A stretch of DNA of 64,000 bases. Source: Patescibacteria group bacterium (GTDB lineage: Bacteria > Patescibacteriota > Patescibacteriia > UBA2196). The position numbers and the translations under genes were made by a program. Below the pieces are notes generated by a model. That model had not been told where the DNA came from, did no database searches, and worked only from the letters and a program-made list of their open reading frames with translations. The DNA is taken from contig DAIUDD010000001.1 of the NCBI GenBank assembly GCA_036845805.1, positions 628 through 64,627 on the forward strand, written 5' to 3'. Shown here one piece after another: positions 1-64,000 of the stretch (positions are counted from its first letter, which is position 1; the number at the start of each line of letters is the position of its first letter).

Positions 1-63
1 ATTTATAAAACAAAAGTCAAGATTAATCAAAAAAAATCCCCGAACAAAAGTTCAGGGATTTTT

Positions 64-140
64 TGGTGCGCATGGGAGGACTTGAACCTCCGACCCCGTC
101 ATTATCAGTGACGTGCTCTAACCAACTGAGCTACATGCGC
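64..140 (-). tRNA. tRNA-Ile (anticodon GAT), CCA encoded
   Basis: The reverse complement folds as a cloverleaf: acceptor GCGCATG/CATGCGC, anticodon loop CTGATAA, T-loop TTCAAGT, terminal ACCA. Confidence 0.85.
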
Positions 141-179
141 ATAATAAAAACAATTTTAAATTTAGATCTTTATTTTTCC

Positions 180-249
180 GTCATCCTGAGCGATTAGCAA
201 AGGAATTCTTTTAAATTGTATCGAGATTCTTCGCTTCGCTCAGAATGAC
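180..249. repeat. Empty hairpin element (GTCATCC...GAATGAC family), MITE-like
   Basis: Left arm gtcatcctgagcgattagcaaaggaattctt pairs imperfectly with right arm agattcttcgcttcgctcagaatgac around a 13-nt AT loop. The termini are the same type as the GIY-YIG element that starts 30 bp downstream. Confidence 0.7.
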
Positions 250-279
250 AAAAGAAGTTGATATTATTATAACATGTCT

Positions 280-658
280 GTCATCCTGAACGATTAGTGA
301 AGGATCTCTCCTTTATACCTCATCAAATAAATCTTTAAAAGTTGGATTAAAATCTTTTATTAATTTTAATTTCTTTTTTCTTACCCAACCCTTAATTTCT
401 TTTTCTCTCCCAATAGCATCAGCCGGATTATTATAAGTTTCATAGTAGACTAATTTTTTGATATTGTATCTGGCGGTAAAACCTTTGATAATCTTATATT
501 TATGTTGCCAAACTCTAGCCTTTAAATTATTGGTTATACCAGTATAAAGGGTTAAAGAAATATTGGTCATGATATAGACAGAATAGAATTTATTGTGATG
601 TTTTTTATACTTAAAACTATACTTCTGCATAGAGATTCTTCGTTCCGCTCAGAATGAC
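280..658. mobile_element. Palindromic element carrying a GIY-YIG nuclease gene between ~30-bp terminal inverted repeats
   Basis: Left TIR gtcatcctgaacgattagtgaaggatctctcc (280-311) is the inverted complement of right TIR agagattcttcgttccgctcagaatgac (631-658). The ORF stop lies 1 nt inside the left TIR and the ORF start lies immediately next to the right TIR. Confidence 0.6.
313..630 (-). CDS. GIY-YIG nuclease family protein (UPF0213-like)
   Basis: 105 aa. The N-terminus YSVYIMTN...LYTGITNNLKARVWQHK is the GIY-YIG motif. Confidence 0.8.
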   Translation of the reverse strand: MQKYSFKYKKHHNKFYSVYIMTNISLTLYTGITNNLKARVWQHKYKIIKGFTARYNIKKLVYYETYNNPADAIGREKEIKGWVRKKKLKLIKDFNPTFKDLFDEV

Positions 659-667
659 AAACAATGA

Positions 668-744
668 TGGTGGGCGGCACAGGAATTGAACCTGTGACCT
701 TTACAATGTCAATGTAACGCTCTAACCAGCTGAGCTAGCCGCCC
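668..744 (-). tRNA. tRNA-Val (anticodon GAC), CCA encoded
   Basis: The reverse complement is GGGCGGC...GCCGCCCACCA, with anticodon stem TTACA/TGTAA, loop TTGACAT and T-loop TTCAATT. Confidence 0.85.
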
Positions 745-830
745 ATTTATTTTACATTATAAATGTTTTTTTAAAAAACGACAAGATTAAAATTACCGTC
801 TTTTTTATAATTTGTCAATTTAGTCTTCAG

Positions 831-1856
831 GTGATAAAATTTAAGCATATGACTGACCGCTTGATTGGCGCCGAAGAGCGCGAGGATGACCAGAATTTAG
901 ATCTGACTTTACGGCCAAAAAACTTGGCTGAATTTGTTGGTCAAAATAAAATCAAGGAAAATCTGCAGATTTTTATTGAAGCTGCTAAAAAAAGGGGTGA
1001 AGCCTTGGAACATACTTTACTTTATGGCGCGCCTGGTTTGGGTAAAACTACTCTGGCACATATTTTGGCCAAAGAAATGAATACCGGCGTTCGCGTCACT
1101 TCTGGTCCAGCCATTGAGCGCGCCGGCGACTTAGCGGCCATTTTAACCAATTTGGAACCCGGTGATTTTTTATTTATTGATGAAATTCATCGCCTTAATA
1201 AAAATATTGAAGAAGTATTATATCCAGCCATGGAAGATTATGCTTTGGATATTGTGATTGGCAAAGGTCCGTCAGCTCGGACACTTCGTCTTGATTTGCC
1301 TCGCTTTACTTTGGTTGGCGCCACCACTCGGCTTAGTTTATTGTCTTCGCCCTTGCGCGATCGTTTTGGTTCCACCTATCGGATTGATTATTATGAACCA
1401 GACGAATTGCAGCAAATTATTTTACGTTCGGCCAAAATTTTAAACTGCCAAATTGATTCTGCCGCCGCCGGCGAAATAGGGGAGCGCTGTCGCCGTACGC
1501 CCCGTATTGCCAACCGTTTGCTAAAACGGGTGCGTGATTATGCCGATGTTAAAGGCAATGGTCAAATTACGCCTGAAATTTGTCATAGTGCCCTGGACAT
1601 GCTCCGAGTTGATCGCTTAGGTTTGGATGAAATTGATCGCGAGATTTTAAAAGTGATTATTGAAAAATTTAATGGCGGACCAGTCGGCCTTAACACTGTG
1701 GCTGCTGCCACGGGCGAAGAAATGGCTACTATTGAAGATATTTATGAACCGTTTTTAATGCGTCTTGGTTTTTTAGCGCGCACCTCGCGCGGCCGCACCG
1801 TAACTGATTTGGCTTATGAACACCTTGGGTATGAAAAAAATAAAAAATTAATTTAA
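831..1856 (+). CDS. ruvB: Holliday junction branch migration helicase RuvB
   Basis: Walker [19 protein letters not shown] and an AAA+ fold with the RuvB C-terminal winged helix; length is typical. Confidence 0.95.
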
Positions 1857-1861
1857 TAAAT

Positions 1862-2000
1862 TTCCAAGAAACAATAATCAAGAAACAAATAAATTCCAAT
1901 AAGCAATAACCAGTTTTTAATAAAATATTTTGAAAATTATAATTTAGAGCTTGTAATTTATTTGGAAATTGTATCTTGGTAATTGGTAATTTAATCCCTA
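1862..2000. repeat. AT-rich ~130-bp imperfect palindromic intergenic repeat, copy 1 of 3
   Basis: tccaagaaacaataatcaagaaacaaataaattccaataagcaataacc ... aatttatttggaaattgtatcttggtaattggtaatt. Related copies lie at 33541-33680 and, reverse-complemented, at 15190-15340. Confidence 0.6.
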
Positions 2001-2569
2001 TGCCTTACTTAACTCTTTTTCCTGGTCAGGAGCCTGATGAAAAAATAATCATGGTTTTGCGCCGTCATGGTTGGATTTTGTTTAAGACTATTATTTTTTA
2101 TCTTTTTTTAGCTGTTTTGCCTTTTTTCTTTCGTTACCTTATTGCCCGCAATGGTGTTTTTGAAACCGATTTTGGGCCAGTTGGTTTTTATTTGGTTTTA
2201 AGTTTATATTATTTTGTCTGGACAACTTTTTTCTTTCGTTCCTGGCTTGATTATTATCTAGATATTTGGGTGATTACTTCCGAGCATATTGTTAATATTG
2301 AACAAAAAGGTTTATTTTCCCGGGAGATTTCTTCTTTCCAACTTTATCGCATTCAAGATGTCTCGGCCGAGGTGAGAGGTATTTTGGCTACCTTTTTTCA
2401 TTTTGGCAACGTTCATGTGCAAACCGCTGGCGCGGAATCAAATTTTGTTTTTAAACAGATTCCCGAACCATATACGGTAACCAAAAAATTAATGGATTTG
2501 GTTAATATTAAAAAGAAAAATTTAGCCCGCACCAATCCGGTTTTAGACAAGCTTGATAATAATGAATAA
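1976..2569 (+). CDS. Membrane protein with bacterial PH (YdbS/YdbT-like, DUF304) domain
   Basis: Two N-terminal TM segments, then EHIVNIEQKGLFSREISSFQLYRIQDVS...GNVHVQTAG, typical of a bPH_2 domain. The true start may be the ATG at 2000. Confidence 0.5.
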   Translation: MVIGNLIPMPYLTLFPGQEPDEKIIMVLRRHGWILFKTIIFYLFLAVLPFFFRYLIARNGVFETDFGPVGFYLVLSLYYFVWTTFFFRSWLDYYLDIWVITSEHIVNIEQKGLFSREISSFQLYRIQDVSAEVRGILATFFHFGNVHVQTAGAESNFVFKQIPEPYTVTKKLMDLVNIKKKNLARTNPVLDKLDNNE

Positions 2570-2718
2570 AATTTTTTTTGAGCAAATAAAAACTCCGCTG
2601 GTTATTAAATGCGGGGTTTTTTGTTTTTTACTTTTTCATCATTGACATTTTTTGTAAATTTGCTATTTTTAAACCAAAACATTCTTTTACATTGAACTTA
2701 AAAATTGGAGAACTTTTC

Positions 2719-3294
2719 ATGAAAAAGCGCCAAAAAATTGTTTATTCAAAAGAGGGGTATAAATTTGTGGTGGCAGAAGAACCGCCGACAACATTCAAAG
2801 ACTCCACCTGGTATTGCTGGGTGGGGCCAAAGGAGCGACCAACTTTTTGGAGCGAAGAAGGCGGCCAAGATTTTCTGCTTGATGGCAAAGCCCATTTAAG
2901 TATTTTGGGCGATGCCAATAAAGCATCGTTTGCCGATAGTCCGGAACCGGGGCGAATGTGGTATTGGCGCTATGATATAAAGTACTTTCGAGAGTGTTCA
3001 CTGTCCTTAACAGGCAAGCGACAAACAGTGGTATTTTCGAAAGACGGCCAAGTCTTTCGGGTGGGCAGTAAGCCGCCAAAAAAGTTTAGGGCCAATCGCT
3101 GGTATTGTTGGTTAGGCCCAAAAAGGCGCCAACCAGGGTGGAACCTAAGTGGCGATATGAATTTTGTGCTTGATAGTAAAGCACACCTCTGTTGTAAAGC
3201 AGAGGATCACTATGCCGCGTTTGTCGATTCTCCCGATCCAGATCGTCTTTGGAATTGGGGAGAATCAATTGAACACTTTCGACAGTGCAAGTAA
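2719..3294 (+). CDS. Hypothetical protein of two tandem ~95-aa repeats (GC-rich)
   Basis: Internal duplication, both repeats ending in Cys: KIVYSKEGYKF..WYCWVGPKERP..DGKAHL..FADSPEPGRMWYW..YFREC matches TVVFSKDGQVF..WYCWLGPKRRQ..DSKAHL..FVDSPDPDRLWNW..HFRQC. RBS ttggag precedes the ATG at 2719. GC is well above background. Confidence 0.5.
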   Translation: MKKRQKIVYSKEGYKFVVAEEPPTTFKDSTWYCWVGPKERPTFWSEEGGQDFLLDGKAHLSILGDANKASFADSPEPGRMWYWRYDIKYFRECSLSLTGKRQTVVFSKDGQVFRVGSKPPKKFRANRWYCWLGPKRRQPGWNLSGDMNFVLDSKAHLCCKAEDHYAAFVDSPDPDRLWNWGESIEHFRQCK

Positions 3295-3329
3295 TTTTTT
3301 TCCCCGACTCTTAAGAGGAGAACAATTCA

Positions 3330-3569
3330 ATGGAAAAAACACAAAAGAGAAAAGTCCAATTTTCTTTTTCAGCCGAAACCGTAAGAGTTTTGTTTTGGCT
3401 GAAGCAAATAACTGGCGCCGCCTCCTGGTCCGAGGTGGTCAGAAACGCTTTGTATGTTTATTGGCAAATAGTCAAAATGATTATTGCTGGAGGAGAAATT
3501 TTTCACTTTGACAAGTCTGGGAAACAAACAAAATTGATTTTTCCCAATATTCACACAAACAGTGAATAA
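3330..3569 (+). CDS. Small protein, possible ribbon-helix-helix DNA-binding fold
   Basis: RBS agaggag 7 nt upstream. The N-terminal beta-strand plus helix pattern KVQFSFSAETVRVLFWLKQITGAASWSEVVRNALYVY resembles RHH. A terminator hairpin gccactttaggaaaggtggc with T-tract follows. Confidence 0.3.
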   Translation: MEKTQKRKVQFSFSAETVRVLFWLKQITGAASWSEVVRNALYVYWQIVKMIIAGGEIFHFDKSGKQTKLIFPNIHTNSE

Positions 3570-3612
3570 AGGGGCCCATACTATTTATTATTAGCCACTT
3601 TAGGAAAGGTGG

Positions 3613-3660
3613 CTTTTTTATTTGCCAAAAGATGTTTAAAGTGGGAAAATTAAGGTATAA
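3613..3660. repeat. ~45-bp direct repeat, copy 1 (tttatttgccaaaagatgtttaaagtggaaaattaa)
   Basis: A near-identical copy lies at 4483-4530. Each follows a terminator hairpin, and together they flank the TonB-like gene. Confidence 0.7.
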
Positions 3661-3701
3661 AAATATTAACAGGCAAGACTCAAAATAAAAGGAGGTGAGC
3701 T

Positions 3702-4436
3702 GTGAAAACTTCAATGGTTGGTATTGGCGCGGTGGAGCTGAAGGCCGTAGCCCAAAAATATATGCTGTGGGCCTTGGTCATTGCTTCACTCATTCATTTG
3801 TCGGTGGTCGGCGCATACTGGGGATCGATTTATCTGGCCAAAGATGAGGAGCCGGTGCGTACTGTCAGAATCATGAAATACACTGACTTGGTTCAGCCGC
3901 CTTCTATTGATCCGACCAGAAATGTGGTGGCGCCAAATGTAGCCATGGCCTCGCCCACGGCTAGGCCCAGCTTGGGAATCCCCGTGCCCGTGCCCGATGC
4001 CGAAGTGAGCCCGGATCAAACTTTTGCTAGTCAACAAGAAATGAATGTCGCCACTGGTCCAGTCACTGATGTGGCCGGATCTGGAGCAGTGCAGATAGAA
4101 AGAGATGTACAAGTTGAAAATATTACCGAAGAGGCACCGCCGCCAGATTTTGTACCGTTTGAGAAAGAACCACAGGTGATCAAACGGATAGAACCGGTTT
4201 ATCCGGAACTGGCGCGCAAAGCCGGTCTCGAAGGCATGGTCTGGGTCAAGCTCTGGGTAGACAAAGAAGGCAAAGTGAAGGATGTGGTTGTCCTGAAAAG
4301 TGCGTCAGAAATTTTCAACCAGCCAGCGATTGAGGCAGCCAAACAATGGATCTTCACGCCAGCCCTCATGAAAACCGGGCCAGTCTCGGTGTGGATCTCT
4401 CTGTCTTTCAGCTTCAAGCTGACGGCGACTAATTGA
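3702..4436 (+). CDS. TonB C-terminal domain protein (energy transducer TonB-like), GC-rich
   Basis: GTG start with aggagg RBS. N-terminal TM segment, Pro-rich linker, and C-terminus PQVIKRIEPVYPELARKAGLEGMVWVKLWVDKEGKVKDVVVLKSASEIFNQPAIEAAKQWIFTPA, the TonB_C fold signature. Confidence 0.65.
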   Translation: MKTSMVGIGAVELKAVAQKYMLWALVIASLIHLSVVGAYWGSIYLAKDEEPVRTVRIMKYTDLVQPPSIDPTRNVVAPNVAMASPTARPSLGIPVPVPDAEVSPDQTFASQQEMNVATGPVTDVAGSGAVQIERDVQVENITEEAPPPDFVPFEKEPQVIKRIEPVYPELARKAGLEGMVWVKLWVDKEGKVKDVVVLKSASEIFNQPAIEAAKQWIFTPALMKTGPVSVWISLSFSFKLTATN

Positions 4437-4482
4437 TTGATCCAATAGAAAAAAGTGGCCGCTCTTTGGGGGAGGAGCGGTT

Positions 4483-4530
4483 TTTTATTTGCCAAAAGAT
4501 GTTTAAAGTGGAAAAATTAAAGTAGTTGGG
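4483..4530. repeat. ~45-bp direct repeat, copy 2
   Basis: ttttttatttgccaaaagatgtttaaagtggaaaaattaaagta, closely matching 3613-3660. Confidence 0.7.
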
Positions 4531-4546
4531 CTAATCAATATATTTT

Positions 4547-4951
4547 ATGTCTAATAGTTATACTTGGTATCAAAATCTAATTAAGCCATTCTTTGCTCCG
4601 CCGAGCTGGCTTTTTGGCCCAGTCTGGAGTGTGCTTTATATATTAATTATTATTTCCTATGGTTATGTTGGTTTTCTGTTTTTCAAACACAAAATCTCTT
4701 TTTTAATTTTTTTACCTTTTATCTTAAATATTATTTTTAATCTGCTTTTTACGCCGCTTCAGTTTGGCTTGAAAAATAATTTTCTCGCCGCCATTGATAT
4801 TCTCTTGGTTTTAGGCACGCTCATTTGGGCCATAATTGCTATTTTCCCTTATGCCAAATGGGTAAGCTATATTAATTTGCCATATTTGCTTTGGGTTTGT
4901 TTTGCCACCGTGTTACAACTTTCGATTACGGTTCTAAATTGGAACCGATGA
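4547..4951 (+). CDS. TspO/MBR (tryptophan-rich sensory protein) family membrane protein
   Basis: WYQNLIKPFFAPPSWLFGPVWSVLYILI matches the TspO N-terminal consensus; several TM segments follow. Confidence 0.55.
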   Translation: MSNSYTWYQNLIKPFFAPPSWLFGPVWSVLYILIIISYGYVGFLFFKHKISFLIFLPFILNIIFNLLFTPLQFGLKNNFLAAIDILLVLGTLIWAIIAIFPYAKWVSYINLPYLLWVCFATVLQLSITVLNWNR

Positions 4952-5011
4952 AAATTTGTATCATGTATTATGTATCATGGATAATGGAAAATAAAAAAGT
5001 TATATAAATAT

Positions 5012-8000
5012 ATGTTTAGGATTCTTTGGTCATTAATTAACCTTAATGCCAGGAAAATATTTTCGCTGACACTTTTTTGTGCCAGCGTTTTTGTTTTTAT
5101 TGTGTTATTATTTTCTAATTATGTTCAAGCCGCCAGCACGGAAGTTTATGGGGTAATGACTACCGATCAGGTTTGGGATAAGGCTCATTCACCCTATGTG
5201 ATTAGTTGGCGCGGTAATGGTTTGATTATTCAAGCAAAATTAACTATTTTGCCTGGCACAGTAATTAAAATTTATGCTAATCGCAATTGGAACGAATATT
5301 TCGGTTTAAAAATTGATGGCGCTAATGGTGGCCAATTGATTGCCGAAGGTACTATCGAAGAACCAATAATTTTTACTTCTTGGTATGATGACGAAATAAT
5401 GGGTGATACCAATAATGACGCTACTTGGTATCAAGCGCCCCAATCCGGTGATTATCGCGCACTTAATTTTTATCAAACAAATAATTCTCATTTAGAAAAT
5501 GTCATTATTAAATATGGTGGCACAGCTCGTAATAATAACAGTACAATTTTGGTAGATAATTCCATTATTAATTTTAATAATTTGAAATTAATAAAAAATT
5601 TGCAGCCAGGAATTGTACTCAAAAACAATAGTCAGGCCACAATAGAAAATCTTGAGGCCGTCGAAAATAAAAATGAAATTTTGCAACTTTATGACGCCAG
5701 TAAGGCAATTTTTGATAATTCTTTAGTGCATAATAATTTTGGTAATAGTGTAATTAAAATTTCTGCCGCGGCTGATTTGTCTGGCACTAATAATTCTTTT
5801 ATTGATAATAGTAATCAAAAAATAATTATTAGCCCCTACGATATTAATCAAACGGTAACTTGGCGAAAATTTGATTTACCATATTATTTAGAAGGACAAA
5901 TTAAAATTACACCCACTGGCCAATTAAATATTAATGCTGGAGTAGAAGCACATTTTGGTTATTATTACAGCCGACTTTTTAATTTAGGCGAATTAAATAT
6001 TATGGGAGCCGCGGCTGCTCCAGTTGTTTTTACTTCTTTCTCTAATAATGCCAGCATTAATAATGATTTTTGGGGTGGCGTGGTTTTTGAAGCGGGCAGC
6101 CGCGGTCAAATTAATTATTTAACCATTAAAGACGCTGGCACTTATGCCGCTGATTGGACCGGTAGTACTTATTTAACTAATGAATATAATGCTTTACGCA
6201 TTACTTCAGCGCATCCAGAATTTAATCATTTAACCATTGATAGCAGTAAAATTAATGGTTTAAACATTACTGATTCTAGCGCACCAGTTATTAATCACTG
6301 TGATATAAAAAATAATTTACAATGGGGTGCAATTAGCAATTCTTCTGCTTTGGTAACTTTTAATAAGTGTTCTTTTATTAACAATACTGCTGGTGCCTTA
6401 CGAAATGATAGCCAAGTGGTGGTTGATGCGCGTGATAGTTGGTGGGGGAGCGAGACTGGACCGAAAACCGGCATTCATTCGCAAGGTCAAGGCTCTCAAA
6501 TTCAAGGCTTGGTTGTTTATGAACCATGGCAGGGCAAAGAAAATTTGCCATTTTCTGATTTAGAACCGGTTATTGTGATCCCGGGCATTACTGGTTCATG
6601 GCAAAAATATATTGTCGCTGGTGAATGGCGCTTGGATCCATTTTTTCATACTTATGATAATTTATTAGCTGCTTTGCGTCAGATTGGTTATCAAGATGAT
6701 GTTAATTTGTTTCCTTTTCCCTATCAATGGCGCCAAGATAATAATTTAACAGCCATTGATTTAAAAAACAAAATCCAAACAGTAAAAAATATTACTGGTA
6801 AAAACAAAGTTGATCTAATAGCTCATTCCATGGGTGGTTTAATAGCACGCGCCTACATTCAAAGCGCCGATTATATGAATGATGTAGATCAGTTAATATT
6901 TCTTGGCACCCCGCAAACTGGTTCGGTTAATGCCTATGTGCCGTGGATGAGTGGCTTAAATTTAGTCAAAGGCAAGAGTGATATTTTTCCACGTTTAACA
7001 AATAAAATTTTTCAGATCGAAGCAGATTATTATGGCTATAATGATTTATTTAATTATGTTCAGGACAAAATTAAAAGTGTAGCACAATTATTGCCAATTT
7101 TTGATTATTTAATTGACAATGAAACAAATATTTTAAGAATTTATCCTGATAATTATCCAGCCAATACTTTTTTAGAAAATTTAAACCAAGCAGCTAATGT
7201 TTTAAAATTAAAACAGCGCGTGCAAATGACTAATGTGGTTAGTAAAACCACCATTACCAATACCGTGGAATTTTTAAAAGTAATGCCTTATCTTGGCGCT
7301 GATGGTAAATGGCCATATGGTTATCCTAATAATTATGATAATGCTAGCGGCGATCATGGTTTAATTATGGGTGAAGGTGATGAAACCGTACCTTTAAAAA
7401 GCGCGGCTGATTTGGATATTTATCCTTTTATTCAAAGTGATGCTAAACACGTTAATTTGCCTACTACTAATCAAAATGACGTTATTTACGCTTTAACTGG
7501 TAAGCAGCCTACCACTATTGTGGAACAAAATAATTTTAATGGTTCAAGCGTCATCAAAGCCTTTTTATTATTTACTTTACATTCACCCATTGATATTGAA
7601 ATCATTGATCCTAGTGGTAATAAAATTGGCAAGGATTTTAATAATAATCTTGAAATTAATAATATTCCCGGCGGTTTTTATTCTGGTTTTGACGGTCCGA
7701 CTGAATTTATTTTTATTCCTAATCCTTTGGCTGGCGAATATAAAATAAATTTACAAGGCACTGCTGATGGCGCTTATGGCGTGGAAATAAATTATAATAA
7801 TGAAAACCAAGAAAAAAATATTATTTTTGAAAGCACTATTCGCGCCGGCGAACTAATTAATTTAACCAGTAATTTGGAACCAGCCAATTTAGATAATTGG
7901 CAAATAAAAACTTCGGTTGATATTAACCAAATTATTAATCTAGCCGAAAATATTTGGTATAAATATTTATGGGCAAAGAAAATTGTTTTGGTTTCTTTAC

Positions 8001-8188
8001 AAAGCATTAAAAAAGATTATGAAATTTTATCAACCGCCATTAAATATGATAGAATTAAATTAAGCATCAGATTAAAAATCGCGGCTTTAAAATTAGTGCT
8101 TAAAACTTATCAAAACCAAGGCCTTATTAAAATCACTGATTATCAAATTTTAATTAATAATTTAAATTATTTATTAAGTAAATTGTAA
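5012..8188 (+). CDS. Large secreted/membrane-anchored protein: beta-helix repeat region plus alpha/beta-hydrolase (lipase-like, GHSMGG) domain
   Basis: N-terminal signal/TM. Repetitive N/S/T-rich segments typical of a right-handed beta-helix. Nucleophile elbow LIAHSMGGLIARAY as in PGAP1-like/lipase class 2. 1058 aa. Confidence 0.55.
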   Translation: MFRILWSLINLNARKIFSLTLFCASVFVFIVLLFSNYVQAASTEVYGVMTTDQVWDKAHSPYVISWRGNGLIIQAKLTILPGTVIKIYANRNWNEYFGLKIDGANGGQLIAEGTIEEPIIFTSWYDDEIMGDTNNDATWYQAPQSGDYRALNFYQTNNSHLENVIIKYGGTARNNNSTILVDNSIINFNNLKLIKNLQPGIVLKNNSQATIENLEAVENKNEILQLYDASKAIFDNSLVHNNFGNSVIKISAAADLSGTNNSFIDNSNQKIIISPYDINQTVTWRKFDLPYYLEGQIKITPTGQLNINAGVEAHFGYYYSRLFNLGELNIMGAAAAPVVFTSFSNNASINNDFWGGVVFEAGSRGQINYLTIKDAGTYAADWTGSTYLTNEYNALRITSAHPEFNHLTIDSSKINGLNITDSSAPVINHCDIKNNLQWGAISNSSALVTFNKCSFINNTAGALRNDSQVVVDARDSWWGSETGPKTGIHSQGQGSQIQGLVVYEPWQGKENLPFSDLEPVIVIPGITGSWQKYIVAGEWRLDPFFHTYDNLLAALRQIGYQDDVNLFPFPYQWRQDNNLTAIDLKNKIQTVKNITGKNKVDLIAHSMGGLIARAYIQSADYMNDVDQLIFLGTPQTGSVNAYVPWMSGLNLVKGKSDIFPRLTNKIFQIEADYYGYNDLFNYVQDKIKSVAQLLPIFDYLIDNETNILRIYPDNYPANTFLENLNQAANVLKLKQRVQMTNVVSKTTITNTVEFLKVMPYLGADGKWPYGYPNNYDNASGDHGLIMGEGDETVPLKSAADLDIYPFIQSDAKHVNLPTTNQNDVIYALTGKQPTTIVEQNNFNGSSVIKAFLLFTLHSPIDIEIIDPSGNKIGKDFNNNLEINNIPGGFYSGFDGPTEFIFIPNPLAGEYKINLQGTADGAYGVEINYNNENQEKNIIFESTIRAGELINLTSNLEPANLDNWQIKTSVDINQIINLAENIWYKYLWAKKIVLVSLQSIKKDYEILSTAIKYDRIKLSIRLKIAALKLVLKTYQNQGLIKITDYQILINNLNYLLSKL

Positions 8189-8214
8189 AATTTTCTTAAT
8201 AGAAAAATAAAAAT

Positions 8215-8466
8215 ATGTATGATACAAATTCCATGGCTTTTTTAGGTATAGTGTTAATATTAGTTTCCTTAATAATAGCTATTATTTTATATTTTGTTCT
8301 AAAAAAATTTATTAATAAACATCTATCTTTGACAATTGTTTTAATGGCTTTTGGGTATTTTTGGCGTGACCTCGATCCTTATAATTATCCTTTTTATCTT
8401 GCCGCTCTTATCTTTTTTCTTCTCTTCCTCTTCCACCTATTCACTCGCCGGAAAAATCACCGCTAG
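8215..8466 (+). CDS. Small hypothetical membrane protein
   Basis: 83 aa with two hydrophobic helices. Confidence 0.35.
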   Translation: MYDTNSMAFLGIVLILVSLIIAIILYFVLKKFINKHLSLTIVLMAFGYFWRDLDPYNYPFYLAALIFFLLFLFHLFTRRKNHR

Positions 8467-8687
8467 CCATAGTAAATTAAAGTTTAGCCAGCCAAGACGC
8501 AGTTTTTTAATCTTTATCAAATCTTAAAAATATTTTTGGTTGATTTAAAAAACGCCACTTTAAAAAATGACTTAGTAGAAGCCGGTTCTGTTATGGCAAA
8601 AATTGAACACGAAGTTGAATTAGAAAAAAAATTACGCGCCCATAGTCACAGTGCCCGCGGCCCTTATGCTAAATGGGGTTCAAGTGT

Positions 8688-8717
8688 TTGACATCTTTTC
8701 TATTTATGCTATAATTA
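8688..8717 (+). promoter_or_regulatory. Near-consensus sigma70 promoter (TTGACA-16-TATAAT)
   Basis: ttgacatcttttctatttatgctataat lies directly upstream of the acidic-peptide gene. Confidence 0.6.
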
Positions 8718-8747
8718 TTGCACTTGTTAATAATTAACCTATTTTTT

Positions 8748-8912
8748 ATGTCTGATCTCGATCAACAACAAAATCCTATGCCTCAAGATGAAGAAGTAAA
8801 AGAAAATGAAGGCATGGAAGGTTTAGAAGATTTATCAGAAACCCCAGCCGAAGAAGAAACAGCTCCAGAAGCTGATGATATGGCTGGTGATGATATGAAT
8901 GCTGAAGTATAA
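8748..8912 (+). CDS. Small highly acidic protein (54 aa)
   Basis: MSDLDQQQNPMPQDEEVKENEGMEGLEDLSETPAEEETAPEADDMAGDDMNAEV. A consensus promoter sits upstream and a terminator hairpin downstream (8927-8958). Confidence 0.45.
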   Translation: MSDLDQQQNPMPQDEEVKENEGMEGLEDLSETPAEEETAPEADDMAGDDMNAEV

Positions 8913-9071
8913 ACTTTAAGTTTATGTAAAAAATACGCTCCGATATTCATCGGGGCGTATTTTATTTTCCCTCTTGACAAAATTTTTTAAATATGCTAAG
9001 CTGCTGTTCAAAGGTCAACCTTAATTATAAGGTTGAAATTCAAAATCATTATTTTTTGGAGGAAAAATCAG

Positions 9072-9349
9072 TGAAAAAAAAGAAACCGGCTTTGCGATGG
9101 AGAGTGTGGCTCAGTTTGTCCTTTTTCGTTTTGGGGCTAGTTGTTCAGCTAGTCTACAAAACCGTGGAAGGACCGACACTGGGTGCCATCGCCGCACAGC
9201 AGGCTCAGAACAGCGATGTGGCTTATGCCAAATCGCACTTTTTCATCAACATGGTCACGATTCCCGGCGCCGTCTGGACTGGAATTTTTATCATCCTGGC
9301 TCTGACATGGATCACATACGCCGTGGCTTTTTATCGGACCGCGAAGTGA
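9072..9349 (+). CDS. Small membrane protein (GC-rich)
   Basis: GTG start with ggagg RBS, two TM helices, and upstream promoter ttgaca-17-taagct at 8974. The ORF-track start at 8993 is probably an upstream extension. Confidence 0.4.
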
Positions 9350-9374
9350 ACCAAAACAAAGGAGTGGAAAAGCT

Positions 9375-10373
9375 ATGAAAAAGAGTATGTTGGTCGTCAC
9401 CATGGTCGTGCTGTTTTCGATCCTTTTCGCTTGCGCGCCATATAAAACTCCGATCTTTGTGGAGATCCAGCCCAACGAAACGGCGTTCCTAGTACCCATG
9501 GAAGGAGCCACAAAAGATAATCAAGCTGCTTTTATGAGTGAAGATTATCTCCGTGATGCCAAGGTGGCTTTAAAGAGAATAGAAATTCCTCAACGCCAAG
9601 TGAGCACAGGACGTATGTGGTGGAGTGAAAAATGGATCCCCACGATGCGCGTTATTGTTGTCAATCGCACACCCGTTACTCGTGAATGGACAGTTGATTC
9701 AAACACCGGGACAAGCACGAAAAACGAAGCTTTGGCTACATCATCCAAGGAGTCCATTCCATTTTATGTCGGTTTAACCATTACCGCCTCAATTTTGGAA
9801 GAAGATGCTCCTCGTTTTTTATACCGATACGCCGGTTCGTCATTGGCGGATGTATTGGATAATAACGTTCGAGGCACCACTCTTGCCAAACTTTCCGATA
9901 ATTTTGGAAAGCTAACGGTTGATCAATGCCGGCTTAATAAGAGTGAAATCGTTGGCAAAATTTTTCAGGAAGTCTCCCTGAAGTATAAAGAAGAAGGTGG
10001 AATAACTATTGATGCCATGGGCACCTCCGGGTCATTAGTTTTCTTGGATGAAAATATTCAAACGCGTGTTAACGCAGTGTTCATTGCTGAACAAAACATC
10101 CAAGTGCAAATGAATGAAAAACTGGCACAGGAGGAAACCAATAAAAAGGTTAAGTCCATTGCCGAGACGCGCCTTTATGAGGCCCAGAAATTCGCGGCAG
10201 CCCAGAATGCCACCAACGATATGGTAAAACTGGAAATCCAAAAAATGGGTGCCCAGGCCATGCTCAATGTTTCCGAAGGCATGAGAGACGGCAAGCTCCA
10301 ATTGCCATCCAACATGCTGCCGATTGGTAGTCAACTCCTTTTCGGGATTGACTCCAAGCCGGCTCAAAAGTAG
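9375..10373 (+). CDS. Lipoprotein with coiled-coil C-terminal region (possibly SPFH/band-7-like), GC-rich
   Basis: Signal peptide with lipobox LFAC, then a long Ala/Gln/Glu-rich region EAQKFAAAQNATNDMVKLEIQKMGAQAM. A terminator follows at 10396-10430. Confidence 0.35.
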   Translation: MKKSMLVVTMVVLFSILFACAPYKTPIFVEIQPNETAFLVPMEGATKDNQAAFMSEDYLRDAKVALKRIEIPQRQVSTGRMWWSEKWIPTMRVIVVNRTPVTREWTVDSNTGTSTKNEALATSSKESIPFYVGLTITASILEEDAPRFLYRYAGSSLADVLDNNVRGTTLAKLSDNFGKLTVDQCRLNKSEIVGKIFQEVSLKYKEEGGITIDAMGTSGSLVFLDENIQTRVNAVFIAEQNIQVQMNEKLAQEETNKKVKSIAETRLYEAQKFAAAQNATNDMVKLEIQKMGAQAMLNVSEGMRDGKLQLPSNMLPIGSQLLFGIDSKPAQK

Positions 10374-10479
10374 CCGACGATAAAGTCGCGCTACGCCCCC
10401 AGCTCTCTTCGGAGAACTGGGTTTTTTATTTTATTTACATTGACATTTACCTCTTAAAACCGCTAAAATTAAGCTAACT

Positions 10480-11712
10480 ATGAATTTAATTACTTCCTTT
10501 AAAACCGCAGTCAAAATCTTACGCACTAATCGGCGCCGGACTTTTTTAACCGTGCTTGGCATTATTATTGGCGTGGCCGCCGTGATTATTATTATGTCGG
10601 TTGGCGCTGGCGCTCAAAGTTTAATTTTTGATCAATTTAGTTCTTTTGGCTCTAATTTAATTAGCGTCATGCCCGGTTTTAGCGATGAAAAAGGACCGCC
10701 TGCCTCTGTTATGGGTATTGTCGTTACCACCTTAAAACAAAGCGATGCGGAAGAATTAAAAAAAATTAAAGAAATAGAAAGCGTGGCCAGTTATGTTCGT
10801 GGCATTGATACTATTACTTGGCAAAACCGCGAGGTTGATGCCACTTTTGTTGGCACCAACGTTGATTATGTGGCAGTGGAATCAGTTAAAATTGAACGCG
10901 GTAATTTTTTTGATGAAAGCGATGAAAAAAGTTTAGCGCGCGTGGCGGTTTTAGGCTATCAGGTGGCCGAAGATTTATTTGGCAATCAAAATCCGGTTGG
11001 CGAAGAAATAAAAATAAAACGTGAACGTTTTCGAGTGATTGGCGTCGTAGCCAAAAGGGGAGTGGAAGCGTTTCAAAATCAAGACAATTTAGTTTTCGTG
11101 CCACTGTTAACCGCTCAAAAAATATTACTGGGCATTGATCATGTTAATATGATTCGCGCGCGCGTTTTTAATGATAGCGATGTGCCAGTAGCTATTGAAC
11201 AAATCGAACAAATTTTACGCGCCAATCATGATATTTTTAGTCAAGATGAAGATGATTTTAGTGTTCGTGCCGCTATTCAAGCCCTTGATGCTTTAAAACA
11301 AGTAACCGATGCTCTGACTTTGTTTTTAGCCGCCATTGCCGCTATTTCGCTTTTAGTCGGCGGAGTCGGTATTATGAATATTATGCTCGCCTCAGTAACT
11401 GAACGGACCAAAGAGATTGGTTTGCGCAAAGCCATCGGCGCCACTGCCAATGGCATTCAAAATCAATTTTTAACCGAAGCCGTGGTGATTACAGTCGTGG
11501 GCGGCGCTACTGGTATTGCTTTTGGTTTTTTATTTTCTGGCCTGATTGCTTTGGTGGCTAATTATTTAGGTTATAATTGGCAATTTGTTATTACCCTTTC
11601 TTCTGTTTTATTAGGTCTTGGTGTGTCTTCCTTGGTTGGCATTATTTTTGGCTGGTATCCAGCTCGCCGCGCCGCTCGTCTCGAACCTGTCGAAGCACTG
11701 CGGTATGAATAA
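10480..11712 (+). CDS. ABC transporter permease, MacB/FtsX family
   Basis: N-terminal TM, MacB periplasmic domain, and C-terminal FtsX four-helix region (LLVGGVGIMNIMLASVTERTKEIGLRKAIGA). Confidence 0.85.
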   Translation: MNLITSFKTAVKILRTNRRRTFLTVLGIIIGVAAVIIIMSVGAGAQSLIFDQFSSFGSNLISVMPGFSDEKGPPASVMGIVVTTLKQSDAEELKKIKEIESVASYVRGIDTITWQNREVDATFVGTNVDYVAVESVKIERGNFFDESDEKSLARVAVLGYQVAEDLFGNQNPVGEEIKIKRERFRVIGVVAKRGVEAFQNQDNLVFVPLLTAQKILLGIDHVNMIRARVFNDSDVPVAIEQIEQILRANHDIFSQDEDDFSVRAAIQALDALKQVTDALTLFLAAIAAISLLVGGVGIMNIMLASVTERTKEIGLRKAIGATANGIQNQFLTEAVVITVVGGATGIAFGFLFSGLIALVANYLGYNWQFVITLSSVLLGLGVSSLVGIIFGWYPARRAARLEPVEALRYE

Positions 11713-11831
11713 TAAAAATTTAAAATTCAAAAATCAAAAATTAAAATTACAATTTAAAATCATTAAAATTTTTAAAAAATTTTAATACTTTAATTTTGAC
11801 TTTTGCCTTTTAACTTTTGTTTTTATTTTTT

Positions 11832-13079
11832 ATGTCTTTTCTCTCTACTCTCCATATTGCTTATCGTGCTATCAGATTGCACAAAGTCCGTTCGGTTTTA
11901 ACCGTACTCGGTCTTTTAATTGGCGTCATGTCTATTATTATTGTCATGAATGTCGGGCAGGGTTTAAAAGGTTTAATTTTAGATTATATAAAAATTTTTG
12001 GCTCGGATTATGTGCAAGTGGAAACAAAAGTTCCTACTACCGCTAGAAATTCAGCTGACAACGCTACTAGCATGGCCCAAGGCGTGACCGTTACCACTAT
12101 GAAAATTTCTGATGCCGAGGCGGTTGGTCGTCATCCTAATGTCAAAGGCTACTATGCTGGTCAGATGGGCCAGGCCGTGGCTTCCTATTTAGACGAGAAA
12201 AAAACCGCCATGCTTTGGGGTATTTCCAGCAGTTTTTTTACTTTATCTGAAGCCAAGGTGGAAGCGGGTCGCGAATTTAGTGATGAAGAGGATCGTTCTC
12301 AGGCACGGGTAGTTGTTTTGGGCGCCAACTTAAAAGAGAAACTTTTTGGTTCTGATGACGCTTTGGAAAAATATATAAAAATTGGTAATAAAAATTTTAA
12401 AGTTATTGGCGTTTTGGAAAAACAAGGCGGCAGCATGTTTTTTGACATGGATTCAATTGTTTTTATGCCGGTCAGAACTTTGCAAAAACAAATTATGGGT
12501 GTTGATCATATTCAATTTTTTACTGTTTATTTAAAAGATGCCAGTCAGGCCTATGCCACCGCTGCCGAGATCGAAGATATTTTAAGAGCCGAACATAAAA
12601 TTACTGATCCTAAAAAAGATGACTTTTCTGTCACCACTATGGACGAGGCCATGGGCATGTTAAATACTGTCACTGGTGGCATTTCACTTTTGCTTGTTGC
12701 TATTGCCGCTATTTCTTTAATTGTCGGTGGGGTCGGTATTATGAATATTATGTATGTTTCGGTGACTGAGCGTACTTATGAAATTGGTTTAAGAAAAGCC
12801 TTGGGCGCCACTAGCAAAAATATTTTATGGCAATTTTTATGGGAAGCGATTTTTTTAACTTTTTTAGGCGGTTTGATTGGTGTTTTTCTGGGTACGATTT
12901 TTAGTTTTCTCGGCGCCATAGCCGCTAAATCCGCCGGCTTTGATTTGGGCTTGAATTTTTCTTTAACTGGTTTTATTTTAGGCACGGTTTTTTCCGCCAC
13001 GGTCGGTTTGATTTTTGGCGTTTATCCGGCGCGCAAAGCCGCCGCTTTGGATCCGGTCGAAGCGTTGAGACAAGAATAA
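11832..13079 (+). CDS. ABC transporter permease, MacB/FtsX family (paralog)
   Basis: Same architecture, with LIVGGVGIMNIMYVSVTERTYEIGLRKALGA. ATG at 11832 preferred over the upstream TTG. Confidence 0.85.
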   Translation: MSFLSTLHIAYRAIRLHKVRSVLTVLGLLIGVMSIIIVMNVGQGLKGLILDYIKIFGSDYVQVETKVPTTARNSADNATSMAQGVTVTTMKISDAEAVGRHPNVKGYYAGQMGQAVASYLDEKKTAMLWGISSSFFTLSEAKVEAGREFSDEEDRSQARVVVLGANLKEKLFGSDDALEKYIKIGNKNFKVIGVLEKQGGSMFFDMDSIVFMPVRTLQKQIMGVDHIQFFTVYLKDASQAYATAAEIEDILRAEHKITDPKKDDFSVTTMDEAMGMLNTVTGGISLLLVAIAAISLIVGGVGIMNIMYVSVTERTYEIGLRKALGATSKNILWQFLWEAIFLTFLGGLIGVFLGTIFSFLGAIAAKSAGFDLGLNFSLTGFILGTVFSATVGLIFGVYPARKAAALDPVEALRQE

Positions 13080-13253
13080 AATGTATTATGATTTTTGTAG
13101 GGGTGGGTTTAAAACCCACCCTTTTGTTTTTATCAATATTTCAATATTTTATTTGTAGAGACAAAAAATTTTTGCCCTCCTTGCTCCATTTTTATTGAAG
13201 GCGGGGTTCCGGAACCCCGCCTTCACAACAGGACAGCTCCAGAGCCGCTCTAC

Positions 13254-13280
13254 ATTTTTTGTAACTCTGGTCTTCCCGCC
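13254..13280. repeat. Direct repeat ttttttgtaacYctggtctt, copy 1; copy 2 at 13590-13615
   Basis: tacattttttgtaactctggtcttcccgcc matches attatttttttgtaaccctggtctttaacc; the pair flanks the putative ncRNA locus. Confidence 0.5.
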
Positions 13281-13350
13281 CCGCCGTCTGGCAGGTAGAC
13301 CGGATTTTTTTAAAGCTTGACAAAAAAAACGCTTATGCTAAGATAGTTTT

Positions 13351-13548
13351 AGAAAGATTTTTAAAAAGGCACATCGTCCCAGCGGGTGTGTGCTAGTACT
13401 GCGAACAGCTGGGTATGGGACAGAGGTAGCCTTACTCTGCTCCAGAACGGCTATAAGGCTGCAGCCCGTCTAAGGTGTGCCCTTGCTGGACGGGAATAAG
13501 ATGGCGCGGCACAACGCCCAGGCGAAACATGCCTGGGCTTTTTTTATT
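13351..13548 (+). ncRNA. Candidate structured small RNA (~200 nt, GC-rich) with its own promoter and intrinsic terminator; identity unknown
   Basis: Promoter ttgaca-16-taagat at 13317-13344. Multiple internal hairpins (ggctgcagcc, gggacagagg/ctctgctcc, cgtcccagc/gctggacg). Terminator cccaggcgaaacatgcctggg plus T7 at 13516-13546. No ORF. Confidence 0.45.
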
Positions 13549-13685
13549 CTGTCATAATTATATACTTCATTTTTTTATTTTTGATTTATAATTATTTTTT
13601 TGTAACCCTGGTCTTTAACCGGAGTTTTTAAAAATAAAAAAGCCGAGGTGTGCGCCTCGGCTGTATTGCTACTAACTATGTTAGA

Positions 13686-14237
13686 TTAGAAGAGGAAATC
13701 CAACCCCACATAGCTTTTGTCTTTCATCAAGGTCCCCCAGACCTTAATTTTTTTAGAGGAAAACTCGACGCGCGGGCCAGTACGACGGCCAACGCCAACG
13801 ACCGTTTCGTTGAGGGCACCAACGCCGAGCGTTTTCCAAACTTGGCAATTGGCGATTTGGCGATGCCAGTAGCCGTTTCCGGCTTCATAGAAGCCGATGA
13901 ATGAGATCGGTCCCTTCCCCAACCAAATAAAACTCCCATAACGGTTGGGGTCGGCACCGTTTTGGATGCCGTAGGCCAGGCCCATTTGGCACCAAGATGT
14001 CGGCGCGAGCGACGGACCCGCGTAAGCCTCGGCCCAATATTGACTGATGAGGGCCCATCCCCACCAGCCAATTTTGCCAACCAGAGATCCGCCAACCGAA
14101 ATGTCGATCTGGTTGGCAACCTTGAGGTCACTTCCCGCGGGTTTGGTAAGGCCCGATTGGACCTCAACGAAATTCTGCGCGGTCGCCACTGCAACCAGCG
14201 CCAGAATCATCGCCAAAACTTCCATCATTTTTTTCAT
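13686..14237 (-). CDS. Small outer-membrane beta-barrel protein (OmpW/OmpX-like), GC-rich
   Basis: Signal peptide MKKMMEVLAMILALVAVATA-QNF. Alternating hydrophobic strands and a C-terminus YVGLDFLF with terminal Phe (BAM beta-signal). Terminator gccgaggtgtgcgcctcggc on the minus strand. 183 aa. Confidence 0.6.
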   Translation of the reverse strand: MKKMMEVLAMILALVAVATAQNFVEVQSGLTKPAGSDLKVANQIDISVGGSLVGKIGWWGWALISQYWAEAYAGPSLAPTSWCQMGLAYGIQNGADPNRYGSFIWLGKGPISFIGFYEAGNGYWHRQIANCQVWKTLGVGALNETVVGVGRRTGPRVEFSSKKIKVWGTLMKDKSYVGLDFLF

Positions 14238-14482
14238 TTTTCCCTCCTTGGGAATTAAATTATTATCTGTGATTTATATTTAAAATTATTTTTTCATTTA
14301 AAAAAACTCTTCCACAAAGAAGAGCGCATATTGGCCGAAATTAGCCAAATTATTTCTCTTCTCTTGTAACTATATTATAGCAAATTCACAGAAAATGTCA
14401 ATACCTAATCTGTGTATAAAACAAAAAAATGACTTTCATTAGCCATTTTTTTATATTTTATTTTTATCTCTATAAATCTTTT

Positions 14483-15190
14483 TTATTTAATTAATCCTGC
14501 CTTTCTCCTTTCTATTACTTTTTCATCACTCATAATTTCTCCGTCTTTTAATTTAATAATCCGCTCGGCATATTCGGCCGTATATTGTTCATGAGTGACT
14601 AAAATAATTGTTTTGCCTTGCTCATGTAATTTGTTTAAAATTTGCATCACCTGTTCGCCAGATTTTGAATCCAAATTACCGGTTGGTTCGTCCGCAAAAA
14701 TAAGTGCTGGTTGATTAACCAAAGCTCGGGCAATGGCCACCCTTTGTTTTTCCCCGCCCGATAATTGGTTAGAAAGATTTTCTATTCTGTGTGTTAAATC
14801 CACTGCTTCGACTGCTTGCCTCGACATTTTTTCTTTTTCTGCTGGTGTTAAATTGGGCGTGTAAGTCAGCGGCAATTTAACATTTTCTAAAACCGAAGTG
14901 CGCGGCAATAAATTAAATTGCTGAAAAACAAAACCAATTTCCGCATTGCGCAAGGCCGCTAATTTTTCATCACTAAATTCCGCTGTATTTTCGCCCTTAA
15001 AAATATAGGCGCCCTTGGTCGGTCGGTCTAAGAAACCCAAAATATGCATTAAGGTCGATTTGCCTGAACCAGATTTTCCCATAATCGCCACAAACTCGCC
15101 TTGATTGATGGAAAAATTTAAATCAAACAAAACTGGCGTCACCACTTCATCATTCACATAATCTTTAAATAAGTTTTTAGCTTCGATTAA
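14483..15190 (-). CDS. ABC transporter ATP-binding protein (MacB/LolD-type ATPase)
   Basis: Walker A GKSGSGKST, signature LSGGEKQRVAIARAL, Walker B LIFADEPT. Probable start at MLIEAKNLFKDY. Confidence 0.9.
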   Translation of the reverse strand, partial: LIEAKNLFKDYVNDEVVTPVLFDLNFSINQGEFVAIMGKSGSGKSTLMHILGFLDRPTKGAYIFKGENTAEFSDEKLAALRNAEIGFVFQQFNLLPRTSVLENVKLPLTYTPNLTPAEKEKMSRQAVEAVDLTHRIENLSNQLSGGEKQRVAIARALVNQPALIFADEPTGNLDSKSGEQVMQILNKLHEQGKTIILVTHEQYTAEYAERIIKLKDGEIMSDEKVIERRKAGLIK

Positions 15191-15340
15191 CATTTTTTTA
15201 ATTTCCAAGATACAATTTTCAATTTCCAAATAAGTATCAAATTTCAATAACCAAATTTAAATTATTGGGGATTATAATTTGATTTTTGTAATTTATTTGG
15301 AAATTGTTTCTTGATTATTGGAATTTACTAAAGGTTAATT
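15190..15340. repeat. AT-rich palindromic intergenic repeat, copy 3 (reverse orientation)
   Basis: ccaagatacaattttcaatttccaaataag...tttatttggaaattgtttcttgattattggaatttac sits between the HlyD stop and the ATPase start. Confidence 0.55.
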
Positions 15341-17029
15341 TTTTACAAACGTTATTACTTCTTCTCCCGCCTGCAAACCAGAAATAATTTCTATGCCCTC
15401 ATTACCTTTTAAACCAATTATTACTGTTTTATCTGCAGTGATATTTTTTTTAGCATCAACCAAAACAGTGACATATTTATCGCCATTTTGACTTTTCACT
15501 GCTCTTCCCGGCACCACCAAAACCTGATCTTTTTTAGCTGTGCAAATGGTTACATTAGCGGTCATGCCCGGCTTGACGCCGATTGCTGTTTGATCATTAA
15601 ATTGTACTGTCACTTTATAATAAACCACGTCTTGGATTTCTGTTTCGGCCGGATCAACAAAAACCACCTGGCCCATAAATTTTTGATCTGGCCCAAAAGC
15701 GTCCAAGGTAATTTCTACTTCTTGGCCGACTTGCACTTTGGCAATATCCGATTCGGGAATATCTACTTTTATTTCCAAATTGGTTTTGCCAATCATTTCT
15801 AAAACCGGTGTAGTTAATAATGATTGTTCGCCCACTGAAAAATTTTTCTTGGTAATAGTGCCATCAACCGGCGCAACAATTATCGCATCATTAAAATTGG
15901 CGCGGGCTAAAGCTAAACTGGCGCTGGCTTGCGCCACTCGTGCTTCGGCTGATTTAATATCATAGCTTTGGGCCGGTTTCTTTTTTAGCAGCAATTCTGC
16001 CTCGGCAATGGTCAGGGCTTTTTGAGCGCTCGCCACCGAATTTTCAGCTGAAGCAATTAGATCTTCGTAATAACTTATTTTATTAAGCCAGCTGGCTTTA
16101 GCACTTTGCAAGGTGGAATTGGCTGTATTAATGGCGGTTTGTCTGGTTTTGATATTAGTTTTTAAAGCGTCTAATTCGGTTTCGCTTAAATCAGCAGAAG
16201 TGGTCGTGGCGCCTAAGACATCTAAAGTATCAGCCAAGGCGGTAGCAATTTTGTTAAGCACATTTTTTAAATTGTCACTTATAATTTTCAAATCTTCCGT
16301 ACCAACTGTCAGCTCTAAAGTGTTAATAGTATTTTTTATTTCCTCATAAGCTGTTTGGGCCACAATTTTATTTGTTTCGGCAATATTTAATAACTCTTTG
16401 TTTTTTATTGATAAGGTTCCTTGAGCATCAGTATCATTTAAAGAATTATCAATTTCTTCCAAAGCCGCTTGGGCCGTAACCAATTCATTTTTAAGTGTGG
16501 TAATCAAAGCGTCTTTCAAATTATTTATTTCCACCGCCCCTTTGCTTTTGGTAGTATTTAAATTACTTTCCGCGTTTAATAATTCTTGTTCTTTTTGTAC
16601 TACTCTATCTTCATAAACTTTAATATCTTCAGCCGTGGCCCCGGCTTTTATTTTTTCATAATCAGCTTGAGCTTGTCTGACCGCTGCTTCCGCGTTAGTA
16701 ATTTGACTAGCTAAAGCGCCAGTATCTAAACTGGCTAATTTTTGATTTGCCACCACCTTGTCACCGGCTTTGACTAGAATTTCTTTAATCCGACCAGTAG
16801 TTTTAAAGTTTAAATTAATGGCTTGGGCTGAAGCCACTTGTCCGGTTACATCTACGGTTTGTTTTAAAGTCATAATTTCTACTTTGGCCGTGGTATAGGT
16901 GATGGTTTGGCCGGATTTTTTAGCGCGATAAACTAGACCGATAATTATAATTAAAATTATTAAGCCGATAATCACAAATTTTTTGCGGAATATTTTTAGC
17001 ATATTTTTATAAAAAATTATTATTGCCAT
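15335..17029 (-). CDS. HlyD/MacA-family periplasmic adaptor (membrane fusion protein)
   Basis: N-terminal TM, long coiled coil, and C-terminal beta-barrel/lipoyl-like region (VAPVDGTITKKNFSVGEQ...). 564 aa. Confidence 0.8.
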   Translation of the reverse strand: MAIIIFYKNMLKIFRKKFVIIGLIILIIIIGLVYRAKKSGQTITYTTAKVEIMTLKQTVDVTGQVASAQAINLNFKTTGRIKEILVKAGDKVVANQKLASLDTGALASQITNAEAAVRQAQADYEKIKAGATAEDIKVYEDRVVQKEQELLNAESNLNTTKSKGAVEINNLKDALITTLKNELVTAQAALEEIDNSLNDTDAQGTLSIKNKELLNIAETNKIVAQTAYEEIKNTINTLELTVGTEDLKIISDNLKNVLNKIATALADTLDVLGATTTSADLSETELDALKTNIKTRQTAINTANSTLQSAKASWLNKISYYEDLIASAENSVASAQKALTIAEAELLLKKKPAQSYDIKSAEARVAQASASLALARANFNDAIIVAPVDGTITKKNFSVGEQSLLTTPVLEMIGKTNLEIKVDIPESDIAKVQVGQEVEITLDAFGPDQKFMGQVVFVDPAETEIQDVVYYKVTVQFNDQTAIGVKPGMTANVTICTAKKDQVLVVPGRAVKSQNGDKYVTVLVDAKKNITADKTVIIGLKGNEGIEIISGLQAGEEVITFVKN

Positions 17030-17286
17030 ATTATAGCTAATTTTACATCTTTTTGCAAGTTTTTTATAAATTTGACAAAGTATTTTTATTGTGCTATTAT
17101 TTTTTTACAAAATTAAGAAGTTCTTTAAAAAATAGCCCAAAAACGGGTTAATTTTGTTAAATAAAAAGGAGGTTAAAGGAAAAGAAAAAAATGTTTTTCC
17201 TGCAGGAAACTACTTTTGGGTGGGGATTTTTAATTCGTGAGTTATGTTATGTAAAGAAAAAAGAAAGTTGTAAAACGGAGGTTAAG

Positions 17287-19422
17287 ATGAAAAAGTTTTT
17301 GTTGTTTTTTGCGGTTGTACTGGCGTTTGCTACTTTGTTGTTAGCAGCGCCTCCTGGTGGCAATTCCGGCGCCATTTGGACCACCCGCGGAGACTGCGGT
17401 GATGAAACCAAAGACGCCAATCACTACAAAATTGGTGATCATATTTTTCTCAATGGGCACCAGTTTGATCCCGGCGAGTATGAATGGGAAATAAAAGGCC
17501 AGCCGGGCAATGCTAGTTGCGATCACGGCGACGTCGTCGCGAGTGGTGCATTTACCATTAGCGAAGAAGACAGTGGCGGGTTTTGCTTCGAGGCATATAC
17601 TGTGGCCGAAGATGACTGCGGCGAATATCAAGTCAAATTCGGCAACAAAGGCGACAATTATCGGGTTGAATTGCCACCACCCCCGCCTAACCCTGCCATC
17701 GACATCGAAAAGCTGGTACAAGGTGAAGACGCCGACGTGCCCACCGGTCCTGTTGTGACCGTCGGTGCAACCGTCACGTTTTCATTCATCATCACCAACA
17801 TCGGCGATGTGCCTTTGACCAACATCGTGGTCACGGATAATATCTATGGCACGATCACCCTGCCCAAGACCAGCCTGGAGGCTGGCGAATCCATGACCGG
17901 TTCGACGACCGCAATGGCCGTCGCGGGCCAGCACACCAACACCGCCACGGTGACGGGCAACTACGAAGCGCAGACCGTGACGGACGCGGATCCCGCCAAC
18001 TACTGGGGCGAAACAATGATCGAGCACCATCCTGGCATCGACCTCGAGAAACTGGTACAGGGTGAGGATGCGGATACGCCCACCGGCCCGAATGTGACAG
18101 TTGGCGCCATGGTAACCTTCCAGTTCGTTGTCACCAACACCGGCGATGTGCCGTTGACCAACATTGTGGTCACGGATGATGTCTATGGTACGATAACCAT
18201 GCCAAAGAGCAGTCTGGCTGTGGGTGAATCCATGACCGGCTCGACTGCCGCGGTGGCCGTCGCAGGCCAGCACACCAATATGGCAACCGTCACTGGTAAT
18301 TATGAAACACAAACCGTGACGGATCAGGACCCAGGTAATTACTGGGGAGAGACAAAGCGGCTGCCCCTTGGGGTACACGTGGAGTGCGTGGACAAATATG
18401 TTTTCCGTGATACATATCGGGTACACTTTATTGTTAATAACGCAAACCCGTATGAAGTTCAAATTGGGCTCGGAGCATTTAACAATATTGCTCCAATTGA
18501 GTATGATGGAAAACAGCCAACATCTTTTGGGCCAGGCAAAACCGAATATTTTCTTGAGGTGCCCAATGATGTTTTAGTGAGCTGGTTTCTCGATGTTGAT
18601 TTTGCCATGGCATCAAGAAACTCGGAAATCTGCAAATACGCCGGTACCGACGATGTTGTTGTCGCCGGAATCGGTGTGTATAAAGACGTCAATACAAATG
18701 GTCTATACGATGTCGGGGAGGATTGGATAGAGGCTGATGACCGTGGATTCATGGCTGAGGTTTACATGATTAACGCTTGGACAGGCGAGGTCGTTGGTTC
18801 ACATGCATTGTCTCCGACATTGTTCTTCCGTGCTGGGCGGTATGTTAATTACAGTTTCCGCCAAAAATGGGGCGAGTTTTATATTTTGGCGAAAACTAAA
18901 ATGCCGACCCCATCAGGATATAGGCTTTATCCAAATTACCGAGTCGTGCGCACCAGCGAGTTTCCGGAGCCGTTTTACTCGCTGGAAAATGATTTCGGCC
19001 TAGTGCCGGAATCATTTGAAGGTCCGCTGGACGGCCCATACTTGCCGATGTTGGCGGAATATTTGCCAGCGAGCGCAACTTTGGCTTATCGGGCGCAGTC
19101 ACAGCAGGCTAAGGGTAAGCTGAAAACCGAAGAAGGGATTGGGATCGCGGCTTTGCCCACCGAATTCCAACTGGAGCAGAACTATCCCAACCCGTTCAAT
19201 CCGACCACTACGATCGCCTATGATCTGCCGGCAAGCGGCCAGGTGACGTTGAAGATTTACGATGTATCCGGCCGTGAGGTTGCTGCGCTGGTGAATGAAC
19301 AGCAGCCCGCCGGCCACTACTCGGTCACCTGGCGTGCCGATCACCTCGCCAGTGGCATTTATTTCTATTGCCTCCAGGCCGGGTCGTTCAGTCAGACCAA
19401 ACGTCTGGTTCTAACTAAATAA
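17287..19422 (+). CDS. Secreted protein with two DUF11/conserved-repeat domains and a T9SS C-terminal sorting domain (Por_Secre_tail), GC-rich
   Basis: Signal peptide MKKFLLFFAVVLAFATLLLA. Two tandem repeats at about 80% identity (IDIEKLVQGEDADVPTGP...TNIVVTD). C-terminus NYPNPFNPTTTIAYDLPASGQVTLKIYDVSGREVAALVNEQQPAGHYSVTWRA..ASGIYFYCLQAGSFSQTKRLVLTK matches the type-A T9SS CTD. Confidence 0.75.
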   Translation: MKKFLLFFAVVLAFATLLLAAPPGGNSGAIWTTRGDCGDETKDANHYKIGDHIFLNGHQFDPGEYEWEIKGQPGNASCDHGDVVASGAFTISEEDSGGFCFEAYTVAEDDCGEYQVKFGNKGDNYRVELPPPPPNPAIDIEKLVQGEDADVPTGPVVTVGATVTFSFIITNIGDVPLTNIVVTDNIYGTITLPKTSLEAGESMTGSTTAMAVAGQHTNTATVTGNYEAQTVTDADPANYWGETMIEHHPGIDLEKLVQGEDADTPTGPNVTVGAMVTFQFVVTNTGDVPLTNIVVTDDVYGTITMPKSSLAVGESMTGSTAAVAVAGQHTNMATVTGNYETQTVTDQDPGNYWGETKRLPLGVHVECVDKYVFRDTYRVHFIVNNANPYEVQIGLGAFNNIAPIEYDGKQPTSFGPGKTEYFLEVPNDVLVSWFLDVDFAMASRNSEICKYAGTDDVVVAGIGVYKDVNTNGLYDVGEDWIEADDRGFMAEVYMINAWTGEVVGSHALSPTLFFRAGRYVNYSFRQKWGEFYILAKTKMPTPSGYRLYPNYRVVRTSEFPEPFYSLENDFGLVPESFEGPLDGPYLPMLAEYLPASATLAYRAQSQQAKGKLKTEEGIGIAALPTEFQLEQNYPNPFNPTTTIAYDLPASGQVTLKIYDVSGREVAALVNEQQPAGHYSVTWRADHLASGIYFYCLQAGSFSQTKRLVLTK

Positions 19423-19468
19423 AATAACAAATCGTCTTTTGGAGGAAAGACGATTACATCTCATTAAG

Positions 19469-19505
19469 CCCGCGGACTTTGTCTTGCGGGCTTTTTATTT
19501 TTAGT
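19469..19505 (+). terminator. Intrinsic terminator
   Basis: agcccgcggactttgtcttgcgggcttttt. Confidence 0.6.
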
Positions 19506-19544
19506 TTCTGATTCCTGTTTATTTTGTTATAATAACAACAACAT

Positions 19545-20978
19545 ATGTTTAATTTAAAAACAGAACAACCGCTTAGCAAATTAGCCTTAATTATTCTTAT
19601 TGGCTTTTTTTTATTATCTCACTTTTATTTCGCCCTCATGTATGAGACGCCGGGTAGCGACACCTATATTTATGGCACTTACGCGCTGTGTTGGTATCAG
19701 TCATTGGGCGCTAATCAGTCTGTTTATGAAATTAATGAAAAACCAATTGAGTACCCACCGTTGTCTGTGCTCTGGATGTCTTTGCCTGCAGTTTTTATTA
19801 ACCAACCGACTTTTGTCGCTTCAGAATTTTTGGCTCAAAATCCGTCCTTGGTTGATTGGCATTCTATTTTTAAATTTTGGTATTGGCTTTTTGACGTTTT
19901 TATTTTCTTAATTGTTTTATTGCTTTTTAAAAAACCTCATAAATTTTTAAAAATCGAACCGCCTAATTTAATCTTATTTATTATTTTTGGTTTGTTATTA
20001 TTAAATTTTCTTTATGATCGCCTTGATTTTTGGCTGGCGGGTTTAATTTTTTTGGCCTTTATTGCCCTTATTAGCCGCCAAACTTATTGGCTGTCATTTT
20101 TTTTATTAGCAATCGCTATTAATTTTAAACTCATTCCAATTTTTTTAGCTCCCATTTTTCTCATTGGCTCTTTGCCGCTTGAATATTTTAAAAATTTTTC
20201 TGCTAATTTTTTTGATCAAAAAATTTGGCTGGCGCTTTTTAAGCGCGGTCTGGTTTTAGTTATTTTAACTGCAGTTATTTTTCTGCCTTTTTATTTCTAT
20301 GATTCAAATCATGTGTTTGATTTTTTTACCTATCATCAAAGCCGCGGCTTGCAATTAGAGTCTTTTTTTAGCTCTTTGCTTTTAATTGGTTCTTGGTTTA
20401 ATGTGCCGCTCCACATTTATCACGATTTTGGCGCCTATAATCTACAAGCGCCCGGCGTTTCTTTTTTGGCCAAGATTTCTTTGCCACTAATTTGTTTTTT
20501 GGTTTTGGTTCTGGCTTGGCGGTTTTTATTGTCTTTTAAAAAAATATTTTCAAAAATTAATGTTTTTTCTTTTGGGAAAGCCCACCATCTGGCTCAATTT
20601 CAGCCGCAAATATTTTTAAAACTGGTTATTGTTGTCCTGCTGGTGGTTATGATTTTTTCCAAAGTCCTTTCCCCTCAATATTTGTTGTGGCTGGTGCCGC
20701 TCTATCCTTTTTTGGCTGTTAAAAACAAAGATAACGTTTTAGCCCTTATCTTCTTCATTTTTTCTCTTTTTTTAACCAATCTAATTTATCCCTATCTTTA
20801 TTCCTATTTTATCCACGGCCAAATTTTATTAGCGAGTGGCGTTACTATTTGGAGCAGCCCCACCACCACGGCCATTATTGTTTTATTAGCTCGCAATATT
20901 TTACTTATCATTACCGCCCTTTTTTTAATTAAAAGTATTTCTAAAGATATTAAAAACATTAACCATCTTGCTAATTAA
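19545..20978 (+). CDS. Polytopic membrane protein, putative GT-C type glycosyltransferase (DUF2029/GT87-like)
   Basis: 477 aa with more than 10 TM helices and no soluble domain. The family call is tentative. Confidence 0.35.
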   Translation: MFNLKTEQPLSKLALIILIGFFLLSHFYFALMYETPGSDTYIYGTYALCWYQSLGANQSVYEINEKPIEYPPLSVLWMSLPAVFINQPTFVASEFLAQNPSLVDWHSIFKFWYWLFDVFIFLIVLLLFKKPHKFLKIEPPNLILFIIFGLLLLNFLYDRLDFWLAGLIFLAFIALISRQTYWLSFFLLAIAINFKLIPIFLAPIFLIGSLPLEYFKNFSANFFDQKIWLALFKRGLVLVILTAVIFLPFYFYDSNHVFDFFTYHQSRGLQLESFFSSLLLIGSWFNVPLHIYHDFGAYNLQAPGVSFLAKISLPLICFLVLVLAWRFLLSFKKIFSKINVFSFGKAHHLAQFQPQIFLKLVIVVLLVVMIFSKVLSPQYLLWLVPLYPFLAVKNKDNVLALIFFIFSLFLTNLIYPYLYSYFIHGQILLASGVTIWSSPTTTAIIVLLARNILLIITALFLIKSISKDIKNINHLAN

Positions 20979-21020
20979 TATTTTTTTCTTTATTTTTTAT
21001 TACTTATTATTATTTATCCT

Positions 21021-21245
21021 ATGCTTCTTAATATTAAAGTCATTCCTAAATCCAGTCTTAACCAAGTCATTAAACAAACTGATGGCAGTTATAAAATTAA
21101 AATTACTACTGCTCCAGAGCAGGGGAGGGCCAATAAAAAAGTTATTGCTCTTTTGGCCAAAGAATTGAAAGTTTCCAAATCTTCCCTAGAAATTGTTCAA
21201 GGCTTGACTAGCCGAAATAAATTAGTTAAAATAAATAATAATTAA
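21021..21245 (+). CDS. YggU/DUF167 family protein
   Basis: LNIKVIPKSSLNQV...KIKITTAPEQGRANKKVIALLAKELKVSKSSLEIVQGLTSRNKLVKI matches UPF0235. Confidence 0.7.
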   Translation: MLLNIKVIPKSSLNQVIKQTDGSYKIKITTAPEQGRANKKVIALLAKELKVSKSSLEIVQGLTSRNKLVKINNN

Positions 21246-21298
21246 AAATAAACATTAATTTTGATTTTTGATTTTTAAATTTTGAATTTAATTTTATT

Positions 21299-21373
21299 GC
21301 GGGTATCGTATAATAGTTATTATGCGTCCTTGCCAAGGACGAGAAACGGGTGCGATTCCCGTTACCCGCTCCA
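21299..21373 (+). tRNA. Candidate tRNA-Gly (anticodon GCC), atypical D- and T-loops, CCA encoded
   Basis: Acceptor GCGGGTA/TACCCGC, anticodon stem CGTCC/GGACG, loop TTGCCAA, T-stem ACGGG/CCCGT, terminal TCCA. The D-stem has only 3 bp, and positions G19 and U55 are non-canonical. Confidence 0.5.
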
Positions 21374-21444
21374 AGAAATCATCTGTTTTTGCAGGTGGTT
21401 TTTTGTTTTTATCAAAAAATCAAAAATATCAATAAAAAAAGGGC

Positions 21445-21600
21445 GATGCTAAGCATCACCCTCGACGACTTTTGGTGTTACTAAATCACCTCAGCCAACT
21501 TCACCCGGGCTTTAGTGATTTCCAGCTCCTTCGTTGTGGTTCAACAACGCAGTAGCTACGGTCGCCAAATTTTGGGCAATCAAGTGAGCCTCCTTTGTTT
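21445..21600 (-). ncRNA. GC-rich structured transcript on minus strand (possible small ORF of 23 aa plus structured 3' part), unknown function
   Basis: On the minus strand, aaaggagg-5nt-TTG opens a 23-codon ORF. Hairpins aaatcac/gtgattt and cgttgttg/cacaacg follow. Terminator gggtgatgcttagcatcgccc plus T7 at the 21441 end. Confidence 0.3.
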
Positions 21601-21724
21601 GGTTAATTTAACTATATTACTTTTTAAAAAATAACGCAAGTATTTATTCGCAAGCGTTTATGTTTTTTATTTGACATTTCTTTATTTTTTCCATAAAATA
21701 AAAACAGTTTAAAAAATATTTTCT

Positions 21725-21808
21725 GCCCAGGTGGTGAAACTGGTATACACTCAAGACTTAAAATCTTGCGGTCGCAAGACCATGCGGGTTCGACCCCCGC
21801 CCTGGGCA
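21725..21808 (+). tRNA. tRNA-Leu (anticodon TAA), long variable arm, no encoded CCA
   Basis: GCCCAGG...CCTGGGCA, anticodon loop CTTAAAA, variable stem GGTC/GACC, T-loop TTCGACC. Promoter ttgaca-17-taaaat at 21671-21699. Confidence 0.85.
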
Positions 21809-21902
21809 AATTTAATTAGCTAATTTTATTTAGCTATTTTTATTTGCCAAAATAAGCTTTTTATTATAAAATTAAATATATTCTGTGACCAGTTATTAAT
21901 CT

Positions 21903-23321
21903 TTGATGGTTAAAAATATTATGAAAAAGACAAATCGAACCTCTTTAGAGGCAGATAAAATGGATAAATTAATTTCCTTAGCCAAACGTCGTGGCTTTAT
22001 TTTTCAGTCCTCGGAAATTTATGGCGGATTTGGCGCCTACGACTACGGTCCCTTAGGTGTGGAATTAAAAAATAATATCAAACGCGCTTGGTGGCGCATG
22101 TTTGTGACTGAACGGCCGGACATGTTTGGAGTGGATGCCGCTATTATTATGCACCCGCGTGTTTGGGAAGCTTCTGGCCACTTGAAAAATTTTTCTGACG
22201 CCCTGGTTGATTGCAAGAAATGCCACAAACGTTTTCGCGCTGACCATGTCTTGGAATTGGAAAATTTAAAACCTGGTTTTGATAAAGAAAAAAATAAAGA
22301 ACCGGAAAAAATGATTTGTCCAGAATGTGGCGGCGAATTAACAGCTGCGCGTCAGTTTAATTTAATGTTTAAAACTTTTATTGGGCCAGTTGAAGAAGAG
22401 GGCAGTGTTAGCTATCTGCGGCCAGAAACTGCTGGCGGCATTTTTACTAATTATAAAAATATCCTACAAGCCACTCGTACCAAGATTCCTTTTGGCATCG
22501 CCCAGATTGGCAAGGCTTTCCGCAATGAAATTACCACGGAAAATTATATTTTTCGCACCCGCGAATTTGAACAAATGGAAGTGGAATATTTTATTCATCC
22601 TAAAAACTGGGAAAAGAGTTTTGAGCAGTGGCAGAAACTAATGGAAGAGTGGTGCGCTTTTTTAGGCATTAAAAAAGAAAATTTAAAACTTCATGAAATT
22701 TCTGATAATGACCGCGCTTTTTATTCTAAGCGCACTATTGATTTTGAATACGAGTATCCGTTTGGGGTTAAAGAATTATATGGCTTGGCCTATCGCACTG
22801 ATTATGATTTAAGCCAGCATCAAAAATTTTCTGGCGAAGATTTAACTTATACTGATCCAGAAAGCAATGAAAAATTTTTACCGCATGTGATCGAACCATC
22901 GCTTGGTGTTGATCGCAGTGTGCTAGTGGCTTTATTAGAAGCTTATAGCGAAGTAGCAGCCCGGAGTGGGGAAGATGATGCTAAACATGAAACCGAAGTA
23001 GTTTTAAAATTGCCTTATGAACTGGCCCCAATTAAAGTCGCTATTTTGCCTTTATCTAAAAAAGAACCGCTGATTAATTTGGCTAAAGAAATTGAAAATG
23101 ATTTAAGAAAAACAGGCCTTATGATTCAATACGATGAAACCGGTTCGATTGGCAAACGTTATCGTCGTCAAGATGAAATTGGCACGCCCTTTTGTGTGAC
23201 TGTGGACTTTGACAGTTTAGAGGATAAAAAAGTGACAGTGCGTGACCGCGACACAATGCAACAAGAGCGCATCGCCATTGAAGATTTGGGAGAATGTCTA
23301 GAAAATAAATTAAGAAGCTAA
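21903..23321 (+). CDS. glyQS: Glycine--tRNA ligase (single-chain GlyQS type)
   Basis: RRGFIFQSSEIYGGFGAYDYGPLGVELK, class II motifs, and a C-terminal anticodon-binding domain. The start may be a downstream Met (MKKT or MDKL). Confidence 0.9.
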   Translation: MMVKNIMKKTNRTSLEADKMDKLISLAKRRGFIFQSSEIYGGFGAYDYGPLGVELKNNIKRAWWRMFVTERPDMFGVDAAIIMHPRVWEASGHLKNFSDALVDCKKCHKRFRADHVLELENLKPGFDKEKNKEPEKMICPECGGELTAARQFNLMFKTFIGPVEEEGSVSYLRPETAGGIFTNYKNILQATRTKIPFGIAQIGKAFRNEITTENYIFRTREFEQMEVEYFIHPKNWEKSFEQWQKLMEEWCAFLGIKKENLKLHEISDNDRAFYSKRTIDFEYEYPFGVKELYGLAYRTDYDLSQHQKFSGEDLTYTDPESNEKFLPHVIEPSLGVDRSVLVALLEAYSEVAARSGEDDAKHETEVVLKLPYELAPIKVAILPLSKKEPLINLAKEIENDLRKTGLMIQYDETGSIGKRYRRQDEIGTPFCVTVDFDSLEDKKVTVRDRDTMQQERIAIEDLGECLENKLRS

Positions 23322-23337
23322 GGGTTTTTTGTCCCCT

Positions 23338-23432
23338 CCTTTTCAAGGAGGGGCGGACTCTGATGAAATCAGAGCCGGGGAGGTTAATATATTCGCCGAT
23401 AGGCGTTTTGTCATCCCGCGTCCACGGGATCC
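23338..23432. repeat. Cluster of three hairpins: cccctccttttcaaggagggg, ctctgatgaaatcagag, gtcatcccgcgtccacgggatcc (GTCAT family)
   Basis: Perfect stems, located between the glyS stop and the true start of the next gene. The ORF-track N-terminal extension (23363) reads through them. Confidence 0.6.
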
Positions 23433-23446
23433 ATAAAATAATAAAT

Positions 23447-23944
23447 ATGCGCAAAGCTTTAATTGTGATTGATATTCAAAGAGGATTCCTAAATCCTTTA
23501 ACCAAAAACCTGCCCGCTAAAATAAAAAAATTTTTAGAGTTAAATAAAAATAATTTTAATTTAATTTTATTTACCCAATATTTCAATCGTCCTAACAGCC
23601 CCTTTGTTAAATTTTTAAATTGGCGTGGTTTTATAGATAAAAAAGAAAATGATTTGTGTGAAGAAATAAAACCATTAATCAATAAAAATAATTTATTTAA
23701 GAAATATACTTATAGCAGTTTTGTGGATAATAAATTATTAAATATTTTAAAGAAAAATAAAATCGGCGAAGTTTATTTAATGGGCATTTCTACTGAAAAT
23801 TGCGTGCTTACTTTCTCCCGTGACGCCTTTGATCGCGGATTTAAAGTGGTGGTTTTAAAAAATTATTGCGCCAGCGCTGATAGTAAAAAACTACACCAAG
23901 CCGCCCTAGAAATCATCAAAAACAATATCGGACAAGTAAAATAA
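23447..23944 (+). CDS. Isochorismatase-family cysteine hydrolase
   Basis: MRKALIVIDIQRGF... and ISTENCV in an alpha/beta fold typical of the family. Confidence 0.6.
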   Translation: MRKALIVIDIQRGFLNPLTKNLPAKIKKFLELNKNNFNLILFTQYFNRPNSPFVKFLNWRGFIDKKENDLCEEIKPLINKNNLFKKYTYSSFVDNKLLNILKKNKIGEVYLMGISTENCVLTFSRDAFDRGFKVVVLKNYCASADSKKLHQAALEIIKNNIGQVK

Positions 23945-23996
23945 TTTTTAATATACTTTTTTACCAATTACTTATTACCAATTACATATTACACAC

Positions 23997-25262
23997 ATGC
24001 AAAAATATACTTTAAAAAACGGCACGCGCGTTATTTTAACCCCCCAAAAAGAAACCCAAGCGGTAACTGTTTTAGTTTTGTATGGGGTTGGCTCTCGTTA
24101 TGAAAGCGAAGAGGTGGCTGGCATCTCACATTTTTTAGAGCACATGATGTTTAAAGGCACTACTCGCCGGCCAAACACCTTGGCTTTGTCCAAAGAATTA
24201 GATCAAGTCGGCGCGCAATTCAATGCTTTCACTGGCAAAGATCACACGGGTTATTGGATTAAGGTGAATGGCGAGCATTTAGAATTGGCTTTGGATATGC
24301 TTTCTGATATGTTGTACAATTCCAAATTAGAAACTACTGAAATTGAACGGGAAAAAGGCACGATTATTGAAGAAATTAATATGTATGAAGATACACCCAT
24401 GCGTCACGTGGAAACATTATTGGAAGAAATAGTTTTTAAGGGTAATTTTTTGGGGCGCGATATTGCCGGTTCTAAAAAATCCGTCAAAAATACCACTCGT
24501 GAAAAAATGTTGGCTTATTTAAAAAACCACTACACTCCTTTAAATTGTGTTATTAGTATCGCCGGTAATTTAAATTTAGCACTTACTAAAAAAATGTTAC
24601 TTAAATATTTTGGCCAGCGCGCCAATCGCGATGAAAAAAATAAATTTTTACCTTTTGTTAGTTCACAAAAAAAACCGCAGCTTAAATTACAATATAAAAA
24701 AACTGAGCAAGTCCATCTAACTTTTGGGTTTCTGGGCCCCCAATTAAATGATCACGATTTAGTCGCCGCTCAATTATTGTCTGTCATTCTTGGCGGTTCG
24801 ATGAGTTCGCGTCTGTTTATTAATATTCGCGAGCGCCACGGGCTTTGTTATTATATCCGCGCCACCCATGATGCTCTTGAAGATACTGGTCTTTTTACTA
24901 TTGCTGCTGGTTTAGATAAAAAAAGAATTAACCAAGCCATTACTCTAATTTTGAAAGAAGTTCAGTTGATAAAAAACAAAGGGATCACACCTGCCGAACT
25001 AAATAAAGCCCAAGAATTTTTAAAAGGGCACTTGATTTTAGAAATGGAAGATTCGGCTAATGTTTCCGAGTGGTACGCCCGTCAAGAATTATTTTTAAAT
25101 AAATCCAAGACTCCGGAACAGAAAATCAAAGAAGTCATGGCGGTTACTAAAAACCAGGTTGATTTGGTTGCAAAAAAAATTTTTAAAAATGAAAAAATTA
25201 ACTTGGCTTTAATCGGCCCTTACCAGACTACCAAAGAATTTGAAAAACTTCTTTCTCTTTAA
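23997..25262 (+). CDS. M16 family zinc peptidase (insulinase-like)
   Basis: Inverted zinc motif HFLEHMMFKGT (HxxEH), a downstream E, and a two-domain length of 421 aa. Confidence 0.85.
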   Translation: MQKYTLKNGTRVILTPQKETQAVTVLVLYGVGSRYESEEVAGISHFLEHMMFKGTTRRPNTLALSKELDQVGAQFNAFTGKDHTGYWIKVNGEHLELALDMLSDMLYNSKLETTEIEREKGTIIEEINMYEDTPMRHVETLLEEIVFKGNFLGRDIAGSKKSVKNTTREKMLAYLKNHYTPLNCVISIAGNLNLALTKKMLLKYFGQRANRDEKNKFLPFVSSQKKPQLKLQYKKTEQVHLTFGFLGPQLNDHDLVAAQLLSVILGGSMSSRLFINIRERHGLCYYIRATHDALEDTGLFTIAAGLDKKRINQAITLILKEVQLIKNKGITPAELNKAQEFLKGHLILEMEDSANVSEWYARQELFLNKSKTPEQKIKEVMAVTKNQVDLVAKKIFKNEKINLALIGPYQTTKEFEKLLSL

Positions 25263-25410
25263 ATTACAAATTTTTATTTTTCCGCGTCAGTCCGCGTTAA
25301 GTCAGCGTATGTCAGCGATAAAATCGTTTTTATCGCAAACTGACATGGACAACACACTAAACTACGCAGAAAAAATATTTTTTATATTTTAAAATTAAAT
25401 TTTAAATTTT

Positions 25411-26454
25411 ATGACTTCTAACTCCCATGCTCCCGTGTCCTACGTGTCCATCATTCGGGTGATGGCGGTGATTTTGGGTTTATTTTTTCTTTATTTGATT
25501 CGTGAGGTTGTGGCATTAGTTTTTATTTCGGTCGTGGCCGCTGCCGCGCTTGATCCCTTTGTTGATTATCTGCAAAAACATAAAGTGCCTCGAGCCTTGT
25601 CCATCGTGATGATTTATTTGGTTGTTTTATCTCTTTTTAGTATTGTGGTTGTTTTGCTTATTCCTCCTGTGTCCGAACAGGTTGGTCAATTGGCTCGCAA
25701 TTTGCCGGCCTATTATGAAAAAGTGGCTTTGGGTTTCAATAGTTTACGTGATGGCACTAATACTGACGTACCCGCCACACTGCCGGAAGCTTTATCTGGC
25801 TTAAGCACCAATTTAGCCTCTGCCACCAGTGGTTTGTTTTCTACCCTAACCGGAATTTTTGGCGGTTTAATTTCTTTTTTGTCATTTTTGGTTATTACTT
25901 TTTACTTATTAGTGCAAAAAGACGGTTTAAAATTTTTCCTTCGTTATTTAGCTCCGCCGCAACATCAGGATTATATCATGGGCTTAATTGATCGTGTCGA
26001 AAAAAGAGTAGGTATGTGGCTTCGTGGGCAATTGATTTTGTGCTTGATCGTGGGTTTGGCTGTTTATCTCGGTTTAACAATTTTGGGCGTTAAATATGCA
26101 TTATTGTTAGGCGTCATTGCCGCCTTAACCGAAATTATTCCCTATGTCGGTCCTTTTATTGGCGCCATCCCTGGTATTTTTATTGCTTTTTCTGATTCCT
26201 TAACTAAAGTGATTTTAGTGGTCGTCGTTTATTTTATTGTGCAGCAGTTAGAAAATTATGTTTTAACCCCACGGGTGATGCAGCGCACCACCGGATTAAA
26301 TGCCGTGGTGGTAATGGTTGGAATTTTAATTGGTGCCAAACTTGGTGGCATTGTCGGCGCCCTTTTGGCCGTGCCAGTTATTTCTATGGCCGAGGTTATT
26401 TTATTAGATATTTTTCCCCATTGGCGCCAACTGCAAGCAGAAAAAACAAAATAA
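25411..26454 (+). CDS. AI-2E family transporter (PerM/UPF0118)
   Basis: 347 aa with about 8 TM helices and the characteristic Gly-rich C-terminal helices. Confidence 0.6.
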   Translation: MTSNSHAPVSYVSIIRVMAVILGLFFLYLIREVVALVFISVVAAAALDPFVDYLQKHKVPRALSIVMIYLVVLSLFSIVVVLLIPPVSEQVGQLARNLPAYYEKVALGFNSLRDGTNTDVPATLPEALSGLSTNLASATSGLFSTLTGIFGGLISFLSFLVITFYLLVQKDGLKFFLRYLAPPQHQDYIMGLIDRVEKRVGMWLRGQLILCLIVGLAVYLGLTILGVKYALLLGVIAALTEIIPYVGPFIGAIPGIFIAFSDSLTKVILVVVVYFIVQQLENYVLTPRVMQRTTGLNAVVVMVGILIGAKLGGIVGALLAVPVISMAEVILLDIFPHWRQLQAEKTK

Positions 26455-26563
26455 AATTTTATACAAAATTTGAATGTTAATTATTTTTAATTATTAAATG
26501 TTTTAATGTTTTTTTATTTTTTTCCATAATTCATAATTCTTAATTTATAATTCACGGCTTTCT

Positions 26564-27256
26564 ATGCTCTACCTTGTTGCCACTCCGATTGGTAATTTAA
26601 AAGATATCACTCTTCGCGCTTTGGAAATTTTAAAGAGTGTTGATTTCATTTTATGCGAGGATACTCGTGTGACCAGAAAACTTCTCGATCATTATGAAAT
26701 AAAAAATAAAAAATTGATTGCTTATCATCATCATACTGATGCTAAAAAAACTGCCGAAATCATTGAATTAATTAAAAATAATAATGTGGCTTTGGTCACC
26801 GATGCGGGCACCCCTGGTATTTCCGATCCCGGCAATATTTTAATTGCCGCGCTTGCAGGGACAGGTTTTGACCTGTCCGCTGTGTCTGTCATTCCTATTC
26901 CCGGTCCCTCTGCTTTAATTACCGCACTTTCTATTTCTGGCTTACCTACAGATAAATTTATTTTTAAAGGTTTTGTGCCGCACAAAAAAGGCCGGGAAAC
27001 TTTTTTAAGACAAGTTTTAGAAGCCAAAGAGACAGTTGTTTTTTATGAATCATGTCATCGAATAATAAAGTGTCTAGAACAATTAAATTTATTTTGTAGG
27101 GACAGGTCTCGACCTGTCCAAATGGTTGTCTGCCGCGAACTGACCAAAAAATTTGAAACTATTTATCGCGGCACTGCCGAAGAAATCCTCGCGCAAATAA
27201 AAAAGGAGTTCCCGAACGGAACCCCAAAAGGTGAATTTGTGATCATTTCACAATAA
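26564..27256 (+). CDS. rsmI: 16S rRNA (cytidine1402-2'-O)-methyltransferase RsmI, with two in-frame palindromic insertions
   Basis: LYLVATPIGNLKDIT, ILCEDTR, DAGTPGISDPG, FYESCHR and RELTKKFE. Insertions at 26858-26878 and 27096-27119 encode GTGFDLS and CRDRSRPVQ. Confidence 0.85.
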   Translation: MLYLVATPIGNLKDITLRALEILKSVDFILCEDTRVTRKLLDHYEIKNKKLIAYHHHTDAKKTAEIIELIKNNNVALVTDAGTPGISDPGNILIAALAGTGFDLSAVSVIPIPGPSALITALSISGLPTDKFIFKGFVPHKKGRETFLRQVLEAKETVVFYESCHRIIKCLEQLNLFCRDRSRPVQMVVCRELTKKFETIYRGTAEEILAQIKKEFPNGTPKGEFVIISQ

Positions 27257-27449
27257 AAATTGAAAAAAAACGGAAATGTTGGTTTATTAACAATAAACCA
27301 GCTATTATACCTATATAACACCACCCCCGAAGATCAATAATTGGGGGGCGACCAGCAAACTCTGGTCCATCTTTCTCGTTTATTTTGTTTATAACGAGAC
27401 CTACAAACCCAGAGATTAGGCAACCAATCCCTATTAGACAAAGTTTCAT
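27243..27449 (-). CDS. Small membrane protein (68 aa)
   Basis: ggagg RBS 6 nt before the ATG on the minus strand; two TM helices. Confidence 0.35.
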   Translation of the reverse strand: MKLCLIGIGCLISGFVGLVINKINEKDGPEFAGRPPIIDLRGWCYIGIIAGLLLINQHFRFFSIFIVK

Positions 27450-27470
27450 GTTTCCTCCACCATTATTTTT

Positions 27471-28958
27471 ATGTTAAATAAATTCTATCTTACCACCACC
27501 CTGCCATATGTCAATAGCGAACCGCATATTGGTTTTGCTTTGGAAATTATTCAAGCCGATACCATTGCCCGTTGGCAGCGTTTGAATGACAATGAAGTAT
27601 TTTTTAATACTGGCACTGATGAGCATGGTTTAAAAATTTATCGAAAAGCCATGGAAGAGGGCAAAGAACCGCAAGAATATTGTGACGAATATGCGGCCAA
27701 ATTTGATAATTTAAAAAACGCGCTGAATTTAAGTTATAATAATTTTATCCGCACGACCGACAAGCATCATCTAAAAGCAGCGCAAGAATTTTGGCAACGT
27801 TGTGAAAAAAACGGCGACATTTACAAAAAAAACTATCAGGTTAAATATTGTGTCGGCTGCGAATTGGAAAAAACCGAATCGGAATTAGAAAATGACAAAT
27901 GTCCGATTCATCCTAATTTAGAATTAGAATTAATTAATGAAGAAAATTATTTTTTTCGTTTTAGTAAATATCAACAGCCGCTTTTAGATTTATATCATAA
28001 AAATCCAGAATTTGTGGTGCCGGCGCATCGGCTAACCGAAATTAAAAATTTTGTCGCCGCTGGTTTGGAAGATTTTAGCATCTCCCGCCTTAAAGAAAAA
28101 ATGCCTTGGGGTATTAGCGTGCCGGGCGATGAAAATCATGTGATGTATGTTTGGTTTGATGCTCTGATCAATTATATTTCCTGTTTGGGTTGGCCCGAAG
28201 ATGAAAAAAAATTTCAAGAATTTTGGCCAGGGTGTCAGGTTGCGGGCAAAGACAATTTGCGCCAGCAATCGGCCATGTGGCAAGCCATGTTAATGTCTGC
28301 TGGCTTACCGCCATCCAAGCAAATATTTATTCATGGTTTTATTACGGCCAATGGTGAAAAAATGAGTAAATCTCTGGGCAATGTGATTAATCCATTTGAA
28401 TTAGTTAAAAAATTTGGCACTGATGCCGTGCGTTATTATTTGCTGGCTAAAATTTCTCCTTTTGAAGATGGCGATTATACTGAAGAAAAATTTAAAGAAG
28501 CTTATATTGCCGATCTTTGTAATGGTCTTGGCAATCTGGTTTCGCGTGTTTCCAATTTAATTGAAAAGAATGATATTCAAATAGAATGTCATCCTGAGCG
28601 ATTAGCGAAGGATCCCGCATCTTTTCTGTCATCCTCGCGAACGCGAGGATCCCATGGTTTTAAAGATGATCAACTGTCTAAATCATTCTCTGAAAAATTA
28701 GAAAACTATAAATTTAACGAAGCCTTGGAAATTCTTTGGAATAAACTGCGCGCCTGCGATGAAACAGTCACTAAAACTGAACCATGGAAAATTAAAGATC
28801 AAGATAGATTAAAAGAAATTTTAGAACCAATTGCAGAAGATATTTTAAATGTGGCAATTTTACTCCAACCTTTTATGCCCGAAACCGCGGAAAAAATTAA
28901 GGCTACTTTTACCGCAGAAAAAATTAAAAAAAGCGAGCCCTTATTTCCCAGAATATAA
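27471..28958 (+). CDS. metG: Methionine--tRNA ligase, carrying a 66-bp in-frame repeat-element insertion
   Basis: Class I HIGH region (PYVNSEPHIGFA), KMSKS, and zinc knuckles CxxC. The insertion CHPERLAKDPASFLSSSRTRGSHG is encoded by element 28588-28653. Confidence 0.9.
   Translation: MLNKFYLTTTLPYVNSEPHIGFALEIIQADTIARWQRLNDNEVFFNTGTDEHGLKIYRKAMEEGKEPQEYCDEYAAKFDNLKNALNLSYNNFIRTTDKHHLKAAQEFWQRCEKNGDIYKKNYQVKYCVGCELEKTESELENDKCPIHPNLELELINEENYFFRFSKYQQPLLDLYHKNPEFVVPAHRLTEIKNFVAAGLEDFSISRLKEKMPWGISVPGDENHVMYVWFDALINYISCLGWPEDEKKFQEFWPGCQVAGKDNLRQQSAMWQAMLMSAGLPPSKQIFIHGFITANGEKMSKSLGNVINPFELVKKFGTDAVRYYLLAKISPFEDGDYTEEKFKEAYIADLCNGLGNLVSRVSNLIEKNDIQIECHPERLAKDPASFLSSSRTRGSHGFKDDQLSKSFSEKLENYKFNEALEILWNKLRACDETVTKTEPWKIKDQDRLKEILEPIAEDILNVAILLQPFMPETAEKIKATFTAEKIKKSEPLFPRI
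28588..28653 (+). repeat. GTCAT-family double hairpin element inside metG, read in-frame
   Basis: gtcatcctgagcgattagcgaaggatccc + gtcatcctcgcgaacgcgaggatccc. The first unit nearly matches the left arm of the element at 180-210. Confidence 0.7.
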
Positions 28959-29033
28959 TATATTTTGTCATTCCCGACCCGATCGGGAATCAAGAAATTT
29001 TAAAATTTAAAATTTTAAATTTAAAATTATTCT

Positions 29034-29552
29034 ATGACTATTCTCGACCTAATCTTAATTCTCATTATTTTCTTTTTTGTTTTTTCAGGTTTTTGGTTTG
29101 GCTTAATCCACGCGCTTGGCGCTTTAATTGGTACTATTGCCGGTGTCTTAGTGGCTGGTCAGTATTTTGAAAAATTGGCCGTGACGATCGGTCCGATTTT
29201 CGGTAGCAATAACAATTTGGCGCGCATCATTTCTTTTTTAATTATTTTTGTGGTGGTTAATCGCTTGGTCGGTTTGGTTTTTTGGCTGATTAATAAAATT
29301 TTCAATGTGATTGCCATTATTCCGTTTTTAAAAACCATCAATCGTTTGGCTGGCGCCATCTTGGGTTTTTTAGAAGGCGCCATTGTTTTGGGCGTCGTCT
29401 TAATAATGATTGGCAAATTTCCTTTCGCTGGTTTTATTATTCCGGCCGTGGAAGCCTCGAGCGTAGCCAAATGGTTGACTAGTATTGGTAAAATTTTTGT
29501 CCCGCTTTTGCCAGAACTTGTGCGCCAAGCACGAAGCTATCTGAATTTTTAA
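29034..29552 (+). CDS. cvpA: CvpA family membrane protein
   Basis: MTILDLILILIIFFFVFSGFWFGLIHALGALIG and four TM helices. Confidence 0.7.
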   Translation: MTILDLILILIIFFFVFSGFWFGLIHALGALIGTIAGVLVAGQYFEKLAVTIGPIFGSNNNLARIISFLIIFVVVNRLVGLVFWLINKIFNVIAIIPFLKTINRLAGAILGFLEGAIVLGVVLIMIGKFPFAGFIIPAVEASSVAKWLTSIGKIFVPLLPELVRQARSYLNF

Positions 29553-29562
29553 TTTTTAAATT

Positions 29563-29642
29563 GTCATGCTGAACTTGATTCAGCATCCCTTTACTTTGAG
29601 ATAATTTTTGATATTTAGATCCCGAAACAAGTTCGGGATGAC
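29563..29642 (+). repeat. GTCAT-family element (two hairpins; termini gtcat...atgac) immediately upstream of tatD
   Basis: gtcatgctgaacttgattcagcatccc ... agatcccgaaacaagttcgggatgac. Confidence 0.65.
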
Positions 29643-29658
29643 AGAACAGGGTTTTGTT

Positions 29659-30624
29659 ATGACCATAATCGACTCCCACTGCCATCTTAATTTTCCCGAA
29701 TATAAAGATGATCAGGAAAATATCATTGCCGATTGCCTAAAAAAAGGGATCGGCCTTATTAACATTGGCACCAGTTTAAAAACTTCGACCGAAGTTTTTA
29801 ATTTAGCCAATCAATACCCAAATAAACCAATCTACGCCGCGATTGGTCTTTATCCCTCACATTGTTCTGATACTGATTATGACGCGCACGAGCAAGCCTT
29901 AAAAGATCCGGACATTTTTTTTAACCCAGCTTTATATCAGAAATTAATTGATGCTGATATAAATAAAAAAATTGTGGCGGTGGGTGAAATTGGTTTGGAA
30001 TATAGTTATGTGCCCTCTGGCCGTGATCTTGCAGAAATAAAAAGTTTGCAAAGACAGGGTTTTATTGATCAATTAAATTTTGCCGGGAAAAATAATCTGC
30101 CAGTAATTCTCCATGCCCGCGGGTCAAAGGAAAAACCAGATGACGCATATGAAGATATGTTAGAAATTTTAACCGCCTTTTTGTCATCCTCGCGAAAGCG
30201 AGGATCCCATGGTTTAGGTGATGAAACACAAGATTCCCGCTGGAGTTTACCCCGTACCGCGATACGGGGCGGGAATGACAGTAACCTAAAAGGCGTTCTT
30301 CATTGTTTTAGTTCAACAATCGAAATCGCTCAAAAATTTCTTGATTTAGGTTTTTATCTTGGTTTTACCGGTATTATTACTTTTAAAAATAAATCTGTTG
30401 ACAATTTGCGGAAAGTTGTTAAACTAATTTCCTTGGAGAAAATTTTAGTCGAAACCGATGCCCCGTATTTAACCCCCGAACCACATCGCGGGGAAATTAA
30501 TAAGCCGCAAAATGTTACTCTAGTGGCGCAAAAAATTGCTGAGCTTAAAAACATTTCTTATGGGGAAGTGTGTAAAATAACCACAAACAATGTTAAAAAT
30601 TTGTTTTTATGTTTTAATGTTTAA
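29659..30624 (+). CDS. tatD: TatD family metal-dependent hydrolase, with a 97-bp in-frame element insertion
   Basis: IDSHCHLNF, VGEIGLEY, ILHARGS, VLHCFSST and ILVETDAPYL. The ~31-aa insertion LSSSRKRGSHG...RGGNDSNLK is encoded by 30183-30279. The start should be the MTIID Met, not the ORF-track 29608. Confidence 0.85.
   Translation: MTIIDSHCHLNFPEYKDDQENIIADCLKKGIGLINIGTSLKTSTEVFNLANQYPNKPIYAAIGLYPSHCSDTDYDAHEQALKDPDIFFNPALYQKLIDADINKKIVAVGEIGLEYSYVPSGRDLAEIKSLQRQGFIDQLNFAGKNNLPVILHARGSKEKPDDAYEDMLEILTAFLSSSRKRGSHGLGDETQDSRWSLPRTAIRGGNDSNLKGVLHCFSSTIEIAQKFLDLGFYLGFTGIITFKNKSVDNLRKVVKLISLEKILVETDAPYLTPEPHRGEINKPQNVTLVAQKIAELKNISYGEVCKITTNNVKNLFLCFNV
30183..30279 (+). repeat. GTCAT-family composite element inside tatD, in-frame
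   Basis: gtcatcctcgcgaaagcgaggatccc...aagattcccgc...ccccgtaccgcgatacgggg cgggaatgac has the same architecture as 56513-56593. Confidence 0.7.
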
Positions 30625-30642
30625 ATGTTTTAATAACTTTTT

Positions 30643-30984
30643 ATGCCTTTTCATCAAGAAAAATTAAATAAATTATTTTTACATGAATTGTCTGAGATTA
30701 TTGCCAACTATCTAGAATTTCCTGCCGGCACGTTAGTGACATTAATGCACGTGGAGGTGGCCAAGAATTTAAGCCAGGCCAAAATTTGGCTTTCGGTTTT
30801 GCCTTTTTCTAAATCGGCAGCAGCGGTTTCTGTTTTAATTAAAAATCAACAGCTTTTGGTCGAACACCTCAATCAACGCATTAAATTACGGCGCCTGCCG
30901 AAATTTATTTTTTTAATTGATGATACCGAAGAAAAAGCTGCGGCCATGGAAAAACAAATCAGCAAATTGTTTACCAATGATTAA
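30643..30984 (+). CDS. rbfA: Ribosome-binding factor A
   Basis: LTLMHVEVAKNLSQAKIWLSVLP...RLPKFIFLIDDTEEK matches the RbfA KH-like fold. Confidence 0.7.
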   Translation: MPFHQEKLNKLFLHELSEIIANYLEFPAGTLVTLMHVEVAKNLSQAKIWLSVLPFSKSAAAVSVLIKNQQLLVEHLNQRIKLRRLPKFIFLIDDTEEKAAAMEKQISKLFTND

Positions 30985-31102
30985 TTGTTTTAATATTTTT
31001 ATTCCTAAATCATAAATCTTAATTCGTAATTCCTTTCCTTTTGATATTTCTAATGCTTGACACTTTGACACTTTTAGCCAGTCATGATATTCTTCATCAA
31101 TT

Positions 31103-32089
31103 ATGAAAGATATCATTAAAAAACAAATTTTCGCCGATGTTTTAAAAGCTATAAATCAAGCCAAGCAAATTCTTGTTGTTACTCATCATAGTCCTGACGG
31201 CGATGCCCTTGGTTCGTTATCTGCTTTTTATAGCTGGATTCGGATGTTTAAAAAAAGTGTCACTTTGTTTGTGGCGGAAAAAATTCCCGCTGTTTTTTAT
31301 TTTCTCCCCTTTATGGGCCAGATAGAAACTGATTGGCACAATTTGCTGAATCACAATTACGATTTAATTATTATTTTGGATTGTGGCGAAGAAAAACGCG
31401 CCGGCCTTACTGAATATTTTTCTTATCTTAAATCTCGGCCCACTATTATCAATATTGATCATCACCAATCGAACAACTCTTTTGGCAATATTAATTTAAT
31501 TGATTTAGATGCATCTTCCACCACTGAGATTTTGACCGAATTTTTTATTTATCAAAAAACAGATTTTAACAAAAATCTCGCCACCACTCTGCTTTTTGGT
31601 ATTATGCAAGACACTGATTTTTTAGCCCATAACAATACCACTGAGCGCACCATTTATCTGGCCGGCGAGCTAATTAAACATGGTGCCAGCTTGCATCGCA
31701 TCGTCTTATCTAATAAAAAAAATTTACCTCCCAATGGTTTAAGGCTCTGGGGTAAAATTTTATCACGTTTAACATTTGATGAATCAACCGGTCTTGGCAT
31801 CACCGCTATTTTTTTAGAAGATTGGCAGGAAGATTTTTCCGATGACGAAATTTTTAGCTCTCTTAGTAATTTTTTAAACGCGGTTAATGATGTTAAGGGC
31901 ATCATGGTTTTAAAAGAGCAAGCCGGTAATCTGGTAAAGGGCAGTTTGCGCACCACCAAAGATGAAATTGATGTTTCCGTAATTGCTTCTCAATACGGTG
32001 GCGGTGGTCATAAACGTTCAGCTGGCTTTATCACTTCCGGTCGAATTGTTAAAACAGAAAAAAATATTTGGCAAATAGAAAAAATTTAA
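31103..32089 (+). CDS. DHH/DHHA1 phosphoesterase (NrnA-like nanoRNase/pAp phosphatase)
   Basis: LVVTHHSPDGDALGS, IDHH, and DHHA1 GGGGH. Confidence 0.8.
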   Translation: MKDIIKKQIFADVLKAINQAKQILVVTHHSPDGDALGSLSAFYSWIRMFKKSVTLFVAEKIPAVFYFLPFMGQIETDWHNLLNHNYDLIIILDCGEEKRAGLTEYFSYLKSRPTIINIDHHQSNNSFGNINLIDLDASSTTEILTEFFIYQKTDFNKNLATTLLFGIMQDTDFLAHNNTTERTIYLAGELIKHGASLHRIVLSNKKNLPPNGLRLWGKILSRLTFDESTGLGITAIFLEDWQEDFSDDEIFSSLSNFLNAVNDVKGIMVLKEQAGNLVKGSLRTTKDEIDVSVIASQYGGGGHKRSAGFITSGRIVKTEKNIWQIEKI

Positions 32090-32274
32090 TTATCACTCCC
32101 TCTCCTTACGAAGGAGAGGGGTGGGGCGAGGTTAATTTTTTTGACTCTTTACCAAACATCTTTTTTGTCGTAAAATCAAAATTATATAAATGTTGGTTCA
32201 AGGTTGGCATTGGAACTAAAATATTTCACTTTAATTTGTTTTAAATTTAAAATTTTATTATTAATTTTAATTCT

Positions 32275-32853
32275 ATGTATCTTATACCGACTGTCGTGGA
32301 AAAATCTAACTTTGGCGAACGCGCCTATGATATTTATTCCCGACTTTTAAAAGAGCGTATTATTTTTTTGGGCGCGCCCATCGATGATGCAGTAGCCAAT
32401 ACCGTTATTGCCCAATTATTGTTTTTAGCTTCCGAAGATCCTAAAAAGGATATTAAGCTTTATATTAATTCGCCCGGTGGCTCTGTTTCTGCTGGTTTAG
32501 CTATCTATGATACCATGCAATATATTAAAAACGATGTCTCGACCATTTGCGTTGGCACCGCTGCTTCCATGGGCGCGGTTTTATTAGCTGCTGGCGCGCC
32601 GGGTAAACGCTTGGCTTTGCCTAATTCCGAAATTCTTTTGCACCAAGTGATGGGCGGGGCTGAAGGCCAAGCGATTGATGTTAAAATTAGAGCCGAGCAT
32701 ATTTTAAAAATCAAAGATCGGATTAATAAAATTTTATCCGTCCACACCAATCAACCTTTGGATAAAATTGAAAAAGATACTGACCGTGATTATTTTATGA
32801 GTGCGGAAGAAGCCAAAAAATTTGGTCTGATTGATAAAGTGATTAAGCAATAA
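32275..32853 (+). CDS. clpP: ATP-dependent Clp protease proteolytic subunit
   Basis: [12 protein letters not shown], catalytic [14 protein letters not shown], and the His and Asp downstream. Confidence 0.95.
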
Positions 32854-32859
32854 TTTTTT

Positions 32860-33555
32860 ATGCCCGAGCGCCTGCAAAAAATTTTATCACGCTTAGGCAT
32901 TGCTTCTCGTCGCGAAGCCGAGAAGCTTATTTTATCTGGCCATGTCTTGGTTAATGGCCAGCGCCCAAAATTGGGTGACAAGGCCGATGAAACTCAAGAT
33001 AAAATAGTAGTCAATAATTGTTTGATTAATAGCGGGTCAAAAAATAAAGAAAGTAAAAATAATTTTATTTATTATTTATTAAATAAGCCGGTTGGCTATA
33101 TTTGTTCCCGACGGCGCAAAAAGGGGGAGCGCTTAGCCATTGATTTGGTGCCAGAAAATCCGCGCGTTTGGACTGTTGGCCGTCTGGACAAAGACTCTTC
33201 TGGATTATTAATTTTAACCAATGATGGCCGTCTGACCGAAGAGTTAACTCATCCTAAATTTGAACACGAAAAAGAATATTTGGTCGAAGTGGACAGAAAA
33301 ATAAAATCAGACTTTTTTGTCAAAATGAAAAGCGGCGTTAAATTAACTGAAGGATTGGCTTGCGCTGACAAAATTAAACCGCTTGGTACTAATAAATTTT
33401 TATTAACTATCCATCAAGGCTGGAAGCGCCAAATTCGGCGCATGTGTTATGCTTTGGGTTATTCGGTCAAATCTTTAACCCGCGTGCGGATTGGCCAGTG
33501 GCGCCTAGAAAATTTAGCAGCAGGGAAGTATCGAATAATTTCCAAGATACAATAA
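32860..33555 (+). CDS. rRNA pseudouridine synthase (RsuA/RluB family) with S4 domain
   Basis: N-terminal S4 domain (RLQKILSRLGIASRREAEKLI) and catalytic VGRLDKDSSGLLILTNDG. Confidence 0.85.
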   Translation: MPERLQKILSRLGIASRREAEKLILSGHVLVNGQRPKLGDKADETQDKIVVNNCLINSGSKNKESKNNFIYYLLNKPVGYICSRRRKKGERLAIDLVPENPRVWTVGRLDKDSSGLLILTNDGRLTEELTHPKFEHEKEYLVEVDRKIKSDFFVKMKSGVKLTEGLACADKIKPLGTNKFLLTIHQGWKRQIRRMCYALGYSVKSLTRVRIGQWRLENLAAGKYRIISKIQ

Positions 33556-33680
33556 CCAAGAAACAAATAAATTCCAACAATCAAATCACAATAAAAGATA
33601 TTTTGGCAATAATAATTTGGTCATTGTTTATTGAAAATTATTTGGAAATTGTATCTTGGAAATTGGAAATTATTTTAAAA
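33541..33680. repeat. AT-rich palindromic intergenic repeat, copy 2
   Basis: tccaagatacaataaccaagaaacaaataaattccaacaa...ttatttggaaattgtatcttggaaattggaaatt overlaps the last codons of the pseudouridine synthase ORF. Confidence 0.55.
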
Positions 33681-33681
33681 T

Positions 33682-34137
33682 ATGTATCTTTATCTTAACA
33701 CCACCGACCATAATTTTATTCATCTGGCCCTAATTAAACCCACTGGCCAGATTTTAGTGACCAAAAAAATTTCTGCGCCCTATCAGCAGTCAGAAAAATT
33801 ATTACTTAATATTCAAAAAATTTTAACCAGCGCCAAATTTCCCTTAACAAAAATCGCGGGCATAATTGTAATCAAAGGACCCGGTGGCTTTACTTCCTTG
33901 CGCATTGGTCTTGGTGTGGCCAACGCCTTGGCCTGGTCCTTACAAATTCCGATTGTGGGCGTGGAGTCAAAGTGTCAGAGTGTCAAAGTGTCAAAGTGTC
34001 AGGGTTTGTCCGCCAAATTGATGGACGAAGATAAACTTATTAGACAAGGACTACTTAAATTAAAAAAAACAAAATATTTCAAACCAATTATGCCAAAATA
34101 TGGCAGTGAACCGCATATTACTATCAAAAATAAATAA
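33682..34137 (+). CDS. tsaB: tRNA threonylcarbamoyladenosine biosynthesis protein TsaB, with in-frame tandem heptamer repeat
   Basis: IKGPGGFTSLRIGLGVANALAWSLQIPIVGV. Then (agtgtca)x5 at 33966-34004 encodes SKCQSVKVSKCQ. Confidence 0.75.
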   Translation: MYLYLNTTDHNFIHLALIKPTGQILVTKKISAPYQQSEKLLLNIQKILTSAKFPLTKIAGIIVIKGPGGFTSLRIGLGVANALAWSLQIPIVGVESKCQSVKVSKCQGLSAKLMDEDKLIRQGLLKLKKTKYFKPIMPKYGSEPHITIKNK

Positions 34138-34249
34138 TTATAGAAATTATTTTCAGATTAACTTGAATTTAATTTTTGTCCGTATTTCTTGTCAGGTTTT
34201 ATTGTTTTTCACTTGACCATTTGTATTGTTTTGCTAAAATAAAAAATAT

Positions 34250-34595
34250 TTATTGAGTAGGCTGGGGACAAAAACATTCCTCTGATGAAGCTTTCAGGGC
34301 CAATTAGTGCCAAAACCGGAGGGAGGAATGTTCCCCAGCACTATTTAATATCACAGGTGTAGCTCAATGTCAGAGCCGTTGACTGGTAGTAGCCAATTGG
34401 TTAGTGGTTCGAATCAACTTGCCCACTCAAAACCGCCATCTAAACAGGATGGCATACCGGGTGTGGCCCACTCTTAACTTAGGTCCGGGGTCGCCGAGAT
34501 ATAATGCAACAAATAACCCCTTTTTACGAGTGAGAGTGTGGCCACACCATTTTTTCAGCCCGATCTCAACACCGAGACGGGCTTTTTATTTTTTA
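34250..34595 (+). ncRNA. Candidate ~345-nt GC-rich structured RNA upstream of secD; class unresolved
   Basis: Promoter ttgacc-16-taaaat at 34213-34240. Long hairpin gctggggac...cattcctc / gagggaggaatgttccccagc. A T-arm-like ggttcgaatc but no complete cloverleaf. Terminator cccgatctcaacaccgagacggg plus T-tract near 34590. Confidence 0.35.
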
Positions 34596-34650
34596 ATTTC
34601 TCTAATATTTTATTCCTTTAGTCCTCTATTTTTTTCTTCTCTGTGTTTTT

Positions 34651-34705
34651 ATTCTTAAATCACCTGCCCGCTATCGCTACGCTCAAGCGTTGCTGGCGGG
34701 TAAAT
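34651..34705 (+). repeat. Conserved GC-rich box, copy 1; identical copy at 38856-38910
   Basis: cttaaatcacctgcccgctatcgctacgctcaagcgttgctggcgggtaaat is identical in both copies, each about 75-100 bp upstream of a start codon (secD and ORF 38963). Confidence 0.75.
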
Positions 34706-34778
34706 CTTAAATCTTTTCTCTCTTTTGTCTTACTATTTGACACATTTTTGCCTTTATTCTAAAATATAAGTAATCTTT

Positions 34779-36464
34779 ATGAATTTATCTCAAGCAACTA
34801 AAACTCGCTATAAATTAGCAGCTATTTTTGTCTTAGCTGTTTTTTGCGCACTGGTTGTTTATCCAAAAGTTCCGGCTGGGACGCCGTTGGAGAGTTTTTG
34901 GAATAAGACTAAATTTAAGCTCGGCCTAGATTTACAAGGTGGCGCTCATTTAGTTTTTCAAGCCGATACTTCACAAATTGATGCTCGGGATCAAGCTTCG
35001 GCTGTGGCTGGCACACGCGATGTCATTGAAAAACGCGTTAATGCTTTTGGTGTATCCGAACCAGTGGTGCAAACTAATCAAGTTGGCGACAGCTATCGCG
35101 TTATTGTGGAGTTGGCTGGTGTTAAAGATGTTAAAGAAGCTATTAAATCCATTGGCGAAATGCCCCTTTTGGAATTTAAGGAATTAAATCCAGAACAAAA
35201 AACAACCTTAACCCCAGAAGAAACTAAACAATTGGAAGAATATAATAACAATGCCAAAAAGAAAGCGGAAGAAATTTTAGCCCAAACCCTAAAACCAGGT
35301 GCTGATTTTAATCAGCTTGCCATTCAATACTCCGAAGACGAAGGTTCCAAAAACAGCGGTGGTGATTTGGGTTTTGCTAAACCCGGCATGTTTGTCACCG
35401 AATTTAATGATGTTATTTTTAATAAACAAAAAAACCCTGGCATTTATCCGCAAATTGTGCAAACCCAGTTTGGTTATCATATTATTAAAAAAATCGCCAC
35501 GCGCGGGGAAGGGGAGAATCTGGAAGTTAATGCCGCGCACATTTTAATTAAAACCAAATCTGAAACCGATTATCAACAATTAGATCAATGGTTAAATACT
35601 AAGCTTTCCGGCCGTCATCTAAAACGCTCCGAAGTGCAATTTGATCAAAACTCTGGCGAACCGCAAGTTGGTTTGGAATTTAATGATGAAGGCAAGGATC
35701 TGTTTGCTGACATTACCACCAGAAATGTGGGTAAACCTGTCGCCATTTTTTTAGACGGCGAAGCCATTTCTGTGCCCAATGTTAATGAACCAATTAAAGA
35801 GGGGCGAGCTGTTATTTCTGGTCGTTTTAATATTAAAGAAGCTAAACAACTGGTTGAACGTCTCAACGCCGGCGCCTTGCCTGTGCCAATTACTTTAATT
35901 TCCCAAGAAACCGTGGGCGCTTCTTTGGGTCAAGAATCTCTCGATAAAAGTTTGTTTGCTGGTTTGATTGGCATTTTAGCCGTGGCTCTTTTTATGATTA
36001 TTTTTTATCGCTTACCTGGTTTAATGGCCGTCATCGCCTTGGCTGTTTATGCTTTGATTAACTTGGCAATTTTTCAATTATTTTCCATTACTCTAACTTT
36101 GGCTGGTATTGCTGGTTTTGTTTTATCGGTCGGCATGGCTGTTGACGCCAATGTCTTAATTTTTGAGCGCTTAAAAGAAGAACTCCGCCATGGCCGCGAA
36201 TTAACCTCGGCTATTGATGAGGGTTTTAAACGCGCTTGGACTTCTATTCGTGATTCTAATATTTCTTCTTTAATTACCTGTGTCATTTTATATTGGATTG
36301 GCTCTTCCATGGTCAAGGGTTTTGCTTTGACCTTATTTATTGGTATTGTTGTTTCTTTGTTTTCAGCCATTACCGTTACCAGAATTTTATTAAAAATTTT
36401 GGTCGGTAAAAGTTTAAAAGAAAAAAAATGGCTCTTTGGCATCCATCAACATAATACTGCCTAA
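34779..36464 (+). CDS. secD: Protein translocase subunit SecD with an inserted parvulin-type PPIase-like domain
   Basis: C-terminal SecD TM bundle (GASLGQESL...LTLAGIAGFVLSVGMAVDANVLIFERL). The periplasmic segment DFNQLAIQYSEDEGSKNSGGDLGFAKPGMFVTEFNDVIFN...QFGYHIIKK resembles a PpiC/PrsA rotamase domain. Confidence 0.8.
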   Translation: MNLSQATKTRYKLAAIFVLAVFCALVVYPKVPAGTPLESFWNKTKFKLGLDLQGGAHLVFQADTSQIDARDQASAVAGTRDVIEKRVNAFGVSEPVVQTNQVGDSYRVIVELAGVKDVKEAIKSIGEMPLLEFKELNPEQKTTLTPEETKQLEEYNNNAKKKAEEILAQTLKPGADFNQLAIQYSEDEGSKNSGGDLGFAKPGMFVTEFNDVIFNKQKNPGIYPQIVQTQFGYHIIKKIATRGEGENLEVNAAHILIKTKSETDYQQLDQWLNTKLSGRHLKRSEVQFDQNSGEPQVGLEFNDEGKDLFADITTRNVGKPVAIFLDGEAISVPNVNEPIKEGRAVISGRFNIKEAKQLVERLNAGALPVPITLISQETVGASLGQESLDKSLFAGLIGILAVALFMIIFYRLPGLMAVIALAVYALINLAIFQLFSITLTLAGIAGFVLSVGMAVDANVLIFERLKEELRHGRELTSAIDEGFKRAWTSIRDSNISSLITCVILYWIGSSMVKGFALTLFIGIVVSLFSAITVTRILLKILVGKSLKEKKWLFGIHQHNTA

Positions 36465-36472
36465 GTTAATAT

Positions 36473-37399
36473 ATGCATTTAGCTATCGTTAAAAATCGCA
36501 ATAAATTCTTTATCTTCTCTGGGGTTTTAGTAATCCTCAGTATTATTAGTATTGCTGTTTGGGGTTTGAATTTTGGCATTGATTTTACCGGCGGTTCTCT
36601 TTTGGAAATTAAAATTAATAATGCCGAATTAATGAGTGCTTCTGATTTTTCCAACAAAATTACTACTCTCATGCCAACCTTGGGTGAAGTCCGCGTTCAA
36701 CCCTCTTCCGATGGCGGATATCTTATTCGTTTAAAACATCTGAGTGAAGAAGAACATCAGCAATTATTAAGAATGGCAACCGAAATTTTTAATGATCAAA
36801 ACAAAGACGTGCAAATTGAAGAAAAAAGGTTTGAATCTATCGGTCCGGTTATCGGTCAAGAATTAAAGGTTAAAGCTGTTTGGGCCATAATTTTGGCCAT
36901 GATCATGATTATTCTCTATATTGCCTATTCTTTCCGTCACGTTAGTAAACCAGTGGCTTCTTGGAAATATGGCGTCGGTGCTGTTATTGCTTTATTTCAT
37001 GATATTATTATTGTTACCGGTATTTTTGCTGCCCTCGGGCATTTTTTTGGCTATGAGATTGATTTATTATTTGTTTCCGCCCTTTTAACCATTTTAGGTT
37101 TTTCTGTTCATGATACCATTGTCGTTTATGATCGCACGCGGGAAAATTTAATTCATAATCCACAAAAAACTTTTGAGGATACCGTTGATAAAGCCACTAA
37201 TGATACCATCACTCGTTCCATTAACACTTCCTTAACCGTGTTTTTTGTTTTACTGGCCATGTATTTATTAGGTGGTGATTCTACTCGTAATTTTGTACTC
37301 GCTCTTTTAATTGGCGTCTTTTTCGGCACTTATTCTTCAATTTTTGTTGCCTCAACCCTGCTTGTTGTCTGGCATAAACTTGGCCTTAAGAAAAAATAA
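36473..37399 (+). CDS. secF: Protein translocase subunit SecF
   Basis: INFGIDFTGG and six TM helices, located immediately after secD. Confidence 0.9.
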   Translation: MHLAIVKNRNKFFIFSGVLVILSIISIAVWGLNFGIDFTGGSLLEIKINNAELMSASDFSNKITTLMPTLGEVRVQPSSDGGYLIRLKHLSEEEHQQLLRMATEIFNDQNKDVQIEEKRFESIGPVIGQELKVKAVWAIILAMIMIILYIAYSFRHVSKPVASWKYGVGAVIALFHDIIIVTGIFAALGHFFGYEIDLLFVSALLTILGFSVHDTIVVYDRTRENLIHNPQKTFEDTVDKATNDTITRSINTSLTVFFVLLAMYLLGGDSTRNFVLALLIGVFFGTYSSIFVASTLLVVWHKLGLKKK

Positions 37400-37436
37400 T
37401 TTCGGTCATCATCTGTCTCTATTTTTAAGGCGGCAC

Positions 37437-37472
37437 GTCGACGTGCCGCCTTCCTTTATTTATTAATTTTTT
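37437..37472 (+). terminator. Intrinsic terminator after secF
   Basis: Perfect palindrome aaggcggcacgtcgacgtgccgcctt followed by a T-rich run. Confidence 0.6.
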
Positions 37473-37617
37473 GTCTTTTCCTTGTCACTCACCTTAATTT
37501 CTCTCGCCCGCCAAGTGGCTGAAGGCGAAACCAGTGGCGAGCAGGCAATTTCTTTATTTCTCAATTTATTTTTTATTCATTTGACATTTTTTTCTAATTA
37601 TTGTATGATGATTATAT

Positions 37618-38754
37618 ATGACAGATCAAATACTCGATAATTTAATAAATTTTAGCCAAAATCAGGCAAAAAATCAGTTTTCTGCTCCAGAAATAGTTGA
37701 TTCTATTTTGGCCTTAATTAGTGACCGTGAGGCCAGTATTTTGCGTCAGCGCTATGGTTTAAATAATCAAAAAACACGTACTCTCGAAGCAATTGGTCAA
37801 AGTTTAAATTTAACTCGGGAGCGGGTTCGCCAAATAGAAAATCAGGCTGTCAAAAATATCTTAAAAAATAAGCGCTACGAAGAAATAGTCGCCCCTTTTC
37901 AGCGTTTAATTTTTTCTCTGGTTGCCGAACACGGCGGCTTAATGTCCGAAGATTGTTTAATTTCTAAATTAAAAGAAATGTCTATTGGCCAGCCAGACGT
38001 AGTGCCCTTTCTTAAATTTTTGTTAGCCAACTTTGTTACCGGTTTAGAACGTTTAGAGCAAGGTAATTTTAAGCCTGGTTGGCGTTCTTTAGATTTAACT
38101 TTGGAATGGGTGCAAAATATCCTTAATACTTTTGAAAAAATTTTAAACGAAAAAAATCAAATTATGGCGCACAGTGAATTAATGGATGCTTTTAAACAAA
38201 GTGAATTTTATCAAAGTGAACAAAATCACTGGCAAGAATTATTAGCAGCTAATAATCGTAATTTAGAGCAAGTAATCAATTCCTACCTTCTAGCTAGTCC
38301 CAAGTTTGCTCAAACCCCCTTTAATCAGTGGGGCCTGACCAGCTGGGGCAGTGCTTCTCCCCGTCGGATTAATGGTAAAATTTATTTATTGATGCTCCAT
38401 AAAAAACAACCGATGCATTTTACCGAAATTGCTGATTTGATTAATAAACACTGGAGTGATGAACGCCAAGTTAAAACCGCCACCGTGCACAATGAATTAA
38501 TTTTTGATCCGCGTTTTGTTTTAATTGGCCGTGGTCTTTATGGCTTGAAAGATTGGGGTTATCAAGAAGGTAATGTAGCGGATATTGTAATTGAAGTCTT
38601 AAAAAATAGCACGACCCCATTAAGTGAAGCTGAAATAATTAAGCAAGTAAAAGATAAAAAACAGGTTAAGGAAGCCACTATTAGATTAGTTTTAAAGAAT
38701 AAAGATAAATTTGAAAAATCCGCAGATAATACTTATCATTTAAAAGCCAGTTAA
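37618..38754 (+). CDS. DNA-binding protein: sigma-70 region-4-like HTH plus two C-terminal HARE-HTH-like winged helices
   Basis: ILRQRYGLNNQKTRTLEAIGQSLNLTRERVRQIENQAVKNI is sigma region 4. C-terminal MHFTEIADLINKH...GRGLYGLKDWGY and IVIEVLKNSTTPLSEAEII...YHLK are HARE-HTH-like. Confidence 0.45.
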   Translation: MTDQILDNLINFSQNQAKNQFSAPEIVDSILALISDREASILRQRYGLNNQKTRTLEAIGQSLNLTRERVRQIENQAVKNILKNKRYEEIVAPFQRLIFSLVAEHGGLMSEDCLISKLKEMSIGQPDVVPFLKFLLANFVTGLERLEQGNFKPGWRSLDLTLEWVQNILNTFEKILNEKNQIMAHSELMDAFKQSEFYQSEQNHWQELLAANNRNLEQVINSYLLASPKFAQTPFNQWGLTSWGSASPRRINGKIYLLMLHKKQPMHFTEIADLINKHWSDERQVKTATVHNELIFDPRFVLIGRGLYGLKDWGYQEGNVADIVIEVLKNSTTPLSEAEIIKQVKDKKQVKEATIRLVLKNKDKFEKSADNTYHLKAS

Positions 38755-38855
38755 TTAACATGGCTGCCGAGCAATCGGTGTCTTTTCTATTTAATATTTT
38801 TGAAGGCGAGGTTCCAGAACCTCGCCTTCATTGTTTATTAGCCATCTATTCTTAA

Positions 38856-38910
38856 ATCTTAAATCACCTGCCCGCTATCGCTACGCTCAAGCGTTGCTGG
38901 CGGGTAAATT
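38856..38910 (+). repeat. Conserved GC-rich box, copy 2
   Basis: Identical 51-mer to 34651-34705; a palindrome gaaggcgaggttccagaacctcgccttc lies just upstream at 38806-38833. Confidence 0.75.
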
Positions 38911-38962
38911 TTAGATTTTTCTCTTGTTTTTATTTTAATGTTTTTATGTTATAATATTAACT

Positions 38963-40402
38963 ATGGAAATACTCCTAAATTATTTATCCAATTGGGGACT
39001 GAAAAGCGATAATCCTTGGGATGTTTTTGCTTTTATTTTTACCCACGGTGGTTTTATTTTGGTTTTTTGGGTTTTAATTACTGGGTTTATGCTTGTTTGG
39101 TTAGAATGGCGCCAGGGAAAATTTTCTAGTCAGTTAAAATGGGTTTATCTGGCCATTGATGTCCCGCGCAATAACGAACAATCTCCCAAGGCAGTGGAGC
39201 AAATTTTTAATCAACTTTGGGGTATTATTAAAGGCCCAACTTTTGTCGAAAAATGGCTTGATGGTTATGGCCAGGTTAATTATAGTCTAGAATTAGTTTC
39301 CATTGATGGTTACGTGCAATTTGTTATCAGGTGTCTAGCTGGTGTCAGAGATGTGGTCGAGGCTGCTATTTATGCCCAATACCCTGAAGCACAGATTACT
39401 GAAATTGAAGATTATGCGAAAAATTTTACACCAGATAATTTTAAAGAATTGGGTTATGATTTATGGGGCGCGCAAATTGGCATTATTAAAGACGAAATGT
39501 ATCCCATTCGCACTTACCCTGTTTTTGAACACGCCATTACTAAAACCAAAGAATCAATTGGTATTATCGATCCCCTGGCCGCGCTTTTAGAAATTTTTAG
39601 CCGTTTTAATAAAGGTGAACAAGGTTGGTTGCAAATTACCATTCGACCAGTCGATGATTCTTGGAAAGAAAAGTGTTTAAAAGAAGTTCAAAAAATAATT
39701 GGTGCTCCTACTAAACCGCCAGCGCCGGGTTTGGTTGATCAGTTGCTAGACATGCCGGTTTCTGCGGTTAGTAAATTTGCTGATCAAATGTTTATTCCCG
39801 CTTCTGTTAAAAGTGACGAAAAAAAACAAGACGTACCTTCCAAAATGTTATATTTATCACCGGGTGAAAGACAGACAGTTGAAGCCATTGATAATAAAGC
39901 CACCAAAACCGGTTTCAAAGCGAAAATTCGTTATATTTATCTCTATAAAAAAGAGGTTGGTAATAAATCAAAGGGTGTTTCGGGAGTAATGGGGGCGCTT
40001 AAACAATTCAGTGCTCTAAATTCTAATGGATTTAAACCGCTTGGACCAACCGTCACCAATTCTAATCTTATTTTTAAATCTTTGCGTGAAAAAAAGAAGC
40101 TTGAATTACAGAGAAAAATTTTAAAATCTTATAAATCGAGAAGTTCGGGTTCCGGCATTAGCGAGAAAGGTTATTTTATTTTAAACACGGAAGAACTAGC
40201 TACTCTTTATCACTTTCCCTATAAGGGCGTGGCTGGCACTTCGGTCAAGGCTGTTAGCGCTAAGCGAGCCGAAGCGCCTTATACTTTGCCTTATGACGAG
40301 GAAAAAGAAGAGACAAAATCGAATAGCGCTCCCACGGTTAATAAAGCAGACAATCTGGGCGTAGCTGATAAGTTGTCAGCACCAGATAATTTACCCATGT
40401 AA
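38963..40402 (+). CDS. Membrane-anchored hypothetical protein (479 aa)
   Basis: N-terminal TM hairpin then a large soluble domain with no recognisable motif; located 9 bp upstream of a TraG/VirD4-like ATPase gene. Confidence 0.35.
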   Translation: MEILLNYLSNWGLKSDNPWDVFAFIFTHGGFILVFWVLITGFMLVWLEWRQGKFSSQLKWVYLAIDVPRNNEQSPKAVEQIFNQLWGIIKGPTFVEKWLDGYGQVNYSLELVSIDGYVQFVIRCLAGVRDVVEAAIYAQYPEAQITEIEDYAKNFTPDNFKELGYDLWGAQIGIIKDEMYPIRTYPVFEHAITKTKESIGIIDPLAALLEIFSRFNKGEQGWLQITIRPVDDSWKEKCLKEVQKIIGAPTKPPAPGLVDQLLDMPVSAVSKFADQMFIPASVKSDEKKQDVPSKMLYLSPGERQTVEAIDNKATKTGFKAKIRYIYLYKKEVGNKSKGVSGVMGALKQFSALNSNGFKPLGPTVTNSNLIFKSLREKKKLELQRKILKSYKSRSSGSGISEKGYFILNTEELATLYHFPYKGVAGTSVKAVSAKRAEAPYTLPYDEEKEETKSNSAPTVNKADNLGVADKLSAPDNLPM

Positions 40403-40411
40403 TTTTATTTT

Positions 40412-42145
40412 ATGGTTAATAATAATGAAGAAATTACTTATTTTGCGCGGACTAATTACCGCAATCAGAATAAAAAATTCGGCATCAAATTAGATGATCG
40501 CCGTCGGCATATGTATGTGTTGGGAAAAACCGGTGTGGGTAAAACCACTTTATTGAAAAACATGATTATTCAAGATATTGATAATGGCCATGGTTTGGCC
40601 TATATTGATCCACATGGTGATGATGTCCAAGAAGTTTTAGAGTGTATTCCCGCTCATCGCACTAATGATGTTATCTATTTTAATCCGGCCGATTTGTCTT
40701 ATCCGATTGCATTTAATATTTTGGAAAACATCAATCCCGATTATAAGCATTTGGTCTCTGATGGTTTGATGGGTGTTTTTACTAAAATTTGGGCCAACAT
40801 GTGGTCAGCCAGAATGGAGTATATTTTACGTAATTGTATTTTGGCGCTTTTAGATTCACCCGGCAATACTCTGCTTGGTATTATGCGTCTTTTAGTCGAT
40901 AAAGAATTTCGTCGAAAAATTGTCGAAAAAATTCAAGACCCAGTGGTCAAAACTTTTTGGGTAGAAGAATACGCCAATTATAATGAACGTTTCCGTACCG
41001 AGGCGATTGCGCCTATTCAAAATAAAGTTGGACAGTTTTTATCTTCAGCGGTAATAAGAAACATTGTCGGTCAGCCCAAATCCACTATTGATATCCGTGA
41101 TTTTATGGATAACGACAAAGTTCTTTTAATGAATTTATCTAAAGGAAAAATTGGTGAAGATAATTCCAATTTGCTTGGCGCCATGATGATTACTAAAATT
41201 CAATTAGCGGCCATGAGTCGAGTTGATATTACCGAGGCCGAACGGAGTGATTTTTTCCTCTATGTTGATGAAATGCAAAATTTTGTCACCGAATCTTTTG
41301 CCGATATTTTATCTGAAGCCAGAAAATATCATTTGGGTTTAATTTTATCTCATCAATATATTGCTCAACTATCAACTCCCGAAAGCACCAAGGTTCGTGA
41401 TGCTGTTTTTGGCAACGTGGGCACCATTGTTTGTTTTCGTGTTGGTGCTGATGATGCTAAATTTTTAATTAAAGAATTTGAACCATATTTAACCGAAGAA
41501 GATTTGGTTAATATTAATAATCGGGAAATTTATTTAAAATTAATGATCGACGGTGTTAATTCCCGTCCTTTTTCTGCCTCCACTTTGGCGCCATTTTCCA
41601 TTGGCCGGCGGAGCGATAAGACCGCCGAAAAAGTGATCAAGGTTTCTCGCGAGCGTTATGCTAATCCCAGAGAAGAAGTCGAAGAGAAAATTATGCGCTG
41701 GCTTAATTTAGATGAAACCTTTAAAGCTCAAGCGGCTGAAGGCAAGCTCGCTGGTGACGAAGCCATTTTTCGTGCCAAAACCTCGAGTGAAAAAAAATCG
41801 ACCGAAATCGTTAAATCCAACAAAAAAAATGTCGAGCTTAAAGCCGTTTGTGATAATTGCGGGGCTGGCACTGTCCTATCTTTTATTCCGAAACCAAATT
41901 TAAATATTTTTTGTAAAGATTGTTTGAAAAAATTTAAGGATGGAAAAATTGATGTGGCTAAACTAACTTTTCATAATAGTGAATTATTTGCTAATTTAAA
42001 TCAAAACAAGCCCGCTCCTACAGAAACGCCGCCTGTTATTACCCAAGTTAAAGAAGTTTCTCTTACTGATTTAAACCGTCTGGCTGTTGAAGAAAAATCG
42101 GCTCAACCCCAAGACTTAAATCCAGGCCAGCGAGTAAAATTATAA
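40412..42145 (+). CDS. P-loop NTPase related to TraG/VirD4/TraD coupling proteins (AAA_10/DUF87 clan) with C-terminal zinc ribbon
   Basis: Walker A VLGKTGVGKTTLL followed by YIDPHGD, Walker B FFLYVDEMQNF, and a C-terminal CDNCG...CKDC. Confidence 0.45.
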   Translation: MVNNNEEITYFARTNYRNQNKKFGIKLDDRRRHMYVLGKTGVGKTTLLKNMIIQDIDNGHGLAYIDPHGDDVQEVLECIPAHRTNDVIYFNPADLSYPIAFNILENINPDYKHLVSDGLMGVFTKIWANMWSARMEYILRNCILALLDSPGNTLLGIMRLLVDKEFRRKIVEKIQDPVVKTFWVEEYANYNERFRTEAIAPIQNKVGQFLSSAVIRNIVGQPKSTIDIRDFMDNDKVLLMNLSKGKIGEDNSNLLGAMMITKIQLAAMSRVDITEAERSDFFLYVDEMQNFVTESFADILSEARKYHLGLILSHQYIAQLSTPESTKVRDAVFGNVGTIVCFRVGADDAKFLIKEFEPYLTEEDLVNINNREIYLKLMIDGVNSRPFSASTLAPFSIGRRSDKTAEKVIKVSRERYANPREEVEEKIMRWLNLDETFKAQAAEGKLAGDEAIFRAKTSSEKKSTEIVKSNKKNVELKAVCDNCGAGTVLSFIPKPNLNIFCKDCLKKFKDGKIDVAKLTFHNSELFANLNQNKPAPTETPPVITQVKEVSLTDLNRLAVEEKSAQPQDLNPGQRVKL

Positions 42146-42264
42146 ATAATAATAACAAATCAGAAATTAGAAGCTCTAAATTTTAAATAAATTATAGTTT
42201 TTAATTTTTAATATTAAAATTTAAATATTGTTTAGAATTTCGAATTTAAGATTTGGAATTTTTT

Positions 42265-42693
42265 ATGAAAATCCTTGCTCTCGACTATGGCGTTAAAAAT
42301 ATTGGCCTTGCCCTCACCGATGTTGAGGGCAATTTTGCTTTTGCCTATGACACCTTGCGCGTAGAGACACAAAATTTTGCGTCTCTACAAAAAATAATTG
42401 CTGATTTAAAAAATATTTGTGCTAAAGAAAAAGTGGAGAAAATAATTATTGGCTTGCCCGTACAATTATCTGGAGAAAATAGTTCTGCTACTGTGGCCGT
42501 GTTTGAGTTTGTTAAACAACTAGAGCAGGGGATAGGTTTGCCAGTAGAAACCATTGATGAGCGCTGGAGCACCATGCAAGCTCACAAAATTAGTAGGGAC
42601 AGGTCGCGACCTGTCCGTGCCAATAATATCGATGCTCTTTCCGCCCAAATTTTATTGCAAGGGTATTTAGAAAAAATAAGAATTACTAATTAA
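42265..42693 (+). CDS. ruvX: Putative pre-16S rRNA nuclease / Holliday junction resolvase-like RuvX (YqgF), with in-frame 24-bp palindrome
   Basis: MKILALDYGVKNIGLALTD and RNase H-like fold. The insertion SRDRSRPVR is encoded by 42593-42616. Confidence 0.8.
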   Translation: MKILALDYGVKNIGLALTDVEGNFAFAYDTLRVETQNFASLQKIIADLKNICAKEKVEKIIIGLPVQLSGENSSATVAVFEFVKQLEQGIGLPVETIDERWSTMQAHKISRDRSRPVRANNIDALSAQILLQGYLEKIRITN

Positions 42694-42756
42694 TACAAAT
42701 ATACTAATATACTAATATTTTTAAATTTGTATATTCGTAATTTTTTGTCATTCCAG

Positions 42757-42796
42757 CGAGCTTTAAGTTGCCAGTGGCAAGTTAAAGCTGGAATCC
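42757..42796. repeat. GTCAT-family long hairpin
   Basis: gtcattccagcgagctttaagttgccagtggcaagttaaagctggaatcc forms a ~20-bp stem with one mismatch. Confidence 0.6.
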
Positions 42797-42844
42797 AGAA
42801 AAAACAAAAATAAAAAAGCCGCCGATTGCTCGACGGCCAAAGCG

Positions 42845-43042
42845 CTAGAATATTATTTTGGACATTTTTGTGGCCAAAAAAGTAGCCACAACGATCGAGA
42901 TGGTCCCGATCAAACAAATAACCAAAATAATCCAGCTAATCTTGTATATTTTTTGAAATTTGTGGCGGTTTGGCATTACCGCCGCCACCACCACCGCCGC
43001 GGCTATTCCGACCGCTCGAAACAACTCGAAAAGATTATCCAT
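42845..43042 (-). CDS. Small hydrophobic protein (65 aa), GC-rich
   Basis: Two TM helices (AAAVVVAAV..., IILVICLIGTISIVVATFLA); GC is well above background. Confidence 0.3.
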   Translation of the reverse strand: MDNLFELFRAVGIAAAVVVAAVMPNRHKFQKIYKISWIILVICLIGTISIVVATFLATKMSKIIF

Positions 43043-43092
43043 AAAATCCTCCTCCTTTTTATCAATTTAAATAGTAGCATATTATTATTATT

Positions 43093-44187
43093 ATGTCAAT
43101 AGTAAATAATTTAAAATACATTTTTCCATTTCTTTTTTCGCTAATATTAGCGCTTATTTTAACTCCCTTAATTAAAAAATTAGCGGAAAAATTTAAAATT
43201 TTAGACGAGCCAAAAAGCGAAAGAAAAACACATCAAAAACCAACTCCGTTACTTGGCGGTCTCTCTGTTTTTTTAGCATTTTTAATTACTTTAATAATTG
43301 TTTGGTTTTTGGGCTGGCTTAATGATGGAGTTTTAAAGTCAACACAAATTTTTGGAATAATTTTTGGCAGTTCAATTTTAATTATTGGTGGTTTTTTAGA
43401 CGATAAATATAATTTAAAACCTTGGCAATCTTTTTTATTTCCGCTCTTAGCCGTCATCATCGCCATTTTCTTTGGCATTGCTATTAAATATGTGACTAAT
43501 CCTTTTATCGCGGGCACTGGTCCCTATGGCCGCGCTTTATTTTATTTTGATTGGTTAAATTTGCCTGCCATTTCTTTTGGTGCTGTTTTTTCTTTCTTTT
43601 GGCTGCTTGGCATGATTTATACCACTAAATTTTTAGATGGCCTTGATGGGCTTGTTACTGGTGTTGGCACCCTTGGCGCCGTGATTTTATTTATCGTTTC
43701 TCTTTTTTGGGACGTGCCCTTAAGCGGCACTTCTTTAATTTGCTTAATTTTAGCTGGCGCGCTCTTGGGTTTTTTAAAATATAATTTTTATCCAGCTAAA
43801 ATTTTTTTAGGCGAAGGCGGTTCCACTTTAATTGGTTTTCTTTTGGGCATATTGGCCATTATTTCCGGTGGCAAGATTGCCACCGCACTTTTAATTATGG
43901 GCATTCCAGTTTTAGACGTGTTGTTTGTAATTTTTCAGCGCTTATTTTCTCGCCGCCATATTTATGAAGGCGATCGCAAACACTTGCATTTTCGTTTTCT
44001 TGACGCCGGTTTTTCCCAGCGCCAAACTGTTTTTTTGTTATATTTTTTGACTTTAATTTTTGGCAGCTCAGCTATTTTTTTGCAAAGCCAGTCCAAAGTC
44101 ATTGCCATTGGCGTGCTTTTTTTGGTAATGATTAGTTTAGTTATTGCTGTGTCAATAAAATATAATAACAAGAATTACGATTTATGA
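43093..44187 (+). CDS. Polyprenyl-phosphate N-acetylhexosamine-1-phosphate transferase (MraY/WecA, glycosyltransferase family 4)
   Basis: 10-11 TM helices and NTKFLDGLDGL (NxxNxxDGIDGL-type) motif; HQKPTPLLGG. Confidence 0.8.
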   Translation: MSIVNNLKYIFPFLFSLILALILTPLIKKLAEKFKILDEPKSERKTHQKPTPLLGGLSVFLAFLITLIIVWFLGWLNDGVLKSTQIFGIIFGSSILIIGGFLDDKYNLKPWQSFLFPLLAVIIAIFFGIAIKYVTNPFIAGTGPYGRALFYFDWLNLPAISFGAVFSFFWLLGMIYTTKFLDGLDGLVTGVGTLGAVILFIVSLFWDVPLSGTSLICLILAGALLGFLKYNFYPAKIFLGEGGSTLIGFLLGILAIISGGKIATALLIMGIPVLDVLFVIFQRLFSRRHIYEGDRKHLHFRFLDAGFSQRQTVFLLYFLTLIFGSSAIFLQSQSKVIAIGVLFLVMISLVIAVSIKYNNKNYDL

Positions 44188-44239
44188 TTTTTTATTCTTA
44201 AATCGTAATTCTTAAATCTTAAATCGTTTTTTAAGTAAT

Positions 44240-44267
44240 TTGACTTTTTTTCGCCTTTTGCTATAAT
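44240..44267 (+). promoter_or_regulatory. sigma70-like promoter upstream of rplU (TTGACT-16-TATAAT)
   Basis: ttgactttttttcgccttttgctataat. Confidence 0.5.
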
Positions 44268-44288
44268 TAGCTTAATTAATGTATTTTT

Positions 44289-44615
44289 ATGTCGCAATTA
44301 GCAGTCATTAAAACCGGTGGTAAACAATATGTGGTCAAACCCGGCAGTGTCCTAAAAATAGAGAAAATAATCGGTGGAAAAGACACTTCTTTGATTTTTA
44401 ACGACGTCTTAATGTTGGCCGATGAAAAAGATCATAGTGTTACTCTTGGCAACCCGCTAGTTAAAAATGCTTCTGTTTCTGCCTCGGTCATGGAGCAGGG
44501 CCGCGCTAAAAAAATTCGCGTGGTGCACTATAAAGCCAAGACCAGGGAGCACAAAGTCTATGGCCACCGCCAGCCGTTTACCAAAATAAAAATCGAAAAG
44601 ATAATTACTAGTTAA
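44289..44615 (+). CDS. rplU: 50S ribosomal protein L21
   Basis: AVIKTGGKQYVVKPG...HYKAKTREHKVYGHRQPFTKIKI. Confidence 0.9.
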   Translation: MSQLAVIKTGGKQYVVKPGSVLKIEKIIGGKDTSLIFNDVLMLADEKDHSVTLGNPLVKNASVSASVMEQGRAKKIRVVHYKAKTREHKVYGHRQPFTKIKIEKIITS

Positions 44616-44633
44616 TTTTTAAAACCATGATTT

Positions 44634-45407
44634 GTGTCATGGTTTTTGCTTAAAAATATGAAAAATTATCACGAAAATGATTTTCCTTCAACCGCTGAAA
44701 TATTACAGCATGGCGATGAAGCATATCAGGGTGATTTTTTTGTCAATAAAAATGACCAATTAAAAAATAAACCAAAAGGAAGAAATAGAGCTCATCAGCA
44801 AAACCTTACTGAGCAATTTCCTGATGAAGCGGATGCATCAATGGAGGACCAGATTCTTGAAAGAATAGATAATGGACAAGAAGAAAAAGAAGATTTTGAC
44901 AAAATAAAAAGCAACGCCCCTGGCGGCATTAGAACTTGGCATGCGCCTGATCTAAAAATTAATTCACCCGAAATCAGTCCAGATAAGTGGCCAGAACTTA
45001 TTGATAATTATCAATTATCAAAAGGCGTGATTGATGGTTTAAAAACCAAAGAATTAACTGAACTTAGTTGGTATTTAACTATTCAGGCAGACGCCGAAGA
45101 ATTTTTTAATCGCTTGGGAAAAGCCGCAAAAAAATATGGCAAAGAAAGTCCAGAATACAAAAAAGCCAGAACAGCTTGGGACAGAGCAAAAGAAAAAGAT
45201 TTATTGAATTCTTTTCACAAAGAACAATCAGACAGCTTGGCGCCAGCCGAAATTAATGTGGCTTATAGTCTGCCATACATAATAAGAAAACATAATTTAG
45301 GTACCTTAAAAAAAAGTCATCGCGAATTTTTGTTAGGTTATGTTGATCGTCTGCTAAAAAAGCGTTCAGTAAAAATTCCGTTAGTAAAAGATAGAATAGT
45401 GGCATAA
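44634..45407 (+). CDS. Hypothetical protein (257 aa, acidic N-terminal half)
   Basis: No recognisable motif. Followed by bidirectional terminator ccccggctttggccgggg at 45412-45441. Confidence 0.4.
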   Translation: MSWFLLKNMKNYHENDFPSTAEILQHGDEAYQGDFFVNKNDQLKNKPKGRNRAHQQNLTEQFPDEADASMEDQILERIDNGQEEKEDFDKIKSNAPGGIRTWHAPDLKINSPEISPDKWPELIDNYQLSKGVIDGLKTKELTELSWYLTIQADAEEFFNRLGKAAKKYGKESPEYKKARTAWDRAKEKDLLNSFHKEQSDSLAPAEINVAYSLPYIIRKHNLGTLKKSHREFLLGYVDRLLKKRSVKIPLVKDRIVA

Positions 45408-45441
45408 TTAAAAACCCCGGCTTTGGCCGGGGGTTTTTTTA

Positions 45442-45771
45442 TTATTTCTCTAACCATTTTAATTTATTGCTTTGACAGTGGGGACATTTTTCCCCTGTTA
45501 TTTTTGTACCTTTTCTTGCCAAACTCGTTTTTTTACATTGGCCACAAAAGATGTAATTATAGTTTCTTATCTGCCATTTTTCCACTTGTATGGCTGCGTA
45601 ATATCCAATTATCGCGGCTATTAATGACAAATAAGAGAACCATTCTTTGTTTATATACATGCTGAGTAAAAAAAACACGATCAGCACCATTATGCCCCCA
45701 AAAAATGCCCAGTTAAAACTGCCTTTTACTATTTTCTTCATCTTCGTTTCCTCTTTTTTTAAACTTGCCAT
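45442..45771 (-). CDS. Small membrane protein with C-terminal 4-Cys zinc ribbon (paralog A)
   Basis: Two TM helices, then CGQC...CPHC. Confidence 0.45.
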   Translation of the reverse strand: MASLKKEETKMKKIVKGSFNWAFFGGIMVLIVFFLLSMYINKEWFSYLSLIAAIIGYYAAIQVEKWQIRNYNYIFCGQCKKTSLARKGTKITGEKCPHCQSNKLKWLEK

Positions 45772-46088
45772 TTTTGTACAACAACTTTTTCTTCATCACA
45801 GAATGGGCAACGACCCATATTATTTCCTTTTTTTAGTTTCCATGACTGGCCCCCACAATTAATACAAACGGCCTGACTGTATTTTTTGCTCACATAAATG
45901 ATGCGTGTATATATTGGCACAAAAATTAACAAACTAAGTCCGGCAGTAATTTCTAAAATTTTTATTTTTTTTAAATCCTGCTCGGTTTGTATCAACAAAA
46001 TCAAAGCAACTATTAAAAAAAACATTAGTCCCAAAAGTAAAAATTTTTCTGGGCAATCCATTTTGTATCTTTTAATTACGCTTTTCAT
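45759..46088 (-). CDS. Small membrane protein with C-terminal 4-Cys zinc ribbon (paralog B)
   Basis: Two TM helices, then CINCGG...CPFCDE; overlaps paralog A by 13 nt. Confidence 0.45.
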   Translation of the reverse strand: MKSVIKRYKMDCPEKFLLLGLMFFLIVALILLIQTEQDLKKIKILEITAGLSLLIFVPIYTRIIYVSKKYSQAVCINCGGQSWKLKKGNNMGRCPFCDEEKVVVQKWQV

Positions 46089-46109
46089 TTTTCCTCCCGC
46101 ATTTATTTT

Positions 46110-46715
46110 TTAAACAACAGTGCGGCCCTTAAACGCATTTGTTAGTGTGATCTCATCAGCATATTCTAAATCTCCTCCTTGGGGCAAACCGCGGGCTAAT
46201 CTGGTGATTTTTATGTTAGGATAACTCTTTTTTAATATTTTTGTCAAGTATAGCGCTGTAGTTTCGCCTTCAATTGTGGGATTTAAAGCCAAAATAATTT
46301 CTTTTATTTTTTGGCTATTAATTCTTTCAAATAATTTTTTAATATTTAATTTTTCTGGCATAATCCCTTCAATTGGATTAAGATAACCCTCTAAAATATG
46401 ATACACGCCGCCAAAGGCATGAGTTTTTTCTAAAGCCACCACATCTTGTTGTTCCGCTACCACCGTGATTACGCTTTGGTCACGATTTTTATCAGCACAA
46501 ATCAAACACAGTTCTTTTTCTGACCAATTGTGGCATTGATGGCATTTTTTTATTGCTTCGCCTGCATTTAAAATTGCTGCCGCCAAATTTTGACTAAAAA
46601 TTGGTTCTTGATTTAATAAATAAAAAACCAGCCGTTCTGCTGTTTTGGGCCCAATGCCAGGCAGACGGGAAAAAAGTTCAATTATTTTATTTAAATTATT
46701 TGGCCATTGATTCAT
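46110..46715 (-). CDS. recR: Recombination protein RecR
   Basis: LPGIGPKTAERL HhH, zinc finger CHQCHNW...CLIC, and Toprim domain. Confidence 0.9.
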   Translation of the reverse strand: MNQWPNNLNKIIELFSRLPGIGPKTAERLVFYLLNQEPIFSQNLAAAILNAGEAIKKCHQCHNWSEKELCLICADKNRDQSVITVVAEQQDVVALEKTHAFGGVYHILEGYLNPIEGIMPEKLNIKKLFERINSQKIKEIILALNPTIEGETTALYLTKILKKSYPNIKITRLARGLPQGGDLEYADEITLTNAFKGRTVV

Positions 46716-46804
46716 AAAATTATCTTGACAAGTGAAATTTTATTTGTTATAATATTTTAGCATTCATTCTTTTTTTATTGCCCATTACATTTTTGGAGGT
46801 GACC

Positions 46805-47143
46805 ATGAGTGATTTTGGCGAATATTTTAAGAAAATCGTGATTATTTCTTTAATTTTCATTTCTTGTTTGTGTCAGTCATTAGTGGCCCACAAACTACAT
46901 TCTTGGGCTCAACACAACAAGAATTTGTATAAAATTTTAGAAATCACGGACTTGGTCGGTTTCATTAGTAGCGGGGGGGAATCATTTGGCTACGCCAATC
47001 AATACAAGTGGTCATATGCCAGATGGTTAAATAATCCAAAAAGAACCACCATAGAGAAGTTACTGTTTTGGAAAGTCGGTATTCTGTATGACGCAACCAA
47101 CCCGCCAGATGAATATCAATACCCGCCGCTTTTTAAAGAGTAA
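46805..47143 (+). CDS. Hypothetical secreted/membrane protein
   Basis: ggagg RBS, N-terminal hydrophobic segment, and terminator at 47148-47185. Confidence 0.35.
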   Translation: MSDFGEYFKKIVIISLIFISCLCQSLVAHKLHSWAQHNKNLYKILEITDLVGFISSGGESFGYANQYKWSYARWLNNPKRTTIEKLLFWKVGILYDATNPPDEYQYPPLFKE

Positions 47144-47183
47144 ATTTTGAGACAGGGAACGCAACGGTTTCCTGTCTTTTTGT

Positions 47184-47438
47184 TTACATCCTCATCATCT
47201 CTTCGGCCATTAATCTTTGCACCTTGCCAGAAACATCATTAAAAGCCTTAATTAAATTTTGTTCCTGATTTGCGATGTCTAATTCTGGATTAAGTTTAAG
47301 ATTAATTATTTCTTGCGAGCCATTCATGGTAATAATAACTCCATTACTTTCTCCTGTTACCTGTTTGCCTGCTAGGACATTTTTTAATTCTTTGGCGCGC
47401 GATTGCAATTGATATAGATCTTTAATTTGATTAAACAT
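47184..47438 (-). CDS. ybaB: Nucleoid-associated protein YbaB/EbfC
   Basis: 84 aa; LQSRAKELKN...GESNGVIITMNGSQEII matches DUF149. Adjacent to recR. Confidence 0.8.
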   Translation of the reverse strand: MFNQIKDLYQLQSRAKELKNVLAGKQVTGESNGVIITMNGSQEIINLKLNPELDIANQEQNLIKAFNDVSGKVQRLMAEEMMRM

Positions 47439-47458
47439 ATTTTGTTAATTGTTTTTTA

Positions 47459-48853
47459 TTAATTATTTTCTGGTGTTCCTTCTCTTTTGGTTTCCAAATT
47501 CTTAAAAGTTGCTTTGGTCTCATCAAAATATAAAGAGATCATGCCGGTGGGGCCATTTCTGTGTTTGGCAATATAAACATCAGCTTCATTGCCGCGCACC
47601 GAGTCTTGCTTATACATTTTATCACGATAGATAAACAATACCACATCCGCATCTTGTTCAATCGAGCCAGATTCTCTTAAATCCGCTAGTTTGGGAATGG
47701 CGGTGGGCCGGTTTTCCACCTGGCGCGATAATTGTGAGAGTGCCAAAAGGGGCACATTAATTTCTCTGGCCACCGCTTTTAAACCGCGGGAAATTTCCGA
47801 AACCACTTGCACTCGATTATCAGAATCATTCGCTCCCGAACCTTCCATCAGCTGTAAATAATCCAGGACAATAAAACCCACCCCATGTTCTGCCTGCAAT
47901 CTTCTGGCCTTGGTGCGTATTTCCATCACATTGGCCGTGGGCGAGTCATCAATAAAAATTTTTGCTTCTGCCAATTGTCCCATGGCGTGCCCAATTTTAG
48001 AAAAATCAGATTCACCACCAAAATCCTCGCGGTCTGATAAGCGGCCGGTGCGCATTTTCCACATATCCACGTCTGCTTGGGCGCAAAGCATTCGATCCAC
48101 CAATTCTTCTTTCGACATTTCCAGAGAAAAAACCCCAACTGGTATTTTTTGTTGCACTGCAATTTGGCGCGCCAAATCCAAAGCCAAAGAGGTTTTGCCC
48201 ATCGACGGCCTGGCCGCTAAAATAATTAAATTTGATTTTTGTAAACCGGCCAATTTTTGGTCTAATTCAAAAAAACCAGTTGGTAAACCACGTAATTTAC
48301 CTGCTTCCCGGTGTAATTCGTCAATCCGATCAAAAGCCTCACTCAATAATTCCTTGATCGAGCTAAATTGATTTTTTAAAAATTGTTGCGAGACGTTATA
48401 AAGCTTGCTTTCAGCTTTGTCTAAAATATTTTGTATTTCTTCTTCTTCTTGATAACCCAATTGCACAATTTCCGTGGCCGCGTGAATTAATCGATTTAAG
48501 GTTGATTTTTTTTGGATTATTTTGGCATAATAGACCACGTGGGATGCCGTGGGCACCATATTAGCCAGAGAAGCCAAATAACTGCGGTCGCCAATTTGTT
48601 CTAATTGTCCCTTTTCTTCCAATCTTGAAGCCAAACTCAAAATATCAACCGGTTCTCTTTTTTCATATAATTCGAGCATCGCCTGATAGATTTTTGCATG
48701 GGCGTCTTTATAAAAATCAGCCGGTGTTAGAAAATCAGCGATTTTAATAATCGCGTCTTTATCAATTAACAGTGCGCCCAAAACCGATTGTTCGGCTTCA
48801 ATGTTTTGTGGCGGCAAACGGTCGCCCAAATTAGTTTTTTTATTTTCTGGCAT
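47459..48853 (-). CDS. dnaB: Replicative DNA helicase DnaB
   Basis: N-terminal DnaB domain, Walker A ARPSMGKTSLAL, Walker B FIVLDYLQLM, SRQVENR. Confidence 0.95.
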   Translation of the reverse strand: MPENKKTNLGDRLPPQNIEAEQSVLGALLIDKDAIIKIADFLTPADFYKDAHAKIYQAMLELYEKREPVDILSLASRLEEKGQLEQIGDRSYLASLANMVPTASHVVYYAKIIQKKSTLNRLIHAATEIVQLGYQEEEEIQNILDKAESKLYNVSQQFLKNQFSSIKELLSEAFDRIDELHREAGKLRGLPTGFFELDQKLAGLQKSNLIILAARPSMGKTSLALDLARQIAVQQKIPVGVFSLEMSKEELVDRMLCAQADVDMWKMRTGRLSDREDFGGESDFSKIGHAMGQLAEAKIFIDDSPTANVMEIRTKARRLQAEHGVGFIVLDYLQLMEGSGANDSDNRVQVVSEISRGLKAVAREINVPLLALSQLSRQVENRPTAIPKLADLRESGSIEQDADVVLFIYRDKMYKQDSVRGNEADVYIAKHRNGPTGMISLYFDETKATFKNLETKREGTPENN

Positions 48854-48952
48854 GCTTATACTTTAACTGATTTTTTTATTCAAAGCAAGCTGTCTTTTTT
48901 GCACAAGCTGTCAACTTTTAATGCACACGGTTATGGTTTATAATTAAATTAT

Positions 48953-50605
48953 ATGAACCTAAAAAATCATGCCAATTTGCTTATTTTAATTATTTCTGGC
49001 CTTGTTTTTTTCTTTATTTATAGTCTTTTGCCAGGTAGTCAGTTATTAAATAATATTAAAAATGATTACAATTTAAATTATAAATTTAATACCCCTGATG
49101 AGGTAATTAATTATTATTTTTCCGTCTCTTACGCCCAGACTGGTAATTTATATTATCTCGAACCACTCAATGTTTTTATGCACCGGGTAATTTTTCCGCG
49201 CTGGGCCTTGGTCGTCGGTAATAAAATTACTCCGGGTAATTTTTTAGGTCTTGATTTAATTTTTGGCTCCGTCGCTAAAGTTTTTGGTTTAGGAATAATT
49301 CCTTTTTTAACCCCACTTTTTGCTTTTGGCCTAGTGCTTTTTTGCTATTTTTTATTTCGTCTCTTTTGGTCAGAGAAAATAGCTTTCTTGTCTTGTTTGT
49401 TAATTTATATTTTTCCGCCTTTTTGGTATTACGCCAGCCGCACCTTGTTCCCTAATATTTTATTTTTATTTTGTCTAATTGCGGCGCTTTATTTTTTTAT
49501 TAAATTAATTTCCGGCGAGAACTTTGATGCCAATCGTAAAAATGTGTTTTTATCGGTCTTGGGTGGTCTTTTTTTAGGCGCTGCTTTAATTGGGCGTACT
49601 TCCGAAATTGTCTGGCTCTTTTTTCTTTTTTTATTATTATTAATTTTTTGGCACCCACCGCTTAAAAAGGTTTATCCTTTTTTGTTATTAATTATCTTTG
49701 TGGCGGCGCTCTGTTTTGTGCCAGTTTTTTATCATCATAAAATTTTATACGATAATTATTTTTCTACCGGCTATCCCTTAGATACCGTTAGTAATAATTT
49801 AGAAACCAACACCATTTCACAAATTGCTTGGTTAAAAGCCCTATTTTTGCCTTTTGGTTTGCATTTAAAAAATATTATTTTAGTTATTTATCATTATCTT
49901 TTAAAAATGCTTTGGTCCTGGTTTATTTTTTGGCTTATCGGTTTTGTATTTTTTATTAAAAATAAACCCAGTTTAAAAGAGAAAAAATTTTTAATTTTAT
50001 CCTTGGTGCCAAGTTATCTTTTAATTTATTATGGCTCTTGGCAATTTTATGATGCTACCGTGCCTGGCTTAATCAGTTTAGGTTCGTCCTATGTGCGCTA
50101 TTTTTTACCCTTATTTATTTTTAATTTGCCTTTTGTGGCTTGGCTTTTGTTTTTTGTCAAAGCCAAAATTAAAAATAAATATCTGTCTTTTTCTTTTATT
50201 TTTTTAGTCATCATTTGTTTATTTTTTTGGTCCTTAAATCTTGTTTGGTTTAAAGGTCCAGAATCTCTTTCACCACTTAAAAAACAACTTTTGATTTCTC
50301 AAACATTGGCCGTGGAAGTTGTTAAAAATACTAAACCCCATGACTTGATTTTAGTTTCTGCTTCGGCTGATAAAATAATTTTTCCTGAACATCAGCGCTT
50401 AATTGTGCCGCAAAATGGCGTGGAATGGCCAGAAATCAGGCGTCTATTAGCTGTTACCTCTAATAGCAATGTTTATTATTTTACGCCGGAAAATTCTGAT
50501 GTTATGGAATTAAATGAACAAATTTTTAAACCGCAAAATTTAAATTTAATAAACCCAGTTTATTTATCTCAGGGCTTTTTAGCGCAAATAAAATTAATTA
50601 AATAA
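48953..50605 (+). CDS. Polytopic membrane glycosyltransferase-like protein (PMT/ArnT GT39/GT83-like)
   Basis: 550 aa, about 12 TM helices, and an N-terminal periplasmic loop with acidic motif. Tentative. Confidence 0.4.
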   Translation: MNLKNHANLLILIISGLVFFFIYSLLPGSQLLNNIKNDYNLNYKFNTPDEVINYYFSVSYAQTGNLYYLEPLNVFMHRVIFPRWALVVGNKITPGNFLGLDLIFGSVAKVFGLGIIPFLTPLFAFGLVLFCYFLFRLFWSEKIAFLSCLLIYIFPPFWYYASRTLFPNILFLFCLIAALYFFIKLISGENFDANRKNVFLSVLGGLFLGAALIGRTSEIVWLFFLFLLLLIFWHPPLKKVYPFLLLIIFVAALCFVPVFYHHKILYDNYFSTGYPLDTVSNNLETNTISQIAWLKALFLPFGLHLKNIILVIYHYLLKMLWSWFIFWLIGFVFFIKNKPSLKEKKFLILSLVPSYLLIYYGSWQFYDATVPGLISLGSSYVRYFLPLFIFNLPFVAWLLFFVKAKIKNKYLSFSFIFLVIICLFFWSLNLVWFKGPESLSPLKKQLLISQTLAVEVVKNTKPHDLILVSASADKIIFPEHQRLIVPQNGVEWPEIRRLLAVTSNSNVYYFTPENSDVMELNEQIFKPQNLNLINPVYLSQGFLAQIKLIK

Positions 50606-50610
50606 AATAT

Positions 50611-51024
50611 ATGTCCGACCCCAATTGTATTTTTTGTAAAATTATAACTGGCGAAATTCCTTCGGAAAAAATTTATGAAGATGAAAAATGTTTGGCGTTT
50701 TTGGATATTCGTCCCGTGGTGCCTGGCCATGTTTTAGTCGTGCCCAAAAATCATTGCCGTAATATTTTTGATGCCACGCCTGAGGATATTACGAGCTTAT
50801 TTTTGGTTGTAAAAAAAATCAGCACCGCTTTAAAACAAGCGCTGAACTGTGATGGTGTTAATATCCAAAACAATAATGAATCAGCCGCTGGTCAGGTGAT
50901 TATGCACCTTCATATCCACCTCATTCCTCGCTACCAAGACGACAATTTGCATTTATGGCCCGGTACTGACTATGAACCTGGGCAGATTTCCCTCATCGCA
51001 GAAAAAATAAGAAAAGAGATTTAA
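50611..51024 (+). CDS. HIT family (histidine triad) hydrolase
   Basis: CIFCKII and HLHIHLIP (HxHxHxx). Confidence 0.9.
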   Translation: MSDPNCIFCKIITGEIPSEKIYEDEKCLAFLDIRPVVPGHVLVVPKNHCRNIFDATPEDITSLFLVVKKISTALKQALNCDGVNIQNNNESAAGQVIMHLHIHLIPRYQDDNLHLWPGTDYEPGQISLIAEKIRKEI

Positions 51025-51082
51025 TTTTTTATCTCCTCCTTTTTAAGGAGGAGTGGTCCGATATAAAATCGGACCGAGGTGG

Positions 51083-51475
51083 TTATTTTTTATGAATAAT
51101 CAACTTTTTAATCAAAAATATCAGAAAGAACGTAGAAAATTACTTAGAAGATCAATGCCCAAAGGCGAAGCAGTTTTATGGAGTAAAATTAAAAACAATC
51201 AGCTTGGTTATAAATTTAGAAGACAGCAAGGAATTGATAAATATGTAGTAGATTTCTATTGTCCAGAATTAAAATTAATTTTGGAAATTGATGGCGGGAC
51301 ACATCAATTAAACGGGGCTTTTATATATGATGAACAAAGACAAAAATATCTAGAATCTAAAGGTTTAATAGTTAAAAGATATAGTAATGATTTTATTCTT
51401 AATACTTTGAATGCCGTTTTAGACGATTTATATGCTTTTTGTTCTGATTTAAAAAACAAAATTAAAAATACATAA
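51083..51475 (+). CDS. DUF559 endonuclease-domain protein (Vsr/restriction-endonuclease-like fold)
   Basis: EAVLWSKIKNNQLGYKFRRQQGIDKYVVDFYCPELKLILEIDGGTH. Flanked by ctcctcctttttaaggaggag and cccctccttgaaaaggagggg hairpins. Confidence 0.65.
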   Translation, partial: LFFMNNQLFNQKYQKERRKLLRRSMPKGEAVLWSKIKNNQLGYKFRRQQGIDKYVVDFYCPELKLILEIDGGTHQLNGAFIYDEQRQKYLESKGLIVKRYSNDFILNTLNAVLDDLYAFCSDLKNKIKNT

Positions 51476-51614
51476 CCACCCCCCCGACAGTGCTATGCTT
51501 GTCGGATACCCCTCCTTGAAAAGGAGGGGATAGAATCTCCCCGAATCAAAAAAACCCATATACCAATGGGTTTTGTTATTCATAATTCTTAATTCATTAT
51601 TCCAAATTCATATC

Positions 51615-53006
51615 TTACTCAATTAGTGCCTGATATAAATTATTGTCATCGCTAAAATAAAGTCGATCGCCATCTTGATTAATAAAAATCATTTTAGCCG
51701 GGTAATTATTAATTAAATTGATTTGGACTTTTTCTCCCACCAAAGTTTCAATCACTTTTATTTCTTCTCCTGTCGCAAATACCACATGAGTTGGCACTGG
51801 ATACCATCGAGCTTGATTAATAGTTTGCGAGAGACGAGTGATAATTTTTTCTTCTTTATCTTTAATATTATAAACGGAAAATTCCCATTGATTGCCCATT
51901 AAAATATCCTGATTATTAATGGCTACATATTCTACCTCCGGAAAAACTTTTATTTTTTCTGTTAAATCAGCGCTGTTAATCAAATACAAGATCTTGTTTT
52001 TTGTTTCTCTAATTAAAATATATTCATTAATCATGCCGCTGATTTCATAATTACTGCTTAGGGGTAGGCCTTTAATATTAAGAGTATCGTTGTTATCTAA
52101 AAATTCACTCTTTTTAATTATTATTTCTTCTTTTTCCCTGCTTAAATAAAACAACTGATTTTTATCAGCCCAGCAATCAATTACTGGATTTTCTGTGGCC
52201 AGATTAGAAGTTTTATTAAGGGCCAGATCCAGACGTTTTATTTTTTGTTCAGCCACCATTAATAAATTTTCACTATTGTTTTGTTTAGACCAATGCCAAG
52301 CGCTAATTTCTCCGGTGATCAAATCTTCGAGATTAATAATTTTTTTAGCCAAAGTATCAAAAACAAAAAGACGCTGTTTTTTATTAAAGGCTATATACTG
52401 CTCAGTCGGCGAAATACTAATTTTGTCTGGTTTAAAATTTAATTCTAAAATCGGGCGCACTTCGGCTTTATCCAAATCAAGCAAAGCTAACTGATATTTT
52501 TCTTCTTCAAAATAAAGTAAGGCGACGCTTTTTTCTGTTGGTTCGCTGGCCAAAATTATTTTATGAGGCCAGATTTTTTCTACCGCTGGGTTTTCTTTAA
52601 ACAAGCGCACATATTGGGCAAAGGTGGTTTGATTAGGATAAACCGTCAATTTTTTTTGCCAACCATTATAATCTTGTTTTTTTAACTCTACTAAATATTC
52701 TCCCGGCAGGAGATTTTTTATTCTCGCTTCCGTGGTATCTTTTTGTTCCTTGCCGTTTAAAAATATTTTAGCTTTATCTGGTTTTGATTCCAAAAAAAGC
52801 ACCCCGGTTTTCTCCATGGTTCTTTTTTTAAAATTATAACGATAACCCTCAGCCATTAAAATCACCAAGGGAGCGGTGATAAAAAAAATCAAAAAAAAGA
52901 TAATATAAAGCACGCGCCGGTATTTTAAAGACATGTTAGCTTTTAATTGTTTTAAATATAAACTCCAAGACAATTTTATTCTATCAAAAAATGCCTTAAA
53001 AATCAA
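51615..53006 (-). CDS. Membrane-anchored PEGA-domain protein with beta-rich repeats
   Basis: N-terminal TM; PEGA-like LESKPDKAKIFLNGKE...LLPGEYLVELKKQDYNGWQKKLTV. Confidence 0.45.
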   Translation of the reverse strand: MIFKAFFDRIKLSWSLYLKQLKANMSLKYRRVLYIIFFLIFFITAPLVILMAEGYRYNFKKRTMEKTGVLFLESKPDKAKIFLNGKEQKDTTEARIKNLLPGEYLVELKKQDYNGWQKKLTVYPNQTTFAQYVRLFKENPAVEKIWPHKIILASEPTEKSVALLYFEEEKYQLALLDLDKAEVRPILELNFKPDKISISPTEQYIAFNKKQRLFVFDTLAKKIINLEDLITGEISAWHWSKQNNSENLLMVAEQKIKRLDLALNKTSNLATENPVIDCWADKNQLFYLSREKEEIIIKKSEFLDNNDTLNIKGLPLSSNYEISGMINEYILIRETKNKILYLINSADLTEKIKVFPEVEYVAINNQDILMGNQWEFSVYNIKDKEEKIITRLSQTINQARWYPVPTHVVFATGEEIKVIETLVGEKVQINLINNYPAKMIFINQDGDRLYFSDDNNLYQALIE

Positions 53007-53068
53007 TTACTTGGCTATTTATTAATAACAAAAATGAGTGATCTTAATATTTTTTCTTTTTTTCCATC

Positions 53069-54358
53069 ATGTGTTATAATATTTTTATTATGTACCCGGA
53101 ATTATCAGTCAATCCACAATCCGAATCAAAATTTAAAAAACGCGTCCCTCTTTGGCTGGCGGTTTTTTTGGTCATTATTGCTTTAACTGCCGGTGTTTTT
53201 TGGGGCGAGGGTATTGCTGATAAAAAAAATAGTGACAATCTGTCGGCCAAAACTTATGGCACGGTTGTAAGCAAAGATGGTCCTTTGCCGGAATATTTAA
53301 CCAAAGATGTTAATTTTAATTTATTTTGGGAAGTGTGGCAGAAGATTCAAAATTTATATATTGATCGGCCGGTTGGCGAAACTAAAATGCTCTATGGCGC
53401 GATGAGTGGATTAGTTGGTTCTTTGGGTGATCCCTATTCTATTTTTTTAGAACCAGTCACCACCAAAAAATTTAGTGATGATTTAAAAGGTAAGTTCGAA
53501 GGCATTGGCGCCGAAATTGGCTTGCGCGATAAGCTTATTACCATTGTTTCTCCACTGCCGGAATCGCCAGCCGAGCGCGCGGGTCTAAAAGCCGGCGATA
53601 AAATCGTCGAAATTAATGGCGAATCAACCGAAAAAATGACCTTGGATGATGCCGTCAATAAAATTCGTGGCGACAAAGGCACTATAGTTAAGTTAAAAAT
53701 TTTCCGTGAAAAAGATAATAATTTTCATGAGTACGACATTACCCGAGATGAAATTAAAATTGTCAGTGTCCGTTTAGAAATAAAAGATAATAATATTGCC
53801 TATCTGCAAGTGACTAATTTTAACGATGATACCGATGTTCGTTTTAAAAAAGCCGTGGAAGAAATTATTTTAAAAAATCCCAAAGGTATAATTTTAGATA
53901 TGCGCAATAATCCCGGTGGTTATTTGGAGCGCGCGGTTGACGTTGCTTCTTATTGGTTAACCAGTGATCAATCTGTGGTTTTGGAAGAGTTTGCCTCTGG
54001 CGAACGGCAAACTTATTTTTCTAAAGGCGTGGGGCAATTAAAAAATTATCCGACCGTTGTTTTGGTTAACGGCGGCTCGGCTTCCGCTTCCGAAATTGTA
54101 GCCGGCGCTCTGCAAGATGCGGGGTTAGCCAAACTGGTGGGAGAAAAGACTTTTGGCAAGGGTTCAGTCCAAACCCTAGAAAATTTATCTGACGGTTCAT
54201 CAGTTAAATTAACCATTGCCCGCTGGTTAACGCCTCTGGGGCGTCAAATTGATGTGGTCGGCATTGAACCAGATGAAAAAATTGAATTAACCGAAGAAGA
54301 TTTTAATCAAGGCAAAGACCCGCAGTTAGATAAAGCGCTGGAAATGCTTTCTCGTTGA
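53069..54358 (+). CDS. ctpA: S41 family C-terminal processing peptidase (CtpA/Prc)
   Basis: PDZ (GLKAGDKIVEING), catalytic GGSASASEIVAGALQD and K in NPGGYLE. Confidence 0.85.
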   Translation: MCYNIFIMYPELSVNPQSESKFKKRVPLWLAVFLVIIALTAGVFWGEGIADKKNSDNLSAKTYGTVVSKDGPLPEYLTKDVNFNLFWEVWQKIQNLYIDRPVGETKMLYGAMSGLVGSLGDPYSIFLEPVTTKKFSDDLKGKFEGIGAEIGLRDKLITIVSPLPESPAERAGLKAGDKIVEINGESTEKMTLDDAVNKIRGDKGTIVKLKIFREKDNNFHEYDITRDEIKIVSVRLEIKDNNIAYLQVTNFNDDTDVRFKKAVEEIILKNPKGIILDMRNNPGGYLERAVDVASYWLTSDQSVVLEEFASGERQTYFSKGVGQLKNYPTVVLVNGGSASASEIVAGALQDAGLAKLVGEKTFGKGSVQTLENLSDGSSVKLTIARWLTPLGRQIDVVGIEPDEKIELTEEDFNQGKDPQLDKALEMLSR

Positions 54359-54359
54359 T

Positions 54360-54445
54360 GTCATTTTGAGAAGCAAAGCGACGAGGAATCCCAATATAAA
54401 TTTAAAAGAGATCCTTCGCCCCGCATTTGCGGTGTTCAGGATGAC
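54360..54445 (+). repeat. GTCAT-family MITE with both arms related to the GIY-YIG element TIRs
   Basis: gtcattttgagaagcaaagcgacgaggaatccc...AT loop...agagatccttcgccccgcatttgcggtgttcaggatgac. Compare with 280-311 and 631-658. Confidence 0.7.
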
Positions 54446-54460
54446 AACCGTTTAGTTTTT

Positions 54461-54907
54461 ATGAAAGTCATTTTACTAAAAAATATTGATAAACTTGGTC
54501 AAAAAAATGACATCAAAAATGTTTCTGATGGTTATGCTTTGAATTATTTATTGCCATTAAAATTAGCCCTGCCGGTTAACGCCGCTAACTTAAAAAATAT
54601 TAATGATCAAGCGCATAAAATTTTGACCACCAAAAATAAACTTGATAATCAATGGGAAAAAATAAGCAAAATTTTAACTAACAAAAAATTTGTAATTAAA
54701 AAAACTACCTCTGATCGGGGTAAATTATTCGCCGCGGTTAATCTTGATGATGTGCTGTTGACTATTAAAAAATCAACCGGGCTGATTATTGAAAAATCTC
54801 AAGCCAGTTTAGAAGGCGCGCACATTAAAGAAACCGGCTCTCATAATGCGATTTTAGTTATTCCGCATCATAAAATTAATTTAACCGTTCAAGTGGAAGC
54901 TGAGTAA
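54461..54907 (+). CDS. rplI: 50S ribosomal protein L9
   Basis: MKVILLKNIDKLGQKNDIKNVSDGYALNYLLP. Confidence 0.85.
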   Translation: MKVILLKNIDKLGQKNDIKNVSDGYALNYLLPLKLALPVNAANLKNINDQAHKILTTKNKLDNQWEKISKILTNKKFVIKKTTSDRGKLFAAVNLDDVLLTIKKSTGLIIEKSQASLEGAHIKETGSHNAILVIPHHKINLTVQVEAE

Positions 54908-55095
54908 TTTTTTATAAATAATAAAAACCGGCCATTAAAGCCGATTTTTGTTTTGATTTTTATCTTTTTCCGCGCTTGCGTCCAAGTTTTTTCTTAGCTA
55001 TTTTTTTCATTTGTTCTTGGCGCGCTTTTTTAGCACTGCATCCACCCATATATTTTTTTATCTCATTCCTTGACCCCCAAAGAATCAAGGAGAGA

Positions 55096-55371
55096 CTATT
55101 TAATAATCGAAACAAATTTAGTTAATTTTAAACTGCCGTCAAATTTTCTTTTTTTCCTAGCATAAAAATGGACTTTGCCCGTCGCGGCGGCAAACAAAGT
55201 ATCATCGCCGCCTTTTTTAACATTTAATCCAGCGTGTATCGGTGTGCCTCTTTGACGCACTAAAATTGAACCGGCATTTACTTGTTGGCCTTCATAACGT
55301 TTAGTCCCTAGTCTTTTAGAAATTGAATCGCGGCCCAACCGAGTCGAACCGCCAGCTTTACGATGTGCCAT
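55096..55371 (-). CDS. rpmA: 50S ribosomal protein L27
   Basis: [43 protein letters not shown]. The ORF-track start at 55410 adds a non-homologous extension. Confidence 0.85.
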
Positions 55372-55586
55372 ATAAAAAATAAGCGAAATTAAACGAACCT
55401 CGAGAACCAAGGACGCTAATTAACGCCAAAATAAATATTTAAATAACGTTTGTATTTTAGCAGAAGGTTAAAGAAGTGTCAAATTGCAGTAATTGGATAA
55501 ATAGGGTATGATTATAATGATTATCAATAATCAAGTTAAATATAAATTTTTGTTTGAAAATTAAAAATTTAAAATTATAAATATAT

Positions 55587-55973
55587 ATGTATAGTCCTAT
55601 CGTTTTAGAACATTTTAAAAATCCACACAATCAGGGCTCCATCGCCGATGCCGATGCCGTTGGTCAAGTTGGCAATCCAGTTTGTGGTGATATTATGAAA
55701 TTATATATCAAATTTAGAGAAGCTGATAAAAGTTTGCCGGTGGCAGAAAGAATTATTGAAGATGTAAAATTTGAAACCTTGGGTTGTGGCGCGGCTATTG
55801 CTTCCACATCGATGTTAACAGATTTAATTAAAGGCAAGACAGTGACCGAGGCACTTAAGGTTTCCAAGCAAGACGTCGCCGAAGCGCTTGGCGGTTTGCC
55901 AGCTGCAAAAATTCATTGCTCAATTTTAGCCACTGAAGCTCTGGAAGAAGCAATTAAGAAACTTAAAAATTAA
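55587..55973 (+). CDS. iscU: Fe-S cluster assembly scaffold IscU/SufU-type (NifU N-terminal domain)
   Basis: NPVCGDIMKLYIKF, LGCGAAIAS and HCSIL conserved Cys. Confidence 0.85.
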   Translation: MYSPIVLEHFKNPHNQGSIADADAVGQVGNPVCGDIMKLYIKFREADKSLPVAERIIEDVKFETLGCGAAIASTSMLTDLIKGKTVTEALKVSKQDVAEALGGLPAAKIHCSILATEALEEAIKKLKN

Positions 55974-56062
55974 GAAATAGATAAATAAAGAAATTAAAGT
56001 AATAAATTAATTAAATTGCGTTAGTTCGCGTAGTTATTCGCGTAAATTCGCGCTAAATTTAT

Positions 56063-56500
56063 ATGAAAAACCCCATTATTCGTTCAATTTATGTTTATCT
56101 TTTTTCTTTGGTCGGTTTAGCCATGTTAGTTATTGGCGCCGCCATGATTATTAATTTGGGTTTAAAAACCTGGATTTTTACTCAAGTTGACAAAGTGGAT
56201 ATTATGAACCAGCAGCCCGTGCCGTTGTATTTTATGAAAGAAGTTTCCACCGTTGAAAATTTACAAGCTTGCCAAGATAAATGTCTTTTAACTGCCAGTG
56301 AAAAAGAACAAATTAAAAATTGGCTTAATGATTATAAGAGCTGGCAAGAACAAGAAAAAAACCGTGATCCAAATTTTTATCGCTTGCAAAATCGCCAACG
56401 TCAGGCGGCTACTGCTATTTCTTTAATTTTAGTTGGCTTGCCATTATGGTTATTTCATTGGGGAGTGATTAAAAAAGATAATAAAGAAAAAAGTGAATAA
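56063..56500 (+). CDS. Hypothetical membrane protein
   Basis: Two TM helices; 145 aa. Confidence 0.35.
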   Translation: MKNPIIRSIYVYLFSLVGLAMLVIGAAMIINLGLKTWIFTQVDKVDIMNQQPVPLYFMKEVSTVENLQACQDKCLLTASEKEQIKNWLNDYKSWQEQEKNRDPNFYRLQNRQRQAATAISLILVGLPLWLFHWGVIKKDNKEKSE

Positions 56501-56512
56501 TTAATTTTTTGT

Positions 56513-56593
56513 GTCATCCCCGCGTAAGCGGGGATCTCGTGAACCAAGAGTTTGTAACAAAGATTCTGGGATTCCCGCTTTCGCGGGAATGAC
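56513..56593 (+). repeat. GTCAT-family composite element (termini gtcatcc...gggaatgac)
   Basis: gtcatccccgcgtaagcggggatc...aagattc...gggattcccgctttcgcgggaatgac. The ORF-track reads it as an N-terminal extension of nfu. Confidence 0.7.
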
Positions 56594-56603
56594 AATAATA
56601 TTT

Positions 56604-56843
56604 ATGTCTACACAAAATATTCAAGAAAAAATACAACAAGAATTAGAATTAATTCGTCCGCATTTACAAATGGATGGTGGCGATGTTGAATTGGTGGAAT
56701 TTAATGAACAAAAAGGCGTTTTAAAATTGCGTCTTCAAGGCGCTTGCGTTGGTTGTCCTATGAGCGCCATGACTTTACAAGAAGGCATTGGCCGCGCTAT
56801 TAAAGAAAAAATACCTGAAGTAAAAGAAGTGATGGCAGTGTAA
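56604..56843 (+). CDS. NifU-like C-terminal domain protein (Nfu)
   Basis: LELIRPHLQMDGGDVELVEF...LQGACVGCPMSAMTLQ. Confidence 0.8.
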   Translation: MSTQNIQEKIQQELELIRPHLQMDGGDVELVEFNEQKGVLKLRLQGACVGCPMSAMTLQEGIGRAIKEKIPEVKEVMAV

Positions 56844-56925
56844 TAATTGAATAACGAATCAAGAATTATGAATTATGGTTTTTAAATTCCATTATTCATT
56901 ATCCATAATACATAATACAAATTTT

Positions 56926-58107
56926 ATGAAAATCTATTTTGATCATGCGGCTACTACCCCGGTTGATAAACAGGTATTAGAAGCAATGCAACCATATTTT
57001 AGTGAAAAATTTGGCAATGCCTCTTCGGTGCATTCTTTTGGCCAGGAAGCTGAACAAGCCGTGAGTGAAGCCAGAAAAAGGGTGGCGGATTTTTTAAATT
57101 GTAATTCCGAAGAAATAATTTTTACTTCTGGCGCCACTGAAGCAGACAATTTGGCAATAATTGGCATTTGTCATCCTGAACTTTTTTCAGGATCTCTTAG
57201 TAAAGAGACAAAACCACACATTATCACCACGGCTTTTGAGCACCCAGCAGTTTTGGAAACCTGCAAATATTTAGAAAAGAAAGGCGTGGAAGTGAGTTAT
57301 GTTAAACCAGACAGCGAAGGCATTATTCATGTTGAAGATATTGAAAAAGAAATTAAAAATAATACCATTTTAATTTCTGTTATGTATGTTAATAATGAAA
57401 TTGGCACGGTGCAACCGATAAAAAACATTGGCGATTTGTTAAAAAAAATAAACGCCGAAAGAACTAATAAAATATATTTTCATACCGATGCAGTGCAAGC
57501 CACACTTTACCAAGATATGAATGTAGAAAATTTAGGTGTAGATTTGATGTCAATTTCTGGTCATAAAATTTATGGGCCAAAAGGCATCGGTGTTTTATAT
57601 GTTAAAAAAAATACACCCCTAAAAAATATACAACATGGCGGTCATCATGAATTTGGCAAAAGAGCGGGCACTTTAAATACTCCGGGTATTGTGGGTATGG
57701 GCCAAGCCATTGAATTAATAAAAGATCATGATCAAGAAAAAATAAAAAACTTACGCGATTATTTGTGGAGCGAATTACAAAAAAATATTTCCGATTTAAA
57801 ATTAAACGGCAGTTTGGAAAAAAGAACTCCAGGCAATTTGAATTTTTCCGTTAATGGTGTGGAAGGCGAGGCACTTTTATTGGGGCTTGATTTGGCAGGT
57901 GTTGCCATTTCTACTGGTTCGGCTTGTTCATCGGGTTCCTTAGAGCCATCGCATGTTTTAATGGCTATTGGCTTAAGCCATGAATTGGCCCATGGCAGTT
58001 TACGAATTACTTTGGGTTATGAAAATACCAAAGAAGAATGCGATCAATTTGTGAAAACTCTGAAGCCTTTGGTGGAAAAATTTAGAGCTATGGCGCCGAA
58101 GGGATGA
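56926..58107 (+). CDS. iscS: Cysteine desulfurase (IscS/NifS family)
   Basis: MKIYFDHAATTP, PLP Lys in SISGHKIYGPKGIG, and catalytic loop SACSSGS. Confidence 0.9.
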   Translation: MKIYFDHAATTPVDKQVLEAMQPYFSEKFGNASSVHSFGQEAEQAVSEARKRVADFLNCNSEEIIFTSGATEADNLAIIGICHPELFSGSLSKETKPHIITTAFEHPAVLETCKYLEKKGVEVSYVKPDSEGIIHVEDIEKEIKNNTILISVMYVNNEIGTVQPIKNIGDLLKKINAERTNKIYFHTDAVQATLYQDMNVENLGVDLMSISGHKIYGPKGIGVLYVKKNTPLKNIQHGGHHEFGKRAGTLNTPGIVGMGQAIELIKDHDQEKIKNLRDYLWSELQKNISDLKLNGSLEKRTPGNLNFSVNGVEGEALLLGLDLAGVAISTGSACSSGSLEPSHVLMAIGLSHELAHGSLRITLGYENTKEECDQFVKTLKPLVEKFRAMAPKG

Positions 58108-58217
58108 ATTATAAATTAAGAATTATTAATTAAGAATAAATATAAAAAAACAAAAATTAAATAAAATTTTTTAGTCTTAAATCGTAAATCTTAATTCTTA
58201 CCTCTTAAATCTTTTTT

Positions 58218-58565
58218 ATGTTCAAATCTTTTTATTTTAAAGACAAAATTATTAAATGGAATTTAATTTTTGGTTTAATCTTTAATTTGCTTCTATGGTG
58301 TTTAATGTATTTTCGCATGCCCATTCAAGTTGAGCCAATTGTTTTGCGTTATAATATCTATGTCGGTATTAATTTAATTGGTCCGTGGTATGCGGCTTAT
58401 TATTTCCCTGGCCTTGGTTTATTGATTTTTTTAATCAATTTTATTTTCGGCCGCCTGCTTTATAAAAAAGATTATCTTTTACCGCGCCTTCTGGCCACAG
58501 TTTCTTTACTTTGCCAAATTATTTTATTATCTATTGGGGCTCTTTTAGTTATTGTTAACAGCTAA
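58218..58565 (+). CDS. Hypothetical membrane protein (115 aa)
   Basis: Three TM helices. Confidence 0.3.
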   Translation: MFKSFYFKDKIIKWNLIFGLIFNLLLWCLMYFRMPIQVEPIVLRYNIYVGINLIGPWYAAYYFPGLGLLIFLINFIFGRLLYKKDYLLPRLLATVSLLCQIILLSIGALLVIVNS

Positions 58566-58570
58566 TTTTT

Positions 58571-59263
58571 ATGAGTGATAATCTCGCAAAAAATTTAATT
58601 ATCAAAGTAGGGGACAGAGAATTTTCGCGTTATCCTCTTAAAACCCATTTAATTACCAAAGATGATCAGCTGGCTGATGTCATTGAAAAATATGTGCTGC
58701 CGGTTTCACAAATTGGCGATATGATTGTGATGTCCGAGCGCATGGTAGCTATTACCCAAGGGCGCCTGATTCACGAAAGCGAAATTAAAGCTTCTTTTCT
58801 GGCAAAATTTTTAATTAAATTTGTAAAAAAGTGGCCTAATGATCCGGGATTTCGCAATGCCAAAAAAATGCAAGTGGCGATTAATATGATTGGCTACCCG
58901 AGAATTTTATTAGCTGCCCTAGTGAGCGCCCTAACCAAGCCTTTTGGCATCCGCGGTCTGTTTTATAAAATCTGCGGCCACGAAGTCGCCGAAATTGACG
59001 GCTTTGCCCAAGGTACTATTCCACCCTATGATCAATATGCGGTTCTTGGGCCAAAAGACCCCGCCGGTGTTTGTGAAGATTTAAAACAGAAATTTAATTT
59101 GGACTTTGCTATTGTCGATGCTAATAATATTGATGTCGCAATTCTCGGCACGAGTAAAAATTTTCCTCTGACTCATGCTGATTTACGCCTTGCTTTTATT
59201 GATAACCCAATTGGTCAAGGTTTAGAGCAAACTCCAATTTGTATTGTAAGAGAAAAAGTATAA
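58571..59263 (+). CDS. CofE-like (F420-0:gamma-glutamyl ligase family) protein
   Basis: GDMIVMSERMVAITQGR and VDANNIDVAILG resemble the CofE/FbiB N-terminal domain. Tentative. Confidence 0.4.
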   Translation: MSDNLAKNLIIKVGDREFSRYPLKTHLITKDDQLADVIEKYVLPVSQIGDMIVMSERMVAITQGRLIHESEIKASFLAKFLIKFVKKWPNDPGFRNAKKMQVAINMIGYPRILLAALVSALTKPFGIRGLFYKICGHEVAEIDGFAQGTIPPYDQYAVLGPKDPAGVCEDLKQKFNLDFAIVDANNIDVAILGTSKNFPLTHADLRLAFIDNPIGQGLEQTPICIVREKV

Positions 59264-59264
59264 T

Positions 59265-59295
59265 GTAGGGACAGGTCGCGACCTGTCCTGTTTTT
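59265..59295 (+). terminator. Intrinsic terminator formed by the 20-bp palindrome GGACAGGTCGCGACCTGTCC plus T-tract
   Basis: gtagggacaggtcgcgacctgtcctgtttttt lies 2 nt after the stop of the 58571-59263 gene. The same palindrome occurs inside rsmI and ruvX. Confidence 0.7.
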
Positions 59296-59494
59296 TATCC
59301 TTGCCTTTTGAAGGCGGGGTAGGGGGTTTATTTTAAAATAAAACACCGCCCCGACAAATGTTGTCGGGACGGTCAAACTCATTTCATGTATGCGGGTGTG
59401 GCAGAAATGTCACAGCCCGTCTCCACCTCTTCCATGGGCTTAATGATTCCTGCCCACAAAAAAAATCGGCAAAGGCGGAGTCGAAATTTTTTTC

Positions 59495-59680
59495 TCACAA
59501 CCACCTCCTCCTGAAGTTTTTGTCCAGCGCCGCGTAGAACGCAACGGCCCACACGACACTGAGAAGTACGTTCCCCACCACGTGGCCGGCGTTGCTAAAC
59601 GGCTCTTGCTGAAAAACGCAGAAGCACAAAAAAAGAGCCATACCAGCCAAGACCGCAATGATTTTTTTGGTCTTCATCAC
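59495..59680 (-). CDS. Small membrane protein (61 aa), GC-rich
   Basis: gggaggg RBS and two TM helices. GC is well above the flanking sequence. Confidence 0.35.
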   Translation of the reverse strand: MMKTKKIIAVLAGMALFLCFCVFQQEPFSNAGHVVGNVLLSVVWAVAFYAALDKNFRRRWL

Positions 59681-59916
59681 ACCCTCCCATATTTTAGTTA
59701 ATGTTTATAATTATAGCACAAAATGAAAAACTTGTCAAGGTCTAATGAATAAGCTAATATTAGCCATTATAATTTTTTTAAATTTAAATAATCTCAATTG
59801 ACAAAACAGGAATCTGTCTTTGTGTTTTTATGTATTTTTTATTATAATACATTATATCAGTTTTTTCCATAAATAAAGCCATTATTAACTCCTAACGCGC
59901 ATTTTACATTAAATTC

Positions 59917-59991
59917 CGGAGTGTGGTATAAAGGCTATTACGCACGCTTCGGGTGCGTGTAATCCCGGTTCAATTCCGGGCACTCCGACCA
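59917..59991 (+). tRNA. tRNA-Pro (anticodon CGG), CCA encoded
   Basis: Acceptor CGGAGTG/CACTCCG, anticodon stem CACGC/GCGTG, loop TTCGGGT (G37), T-arm CCCGG-TTCAATT-CCGGG, terminal ACCA. Confidence 0.75.
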
Positions 59992-60029
59992 AAATAATCT
60001 AATTAACGCCGATTTTTCGGCCTAATAAT

Positions 60030-60158
60030 ATGGAAGACAAATGTGTTGTTTGTGAAGTTGAGTTGCATGATGGCAACACTTGTTCTTGTCACCCAGACCA
60101 TTGTAAGGATTGTTGCTCTTGCGAGCCAGATTGTGGTTGTGGCTGCAAACCAGAATAG
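60030..60158 (+). CDS. Cys-rich 42-aa peptide (metallothionein-like), unannotated in ORF track
   Basis: MEDKCVVCEVELHDGNTCSCHPDHCKDCCSCEPDCGCGCKPE has 12 Cys in 42 residues, in CxxC, CxC and CC motifs. It starts 39 nt after tRNA-Pro. Confidence 0.4.
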   Translation: MEDKCVVCEVELHDGNTCSCHPDHCKDCCSCEPDCGCGCKPE

Positions 60159-60247
60159 TGTTTTAAAAACATAACTTTAATTGGCTGCATTTAACCATTA
60201 ATGCCATTTTTTGTTATTCCCTAAAGTTTTATTATCTTAAATATTTT

Positions 60248-61507
60248 ATGGATCTCTTTACTGATCATTATCAAAAAAATTGGCGCACTACCGCTCCTTT
60301 AGCCGAACGGCTTCGACCAACAAAACTGGAAGATTTTGTTGGGCAAGAAGAAATTGTCGGCCCCAATTCTTTATTACGAAAAGATATTGCTGCCAATCAG
60401 TTAAGTTCTTTAATTTTTTGGGGCCCGCCCGGGAGTGGTAAAACTACGCTAGCGACCGTGATTGCCAATTTGACCAAATCTTTTTTTATTGAAATTTCAG
60501 CCGTCTCTGCTGGCATTACTGATTTACGCACCGCGATTAAGCAAGCCGCTGACCAAATAAAATTTTATCAGCGTCCAACAATTTTATTTGTTGATGAAAT
60601 TCATCGCTGGAATAAAGCCCAGCAAGATGCTCTCTTGCCTTATGTGGAAAAGGGTCTGATAATTTTAATTGGTGCGACCACTGAAAATCCTTCTTTTGAA
60701 GTGATTGCCCCTTTATTGTCTCGGGTTAGAATTTTTACTCTAAAACCTCTCACGCCCTTAAATTTAAAAATTATTATTAATCGAGCCCTAAAAGACGAAA
60801 TTAACGGTCTTGGTAAATATCGGGCCAAAATAGATCCAGCAGCAGAAAATTTTTTAATTCAAACCAGCAATGGTGATGCGCGTGTTATGCTTAATGTTTT
60901 GGAAGTTGCTATTAAAAATTGCGCTTTAGATAAATTTGATGAGCGTCTGATTGATATTAATTTAATTTCCGAAGCTTTTCAACATCCACCACTTAAATAT
61001 GATAAATCTGGCGAAGAACATTATAATGTTATTTCTGCTTTTATTAAATCAATGCGCGGTTCAGATGTTGATGCTGCTCTTTATTGGTTGGCGCGCTTAC
61101 TTACCGCTGGCGAAGATCCAAAATTTATTGCTCGGCGGATGATTATTTTTTCTTCGGAAGATATTGGTAATGCCGACTCTATGGCTCTCGTGGTAGCCAA
61201 TGCCGTTTTTTCGGCTGTAGAAAAAATTGGTTTGCCCGAATGCCGTATTAATTTGGCCCAGGGGGTGGTTTATTTAGCCAAGGCACCCAAGTCTAACAAG
61301 TCCTATCTTGGTCTTTTAAACGCCGAGGCCGAAGTGAAACAAAGTTTAAACTTGCCCGTGCCTTTGCATTTGCGTAATGCCGTCACCAATTTAATGAAAG
61401 AATGGGGTTATGGCGAGAATTATAAATATCCGCATTTGGAAGATGATTCAGCGCAAAAATATCTGCCGGATAAGTTGATTGGCAAAAAATTTTATCATGA
61501 TTTGTAA
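60248..61507 (+). CDS. rarA: Replication-associated recombination protein A (RarA/MgsA AAA+ ATPase)
   Basis: RPTKLEDFVGQEEIVG, Walker A GPPGSGKTTLA, FVDEIHRWNKAQQD and the MgsA C-terminal domain. Confidence 0.9.
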   Translation: MDLFTDHYQKNWRTTAPLAERLRPTKLEDFVGQEEIVGPNSLLRKDIAANQLSSLIFWGPPGSGKTTLATVIANLTKSFFIEISAVSAGITDLRTAIKQAADQIKFYQRPTILFVDEIHRWNKAQQDALLPYVEKGLIILIGATTENPSFEVIAPLLSRVRIFTLKPLTPLNLKIIINRALKDEINGLGKYRAKIDPAAENFLIQTSNGDARVMLNVLEVAIKNCALDKFDERLIDINLISEAFQHPPLKYDKSGEEHYNVISAFIKSMRGSDVDAALYWLARLLTAGEDPKFIARRMIIFSSEDIGNADSMALVVANAVFSAVEKIGLPECRINLAQGVVYLAKAPKSNKSYLGLLNAEAEVKQSLNLPVPLHLRNAVTNLMKEWGYGENYKYPHLEDDSAQKYLPDKLIGKKFYHDL

Positions 61508-61612
61508 CTCCGAACTTTAGTTCGGATAGTTTTTATCATGATTTGTAACTCCGAACTTTAGTTCGGATAGTTGTTATATCTTGTAACTCCGAACTTTAGT
61601 TCGGAATTCATA
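61504..61612 (+). repeat. Three tandem REP hairpins (tgtaactccgaactttagttcgga), including a duplication of the last rarA codons
   Basis: The 41-bp unit tttatcatgatttgtaactccgaactttagttcggatagtt is repeated. Palindromic core ccgaact-tt-agttcgg. A fourth copy lies at 62346-62369. Confidence 0.8.
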
Positions 61613-61616
61613 ATAT

Positions 61617-62093
61617 ATGAAATATCTAAATTTACCCATACGCCCGCGCTTACCACACACAGAATATATCGGTCAAAAAAGATATTTTATTACTATTAAT
61701 TCTTTTAATCGAAAAAACTATTTTGTTGATAAAAAAATAATTTCTTTTATAAAACCTCATTTGTTTGAAAGTTTAAAGAGTTATAATTTTGAAGTTTGGA
61801 TTTTTCTTTTTATGCCCGATCATTTGCATCTATTATTAGAAGCTAAAGATATAAATTGTAATTTAGAAAATTTTATTAAAGATTTTAAACAAAAATCTAG
61901 TTATTGTTTTAAAAAAATTTTTCGGCAAAGATTATGGGCCAAAAGTTATTGGGATCATATTTTAAGAAAAGACGAGGATATTACCGGTATAGTTTATTAT
62001 ATTTTGTATAATCCCGTGAGAAAAGGATTGATTAAGGACTGGAAGGAATATCAATGGTGGGGTTCCACGCTTTTTAAAAAAGATGAATTTTAA
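61617..62093 (+). CDS. REP-associated tyrosine transposase (RAYT; IS200/IS605 TnpA-like, Y1 HUH)
   Basis: HUH motif MPDHLHLLLEA and catalytic Tyr motif YILYNPVRKGL; 158 aa; flanked by REPs. Confidence 0.8.
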   Translation: MKYLNLPIRPRLPHTEYIGQKRYFITINSFNRKNYFVDKKIISFIKPHLFESLKSYNFEVWIFLFMPDHLHLLLEAKDINCNLENFIKDFKQKSSYCFKKIFRQRLWAKSYWDHILRKDEDITGIVYYILYNPVRKGLIKDWKEYQWWGSTLFKKDEF

Positions 62094-62345
62094 TCCCATC
62101 TAAAGATGGGAGTTACATTCCGGCCTAAAGGCCGGAGTTACATTTTAAAAACCACCACGCGTTGACATGATGGTTTTTTTAATCTTCACCTTACCCCCTG
62201 TTAGCGCAAGATCAAAACAGGAAAACCTGCTTAACCTTGACTTAGACTACTCGATCTAGCTAGGAGGAAGCCGTCACTTTGGTCACTAAACAAGGGGAAA
62301 GGTAAAGATTATGATTTTGAACCTTTGTTCAGAAGTATTATGTCT

Positions 62346-62369
62346 TGTAACTCCGAACTTTAGTTCGGA
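62346..62369 (+). repeat. REP copy downstream of the RAYT gene
   Basis: tgtaactccgaactttagttcgga. Confidence 0.8.
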
Positions 62370-62497
62370 CCTTTGTTAATAAAAAAATCCTCCCACCGAA
62401 ACTCCTGATATAAAACATGATTATCTATATAATATAATAATAAAAAATTAATTTGTCAAATTTAAAAAATAAAAAGGGCGCTATTTTCTCGCGCCCT

Positions 62498-63357
62498 CTA
62501 GAAGTCAAGTGGATCATCAAGACACAACTGACCCTGTCCTTCATCTTCGAGTAGATCGTATTCGTCCCCCCCTTTTGGCAGTCGTATTCTTAACAATCCT
62601 TTTCCTCGCGGTTTATGATTTTTTTTCCGGCCGTGATAATGCCGGTGGTTTAAGGCTCTTTCTACATCTCCCCACGTTTCTTGAGAAGTAAAAAGGTCTG
62701 GTTCCGGTGGTTTTTGTGTTAAGCCCGCTGGATTTTTTGCTGGCGGAAACTTTTTTCTTCTGTATCCTGGCGGTTCTAGATCTTTATAAATTACATCTTT
62801 CCAAACCGCCATTTTTAATCTTTCGTGCCATAAAAAATGTTTTCGTGCCGCTAAGCGCATTAGCACAAAAACATCTCTGGCCACCCGAGTTTCCGTGATG
62901 TGGGGTTTGCCCAAAATTCCCCTTTGCCCCGTGCTTGTTATTCGTCGCGGGTTTTTTTGGTCTTTTTGAAAAATCATCCACTGTTTTGTTTTTTGCCAGA
63001 CCACGCCCACCTTTTTTATATCAATTTCTTTTAGGCCTGGCGATCTGACAAATTTTGTTAAAAAGACCTTCCCGTTAATTTCTATGGTCCTGATTTGCCC
63101 CAAATCAAGACCTGATTCTTTTTCCGTTTTCATCTGCCCTTCTTTCAAAAAATCCCGCATTAAAGCGGGGTTTAATCGTTCCACCAATCACGGCCGCGGC
63201 CCCCCTTTCTTTTTTGTGGAGGTGATGGATTTTTTCTTTTCCATTCAGCTCTCTCTCTCTTTCTTTCTTCTTTTTCTTTTTTAATTCTTCTCTCAATTTT
63301 TTTTCGCTCTTCAATTTTTGCGGCTTCCTCTGGAAACAAATCCGCTTGTTTTGTCAT
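62498..63357 (-). pseudogene. GC-rich gene of unknown function, apparently split by a frameshift (KR-rich 61-aa N-terminal ORF plus 229-aa ORF)
   Basis: Strong aaggagg RBS before the ATG at 63357. Frames switch at 63172-63187 next to homopolymers (aaaaaag, gggggg). Lys/Arg-rich N-terminus; GC is well above background. Confidence 0.35.
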
Positions 63358-63435
63358 GTTAACCTCCTTAATTGCATGACAATTTTCATTTTTTAATTTT
63401 TTATTGTATATTTACAATATACCTTTTTTAATAAA

Positions 63436-64000
63436 ATGTCAATCCATTATAATCAAAATTATAATCAAGAAGTTAAACCAGATTTGCCTTATTGGTTGGC
63501 TTTCAATCGCCTTAATGGTCTTGGTGCCATACGTTTAAAAAAAATTTTTAATTTTTTTCACAGCATGGAAATTGCTTGGAATGCCGAAGCTGAAGATTTA
63601 TTAGCCTGTGGCTTGGAGGCAAATTTAGTGGAAGAAATAATTTTAACGCGACACACGGTTAATCCGATGGCCGAATTAGAAAAAATGCTTGCAGAAAATA
63701 TCTCGGCCCTAACTTTGGCCGACGAAGATTACCCAGAATTGTTAAAACAAATTTATGCTGCTCCCGCTATTCTATATTATAAAGGCCAGCTTGATTATAA
63801 AAAAGACTCCTTTTCTTTAGCTGTGGTTGGCACGAGAAAATGCTCCGCTTATGGCCAGCAAATCACCCCAATTTTAGTTGGCGATTTAGCGCAGGCTGGT
63901 TTAACCATCGTTTCTGGTTTGGCTTTGGGTATTGATTCTTTAGCCCATGAAGCGACATTAAAACAAGCTGATCGCACCATTGCTGTTTTGGGCTCTGGCT
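63436..64000 (+). CDS. dprA: DNA processing protein DprA (Smf), 3' partial
   Basis: ILYYKGQLDYKKDSFSLAVVGTRKCSAYGQQITPILVGDLAQAGLTIVSGLALGIDSLAHEATLKQADRTIAVLGSG. The gene runs off the window end. Confidence 0.85.
   Translation, partial: MSIHYNQNYNQEVKPDLPYWLAFNRLNGLGAIRLKKIFNFFHSMEIAWNAEAEDLLACGLEANLVEEIILTRHTVNPMAELEKMLAENISALTLADEDYPELLKQIYAAPAILYYKGQLDYKKDSFSLAVVGTRKCSAYGQQITPILVGDLAQAGLTIVSGLALGIDSLAHEATLKQADRTIAVLGSG

What the first reader, a model, noticed from the sequence alone, without database searches (positions are those of the whole stretch)
180..658. A GIY-YIG nuclease gene sits in the loop of a palindromic element whose ends match miniature hairpin repeats found across the window
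Two adjacent elements share the same terminal architecture (5' GTCATCCTGARCGATTAG...GAAGGA / ...TCTTCG..CGCTCAGAATGAC 3').
- The element at 180-249 is an empty 70-bp hairpin.
- The element at 280-658 carries the same type of ~30-bp terminal inverted repeats, and its loop is filled exactly by a 105-aa GIY-YIG nuclease ORF: the stop lies 1 nt inside the left TIR and the start immediately next to the right TIR.

At least eight further shorter GTCATYC...GRATGAC hairpins are scattered through the window. The copy at 54360-54445 preserves recognisably both arms of the GIY-YIG element.

This layout mirrors the autonomous/non-autonomous relationship of RAYT and REP or transposase and MITE, but the candidate mobilising enzyme here is a GIY-YIG nuclease, which is not a known partner for such elements. 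The pair sits between tRNA-Ile and tRNA-Val, a typical integration hotspot.
Basis: partly seen in the sequence, partly recalled or inferred. Interest (0 to 1): 0.85.

Follow-up and report, generated by a model that had tools for sequence, protein, structure and literature searches.

The report
SsnA nuclease gene flanked by hairpins
The small GIY-YIG gene and the hairpin repeats around it are a new example, in a tiny CPR-like bacterial genome, of the Ssn nuclease / SRM hairpin-repeat system first described in Neisseria in 2025, so the pairing is real but already known.

Summary
A 105-aa GIY-YIG ORF (313-630, minus strand) lies between two inverted ~27-nt units. A 70-bp ORF-less dimer of the same units sits 30 nt away, and at least 14 more units are scattered through the window.

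The ORF is 41% identical (E 1e-24) to the Neisseria gonorrhoeae SsnA orthologue, and the three tyrosine/glutamate residues mutated in that study are conserved. In 80 genomes from many phyla, about 79% of homologues have a correctly oriented unit on at least one side.

Characterised SsnA proteins cut single-stranded DNA a few nucleotides 5' of the motif. They do not cut dsDNA or RNA.

So the claim that GIY-YIG is "not a known partner" is out of date, and a mobilising role remains unproven.

Additional findings here:
- Units lie in frame inside the MetRS, TatD and cysteine desulfurase genes.
- Dimers are present or absent at orthologous sites in related genomes.

Verdict: a new member of a known kind.

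The parts
313..630 (-). ssnA homologue: 105-aa single-domain GIY-YIG nuclease. The ATG at 630 must be the start, because the shorter 85-aa public gene call removes the GIY tyrosine.
   Evidence: Pfam PF01541, E 7e-12; 41% identity over 90 aa to the N. gonorrhoeae SsnA orthologue, E 1e-24, with Y19/Y29/E76 aligned to Y6/Y17/E64; 48% identity, E 1e-32, to a homologue flanked by canonical NTS.
634..658 (-). Upstream SRM unit of the ssnA cassette, forward in gene sense: GTCATTCTGAGCGGAACGAAGAATC. 'Type A' stem with tandem G.A mismatches.
   Evidence: Weak as a hairpin on its own.
280..306 (+). Downstream SRM unit of the ssnA cassette, inverted relative to the gene: GTCATCCTGAACGATTAGTGAAGGATC.
180..208 (+). 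Degenerate SRM unit, the left half of the ORF-less dimer. It is of the same ATTAG-loop type as unit 280-306.
   Evidence: (repeat D2, 82% identity).
225..249 (-). SRM unit, the right half of the ORF-less dimer. It is of the same GAAGCGAAG type as unit 634-658.
   Evidence: repeat D1, 89% identity; the dimer folds as a long hairpin, -16.4 kcal/mol, z -4.6, on the minus strand.
23410..23431 (+). Solo SRM unit just upstream of the probable start of an isochorismatase-family gene.
28588..28614 (+). Solo type-A SRM unit, in frame inside the MetRS gene (27471..28958).
28628..28651 (+). Solo SRM unit, in frame inside MetRS. It is 33/34 identical to the unit at 30183, including 9 nt beyond the hairpin.
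28967..28991 (+). Solo SRM unit 9 nt after the MetRS stop codon.
29563..29642 (.). SRM dimer (units 29563-29587 on the plus strand and 29618-29642 on the minus strand) between cvpA and tatD. It is absent from the same junction in two related genomes.
30183..30279 (.). SRM dimer (30183-30206 plus, 30232-30279 minus), in frame inside tatD. With the flanking T and A it spans 99 nt, or 33 codons.
42747..42795 (+). Solo SRM unit with a long nested hairpin in its loop, downstream of ruvX.
54360..54445 (.). Type-A SRM dimer (54360-54390 plus, 54410-54445 minus). It resembles both ends of the ssnA cassette and lies between a peptidase S41 gene and rplI.
56513..56593 (.). SRM dimer (56513-56536 plus, 56570-56593 minus) upstream of a NifU-domain gene. 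Unit 56513 (match from the flanking T at 56512) is the only unit that matches the published SRM search pattern exactly.
57170..57194 (+). Solo SRM unit, in frame inside a cysteine desulfurase gene (56875..58107). It adds 7 aa relative to a PDB homologue.

Best explanation
Window 180-658 holds an Ssn/SRM locus.

**What the parts are**
- The 105-aa ORF is an SsnA-type nuclease: a single-domain GIY-YIG, site-specific single-strand DNA endonuclease.
- The ~25-30-nt units around it and elsewhere in the window are its cognate Ssn-related motifs. These are also known as NTS, dRS3 or CGTC-tagged REPs.
- Each unit has a 5' tag (T/C)GTC, a hairpin that opens with AT and closes with AT, and a C directly after it.

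**How it most likely works (by homology with four purified family members)**
- The protein binds the folded motif only when the DNA is single-stranded, and only on the strand that reads GTCAT-hairpin-ATC.
- It cuts that strand a few nucleotides 5' of the tag, using Mg2+ and the GIY/YIG tyrosines and glutamate (here Y19, Y29, E76).
- It should therefore act wherever motif-bearing ssDNA appears: DNA taken up by the cell, the lagging-strand template, or repair intermediates.
- In Neisseria this lowers integration of motif-bearing incoming DNA.

**The layout**
- The cassette is unit, ssnA, inverted unit, with the tags facing outward.
- The neighbouring 70-bp element has the same two ends without the gene.

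**Shown versus inferred**
- Shown here: family membership, motif identity, enrichment, the general gene-motif linkage, and gain or loss of dimers between related genomes.
- Inferred by homology: the ssDNA cleavage.
- Unknown: how the repeats spread.
For: **The protein**
- Pfam hits GIY-YIG only, in a 105-aa protein.
- It is 41% identical over 90 of 94 aa to the N. gonorrhoeae SsnA orthologue, E 1e-24. Y19, Y29 and E76 align with the residues Y6, Y17 and E64 mutated by Chenal et al..
- It is 48% identical (E 1e-32) to a proteobacterial homologue flanked by canonical GTCATTCCCGCGAAGGCGGGAATC.
- The nearest solved structures are the related UPF0213 proteins 1zg2 and 1ywl.

**The motif**
- The units share the published NTS core CGTCATTCCCGCGMAVGCGGGAATCYRG.
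- GTC, the AT...AT closing pairs and the 3' C are invariant across 20 aligned units. These are the positions the paper found critical for cutting (the three nucleotides upstream) and for binding (the C after the palindrome).
- Ten perfect units are found against 0.02 expected.
- Type-B units fold as stable ssDNA hairpins, z -2.3 to -5.5.

**Linkage**
- Of 75 genome loci with full flanks, 59 have at least one correctly oriented unit and 33 have both. The published figures are 71% and 42%.
- The N. gonorrhoeae ssnA locus carries 11 NTS within 3.3 kb.
Against: - Only one unit (starting at 56512) matches the published degenerate SRM pattern exactly. Most others fail at the last base or belong to a 'type A' variant (CTGAGCG...CGAAGG).
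- The two units that flank the ORF itself are type A. With standard DNA energy parameters they fold no better than shuffled sequence.
- CDD assignment (cd10448 versus cd10456) could not be run.
- The Neisseria protein was reconstructed from gonococcal DNA that lacks an ATG start. It is not the deposited meningococcal sequence CAX49033.1.
- In N. gonorrhoeae the units nearest the gene point the opposite way, so the 'unit, gene, inverted unit' layout is common but not universal.
- No biochemistry exists for any CPR homologue.
Confidence: 0.85

Rival explanations
1. The cassette is an autonomous insertion-sequence-like element. SsnA is the enzyme that mobilises both the cassette and its gene-less dimers and solo units, as RAYT is thought to do for REPINs. 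This adds to the identification above rather than excluding it.
For: - The tags-outward inverted ends around the gene are the commonest layout in 80 genomes.
- An ORF-less dimer with the same asymmetric pair of end types lies 30 nt away.
- Dimers are present or absent at orthologous sites: a tatD codon site and the cvpA-tatD junction.
- Two units in different genes are 33/34 identical, including 9 nt past the hairpin.
- The same unit variants occur in unrelated phyla.
- No other transposase was found among 50 window ORFs.
- Di Nocera et al. 2013 noted that CGTC REPs 'lack a dedicated transposase'.
- Chenal et al. raise the same hypothesis.
Against: - No strand-joining activity has been reported for the characterised family members or was seen here, and no covalent intermediate is known (my own knowledge of the superfamily).
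- On any one strand only one of the two inverted ends is in the cleavable orientation. An IS200/IS605-style single-strand excision therefore does not follow.
- No target-site duplication was seen.
- Only one ssnA copy lies in the window. Look-ups for multi-copy homologues found only single loci.
- The stems of units within this one genome are very diverse, unlike a recent burst of copies.
Confidence: 0.3
2. The hairpin dimers spread by some other route, for example replication slippage, recombination or an unlinked enzyme. ssnA is then a selfish passenger that lodges inside pre-existing dimers, or a host-domesticated gene kept next to its own recognition sites for regulation or exclusion.
For: - In N. 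gonorrhoeae the gene lies between complete dimers rather than inside one.
- Many loci show full dimers on both sides of the gene.
- Caldithrix abyssi has long tandem arrays of half-units, suggesting slippage-type amplification.
- The demonstrated biological effect is on transformation, not on transposition.
Against: - The ORF-less dimer at 180-249 shares the cassette's asymmetric end types. It has a weak 6/8 match extending into the start-codon region. This fits a deletion derivative of the cassette better than an empty target.
- No second candidate enzyme is visible in the window.
Confidence: 0.2
3. The hairpins are RNA-level signals (terminators, mRNA stabilisers or processing sites of the tRNA operon) and their position next to the GIY-YIG gene is incidental.
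For: - All six solo units are on the sense strand of the local genes.
- Di Nocera et al. argue that many REPs act as RNA elements.
- ssnA is co-oriented with the two tRNA genes, and a classical terminator follows tRNA-Ile at 31-64 (repeat I5).
Against: - No T-run follows the units.
- Five units lie inside essential genes with the reading frame kept open.
- No Rfam family matches.
- Linkage to the gene holds across phyla.
- Purified SsnA neither binds nor cuts the RNA version of the motif.
- The strand bias equally fits exposure on the lagging-strand template, because GC skew is positive on the plus strand.
Confidence: 0.05

Closest known systems
Ssn nuclease family with NTS/SRM repeats (Chenal et al., Nat Commun 2025; PMC11893778)
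   Same: - Single-domain GIY-YIG protein of about 95-105 aa with the same catalytic residues.
- The same motif anatomy: GTC tag, AT-closed hairpin, 3' C.
- Motifs on both sides of the gene, and dimers of inverted units.
- Wide distribution across phyla.
   Different: - The host is a CPR/Patescibacteria-like genome, a group the paper does not mention.
- The base before the tag is T rather than C in 17 of 18 units.
- The units next to the gene are a GA-mismatch 'type A' variant outside the published search pattern.
- About 28% of units (5 of 18) in this window lie inside genes, against 2% reported for N. meningitidis.
- The units nearest the gene face outward, the opposite of the gonococcal locus.
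CGTC-tagged REPs, including Neisseria dRS3 and Rickettsia palindromic elements RPE-4/RPE-6 (Di Nocera et al. 2013, PMC3733652; the in-frame insertion of RPEs in Rickettsia was first described by Ogata and colleagues, cited from that paper and from memory)
   Same: - Short tagged palindromes, mostly arranged as inverted dimers.
- Found inside coding regions with the reading frame kept.
- No classical transposase.
   Different: - That work did not link the repeats to a GIY-YIG gene.
- The tag here reads TGTC rather than CGTC.
- The host lineage is different.
REP/REPIN with RAYT (TnpA-REP) and IS200/IS605
   Same: - A tagged hairpin repeat, singlets and inverted doublets.
- A single-copy gene flanked by its own repeats.
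- Recognition of hairpins in single-stranded DNA.
   Different: - The enzyme is a GIY-YIG hydrolytic nuclease, not an HUH tyrosine transposase.
- The tag is GTC, not GTAG.
- No strand transfer is known.
- No RAYT was found in the window.
Bacterial UPF0213 / YhbQ / Slx1-like stand-alone GIY-YIG proteins (PDB 1zg2, 1ywl; Dunin-Horkawicz et al. 2006, PMC1564403)
   Same: Minimal GIY-YIG domain with no extra domains. These are the nearest solved structures (E 1e-8 and 7e-6 with a family profile).
   Different: - Only distantly related.
- The window's family has a conserved C-terminal NPxWxDL segment and an invariant Asn.
- No hairpin-repeat association has been described for UPF0213.

Membership tests
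Ssn (SsnA-type ssDNA endonuclease, GIY-YIG cd10448) | Single-domain GIY-YIG protein shorter than 150 aa | tested here: met
   105 aa. Pfam finds only PF01541, covering residues 16-88.
Ssn (SsnA-type ssDNA endonuclease, GIY-YIG cd10448) | BLAST similarity to Neisseria SsnA at E < 1e-10 with at least 75% coverage (the paper's criterion) | tested here: met
   41% identity over 90 of 94 aa, E 1e-24 pairwise. tblastn against 7.3 Gb gives E 3e-15. The comparator is the N. gonorrhoeae orthologue read from L166 1495-1776, not CAX49033.1 itself.
Ssn (SsnA-type ssDNA endonuclease, GIY-YIG cd10448) | Catalytic Tyr, Tyr and Glu (Y6, Y17, E64 in N. meningitidis SsnA) conserved | tested here: met
   Y19, Y29 and E76 align with them. 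Y29 and E76 are invariant and Y19 nearly invariant among 20 homologues.
Ssn (SsnA-type ssDNA endonuclease, GIY-YIG cd10448) | Best CDD hit is cd10448 (GIY-YIG_unchar_3) | not testable with these tools
   No CDD/rpsblast tool is available. NCBIfam gave no hit.
Ssn (SsnA-type ssDNA endonuclease, GIY-YIG cd10448) | SRM on both the 5' and 3' sides within 500 bp of the gene | tested here: met
   Units at 634-658 and 280-306, plus a dimer at 180-249.
Ssn (SsnA-type ssDNA endonuclease, GIY-YIG cd10448) | Cuts ssDNA, in one orientation only, a few nucleotides 5' of the motif, with no activity on dsDNA or RNA | not testable with these tools
   This needs purified protein. It is inferred from four characterised homologues.
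SRM / NTS / CGTC-tagged REP repeats | 5' tag HGTCWY directly before the palindrome, which gives the unit an orientation | tested here: met
   All 18 units start with GTCAT. The preceding base is T in 17 and C in 1.
SRM / NTS / CGTC-tagged REP repeats | Hairpin-forming palindrome followed directly by C | tested here: met
   Ten units have Watson-Crick stems of at least 8 bp and fold at z -2.3 to -5.5. The C after the closing AT is present in 17 of 18 units. Type-A units, including the two next to the ORF, are weak hairpins on their own.
SRM / NTS / CGTC-tagged REP repeats | Match to the published degenerate pattern HGTCWYN(0-2)YYVSBRHN(0-5)WNVSBRGN(0-2)RNCYNB | tested here: inconclusive
   One exact match (starting at 56512) against 0.04 expected. 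By my own base-by-base reading (checked on unit 30183), other type-B units fail only at the final B. Type-A units differ in the stem.
SRM / NTS / CGTC-tagged REP repeats | Many copies per genome, enriched over shuffled sequence | tested here: met
   Met within the 64-kb window: 19 units with stems of at least 5 bp against 1.27 expected, and 10 against 0.02 for stems of at least 8 bp. The whole-genome count could not be made.
REP/REPIN-RAYT | Associated HUH tyrosine transposase (RAYT) and a GTAG tag | tested here: not met
   The flanked gene is GIY-YIG. No Y1 transposase was found among 50 window ORFs. The tag is GTC, not GTAG.
Classical IS/MITE | Terminal inverted repeats with a target-site duplication and a DDE- or serine-type transposase | tested here: not met
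   Inverted ends are present. No duplication appears at any of five dimers or at three filled tatD sites. No such transposase was found.
GIY-YIG homing endonucleases (I-TevI or Seg type) | Nuclease domain joined to a separate DNA-binding domain, with the gene inside an intron or free-standing in a phage genome | tested here: not met
   The protein has a single domain. The gene lies between chromosomal tRNA genes.

The most novel reading that the evidence does not exclude
SsnA-type GIY-YIG nucleases may be the long-missing enzyme that disseminates CGTC/TGTC-tagged palindromic repeats (dRS3, RPE-4/6, SRM).

On this reading the 'unit, ssnA, inverted unit' cassette is an autonomous element of a new mechanistic class. 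Nicking of ssDNA just outside each end would start copying by host replication or repair. The gene-less dimers would be its non-autonomous derivatives.

In small CPR genomes these elements would colonise essential genes in frame (MetRS, TatD, cysteine desulfurase).

The evidence here shows gain and loss of dimers between related genomes and near-identical units in different genes. It does not show that SsnA is responsible.
Probability: 0.25. Interest if true: 0.75.

Novelty: new member of a known kind. Interest (0 to 1): 0.4.

Why it matters
As it stands, this extends a recently described nuclease/repeat system to a CPR-like bacterium with a very small genome.

Here the repeats are unusually intrusive. 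About a quarter of the units in this window sit inside essential genes with the reading frame kept open. Dimers come and go at orthologous sites in related genomes.

This gives compact natural test cases for two open questions from the 2025 paper:
- What do Ssn proteins do outside Neisseria?
- How do their motifs spread?

CPR bacteria are thought to depend heavily on DNA uptake (my own knowledge). An ssDNA nuclease that recognises self-like motifs could therefore matter for their genome dynamics.

The type-A units next to this gene also suggest a recognition specificity outside the published search pattern. That is relevant to using Ssn enzymes as ssDNA tools.

Tried and rejected
**Searches that found nothing**
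- Rfam at gathering and permissive thresholds, on the window and on 20 related loci, found only tRNAs and noise.
- NCBIfam gave no hit for the ORF.
- Seven same-species contigs were 100% identical over window 1-1000, so they carry no polymorphism information.
- Look-ups of homologues seen on several contigs (P0101, P0111) returned the same locus each time. One apparent second locus was a scaffold gap.
- Literature searches for GIY-YIG with REP, MITE, COG2827, YhbQ or UPF0213 found nothing relevant. One search then found the Ssn paper.

**Tests with limited value**
- The published SRM pattern applied literally found only one unit.
- A third protein search, meant to retrieve Neisseria SsnA by name, returned only unnamed closer relatives. 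The sequence was obtained instead from gonococcal chromosomes filed as plasmids in PLSDB.
- The covariation count on 20 units is circular, because the units were selected for pairing. I do not use it as evidence for structure.
- A 75% match between the dimer spacer (195-222) and ORF-internal sequence (443-470) (repeat D3) is probably chance in AT-rich DNA.

**Explanations rejected**
- Terminator hairpins: no T-run follows the units, and some lie inside ORFs.
- RAYT/REP membership.
- A classical homing endonuclease.
- Chance.
Full report
**1. The observation**

- Positions 180-249 are a 70-bp inverted pair: GTCATCCTGAGCGATTAGCAAAGGAATTC, a 16-nt spacer, then GATTCTTCGCTTCGCTCAGAATGAC.
- Positions 280-658 begin and end with closely similar sequences. 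The left ends are 82% identical and the right ends 89%.
- Between those ends lies a 105-aa ORF (313..630, minus strand). It matches only the Pfam GIY-YIG domain (E 7e-12).
- The ATG lies 3 nt from the upstream unit and the stop 6 nt from the downstream unit.
- tRNA-Ile (64-140) and tRNA-Val (668-744) flank the region on the same strand as the ORF.
- A classical terminator with a T-run follows tRNA-Ile at 31-64 (repeat I5).

The motif is not a chance product of AT-rich sequence.
- GTCATYC occurs 22 times against 7.1 expected.
- Complete units with a Watson-Crick stem of at least 8 bp occur 10 times against 0.02 in 200 dinucleotide shuffles.

**2. The real repeat unit**

Listing every GTCATYC with its context shows that each 'arm' is a self-contained unit.
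- It consists of (T)GTC, then a hairpin that opens with AT and closes with AT, then C.
- The stem sequence differs from copy to copy (CCTCGCG, TCCCGCG, CCCGAAC, CCTGAAC, GCTGAAC and others).
- GTC, AT...AT and the 3' C are invariant.

The window holds 18 units:
- the two that flank the ORF;
- five dimers, with tags facing outward (180/249, 29563/29642, 30183/30279, 54360/54445, 56513/56593);
- six solo units, all on the plus strand.

Two stem types can be told apart.
- 'Type B' units fold as stable ssDNA hairpins, z -2.3 to -5.5.
- 'Type A' units (CTGAGCG...CGAAGG, with tandem G.A mismatches) include both units next to the ORF. On their own they fold no better than shuffled sequence under standard parameters.
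- The type-A dimer at 180-249 does fold as one long hairpin: -16.4 kcal/mol, z -4.6, on the minus strand.

**3. The link between gene and repeat is general**

Homologues of the ORF at 50-67% identity occur in very many phyla. Several longer gene calls run into peptide tails such as CHSERPQG, IPRSARDDNS and SFRPEALRKGRNL, which are translated units.

In 80 genome loci from Acidobacteriota, Chloroflexota, Cyanobacteriota, Omnitrophota, Patescibacteria, Verrucomicrobiota, Pseudomonadota, Bacillota and others, the flanks show the same layout.

Using a strict definition:
- 59 of 75 loci with full flanks have at least one correctly oriented unit.
- 33 of 75 have one on both sides.
- Background is 0.35 units per kb.
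- The unit nearest the gene upstream is forward in 50 loci and reversed in 15.
- Most loci that appear to lack units carry degenerate tags such as GTCAC or GTCGT.

**4. What it is**

Early literature searches found nothing. One search then returned Chenal et al., Nat Commun 2025 (PMC11893778).

What that paper defines:
- It defines the Neisseria NTS as CGTCATTCCCGCGMAVGCGGGAATCYRG. This is the window's unit.
- NTS-like 'Ssn-related motifs' flank homologues of ssnA in many phyla: 71% with at least one and 42% on both sides. SsnA is a 94-aa single-domain GIY-YIG protein.

What it shows about the enzyme:
- Purified SsnA from four species binds the motif only as ssDNA and only in one orientation.
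- It cuts a few nucleotides upstream, and it ignores dsDNA and RNA.
- The C after the palindrome is critical for binding. The three nucleotides before the palindrome are critical for cutting.
- Deleting ssnA raises transformation by NTS-bearing DNA about five-fold.

What it says about the layout:
- The authors note that the NTS-ssnA-NTS layout looks like an insertion sequence.
- They compare it to IS200/IS605 and REP/RAYT.

Di Nocera et al. 2013 (PMC3733652) had earlier classified the same repeats as 'CGTC-tagged REPs'.
- That class includes dRS3 and Rickettsia RPE-4/RPE-6.
- They occur mostly as dimers, are sometimes found inside genes, and 'lack a dedicated transposase'.

**5. Membership test**

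PLSDB happens to contain two N. gonorrhoeae chromosomes filed as plasmids, and the window's protein hits them.
- The gonococcal locus (L166) carries 11 NTS within 3.3 kb.
- It holds a 94-codon reading frame whose Y6, Y17 and E64 fit the residues mutated in the paper.
- The window's ORF is 41% identical to it over 90 aa (E 1e-24). Y19, Y29 and E76 align with those three residues.
- The ORF is also 48% identical (E 1e-32) to a proteobacterial homologue flanked by perfect NTS.

The published degenerate pattern, applied literally, finds only the unit starting at 56512. By my own base-by-base reading (checked on unit 30183), the other type-B units fail at the last base only, and type A lies outside the pattern. 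CDD assignment could not be run.

I file the locus as a member of the Ssn/SRM system with confidence about 0.85.

**6. What this window adds**

(a) Units inside genes, with the frame kept open.
- MetRS carries two units (ECHPERLAKDP, SSSRTRGSHG).
- TatD carries a dimer of 99 nt, or 33 codons.
- A cysteine desulfurase carries one unit, adding 7 aa relative to a PDB homologue.
- That is 5 of 18 units, against the 2% reported for N. meningitidis.
- The behaviour resembles that of Rickettsia RPEs.

(b) Presence and absence at orthologous sites.
- In related Kuenenbacteria-like genomes, the same tatD codon site carries a dimer in L167 and L169. The left unit is conserved and the right unit differs.
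- The site is empty in L171.
- The cvpA-tatD junction carries the dimer 29563-29642 in the window. In L167 and L171 the two genes abut.
- No target-site duplication is visible.

(c) Evidence of recent copying or homogenisation.
- Units 28628 (MetRS) and 30183 (TatD) are 33/34 identical, including 9 nt beyond the hairpin.

(d) The ORF-less dimer next to ssnA.
- It has the same asymmetric pair of end types as the cassette.
- This fits an internal-deletion derivative, but the evidence is only suggestive.

(e) No other mobilising enzyme in view.
- No transposase or RAYT was found among 50 window ORFs.
- There is only one ssnA in the window.

**7. Mechanism and rivals**

- Best supported, by homology: the protein recognises its folded motif in single-stranded DNA and nicks just 5' of the GTC tag.
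- Whether it also spreads the repeats is open (about 0.3).
- In favour of a mobilising role: the cassette layout, the gain and loss of dimers, and the lack of another candidate enzyme.
- Against it: no joining activity has been reported or seen, only one end per strand is in the cleavable orientation, there is no duplication, and the stems within one genome are very diverse.
- A passenger or domesticated role for ssnA is about 0.2.
- An RNA-level role for the hairpins is about 0.05.
- The six solo units all lie on the plus strand. That is both the sense strand and, from GC skew, probably the lagging-strand template. These two readings cannot be separated here.

**8. Verdict**

The partnership and the RAYT/REP analogy are right, but both were published in 2025, and the mobilising role is unproven.
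- Novelty: new member of a known kind.
- Interest: 0.4.

Noticed in passing
window 28588-28651, 30183-30279, 57170-57194: Hairpin units lie inside the MetRS, TatD and cysteine desulfurase genes with the reading frame kept open. They encode peptides such as ECHPERLAKDP, SSSRKRGSHG and CHPELFSGS. This resembles the in-frame Rickettsia palindromic elements.
   Followed up: yes
window 29563-29642 and 30183-30279; L167, L169, L171: Synteny cvpA-tatD-rbfA is conserved in related CPR genomes. The intergenic dimer and the tatD-internal dimer are present in some genomes and absent in others, and the right-hand unit differs between them.
   Followed up: yes
window 30232-30279 (minus strand); L019 minus-strand offsets ~2688 and ~4060 (as printed; plus-strand match of the inner module at 1767): A complex unit carries an inner module, CCCCGTATC.GGGTACGGGGTAAACTCC, in its loop. 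A Dehalococcoidaceae MAG has almost the same inner module, while the outer stem differs by compensating changes. This may be a second element nested in the loop, or a conserved branched variant.
   Followed up: partly
L090 1040-3200 (Caldithrix abyssi CP018099.1) compared with L089 (CM001402.1): The ssnA homologues are embedded in tandem arrays of 35-36-nt half-units (TGTCATTTCGACGA...). One assembly of the strain has two gene copies 1079 bp apart where the other has one. This is either a tandem duplication or an assembly collapse.
   Followed up: partly
Alignment A2 (TatD orthologues P0135, P0132, P0140, P0143, P0144, P0134): Other sites in TatD orthologues carry different repeat-like peptides: VETRFIAS, DVEMRRGAS, PTRNDSQAKHSDSGG and FAKATADRHSS. 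Several unrelated hairpin-repeat families seem to insert in frame in this clade.
   Followed up: no
window 23410, 28588, 28628, 28967, 42747, 57170: All six solo units are on the plus strand. This is the sense strand of nearly all local genes and, from positive GC skew, probably the lagging-strand template.
   Followed up: partly
L166 (NZ_CP119142.1) 1495-1776: Two 2.17-Mb N. gonorrhoeae chromosomes are filed as plasmids in PLSDB. The gonococcal ssnA reading frame has no ATG at its expected start (ATT/ATA instead) and no gene is annotated there. The nearest NTS units point toward the gene, the opposite of the window.
   Followed up: partly
L108-L165 (IMG/VR contigs): 58 viral or proviral contigs encode relatives of the nuclease. 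13 of the 37 best have strict units in their flanks. Phages could carry the cassette between hosts.
   Followed up: partly
L005 (Logan contig SRR5007219_385216): One public contig of the same organism ends exactly at window position 280, the first base of the cassette. An assembler would be expected to break at a repeat boundary like this.
   Followed up: no
window 34779-36464: The SecD homologue has a PPIC-type peptidyl-prolyl isomerase domain (residues about 151-238) between its first P1 segment and the P1 head. This is an unusual domain insertion.
   Followed up: no
L092 1784-2498 (Acidobacteriota, Ca. Angelobacter): An ssnA cassette with long hairpin units sits between the cytochrome oxidase genes COX1 and COX2, on the opposite strand to them. 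It appears to be an insertion inside an operon.
   Followed up: no

Follow-up and report, generated by a model that had tools for sequence, protein, structure and literature searches.

Patescibacteria are also known as the candidate phyla radiation (CPR). They have been proposed to lack an outer membrane (OM), and their T4SS, which is widespread in the group (PMC12102498), is of the monoderm type (PMC12102498; PMC8871954). It is documented that Patescibacteria receive genes horizontally, from Bacteroidota among others; the genomic islands described are compositionally foreign segments in reduced CPR genomes, their donors include bacteria of the Bacteroidota type and other Patescibacteria, and co-occurrence of donor and recipient gives a hint at a host relationship (PMC12455944). 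The window (the whole stretch of 64 kb that was analysed) contains segments that resemble these islands in their foreign composition. Some of their genes are of OM type, which is odd here because Patescibacteria are thought to have no outer membrane. We consider it likely that a small Patescibacteria/CPR genome has captured several separate foreign fragments, with donor pools that differ by gene.

The window has a GC content of 37.1%. It is matched at 99.9-100% by 11 contigs (L001-L011) from at least 10 samples and three assemblers, taken from JGI, ENA (SPAdes-style and MEGAHIT-style contig names) and Logan assemblies. Every junction is covered, the island genes are identical in every sample, and the largest contig (722 kb) sets a lower bound for the genome. 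This type of bacterium is from anaerobic digesters, and it would form one clonal population across many anaerobic-digester-type metagenomes. In a search among species-representative genomes, the closest relatives of MacB2 (38-52% identity) were nearly all from Patescibacteria, with Falkow-, Buchanan-, Magasanik-, Komeili-, Nomurabacteria and similar as top matches; Bacteroidota MacB2 reached only 35-38%. Many MAG records titled 'uncultured Gammaproteobacteria' are also among the matches, and we read these titles as mislabelled. A TrwB-like T4SS coupling protein is encoded in the window as well. Judged by the MacB2 relatives, the 722-kb contig and the TrwB-like protein, the backbone appears to be Patescibacteria-like, in agreement with the CPR-like surroundings described in an earlier note on this DNA.

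The GC-rich islands sit around a native MacB/HlyD efflux operon, which is the backbone that received them. It consists of two MacB-type ABC permease genes (10480-13079, plus strand), which are syntenic with the sister genome L012, and of an ABC ATPase with a HlyD/YknX-type adaptor (14483-17029, minus strand), all of native composition. The entire region of 0.7-21.3 kb is bracketed by tRNA genes. In sliding windows of 400 nt, GC peaks at 0.485-0.585 at 2.8-3.2, 3.6-4.4, 9.0-10.4, 13.2-14.2 and 17.2-19.4 kb, and the adjoining DNA has 0.22-0.38. GC3, the GC content of third codon positions, is largely free of protein constraint. It amounts to 0.325 ± 0.053 in the background (n=55 genes, maximum 0.45) and to 0.43-0.64 in six island genes at 2.7-19.4 kb. 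These are the 183-aa β-barrel gene (13686-14237, minus strand; GC 0.54, GC3 0.64, z 5.8), the gene with a T9SS C-terminal sorting domain (T9SS-CTD; 17287-19422, plus strand; GC 0.52, GC3 0.58, z 4.7), tonB (3702-4436, plus strand; GC 0.52, GC3 0.54, z 4.1) and, also on the plus strand, the genes of a 332-aa lipoprotein (9375-10373; GC3 0.48, z 2.9), a 191-aa protein (2719-3294; GC 0.47, GC3 0.44, z 2.2) and a 93-aa membrane protein (9097-9378; GC3 0.43, z 1.9). Sliding-window GC and GC3 confirm the GC-rich islands in an AT-rich genome that had been claimed earlier, and the reading of the islands as insertions of foreign composition is supported. Three smaller genes had also been listed as GC-rich. 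This holds strongly for the gene of a 61-aa membrane peptide next to tRNA-Pro (59495-59680, minus strand; GC 0.52, GC3 0.71), which looks like a further gene-sized insertion, and moderately for 42845-43042 (GC 0.42, GC3 0.56), but 62498-63357 is only mildly GC-rich.

The product of tonB has an N-terminal membrane anchor, a Pro-rich linker and a TonB_C domain, and both profiles score above their cut-offs (PF03544, 68 bits, cut-off 24.6; TIGR01352, 58.4 bits, cut-off 27.1), which bears out the proposed TonB C-terminal domain. The anchor is the hydrophobic segment YMLWALVIASLIHLSVVGAYW; together with a P/V/A-rich stretch (residues 65-150) it aligns with donor TonBs. Homologues with 68-79% protein identity are found on contigs of up to 2 Mb, and identity to operon-encoded TonBs of the donor type is 72-78%. 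At the DNA level, 73% identity over 717 nt to L017 is confined to the ORF. In donor-type loci exbB-exbD-exbD lies directly upstream of tonB, and two homologue contexts show a STAS-ExbB-ExbD-ExbD-TonB arrangement beside a TonB-dependent receptor and sigma-54 regulators. Beyond tonB, contigs of the donor type encode ExbBD, TonB-dependent receptors and T9SS cargo; one locus (L018) has MlaD in addition to T9SS cargo. These loci have a GC content of 56-57%, and the GC3 of their tonB is 0.69-0.70. In the window the neighbours of tonB are a 79-aa gene and a TspO gene; no match to ExbB or ExbD was found among the annotated window proteins, and none adjoins tonB. The tonB gene is a clear import from a diderm lineage of 56-57% GC, and relationship of this lineage to the FCB group (Fibrobacterota-Chlorobiota-Bacteroidota) is the best explanation of its homologues. 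The exact donors of the islands are absent from the databases; the best match to tonB is at 78%, and all close homologues carry only the label '[bacterium]'. Capture was limited to the ORF, with the partners left behind. On the window branch, 66 GC→AT substitutions stand against 22 AT→GC, whereas the donor branches are balanced (15:18 and 28:22).

As the earlier note had described, tonB lies between direct repeats; they measure 44 nt rather than 45 bp, are 95% identical and flank tonB only among the islands. The left copy (3614-3657, plus strand) has its start within the T-tail of the terminator before it (3593-3614); it contains a promoter-like site, TTGCCA-17-GAAAAT, immediately upstream of tonB. 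A terminator-like hairpin of tonB (4457-4482, plus strand) is followed by the right copy (4481-4524, plus strand), which supplies the native TspO gene (4547-4951) with its promoter-like region. The repeat appears to be a native terminator-tail/promoter segment of the TspO gene.

The T9SS-CTD gene unit (17072-19493, plus strand) comprises a promoter-like site (17072-17100), an ATG at 17287 and a terminator (19466-19493), and encodes a secreted protein of 711 aa. The Sec signal peptide with the N-terminus MKKFLLFFAVVLAFATLLLA, read directly from the sequence, is followed by an N-terminal domain, two DUF7507/DUF11 repeats, a middle domain and a type-A sorting domain. For the latter, Por_Secre_tail (PF18962, 40.5 bits, cut-off 27) and TIGR04183 (45.5 bits, cut-off 23, residues 665-740) both exceed the curated cut-offs, and its earlier assignment stands. 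The N-terminal domain is 77% identical to P0029, the middle domain 55-57% to P0007 and 50% to P0062, and the sorting domain 61% to P0116. The protein is a mosaic in which each domain is closest to a different homologue. The P0062 and P0116 loci have a GC content of 59%, and other relatives are found on short contigs. Probably the gene came from a 59% GC gene pool similar to the source of tonB.

A different origin is suggested by the 183-aa gene. Its unit (13641-14401, minus strand) has a promoter at 14401-14374 and a terminator at 13662-13641; the product carries a Sec signal and ends in ...LDFLF. It is confidently predicted to form a closed antiparallel 12-stranded β-barrel of the OM type, similar to KdgM/NanC. 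An OmpW/OmpX-like barrel with C-terminal Phe had been proposed earlier. OmpW and OmpX barrels have 8 strands; the barrel and its C-terminus are hence retained, and the OmpW/OmpX type is rejected. In the family, 104 of 150 members end in F and, by a crude rule, 131 of 150 have a signal-like N-terminus. No curated OMP family in Pfam matches any of the 72 members compared, apart from three stray single-member matches, no OMP family in NCBIfam matches the window protein, and the family profile finds no solved OMP in the PDB. Members with native composition occur in L104 (NCBI label Patescibacteria), L105, where two T4SS pilin genes lie side by side, and L020. In many members the amino-acid composition hints at higher-GC hosts, and the taxonomic range of the family rests on four or five contexts. 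Since the nearest relatives are found in AT-rich or Patescibacteria-labelled genomes with native composition, the barrel points to no diderm donor, contrary to the earlier view. The family, unannotated so far, seems to be already resident in other Patescibacteria, and a higher-GC member of this group is the most likely source of the window copy. Next to the barrel gene lies a GC-rich (0.54) non-coding stretch (13317-13545, plus strand) that runs from a promoter-like site at 13317-13344 to a terminator-like hairpin at 13516-13538. The structured RNA proposed at 13350-13560 is not supported: it has no Rfam match, and its fold is not more stable than that of shuffled sequence (z -1.5 and -1.1). 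No similar sequence was found in L012 or other loci. The stretch may be an sRNA unit of about 170 nt or leftover foreign DNA.

The genes of the 93-aa membrane protein and the 332-aa lipoprotein (lipobox LFAC) form one island (9097-10373, plus strand; GC 0.50 and 0.45). The latter protein matches phrog_200 'lipoprotein' (E 1.5e-8) and is 38.5% identical to gp65 of Bacillus phage G over 95% of its length. Both proteins and their GC-richness are as described before, but the island is a phage-type lipoprotein module, probably phage-derived, and is not diderm-specific. At 2.7-3.6 kb a pair of genes had been interpreted as a GC-rich envelope island. The 191-aa protein consists, as claimed, of two tandem repeats of about 95 aa (halves 46% identical) and its gene is moderately GC-rich; it has no signal peptide and no match in Pfam, NCBIfam, PHROGs, the PDB or phages. 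The 79-aa protein (3330-3569, plus strand), RHH-like by eye, weakly matches phrog_8557 (E 1.6e-5), and its gene falls outside the GC islands because its composition is native (GC 0.37). Neither protein has an envelope signature.

Comparison with L012, which shares the backbone at 53-80% identity, provides evidence for repeated acquisition. Both the barrel site and the T9SS site are without a gene in L012, where the HlyD-PF1765 gap is 95 nt compared with 4 kb in the window. At a different site, abutting a tRNA, L012 carries a GC-rich T9SS-CTD homologue with a different N-terminus (GC3 0.53 in a 34% GC genome). Independent uptake of a different family member by the L012 lineage is the best explanation of this arrangement. 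A single old acquisition with domain shuffling afterwards is a possible alternative, as the middle domains of both CPR genes are 57% identical and are, marginally, each other's best match. Overall, the earlier interpretation as horizontal acquisition is partly supported: repeated transfer agrees with the differently built homologue, two insertion points are empty in the related genome, and a diderm FCB-type donor is in keeping with tonB and probably the T9SS-CTD gene (relatives of 56-59% GC) but not with the barrel or the lipoprotein module.

Foreign composition, donor-type homologues and their contexts, insertion relative to the sister genome and ongoing GC→AT drift are all evident from the sequence comparisons. 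Under the likely reading given above, the surroundings of the efflux operon would have acquired several distinct pieces of foreign DNA, each of one or two genes. For tonB the similarity to the donor stops at the ORF boundaries, and for the other islands the composition changes at the ORF. As noted earlier, the tonB, barrel and T9SS-CTD genes have promoter-like and terminator-like sites on their flanks; the signals around the foreign ORFs are AT-rich and look native. The tonB gene would have come in alone, without exbB and exbD, and is now enclosed by the two copies of the TspO segment. The fragments probably entered as DNA imported from neighbouring cells or from the host and were then inserted by illegitimate recombination; we infer this mechanism since none of the scanned ORFs (0.8-26.5 kb) matched an integrase or transposase domain. 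The captured proteins all have Sec signals or membrane anchors and would probably be exported by the Sec system of the CPR cell itself. Probably they are kept as surface or cell-contact proteins and not as canonical parts of TonB, BAM or T9SS.

Alternatively, the islands could be non-functional, transient cargo of promiscuous DNA uptake that is heading for loss. CPR genomes readily acquire DNA (PMC12455944), sister lineages carry different islands, and none of the canonical partners (ExbBD, T9SS, BAM) can be seen in the annotated parts of the window. We nevertheless regard this as unlikely. No ORF is truncated, there are strong promoter-like and RBS signals (the barrel promoter matches the consensus at 12/12 positions), the genes do not vary between samples, and capture of a T9SS-CTD protein in two lineages suggests selection. 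With about 40% synonymous change, the window branch of tonB still has a pN/pS of 0.21 (C-terminal domain, 0.08). These ratios indicate purifying selection, although the signal is not wholly assignable to the time in CPR because the branch lies partly in the unsampled donor lineage.

It is very unlikely that this CPR lineage has an outer membrane or OM-like layer in which TonB, barrel and T9SS cargo play their canonical roles. In favour of it, intact genes for three different OM-linked protein types have been kept, purifying selection acts on tonB, and several Patescibacteria-like genomes house the barrel family, whose members mostly have Sec signals and a terminal Phe like that of BAM substrates. 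However, tonB is without the exbB/exbD that flank the donor copies; the annotated parts of the window contain no gene for BamA, a TonB-dependent receptor or T9SS; the efflux adaptor is of the YknX/HlyD type with no OM factor gene among the annotated neighbouring ORFs; and the proposed absence of an OM and the monoderm-type T4SS (PMC12102498; PMC8871954) speak against it. A canonical energy-transduction role of TonB is doubtful because the protein is detached from ExbB/ExbD in a lineage thought to lack an OM and TonB-dependent receptors.

Native genes that are GC-rich as a result of amino-acid composition or codon selection are highly improbable. In favour of this, Gly, Ala, Pro and Val are abundant in the encoded proteins, the sister genome also has a GC-rich T9SS-CTD homologue, and barrel-family members are native in other Patescibacteria. 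Yet GC3 lies 2-6 sd above background, the ribosomal protein genes in the window are not comparably GC-rich, the nearest tonB relatives belong to complete ExbBD-TonB operons in 56-57% GC diderm genomes, the window tonB is drifting from GC to AT, and sites are empty in the sister genome. A chimera, in which GC-rich reads of co-occurring bacteria were misjoined into an AT-rich contig by assembly or binning, would fit the sharp composition steps at gene edges and the donor relatives in similar sample series, but is already effectively refuted, with next to no probability left, as the junctions are identical in 11 independent contigs from at least 10 samples (one of 722 kb), the insertions are gene-sized with native-looking promoters, and tonB DNA, 27% diverged from the nearest donor-type gene with GC→AT bias, does not have the donor-identical sequence that a chimera would carry.

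Speculatively, and with a low probability, Patescibacteria, although regarded as single-membrane cells, may keep a toolkit of OM-type proteins at the contact zone with a diderm host. If so, one part would be the resident 12-stranded β-barrels, a so far unannotated family whose members would be exported by Sec and carry a C-terminal signal similar to that of BAM substrates, and the other would be surface proteins repeatedly captured from neighbouring T9SS-bearing bacteria, that is, TonB with its conserved C-terminal domain and adhesin-like T9SS-sorting-domain proteins. Barrels might then insert into the host outer membrane as nutrient pores, or host-mimicking domains might dock onto the host envelope machinery. 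Otherwise, this CPR clade itself might have an OM-like layer.

Compared with phage lipoproteins (PHROG 200, phage G gp65), the 332-aa protein is alike in its lipobox and its identity of 38.5%, but the copy is chromosomal with no other phage genes among the scanned neighbouring ORFs. The barrel resembles the 12-stranded KdgM/NanC porins in fold only (identity 8-12%, no profile match), and the contexts seen for its family are Patescibacteria-like genomes, not diderms. TonB shares anchor, Pro-rich linker, TonB_C domain and 72-78% identity with the FCB-type ExbB-ExbD-ExbD-TonB system, yet its gene is detached from ExbB/ExbD. The T9SS-CTD protein corresponds to type-A cargo with DUF11/DUF7507 in its Sec signal, Ig-like repeats and C-terminal β-sandwich sorting domain; it differs in its Patescibacteria-like genome, with no T9SS component (SprA/Sov, PorV, PorU, GldK-N) among the annotated window genes. 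Our literature search found no report of OM-linked cargo (TonB, T9SS-sorting-domain protein, OM-type barrel) in Patescibacteria. In comparison with the islands of PMC12455944, where TonB or an outer membrane is not mentioned, the cargo of the window is OM-linked, and no integrase was found among the scanned ORFs. Those islands are multi-gene, whereas the insertions in the window are single ORFs behind native-looking promoters.

The GC content of the window is 37.1%, and in 400-nt windows it rises to maxima of 0.485-0.585 at five sites (2.8-3.2, 3.6-4.4, 9.0-10.4, 13.2-14.2 and 17.2-19.4 kb), whereas the DNA around these peaks has 0.22-0.38. The GC content at third codon positions (GC3) was used as a test, since these positions are least constrained by the protein sequence. 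Background genes of the window (n=55) have a GC3 of 0.325 ± 0.053 with a maximum of 0.45. Values of 0.64 (z 5.8) were found for the 183-aa barrel gene (13686-14237, minus strand), 0.58 (z 4.7) for the gene of the protein with a type IX secretion (T9SS) C-terminal sorting domain (T9SS-CTD, 17287-19422), 0.54 (z 4.1) for tonB (3702-4436), 0.48 (z 2.9) for a 332-aa gene (9375-10373), 0.44 (z 2.2) for a 191-aa gene (2719-3294) and 0.43 (z 1.9) for a 93-aa gene (9097-9378). The GC-rich islands described in the earlier note are thus real, as the signal persists in GC3; the 79-aa gene counted among them there is not GC-rich. The spacers adjoining the island genes are AT-rich (GC 0.24-0.35), and therefore the compositional boundary lies essentially at the ORF edges.

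The earlier note had doubted a simple chimeric assembly, rightly so. Exact-protein look-ups retrieved 11 contigs from at least 10 samples in JGI, ENA and Logan assemblies, one of them, Ga0116242_10000005 of JGI 3300010355, 722 kb long. All 11 are 99.9-100% identical to the window at the nucleotide level, unbroken across every island junction. Hence, the junctions are real, and they belong to a widespread clonal population. The window contains several independent, gene-sized foreign insertions, grouped between tRNA genes and around a native efflux operon. As a whole, the island-rich region lies between tRNA-Val (668-744) and tRNA-Gly (21299-21373).

The clearest case is tonB. Its product exceeds the curated cut-offs of TonB_C (68 bits) and TIGR01352 (58 bits), in agreement with the TonB C-terminal domain proposed before. 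In protein searches, close homologs with 68-79% identity, encoded on contigs as long as 2 Mb, form a tight group, followed by matches at 55-62% that are labelled Bacteroidota, Ignavibacteriae and KSB1. For the close group, two genomic contexts were analysed, L017 (56% GC) and L018 (57% GC, a 1.0-Mb contig). The tonB donor-type contigs are JGI 3300040733 Ga0439193_000004 and Logan SRR5819576_2576. Both have the gene order STAS-ExbB-ExbD-ExbD-TonB-PBP with an adjoining TonB-dependent receptor and sigma-54 regulators, and L018 additionally encodes MlaD and a Por_Secre_tail protein. The donor-type lineage is diderm, bears a T9SS and is related to the FCB group, and the source of the gene lies among bacteria of 56-59% GC. 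Identity between the window and L017 DNA (73% over 717 nt) is confined to the tonB ORF; the gene was captured without the ExbD genes and without the downstream genes of the donor-type locus.

GC3 of tonB is 0.69-0.70 in the donor-type genes versus 0.54 in the window. When substitutions were polarised using the two donor-type sequences, the window branch showed 66 GC→AT versus 22 AT→GC changes (39 versus 12 at third positions), whereas the donor branches were balanced (15:18 and 28:22). This bias is the trace expected of a GC-rich gene decaying in an AT-rich recipient and fixes the direction of the transfer. On the window branch, which includes a portion in the unsampled donor lineage, ~40% of synonymous sites have changed, and pN/pS is 0.21 for the whole gene and 0.08 for the C-terminal domain; these values point to purifying selection on the protein, most of all on its C-terminal domain. 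Thus tonB is decaying in composition yet conserved in protein sequence.

Direct repeats of 45 bp had been noted around tonB. They exist as 44-nt copies with 95% identity (3614-3657 and 4481-4524). The left copy begins in the T-tail of the upstream terminator and contains a promoter-like site directly before tonB and its RBS. The right copy is the promoter-like region of the native TspO gene. Since tonB therefore lies between two copies of a native terminator-tail/promoter segment, both tonB and TspO have a copy of the promoter-like site. The 3' end of tonB carries its own GC-rich hairpin.

The sorting domain assigned to the protein encoded at 17287-19422 is confirmed by scores above the curated cut-offs of Por_Secre_tail (40.5 bits) and TIGR04183 (45.5 bits). 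In the protein, a signal peptide and an N-terminal domain are followed by two DUF7507/DUF11 repeats, a middle domain and the type-A sorting domain. Judged by its domain identities, it is a mosaic. Compared were P0007, encoded in the sister CPR genome L012, and three further homologs, P0029, P0062 and P0116. The N-terminal domain is 77% identical to P0029, 66-68% to P0116 and 25% to P0007; the middle domain 55-57% to P0007 and 50-51% to P0062; the sorting domain 61% to P0116, 59% to P0029 and P0062 and 52% to P0007. P0062 and P0116 come from 59% GC genomes, their own genes have GC3 values of 0.68-0.74, and P0062 is from a sample shared with the tonB donor-type contig L018. Probably, the source of this gene is also to be sought among bacteria of 56-59% GC. 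The P0116 locus (L022:972-7500, GCA_002327255.1, contig DCUM01000069, 59% GC) also encodes archaeal-type GatD and GatE above NCBIfam cut-offs, adjoining MetF-like and PF12225 (DUF5981) genes; such GatD/GatE are unusual in a bacterium with T9SS-type cargo.

L012, a 34% GC genome with the accession GCA_964498445.1, shares the backbone TspO - MacB1 - MacB2 - ABC - HlyD - PF1765 with the window at 53-80% identity (TspO 33%). Its P0007 gene has a GC3 of 0.53 versus 0.20-0.34 in the neighbours and is located upstream of MacB beside a tRNA, while the window gene lies downstream of HlyD. Where the window has 4 kb at its insertion site, L012 has 95 nt. Two separate captures from a single pool of donor genes are the preferred reading, as suggested by the differing architectures and sites, by a similarity between the CPR copies that hardly exceeds that of L012's copy to a non-CPR homolog, and by the high GC3 that both keep although the two genomes have diverged far. 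One old capture followed by domain shuffling is possible. A single ancestral acquisition was rejected as the leading view, since the N-terminal domains are only 25% identical and the sites differ; the middle domain is 57% identical between the CPR copies versus 56% between L012 and a non-CPR homolog. In L012 (8700-9259) the GC-rich T9SS-CTD gene is directly followed by the tRNA gene.

A different origin is provisionally indicated for the barrel gene. The 183-aa protein belongs to no family in Pfam or NCBIfam. A word-index search found a single relative, so that an exhaustive HMMER search was needed, which gave 362 representatives at E ≤ 0.001. Among the best 150 of these, the median length is 184 aa, 104 have Phe as the last residue, and a crude rule assigns a signal-like N-terminus to 131. 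Hydrophobic and polar residues alternate along the strands, and the family behaves like BAM substrates. The protein is not OmpW/OmpX-like as had been thought: the barrel is predicted to have 12 strands, and Pfam scans of 72 members gave no match to an outer-membrane-protein family.

The genes of the two closest relatives, at 51% and 47% identity, are found on contigs of 35% and 32% GC and have native GC3 (0.30-0.32). A 37% relative in an NCBI 'Patescibacteria group bacterium' MAG is flanked by FtsK and a UPF0102-family gene, with NusA a few genes away, and likewise has native GC3 (0.24). A 40% relative belongs to a 51% GC genome, where its GC3 of 0.67 is native. This genome has two T4SS pilin genes next to each other, and such genes are reported to form arrays in Patescibacteria (PMC12102498). 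A diderm context was found in none of the four or five contexts read. On these contexts it provisionally appears that the fold is of outer-membrane type, yet the family resides in Patescibacteria. For now, the best reading of the GC-rich window gene is that it was transferred from a group member of higher GC, in keeping with the reported finding that other Patescibacteria are the source of most transfers into Patescibacteria (PMC12455944). The gene has a promoter matching the consensus at 12/12 positions, a strong RBS and a terminator, and the corresponding site of L012 consists of just a 346-nt spacer. A scan of genome contigs of species representatives with one barrel alignment gave no confirmed match; hence, a host genome carrying the gene is apparently absent from these representatives.

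The spacer between MacB2, a native ABC permease gene, and the barrel gene (13080-13685) contains two GC-rich stretches (0.54-0.55), with a promoter-like site (13317-13344) and a terminator-like hairpin (13516-13538) on the plus strand. The structured RNA proposed here is unsupported. Rfam, in gathering and E-value modes, gave no RNA family except tRNA in 13060-13720 or 59250-60250, and neither strand of the 195-nt GC-rich stretch folds better than shuffled sequences (z -1.5 and -1.1). A SprD 'hit' was rejected as two terminator hairpins. No similar sequence occurs in the other loci compared, and the spacer could be a small RNA or leftover foreign DNA. The motif GACCAG(A/G)GTTACAAAAAA is present twice (13255-13290 and 13595-13625, minus strand), and 34 nt at 13192-13225 are 88% identical to 37597-37630; short dispersed repeats are a possible reading of both. 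On a 43% GC contig, another barrel-family gene is preceded by two GC-rich hairpin-rich stretches with terminator tails (L016:922-1400), which resemble this spacer without sequence similarity.

The 332-aa protein had been taken for a diderm-type envelope protein. It has a lipobox, matches PHROG 200 'lipoprotein' (E 1.5e-8) and, in tblastn against phages, is 38.5% identical to Bacillus phage G gp65 over 95% of its length. Metagenome-contig and viral-contig scans confirmed no relatives. By its matches it is a mobile phage-type lipoprotein, not a diderm marker. The 191-aa protein is, as suspected, a tandem duplication (halves 46% identical); it lacks a signal peptide, and none of the libraries searched yielded a relative. 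The small gene at 59495-59680 (minus strand) is indeed strongly GC-rich (GC 0.52, GC3 0.71). It encodes a 61-aa predicted membrane peptide beside tRNA-Pro (59917-59991) and looks like another gene-sized foreign insertion.

With one genome per species, the best MacB2 matches reach only 38-52% identity and are nearly all Patescibacteria (Falkow-, Buchanan-, Magasanik-, Komeili-, Kerfeld- and Nomurabacteria and 'Patescibacteria group'), whereas Bacteroidota reach only 35-38%. The closest relatives include many MAGs titled 'uncultured Gammaproteobacteria bacterium' (SRP..._co / binchicken isolates; L024, L025, L035, L038 and others), probably placeholder mislabels. No barrel, TonB, T9SS-CTD, 191-aa or 332-aa homologs occur in 80 MacB neighbourhoods of Patescibacteria and Bacteroidota. 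The window also encodes a TrwB-like T4SS coupling protein, and T4SS are described as widespread in Patescibacteria (PMC12102498). On both grounds we accept the designation CPR-like as very likely correct. The 577-aa TrwB/HerA-like coupling protein has a treble-clef zinc finger and adjoins a 479-aa protein without family match, membrane-like by eye (38963-42145); the pair may be part of the chromosomal T4SS described there. In SecD (34779-36464), a PPIC-type peptidyl-prolyl isomerase domain is inserted at residues ~150-240. A secreted protein of 1058 aa (5012-8188), native in composition, combines a right-handed β-helix with a lipase/LCAT-type α/β-hydrolase domain and could be an enzyme of an epibiont attacking its host's membrane.

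Repeated acquisition of diderm genes, as proposed in the earlier note, holds for tonB and probably for the T9SS-CTD gene; it is not indicated for the barrel, whose contexts look Patescibacteria-like, nor for the phage-type lipoprotein. Presumably, the cells imported DNA from neighbours or a host and integrated it by illegitimate recombination; of the ORFs scanned between 0.8 and 26.5 kb, none matched an integrase or transposase. The fragments that persist would be those for Sec-exported or membrane-anchored proteins able to work without their original machinery, and the products would serve the epibiont as surface, adhesion or contact proteins. The textbook function of such envelope proteins requires an outer membrane. 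A canonical TonB, BAM or T9SS role seems unlikely, since tonB arrived without ExbBD and no partner genes are visible among the annotated window genes. That the proteins act at or in the envelope of a diderm host, or that the clade has an outer-membrane-like layer, we consider rather improbable. If displayed on the CPR surface, the captured proteins would be candidate molecules for host recognition or tapping by ultra-small epibionts, and their nearest homologs would point to the host or a close neighbour, with 56-59% GC, similar habitats and, where enough context could be read, a T9SS. The unannotated barrel family is also relevant to the question whether a single membrane is truly universal among Patescibacteria.

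Horizontal transfer and genomic islands are documented in Patescibacteria, with donors including Bacteroidota and Omnitrophota and most exchange within the phylum (PMC12455944); hence, the class of mechanism is already known. Our literature search found no report of outer-membrane-linked cargo captured by Patescibacteria, of related T9SS-CTD genes captured in two sister lineages, or of an unannotated outer-membrane-type barrel family resident in Patescibacteria-like genomes. Genes captured by CPR bacteria have been described mostly as informational or metabolic. Here, the cargo consists of envelope proteins, tonB shows signs of selective retention, and a sister lineage appears to have captured a different T9SS-CTD relative.

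Follow-up and report, generated by a model that had tools for sequence, protein, structure and literature searches.

Does a 606-bp gap between two convergent genes of a Patescibacteria genome (positions 13080-13685) contain a gene for a small RNA, and if so, for which one? Patescibacteria (CPR) are an uncultivated lineage with reduced genomes, and to our knowledge, very little is known about their regulatory RNAs. The window, i.e., the whole stretch of DNA that was analyzed, is 64,000 nt long and comes from an organism of anaerobic digesters. Within the gap, the original prediction described a unit running from promoter to terminator and specifying a structured RNA, with direct repeats on either side, and suggested 6S RNA or another global small RNA.

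Genomic context

The window has a GC content of 37%, and its closest database relatives are metagenome-assembled genomes labeled as Patescibacteria/CPR (Kuenenbacteria, Falkowbacteria, Buchananbacteria, and others). Of two MacB/FtsX-type ABC permease genes, the second lies directly upstream of the candidate unit. On the other side lies a convergent gene for a 183-aa orphan protein, and beyond it are ABC ATPase and HlyD-type adaptor genes that belong to the same transporter system as the permeases. The positions of all features are given in Table 1.

Table 1. Features of the intergenic region and its flanking genes, numbered along the window.
Feature	Position	Strand	Details
FtsX/MacB permease gene	11832-13079	+	Upstream neighbor; Pfam MacB_PCD and FtsX
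Intrinsic terminator of the permease gene	13099-13133	+	11-pair stem, then T-rich tail
Perfect 15+15 palindrome, TGAAGGCGGGGTTCC/GGAACCCCGCCTTCA, without T-run	13196-13225	.	Arms 100% complementary; local hairpin family
Repeat module 1: DR1, hairpin 13266-13304, U7	13255-13311	+	Direct repeat family D4; terminator-like
Sigma-70-type extended -10 promoter	13317-13344	+	TTGACA, 16-nt spacer with TG, TAAGAT
Predicted non-coding transcript, ~190 nt	13351-13545	+	No ORF, 57% GC; expression predicted
Hairpin 1, GUCCCA...UGGGAC with inner stem	13376-13421	+	-18.7 kcal/mol, z = -1.66
Hairpin 3, CCGUCUAAGG...CCUU..GGACGG	13466-13493	+	-11.2 kcal/mol, z = -2.0; in MFE and centroid
Intrinsic terminator of the unit, GCCCAGGC / GCCUGGGC stem, then U7	13516-13545	+	9 pairs, 7 G-C
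Repeat module 2: DR2, weak 5-bp hairpin CUGGU/ACCGG, U5	13596-13628	+	Gapped alignment to module 1
Terminator of the convergent 183-aa gene	13641-13662	-	Terminator listing
Convergent 183-aa orphan protein gene	13686-14237	-	Translation; context, no part of the RNA

The 183-aa protein has no Pfam domain, and among 5.8 billion proteins searched, only P0002 (182 aa, 41% identity) was found as a distinct homologue, besides the protein's own entry. The promoter of its gene is at 14401-14374. The protein has an N-terminal hydrophobic stretch resembling a signal peptide, and its C-terminus, ...GLDFLF, is reminiscent of an outer-membrane beta-barrel signal. The gene has a GC content of 54%, versus 37% for the window, and is missing from several close relatives. 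Two further GC-rich genes (51-52%) encode a TonB C-terminal domain protein (3702-4436) and a DUF11/DUF7507 protein with a Por_Secre_tail (type IX secretion sorting) domain (17191-19422). TonB C-terminal and Por_Secre_tail domains are found in the outer-membrane systems of diderm bacteria; because they are typical of such systems, their presence in a Patescibacteria genome is unexpected.

The perfect palindrome in the gap belongs to a family of hairpins, TGAAGGCG[G/A]GGTTCC..., with near-identical copies at 13196-13225, 38797-38830, and about 59308. The 38797-38830 copy is 88% identical, and follows the gene at 37618-38754 as a terminator; a G>A change in one of its arms is compensated by C>T in the other.

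A promoter-to-terminator unit

A near-consensus promoter had been predicted to drive the RNA, and it is present on the plus strand. The -35 hexamer (TTGACA, 13317-13322) and the -10 hexamer (TAAGAT, 13339-13344) together match the consensus at 10 of 12 positions, and the spacer ends in TGc, with the TG of an extended -10 element at 13336-13337. The window contains 14 matches to TTGACA-N12-16-TGnTAnnnT, versus 0.20 expected from dinucleotide-preserving shuffles. By our comparison of the site positions with the ORF list and sequence, 10 of the 13 other sites immediately precede genes, among them rpmA, the 183-aa gene, and several small ORFs. Of the 14, only the site at 13317 is intergenic and has no ORF following it. 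Sites of this class include those at 2642, 8688, 8974, 14401, 17072, 43099, 46725, 55482, and 59738.

Small ORFs at 8749-8912 (+), 9072-9349 (+), 43040-42844 (-), and about 59678-59390 (-) each have their own consensus promoter. Those behind consensus promoters include genes for an acidic 54-aa protein and for small hydrophobic, GC-rich proteins, and they are too short for the main ORF listing, which has a cut-off of 120 aa.

The claim of a textbook terminator also holds: the stem spans 13516-13538 and is followed directly by seven T residues. With the start placed ~7 nt past the -10 hexamer and the end at the terminator U-run, the predicted transcript is close to the ~200 nt first proposed, and it is GC-rich as described. 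The GC content of 13366-13545, 57%, compares with 52-56% for the five tRNAs in the window and is ~2 sd over the window mean. High GC content also occurs outside RNA genes, as in three secreted or surface-type protein genes in the window (51-54%). Two other GC-rich peaks, at 9151 and 59401, were considered as sister RNAs and rejected, both being small protein genes. The minus strand of the unit has no terminator and folds more weakly. Downstream of the terminator, 140 nt of AT-rich sequence with no ORF extend to the terminator of the convergent gene.

These motifs support the prediction of a promoter-to-terminator non-coding transcription unit, because they are demonstrably used at real genes in the same genome. 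We are fairly confident that the unit, judged by its sequence motifs, would give rise to a discrete transcript, and much less confident that the resulting RNA, whose stability is likewise a prediction, has a function. Our preferred reading, to which we assign a probability of roughly 45%, is that the unit would be a gene for a species-restricted, independently transcribed small non-coding RNA (sRNA) of a class unmatched in Rfam. The unit has the features by which sRNA genes are recognized, i.e., its own promoter and Rho-independent terminator, an intergenic location, and non-coding sequence. Like trans-encoded sRNAs, the candidate lies between convergent genes with a near-consensus promoter and a strong intrinsic terminator of its own, is ~190 nt long with several hairpins and no ORF, and has a narrow lineage. 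Unlike them, it is known from sequence alone, lacks conservation in its nearest relatives, and resembles curated sRNA families only in its terminator.

Predicted RNA structure

Folding of the full transcript gives an MFE of -71.3 kcal/mol, compared with -64.3 ± 4.1 kcal/mol for shuffled sequences (z = -1.69), and 12 of 200 shuffles are equally stable. There are 736 suboptimal structures within 2 kcal/mol, and the ensemble frequency of the MFE structure is 0.001. The overall fold, as modeled, is diffuse and ill-defined, with no convincing margin over shuffles. Besides the terminator, the MFE, MEA, and centroid structures each contain three or four hairpins that stand apart from one another. Apart from the terminator, only hairpins 1 and 3 are internal elements that recur in both the MFE and the centroid, and hairpin 1 is missing from the MFE of a 135-nt subfragment.

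The original prediction also included a long-range helix of 9 bp closing the structure. Pairing between CGTCCCAGC (13375-13383) and GCTGGACG (13485-13492) is indeed possible, but it comprises only 8 pairs, with one bulged C. None of the three predicted structures (MFE, MEA, or centroid) contains this helix, since local hairpins that need the same bases outcompete it.

Comparison with related genomes

Several metagenome samples yielded a total of 10 contigs of this species, and the intergenic region is 100% identical in all of them. These contigs are ≥99.9% identical overall across 2-6.5 kb; they are clonal, and the invariance of the region therefore gives no signal of selection. Samples in which the organism occurs include JGI 3300025871, 3300009782, 3300009783, and 3300025882 and ENA ERZ795056.

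For a broader comparison, we used 80 genome loci around FtsX homologues, plus the encoding contigs of five FtsX relatives and of P0002. The original prediction had looked to conservation and covariation in relatives; neither nhmmer nor BLAST found a homologue of the unit in the 80 related loci, and a covariance model built from the single sequence and its MFE structure found only itself in 757 kb of CPR DNA. The unit is missing at the syntenic site in four relatives with FtsX identities of 79-82% (L011, L092, L094, and L095). In the relative with the most similar FtsX (L097, 87%), the 220 bp available downstream have nothing in common with the intergenic region. The permease-ATPase gap is 6 bp in L092 and L098 (FtsX identities of 80-82%), 38 bp in L095 (79%), and 346 bp, without similarity, in L011 (79%). 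The only part of the intergenic region that is recognizably conserved in a relative is the terminator of the 183-aa gene, with a 32-nt match of 90.6% identity in L094 (FtsX identity of 82%). There, this terminator lies ~100 bp past the FtsX stop codon, and ~460 bp including the unit are therefore extra DNA in the window. Judging from these alignments, some insertion or rearrangement did happen at the site.

The extra DNA, together with the dissimilar gaps of other relatives, bears on the main rival to an sRNA gene, a possible but rather unlikely one: the unit may be a transcribed relic of that insertion or rearrangement, such as an orphaned riboswitch- or attenuator-like leader or decayed foreign DNA, and its RNA would then have no function of its own. 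The diffuse fold and the lack of conservation in related loci are consistent with a relic. So is the layout of the unit, since an OFF-type riboswitch leader likewise combines a promoter and an intrinsic terminator with ~150 nt of foldable, GC-rich RNA in between, and the short segments CCCAG, CUGGG, and CUGGAC allow alternative pairing of the kind that riboswitch and attenuator leaders use. However, GC-rich sequence can be expected to offer alternative pairings of 5-6 nt by chance, the known aptamer classes give no match at E<=10, and, unlike such leaders, the unit has no downstream gene on the same strand, the 140 nt up to the convergent terminator containing no ORF. The promoter and terminator, moreover, are near-consensus and show no decay.

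Searches beyond the related loci bear on the distribution of the candidate sRNA. A metagenome scan with a pattern of three helix blocks gave 32 matches. The matched contigs have 54-75% GC, and nhmmer detected no similarity in any of them; because of the GC-richness of these contigs and the lack of nhmmer similarity, we judge the matches to be due to chance. An exact pattern from the window did not retrieve the species' own JGI contigs, which are present in the encoding-contig index. The metagenome collection evidently does not include these contigs, and the scan is therefore weakly informative. Scanning viral contigs with four patterns and comparing the unit with phages and plasmids by BLAST yielded nothing or chance matches; the single viral match falls within coding sequence.

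The homologue of the 183-aa protein, P0002, has a promoter-like site of its own beside it (TTGACA...TATTATATT; L091:1000-1330). Downstream of the site come ~230 nt of GC-rich sequence that include a long closing helix (GGGTGGGTGATTT/AAATCACCCACCC), then a terminator, and finally a second promoter for the gene. The GC-rich stretch matches no Rfam family and does not resemble the RNA in the window.

The flanking direct repeats

The unit had been described as bracketed by direct repeats of 22 bp. The repeats exist, but they are 20 nt long and lie a few bases from the positions first noted, at 13255-13274 (DR1) and 13596-13615 (DR2). The two copies are identical at 19 of 20 positions, whereas 0.08 such matches are expected by chance, and the only further match in the window (35335-35353) has 3 mismatches.

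In a gapped alignment, the similarity between the copies resumes past a 22-nt indel as ACCGGA[T/G]TTTTT, and each copy is therefore part of a module consisting of a hairpin and a T-run on the plus strand. The hairpin of module 1 is stable (-18.9 kcal/mol, z = -2.78) and ends six bases short of the -35 hexamer. The hairpin of module 2 is weak (-6.3 kcal/mol, z = -0.73); it is listed as terminator-like at 13608-13622, and the module is located between the unit's terminator and that of the convergent gene. The direct repeats thus look like the 5' halves of two related, terminator-like modules rather than a clean target-site duplication. Since the repeat copies are imperfect and extend, with an indel, into hairpins and T-runs, we prefer two related stop signals that would insulate the unit at either end to the target-site duplication or att site initially suggested.

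It is improbable that the unit is a miniature integrated cassette, brought in by site-specific recombination or transposition, with the 20-nt repeats as attL/attR or a target duplication. Such a cassette would account for the fact that the repeats bracket the promoter, RNA, and terminator exactly, with a similarity far beyond chance, and that the unit is extra DNA relative to the genomes compared. In this, the candidate resembles MITE-like elements and integrase-borne cassettes with att sites or target-site duplications, in which direct repeats would enclose a segment that relatives lack, here of ~320 bp. Yet the imperfect repeats continue across the indel into larger modules, which have a functional look and not that of a duplication scar. 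No terminal inverted repeats are seen by eye inside the direct repeats, and no recombinase, integrase, transposase, or reverse-transcriptase domain was detected in the 15 neighboring proteins scanned (831-25262). Nor is there a second copy of the unit in the window, the related loci, or the viral contigs. Finally, an empty site retaining one copy of the repeat, as part of a single TTTTTTGTAACYCTGGTCTT...ACCGGA module, is seen in none of the relatives; those examined that lack the unit also lack any copy of the repeat.

Comparison with known RNA families

No Rfam family reaches its gathering threshold in the region of the unit when the whole window is searched. The Rfam search recommended in the original prediction was repeated with a cut-off of E<=10 for a 701-nt stretch and for the isolated 204 nt, with no match to the 6S, SRP, RNase P, tmRNA, or riboswitch models. 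Unrelated sRNA families were the only ones matched by the isolated 204 nt at this cut-off, with seven weak hits (11-15 bits), all on the plus strand. Each of the seven ends at 13544-13547, at the terminator U-run, and the three alignments examined owe their match mainly to the terminator hairpin. ARAGORN found no tmRNA and only five tRNAs in the window. A match to SprD at 13101-13221 (35.7 bits versus a gathering score of 100) was rejected, as it consists of two terminator-type hairpins upstream of the unit. We found nothing relevant in the literature on small RNAs or 6S RNA of CPR bacteria.

The suggestion of 6S RNA or another global small RNA is therefore not borne out by these family searches. 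The candidate and 6S RNA (RF00013) have a similar length and are both independent transcription units. They differ in structure, the rod of 6S RNA with its closing stem, central bubble, and terminal stem-loop being missing from the string of hairpins predicted for the candidate, and in that the candidate has neither a covariance-model match at E<=10 nor a homologue in related loci. That the unit encodes a highly divergent housekeeping RNA (6S or similar), beyond the reach of Rfam models in this phylum, is less probable still than an integrated cassette. 6S RNAs are poorly conserved in sequence, which counts in favor of such an RNA, as do the length of ~190 nt, the strong promoter of its own, and the tRNA-like GC content. 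However, the isolated sequence gives no 6S match at E<=10, and the predicted hairpins are separate, with no long closing stem joining the 5' and 3' ends around a central bubble. A housekeeping RNA should also be detectable at 80-87% protein identity, yet nothing was found in the available loci of relatives, either at the syntenic sites that could be checked or elsewhere in the 757 kb.

A more speculative version of a small RNA gene, about as improbable as the integrated cassette, is that the unit represents a novel structured or regulatory RNA class of Patescibacteria. It might travel on a tiny cassette whose integration site would be a terminator-like hairpin, i.e., the repeat modules. Such a class would be invisible to Rfam, because the non-coding RNAs of CPR bacteria are almost unexplored.

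Coding potential

The absence of an ORF from the unit, claimed at the outset, is confirmed: all six frames are broken by stop codons, there is no credible ORF on either strand, and no small ORF led by an SD sequence lies inside the predicted transcript. We reject as very improbable a very small protein gene with no recognizable ribosome-binding site, even though several small ORFs in this genome lie behind the same promoter class and at least one of them (8749-8912) has no obvious SD sequence, because the ATG-started frames of the unit are only 4, 18, and 20 codons long, the two longer ones crossing the terminator hairpin, and the longest frames (37-38 codons) start with GTG and have no SD sequence.

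Possible mechanism and implications

A species-restricted sRNA gene suggests the following scheme. RNA polymerase would initiate near 13351 from the extended -10, sigma-70-type promoter and halt at the intrinsic terminator, releasing the ~190-nt, GC-rich RNA. The RNA would fold as three or four local hairpins and not as one rod, and would most likely be a trans-acting regulator that works by base-pairing or by binding a protein. The best duplex between the candidate and the 50 start regions of the 64-kb window scores -43.9 and does not exceed what shuffles give, which have a mean of -39.8, an sd of 5.4, and a minimum of -54.1. Module 1, upstream of the promoter, may block read-through from the permease operon, and module 2, downstream of the RNA's own terminator, may be a back-up stop ahead of the convergent gene.

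The practical result for known families is negative: the unit is not a 6S, SRP, RNase P, or tmRNA gene, and its att-like repeats are more simply explained by paired terminator-like modules. A candidate from a single species is a lead and not a discovery. The extended -10 promoter class can be used to map transcription units of this CPR genome, and a verified stand-alone sRNA in Patescibacteria would make a useful first example.
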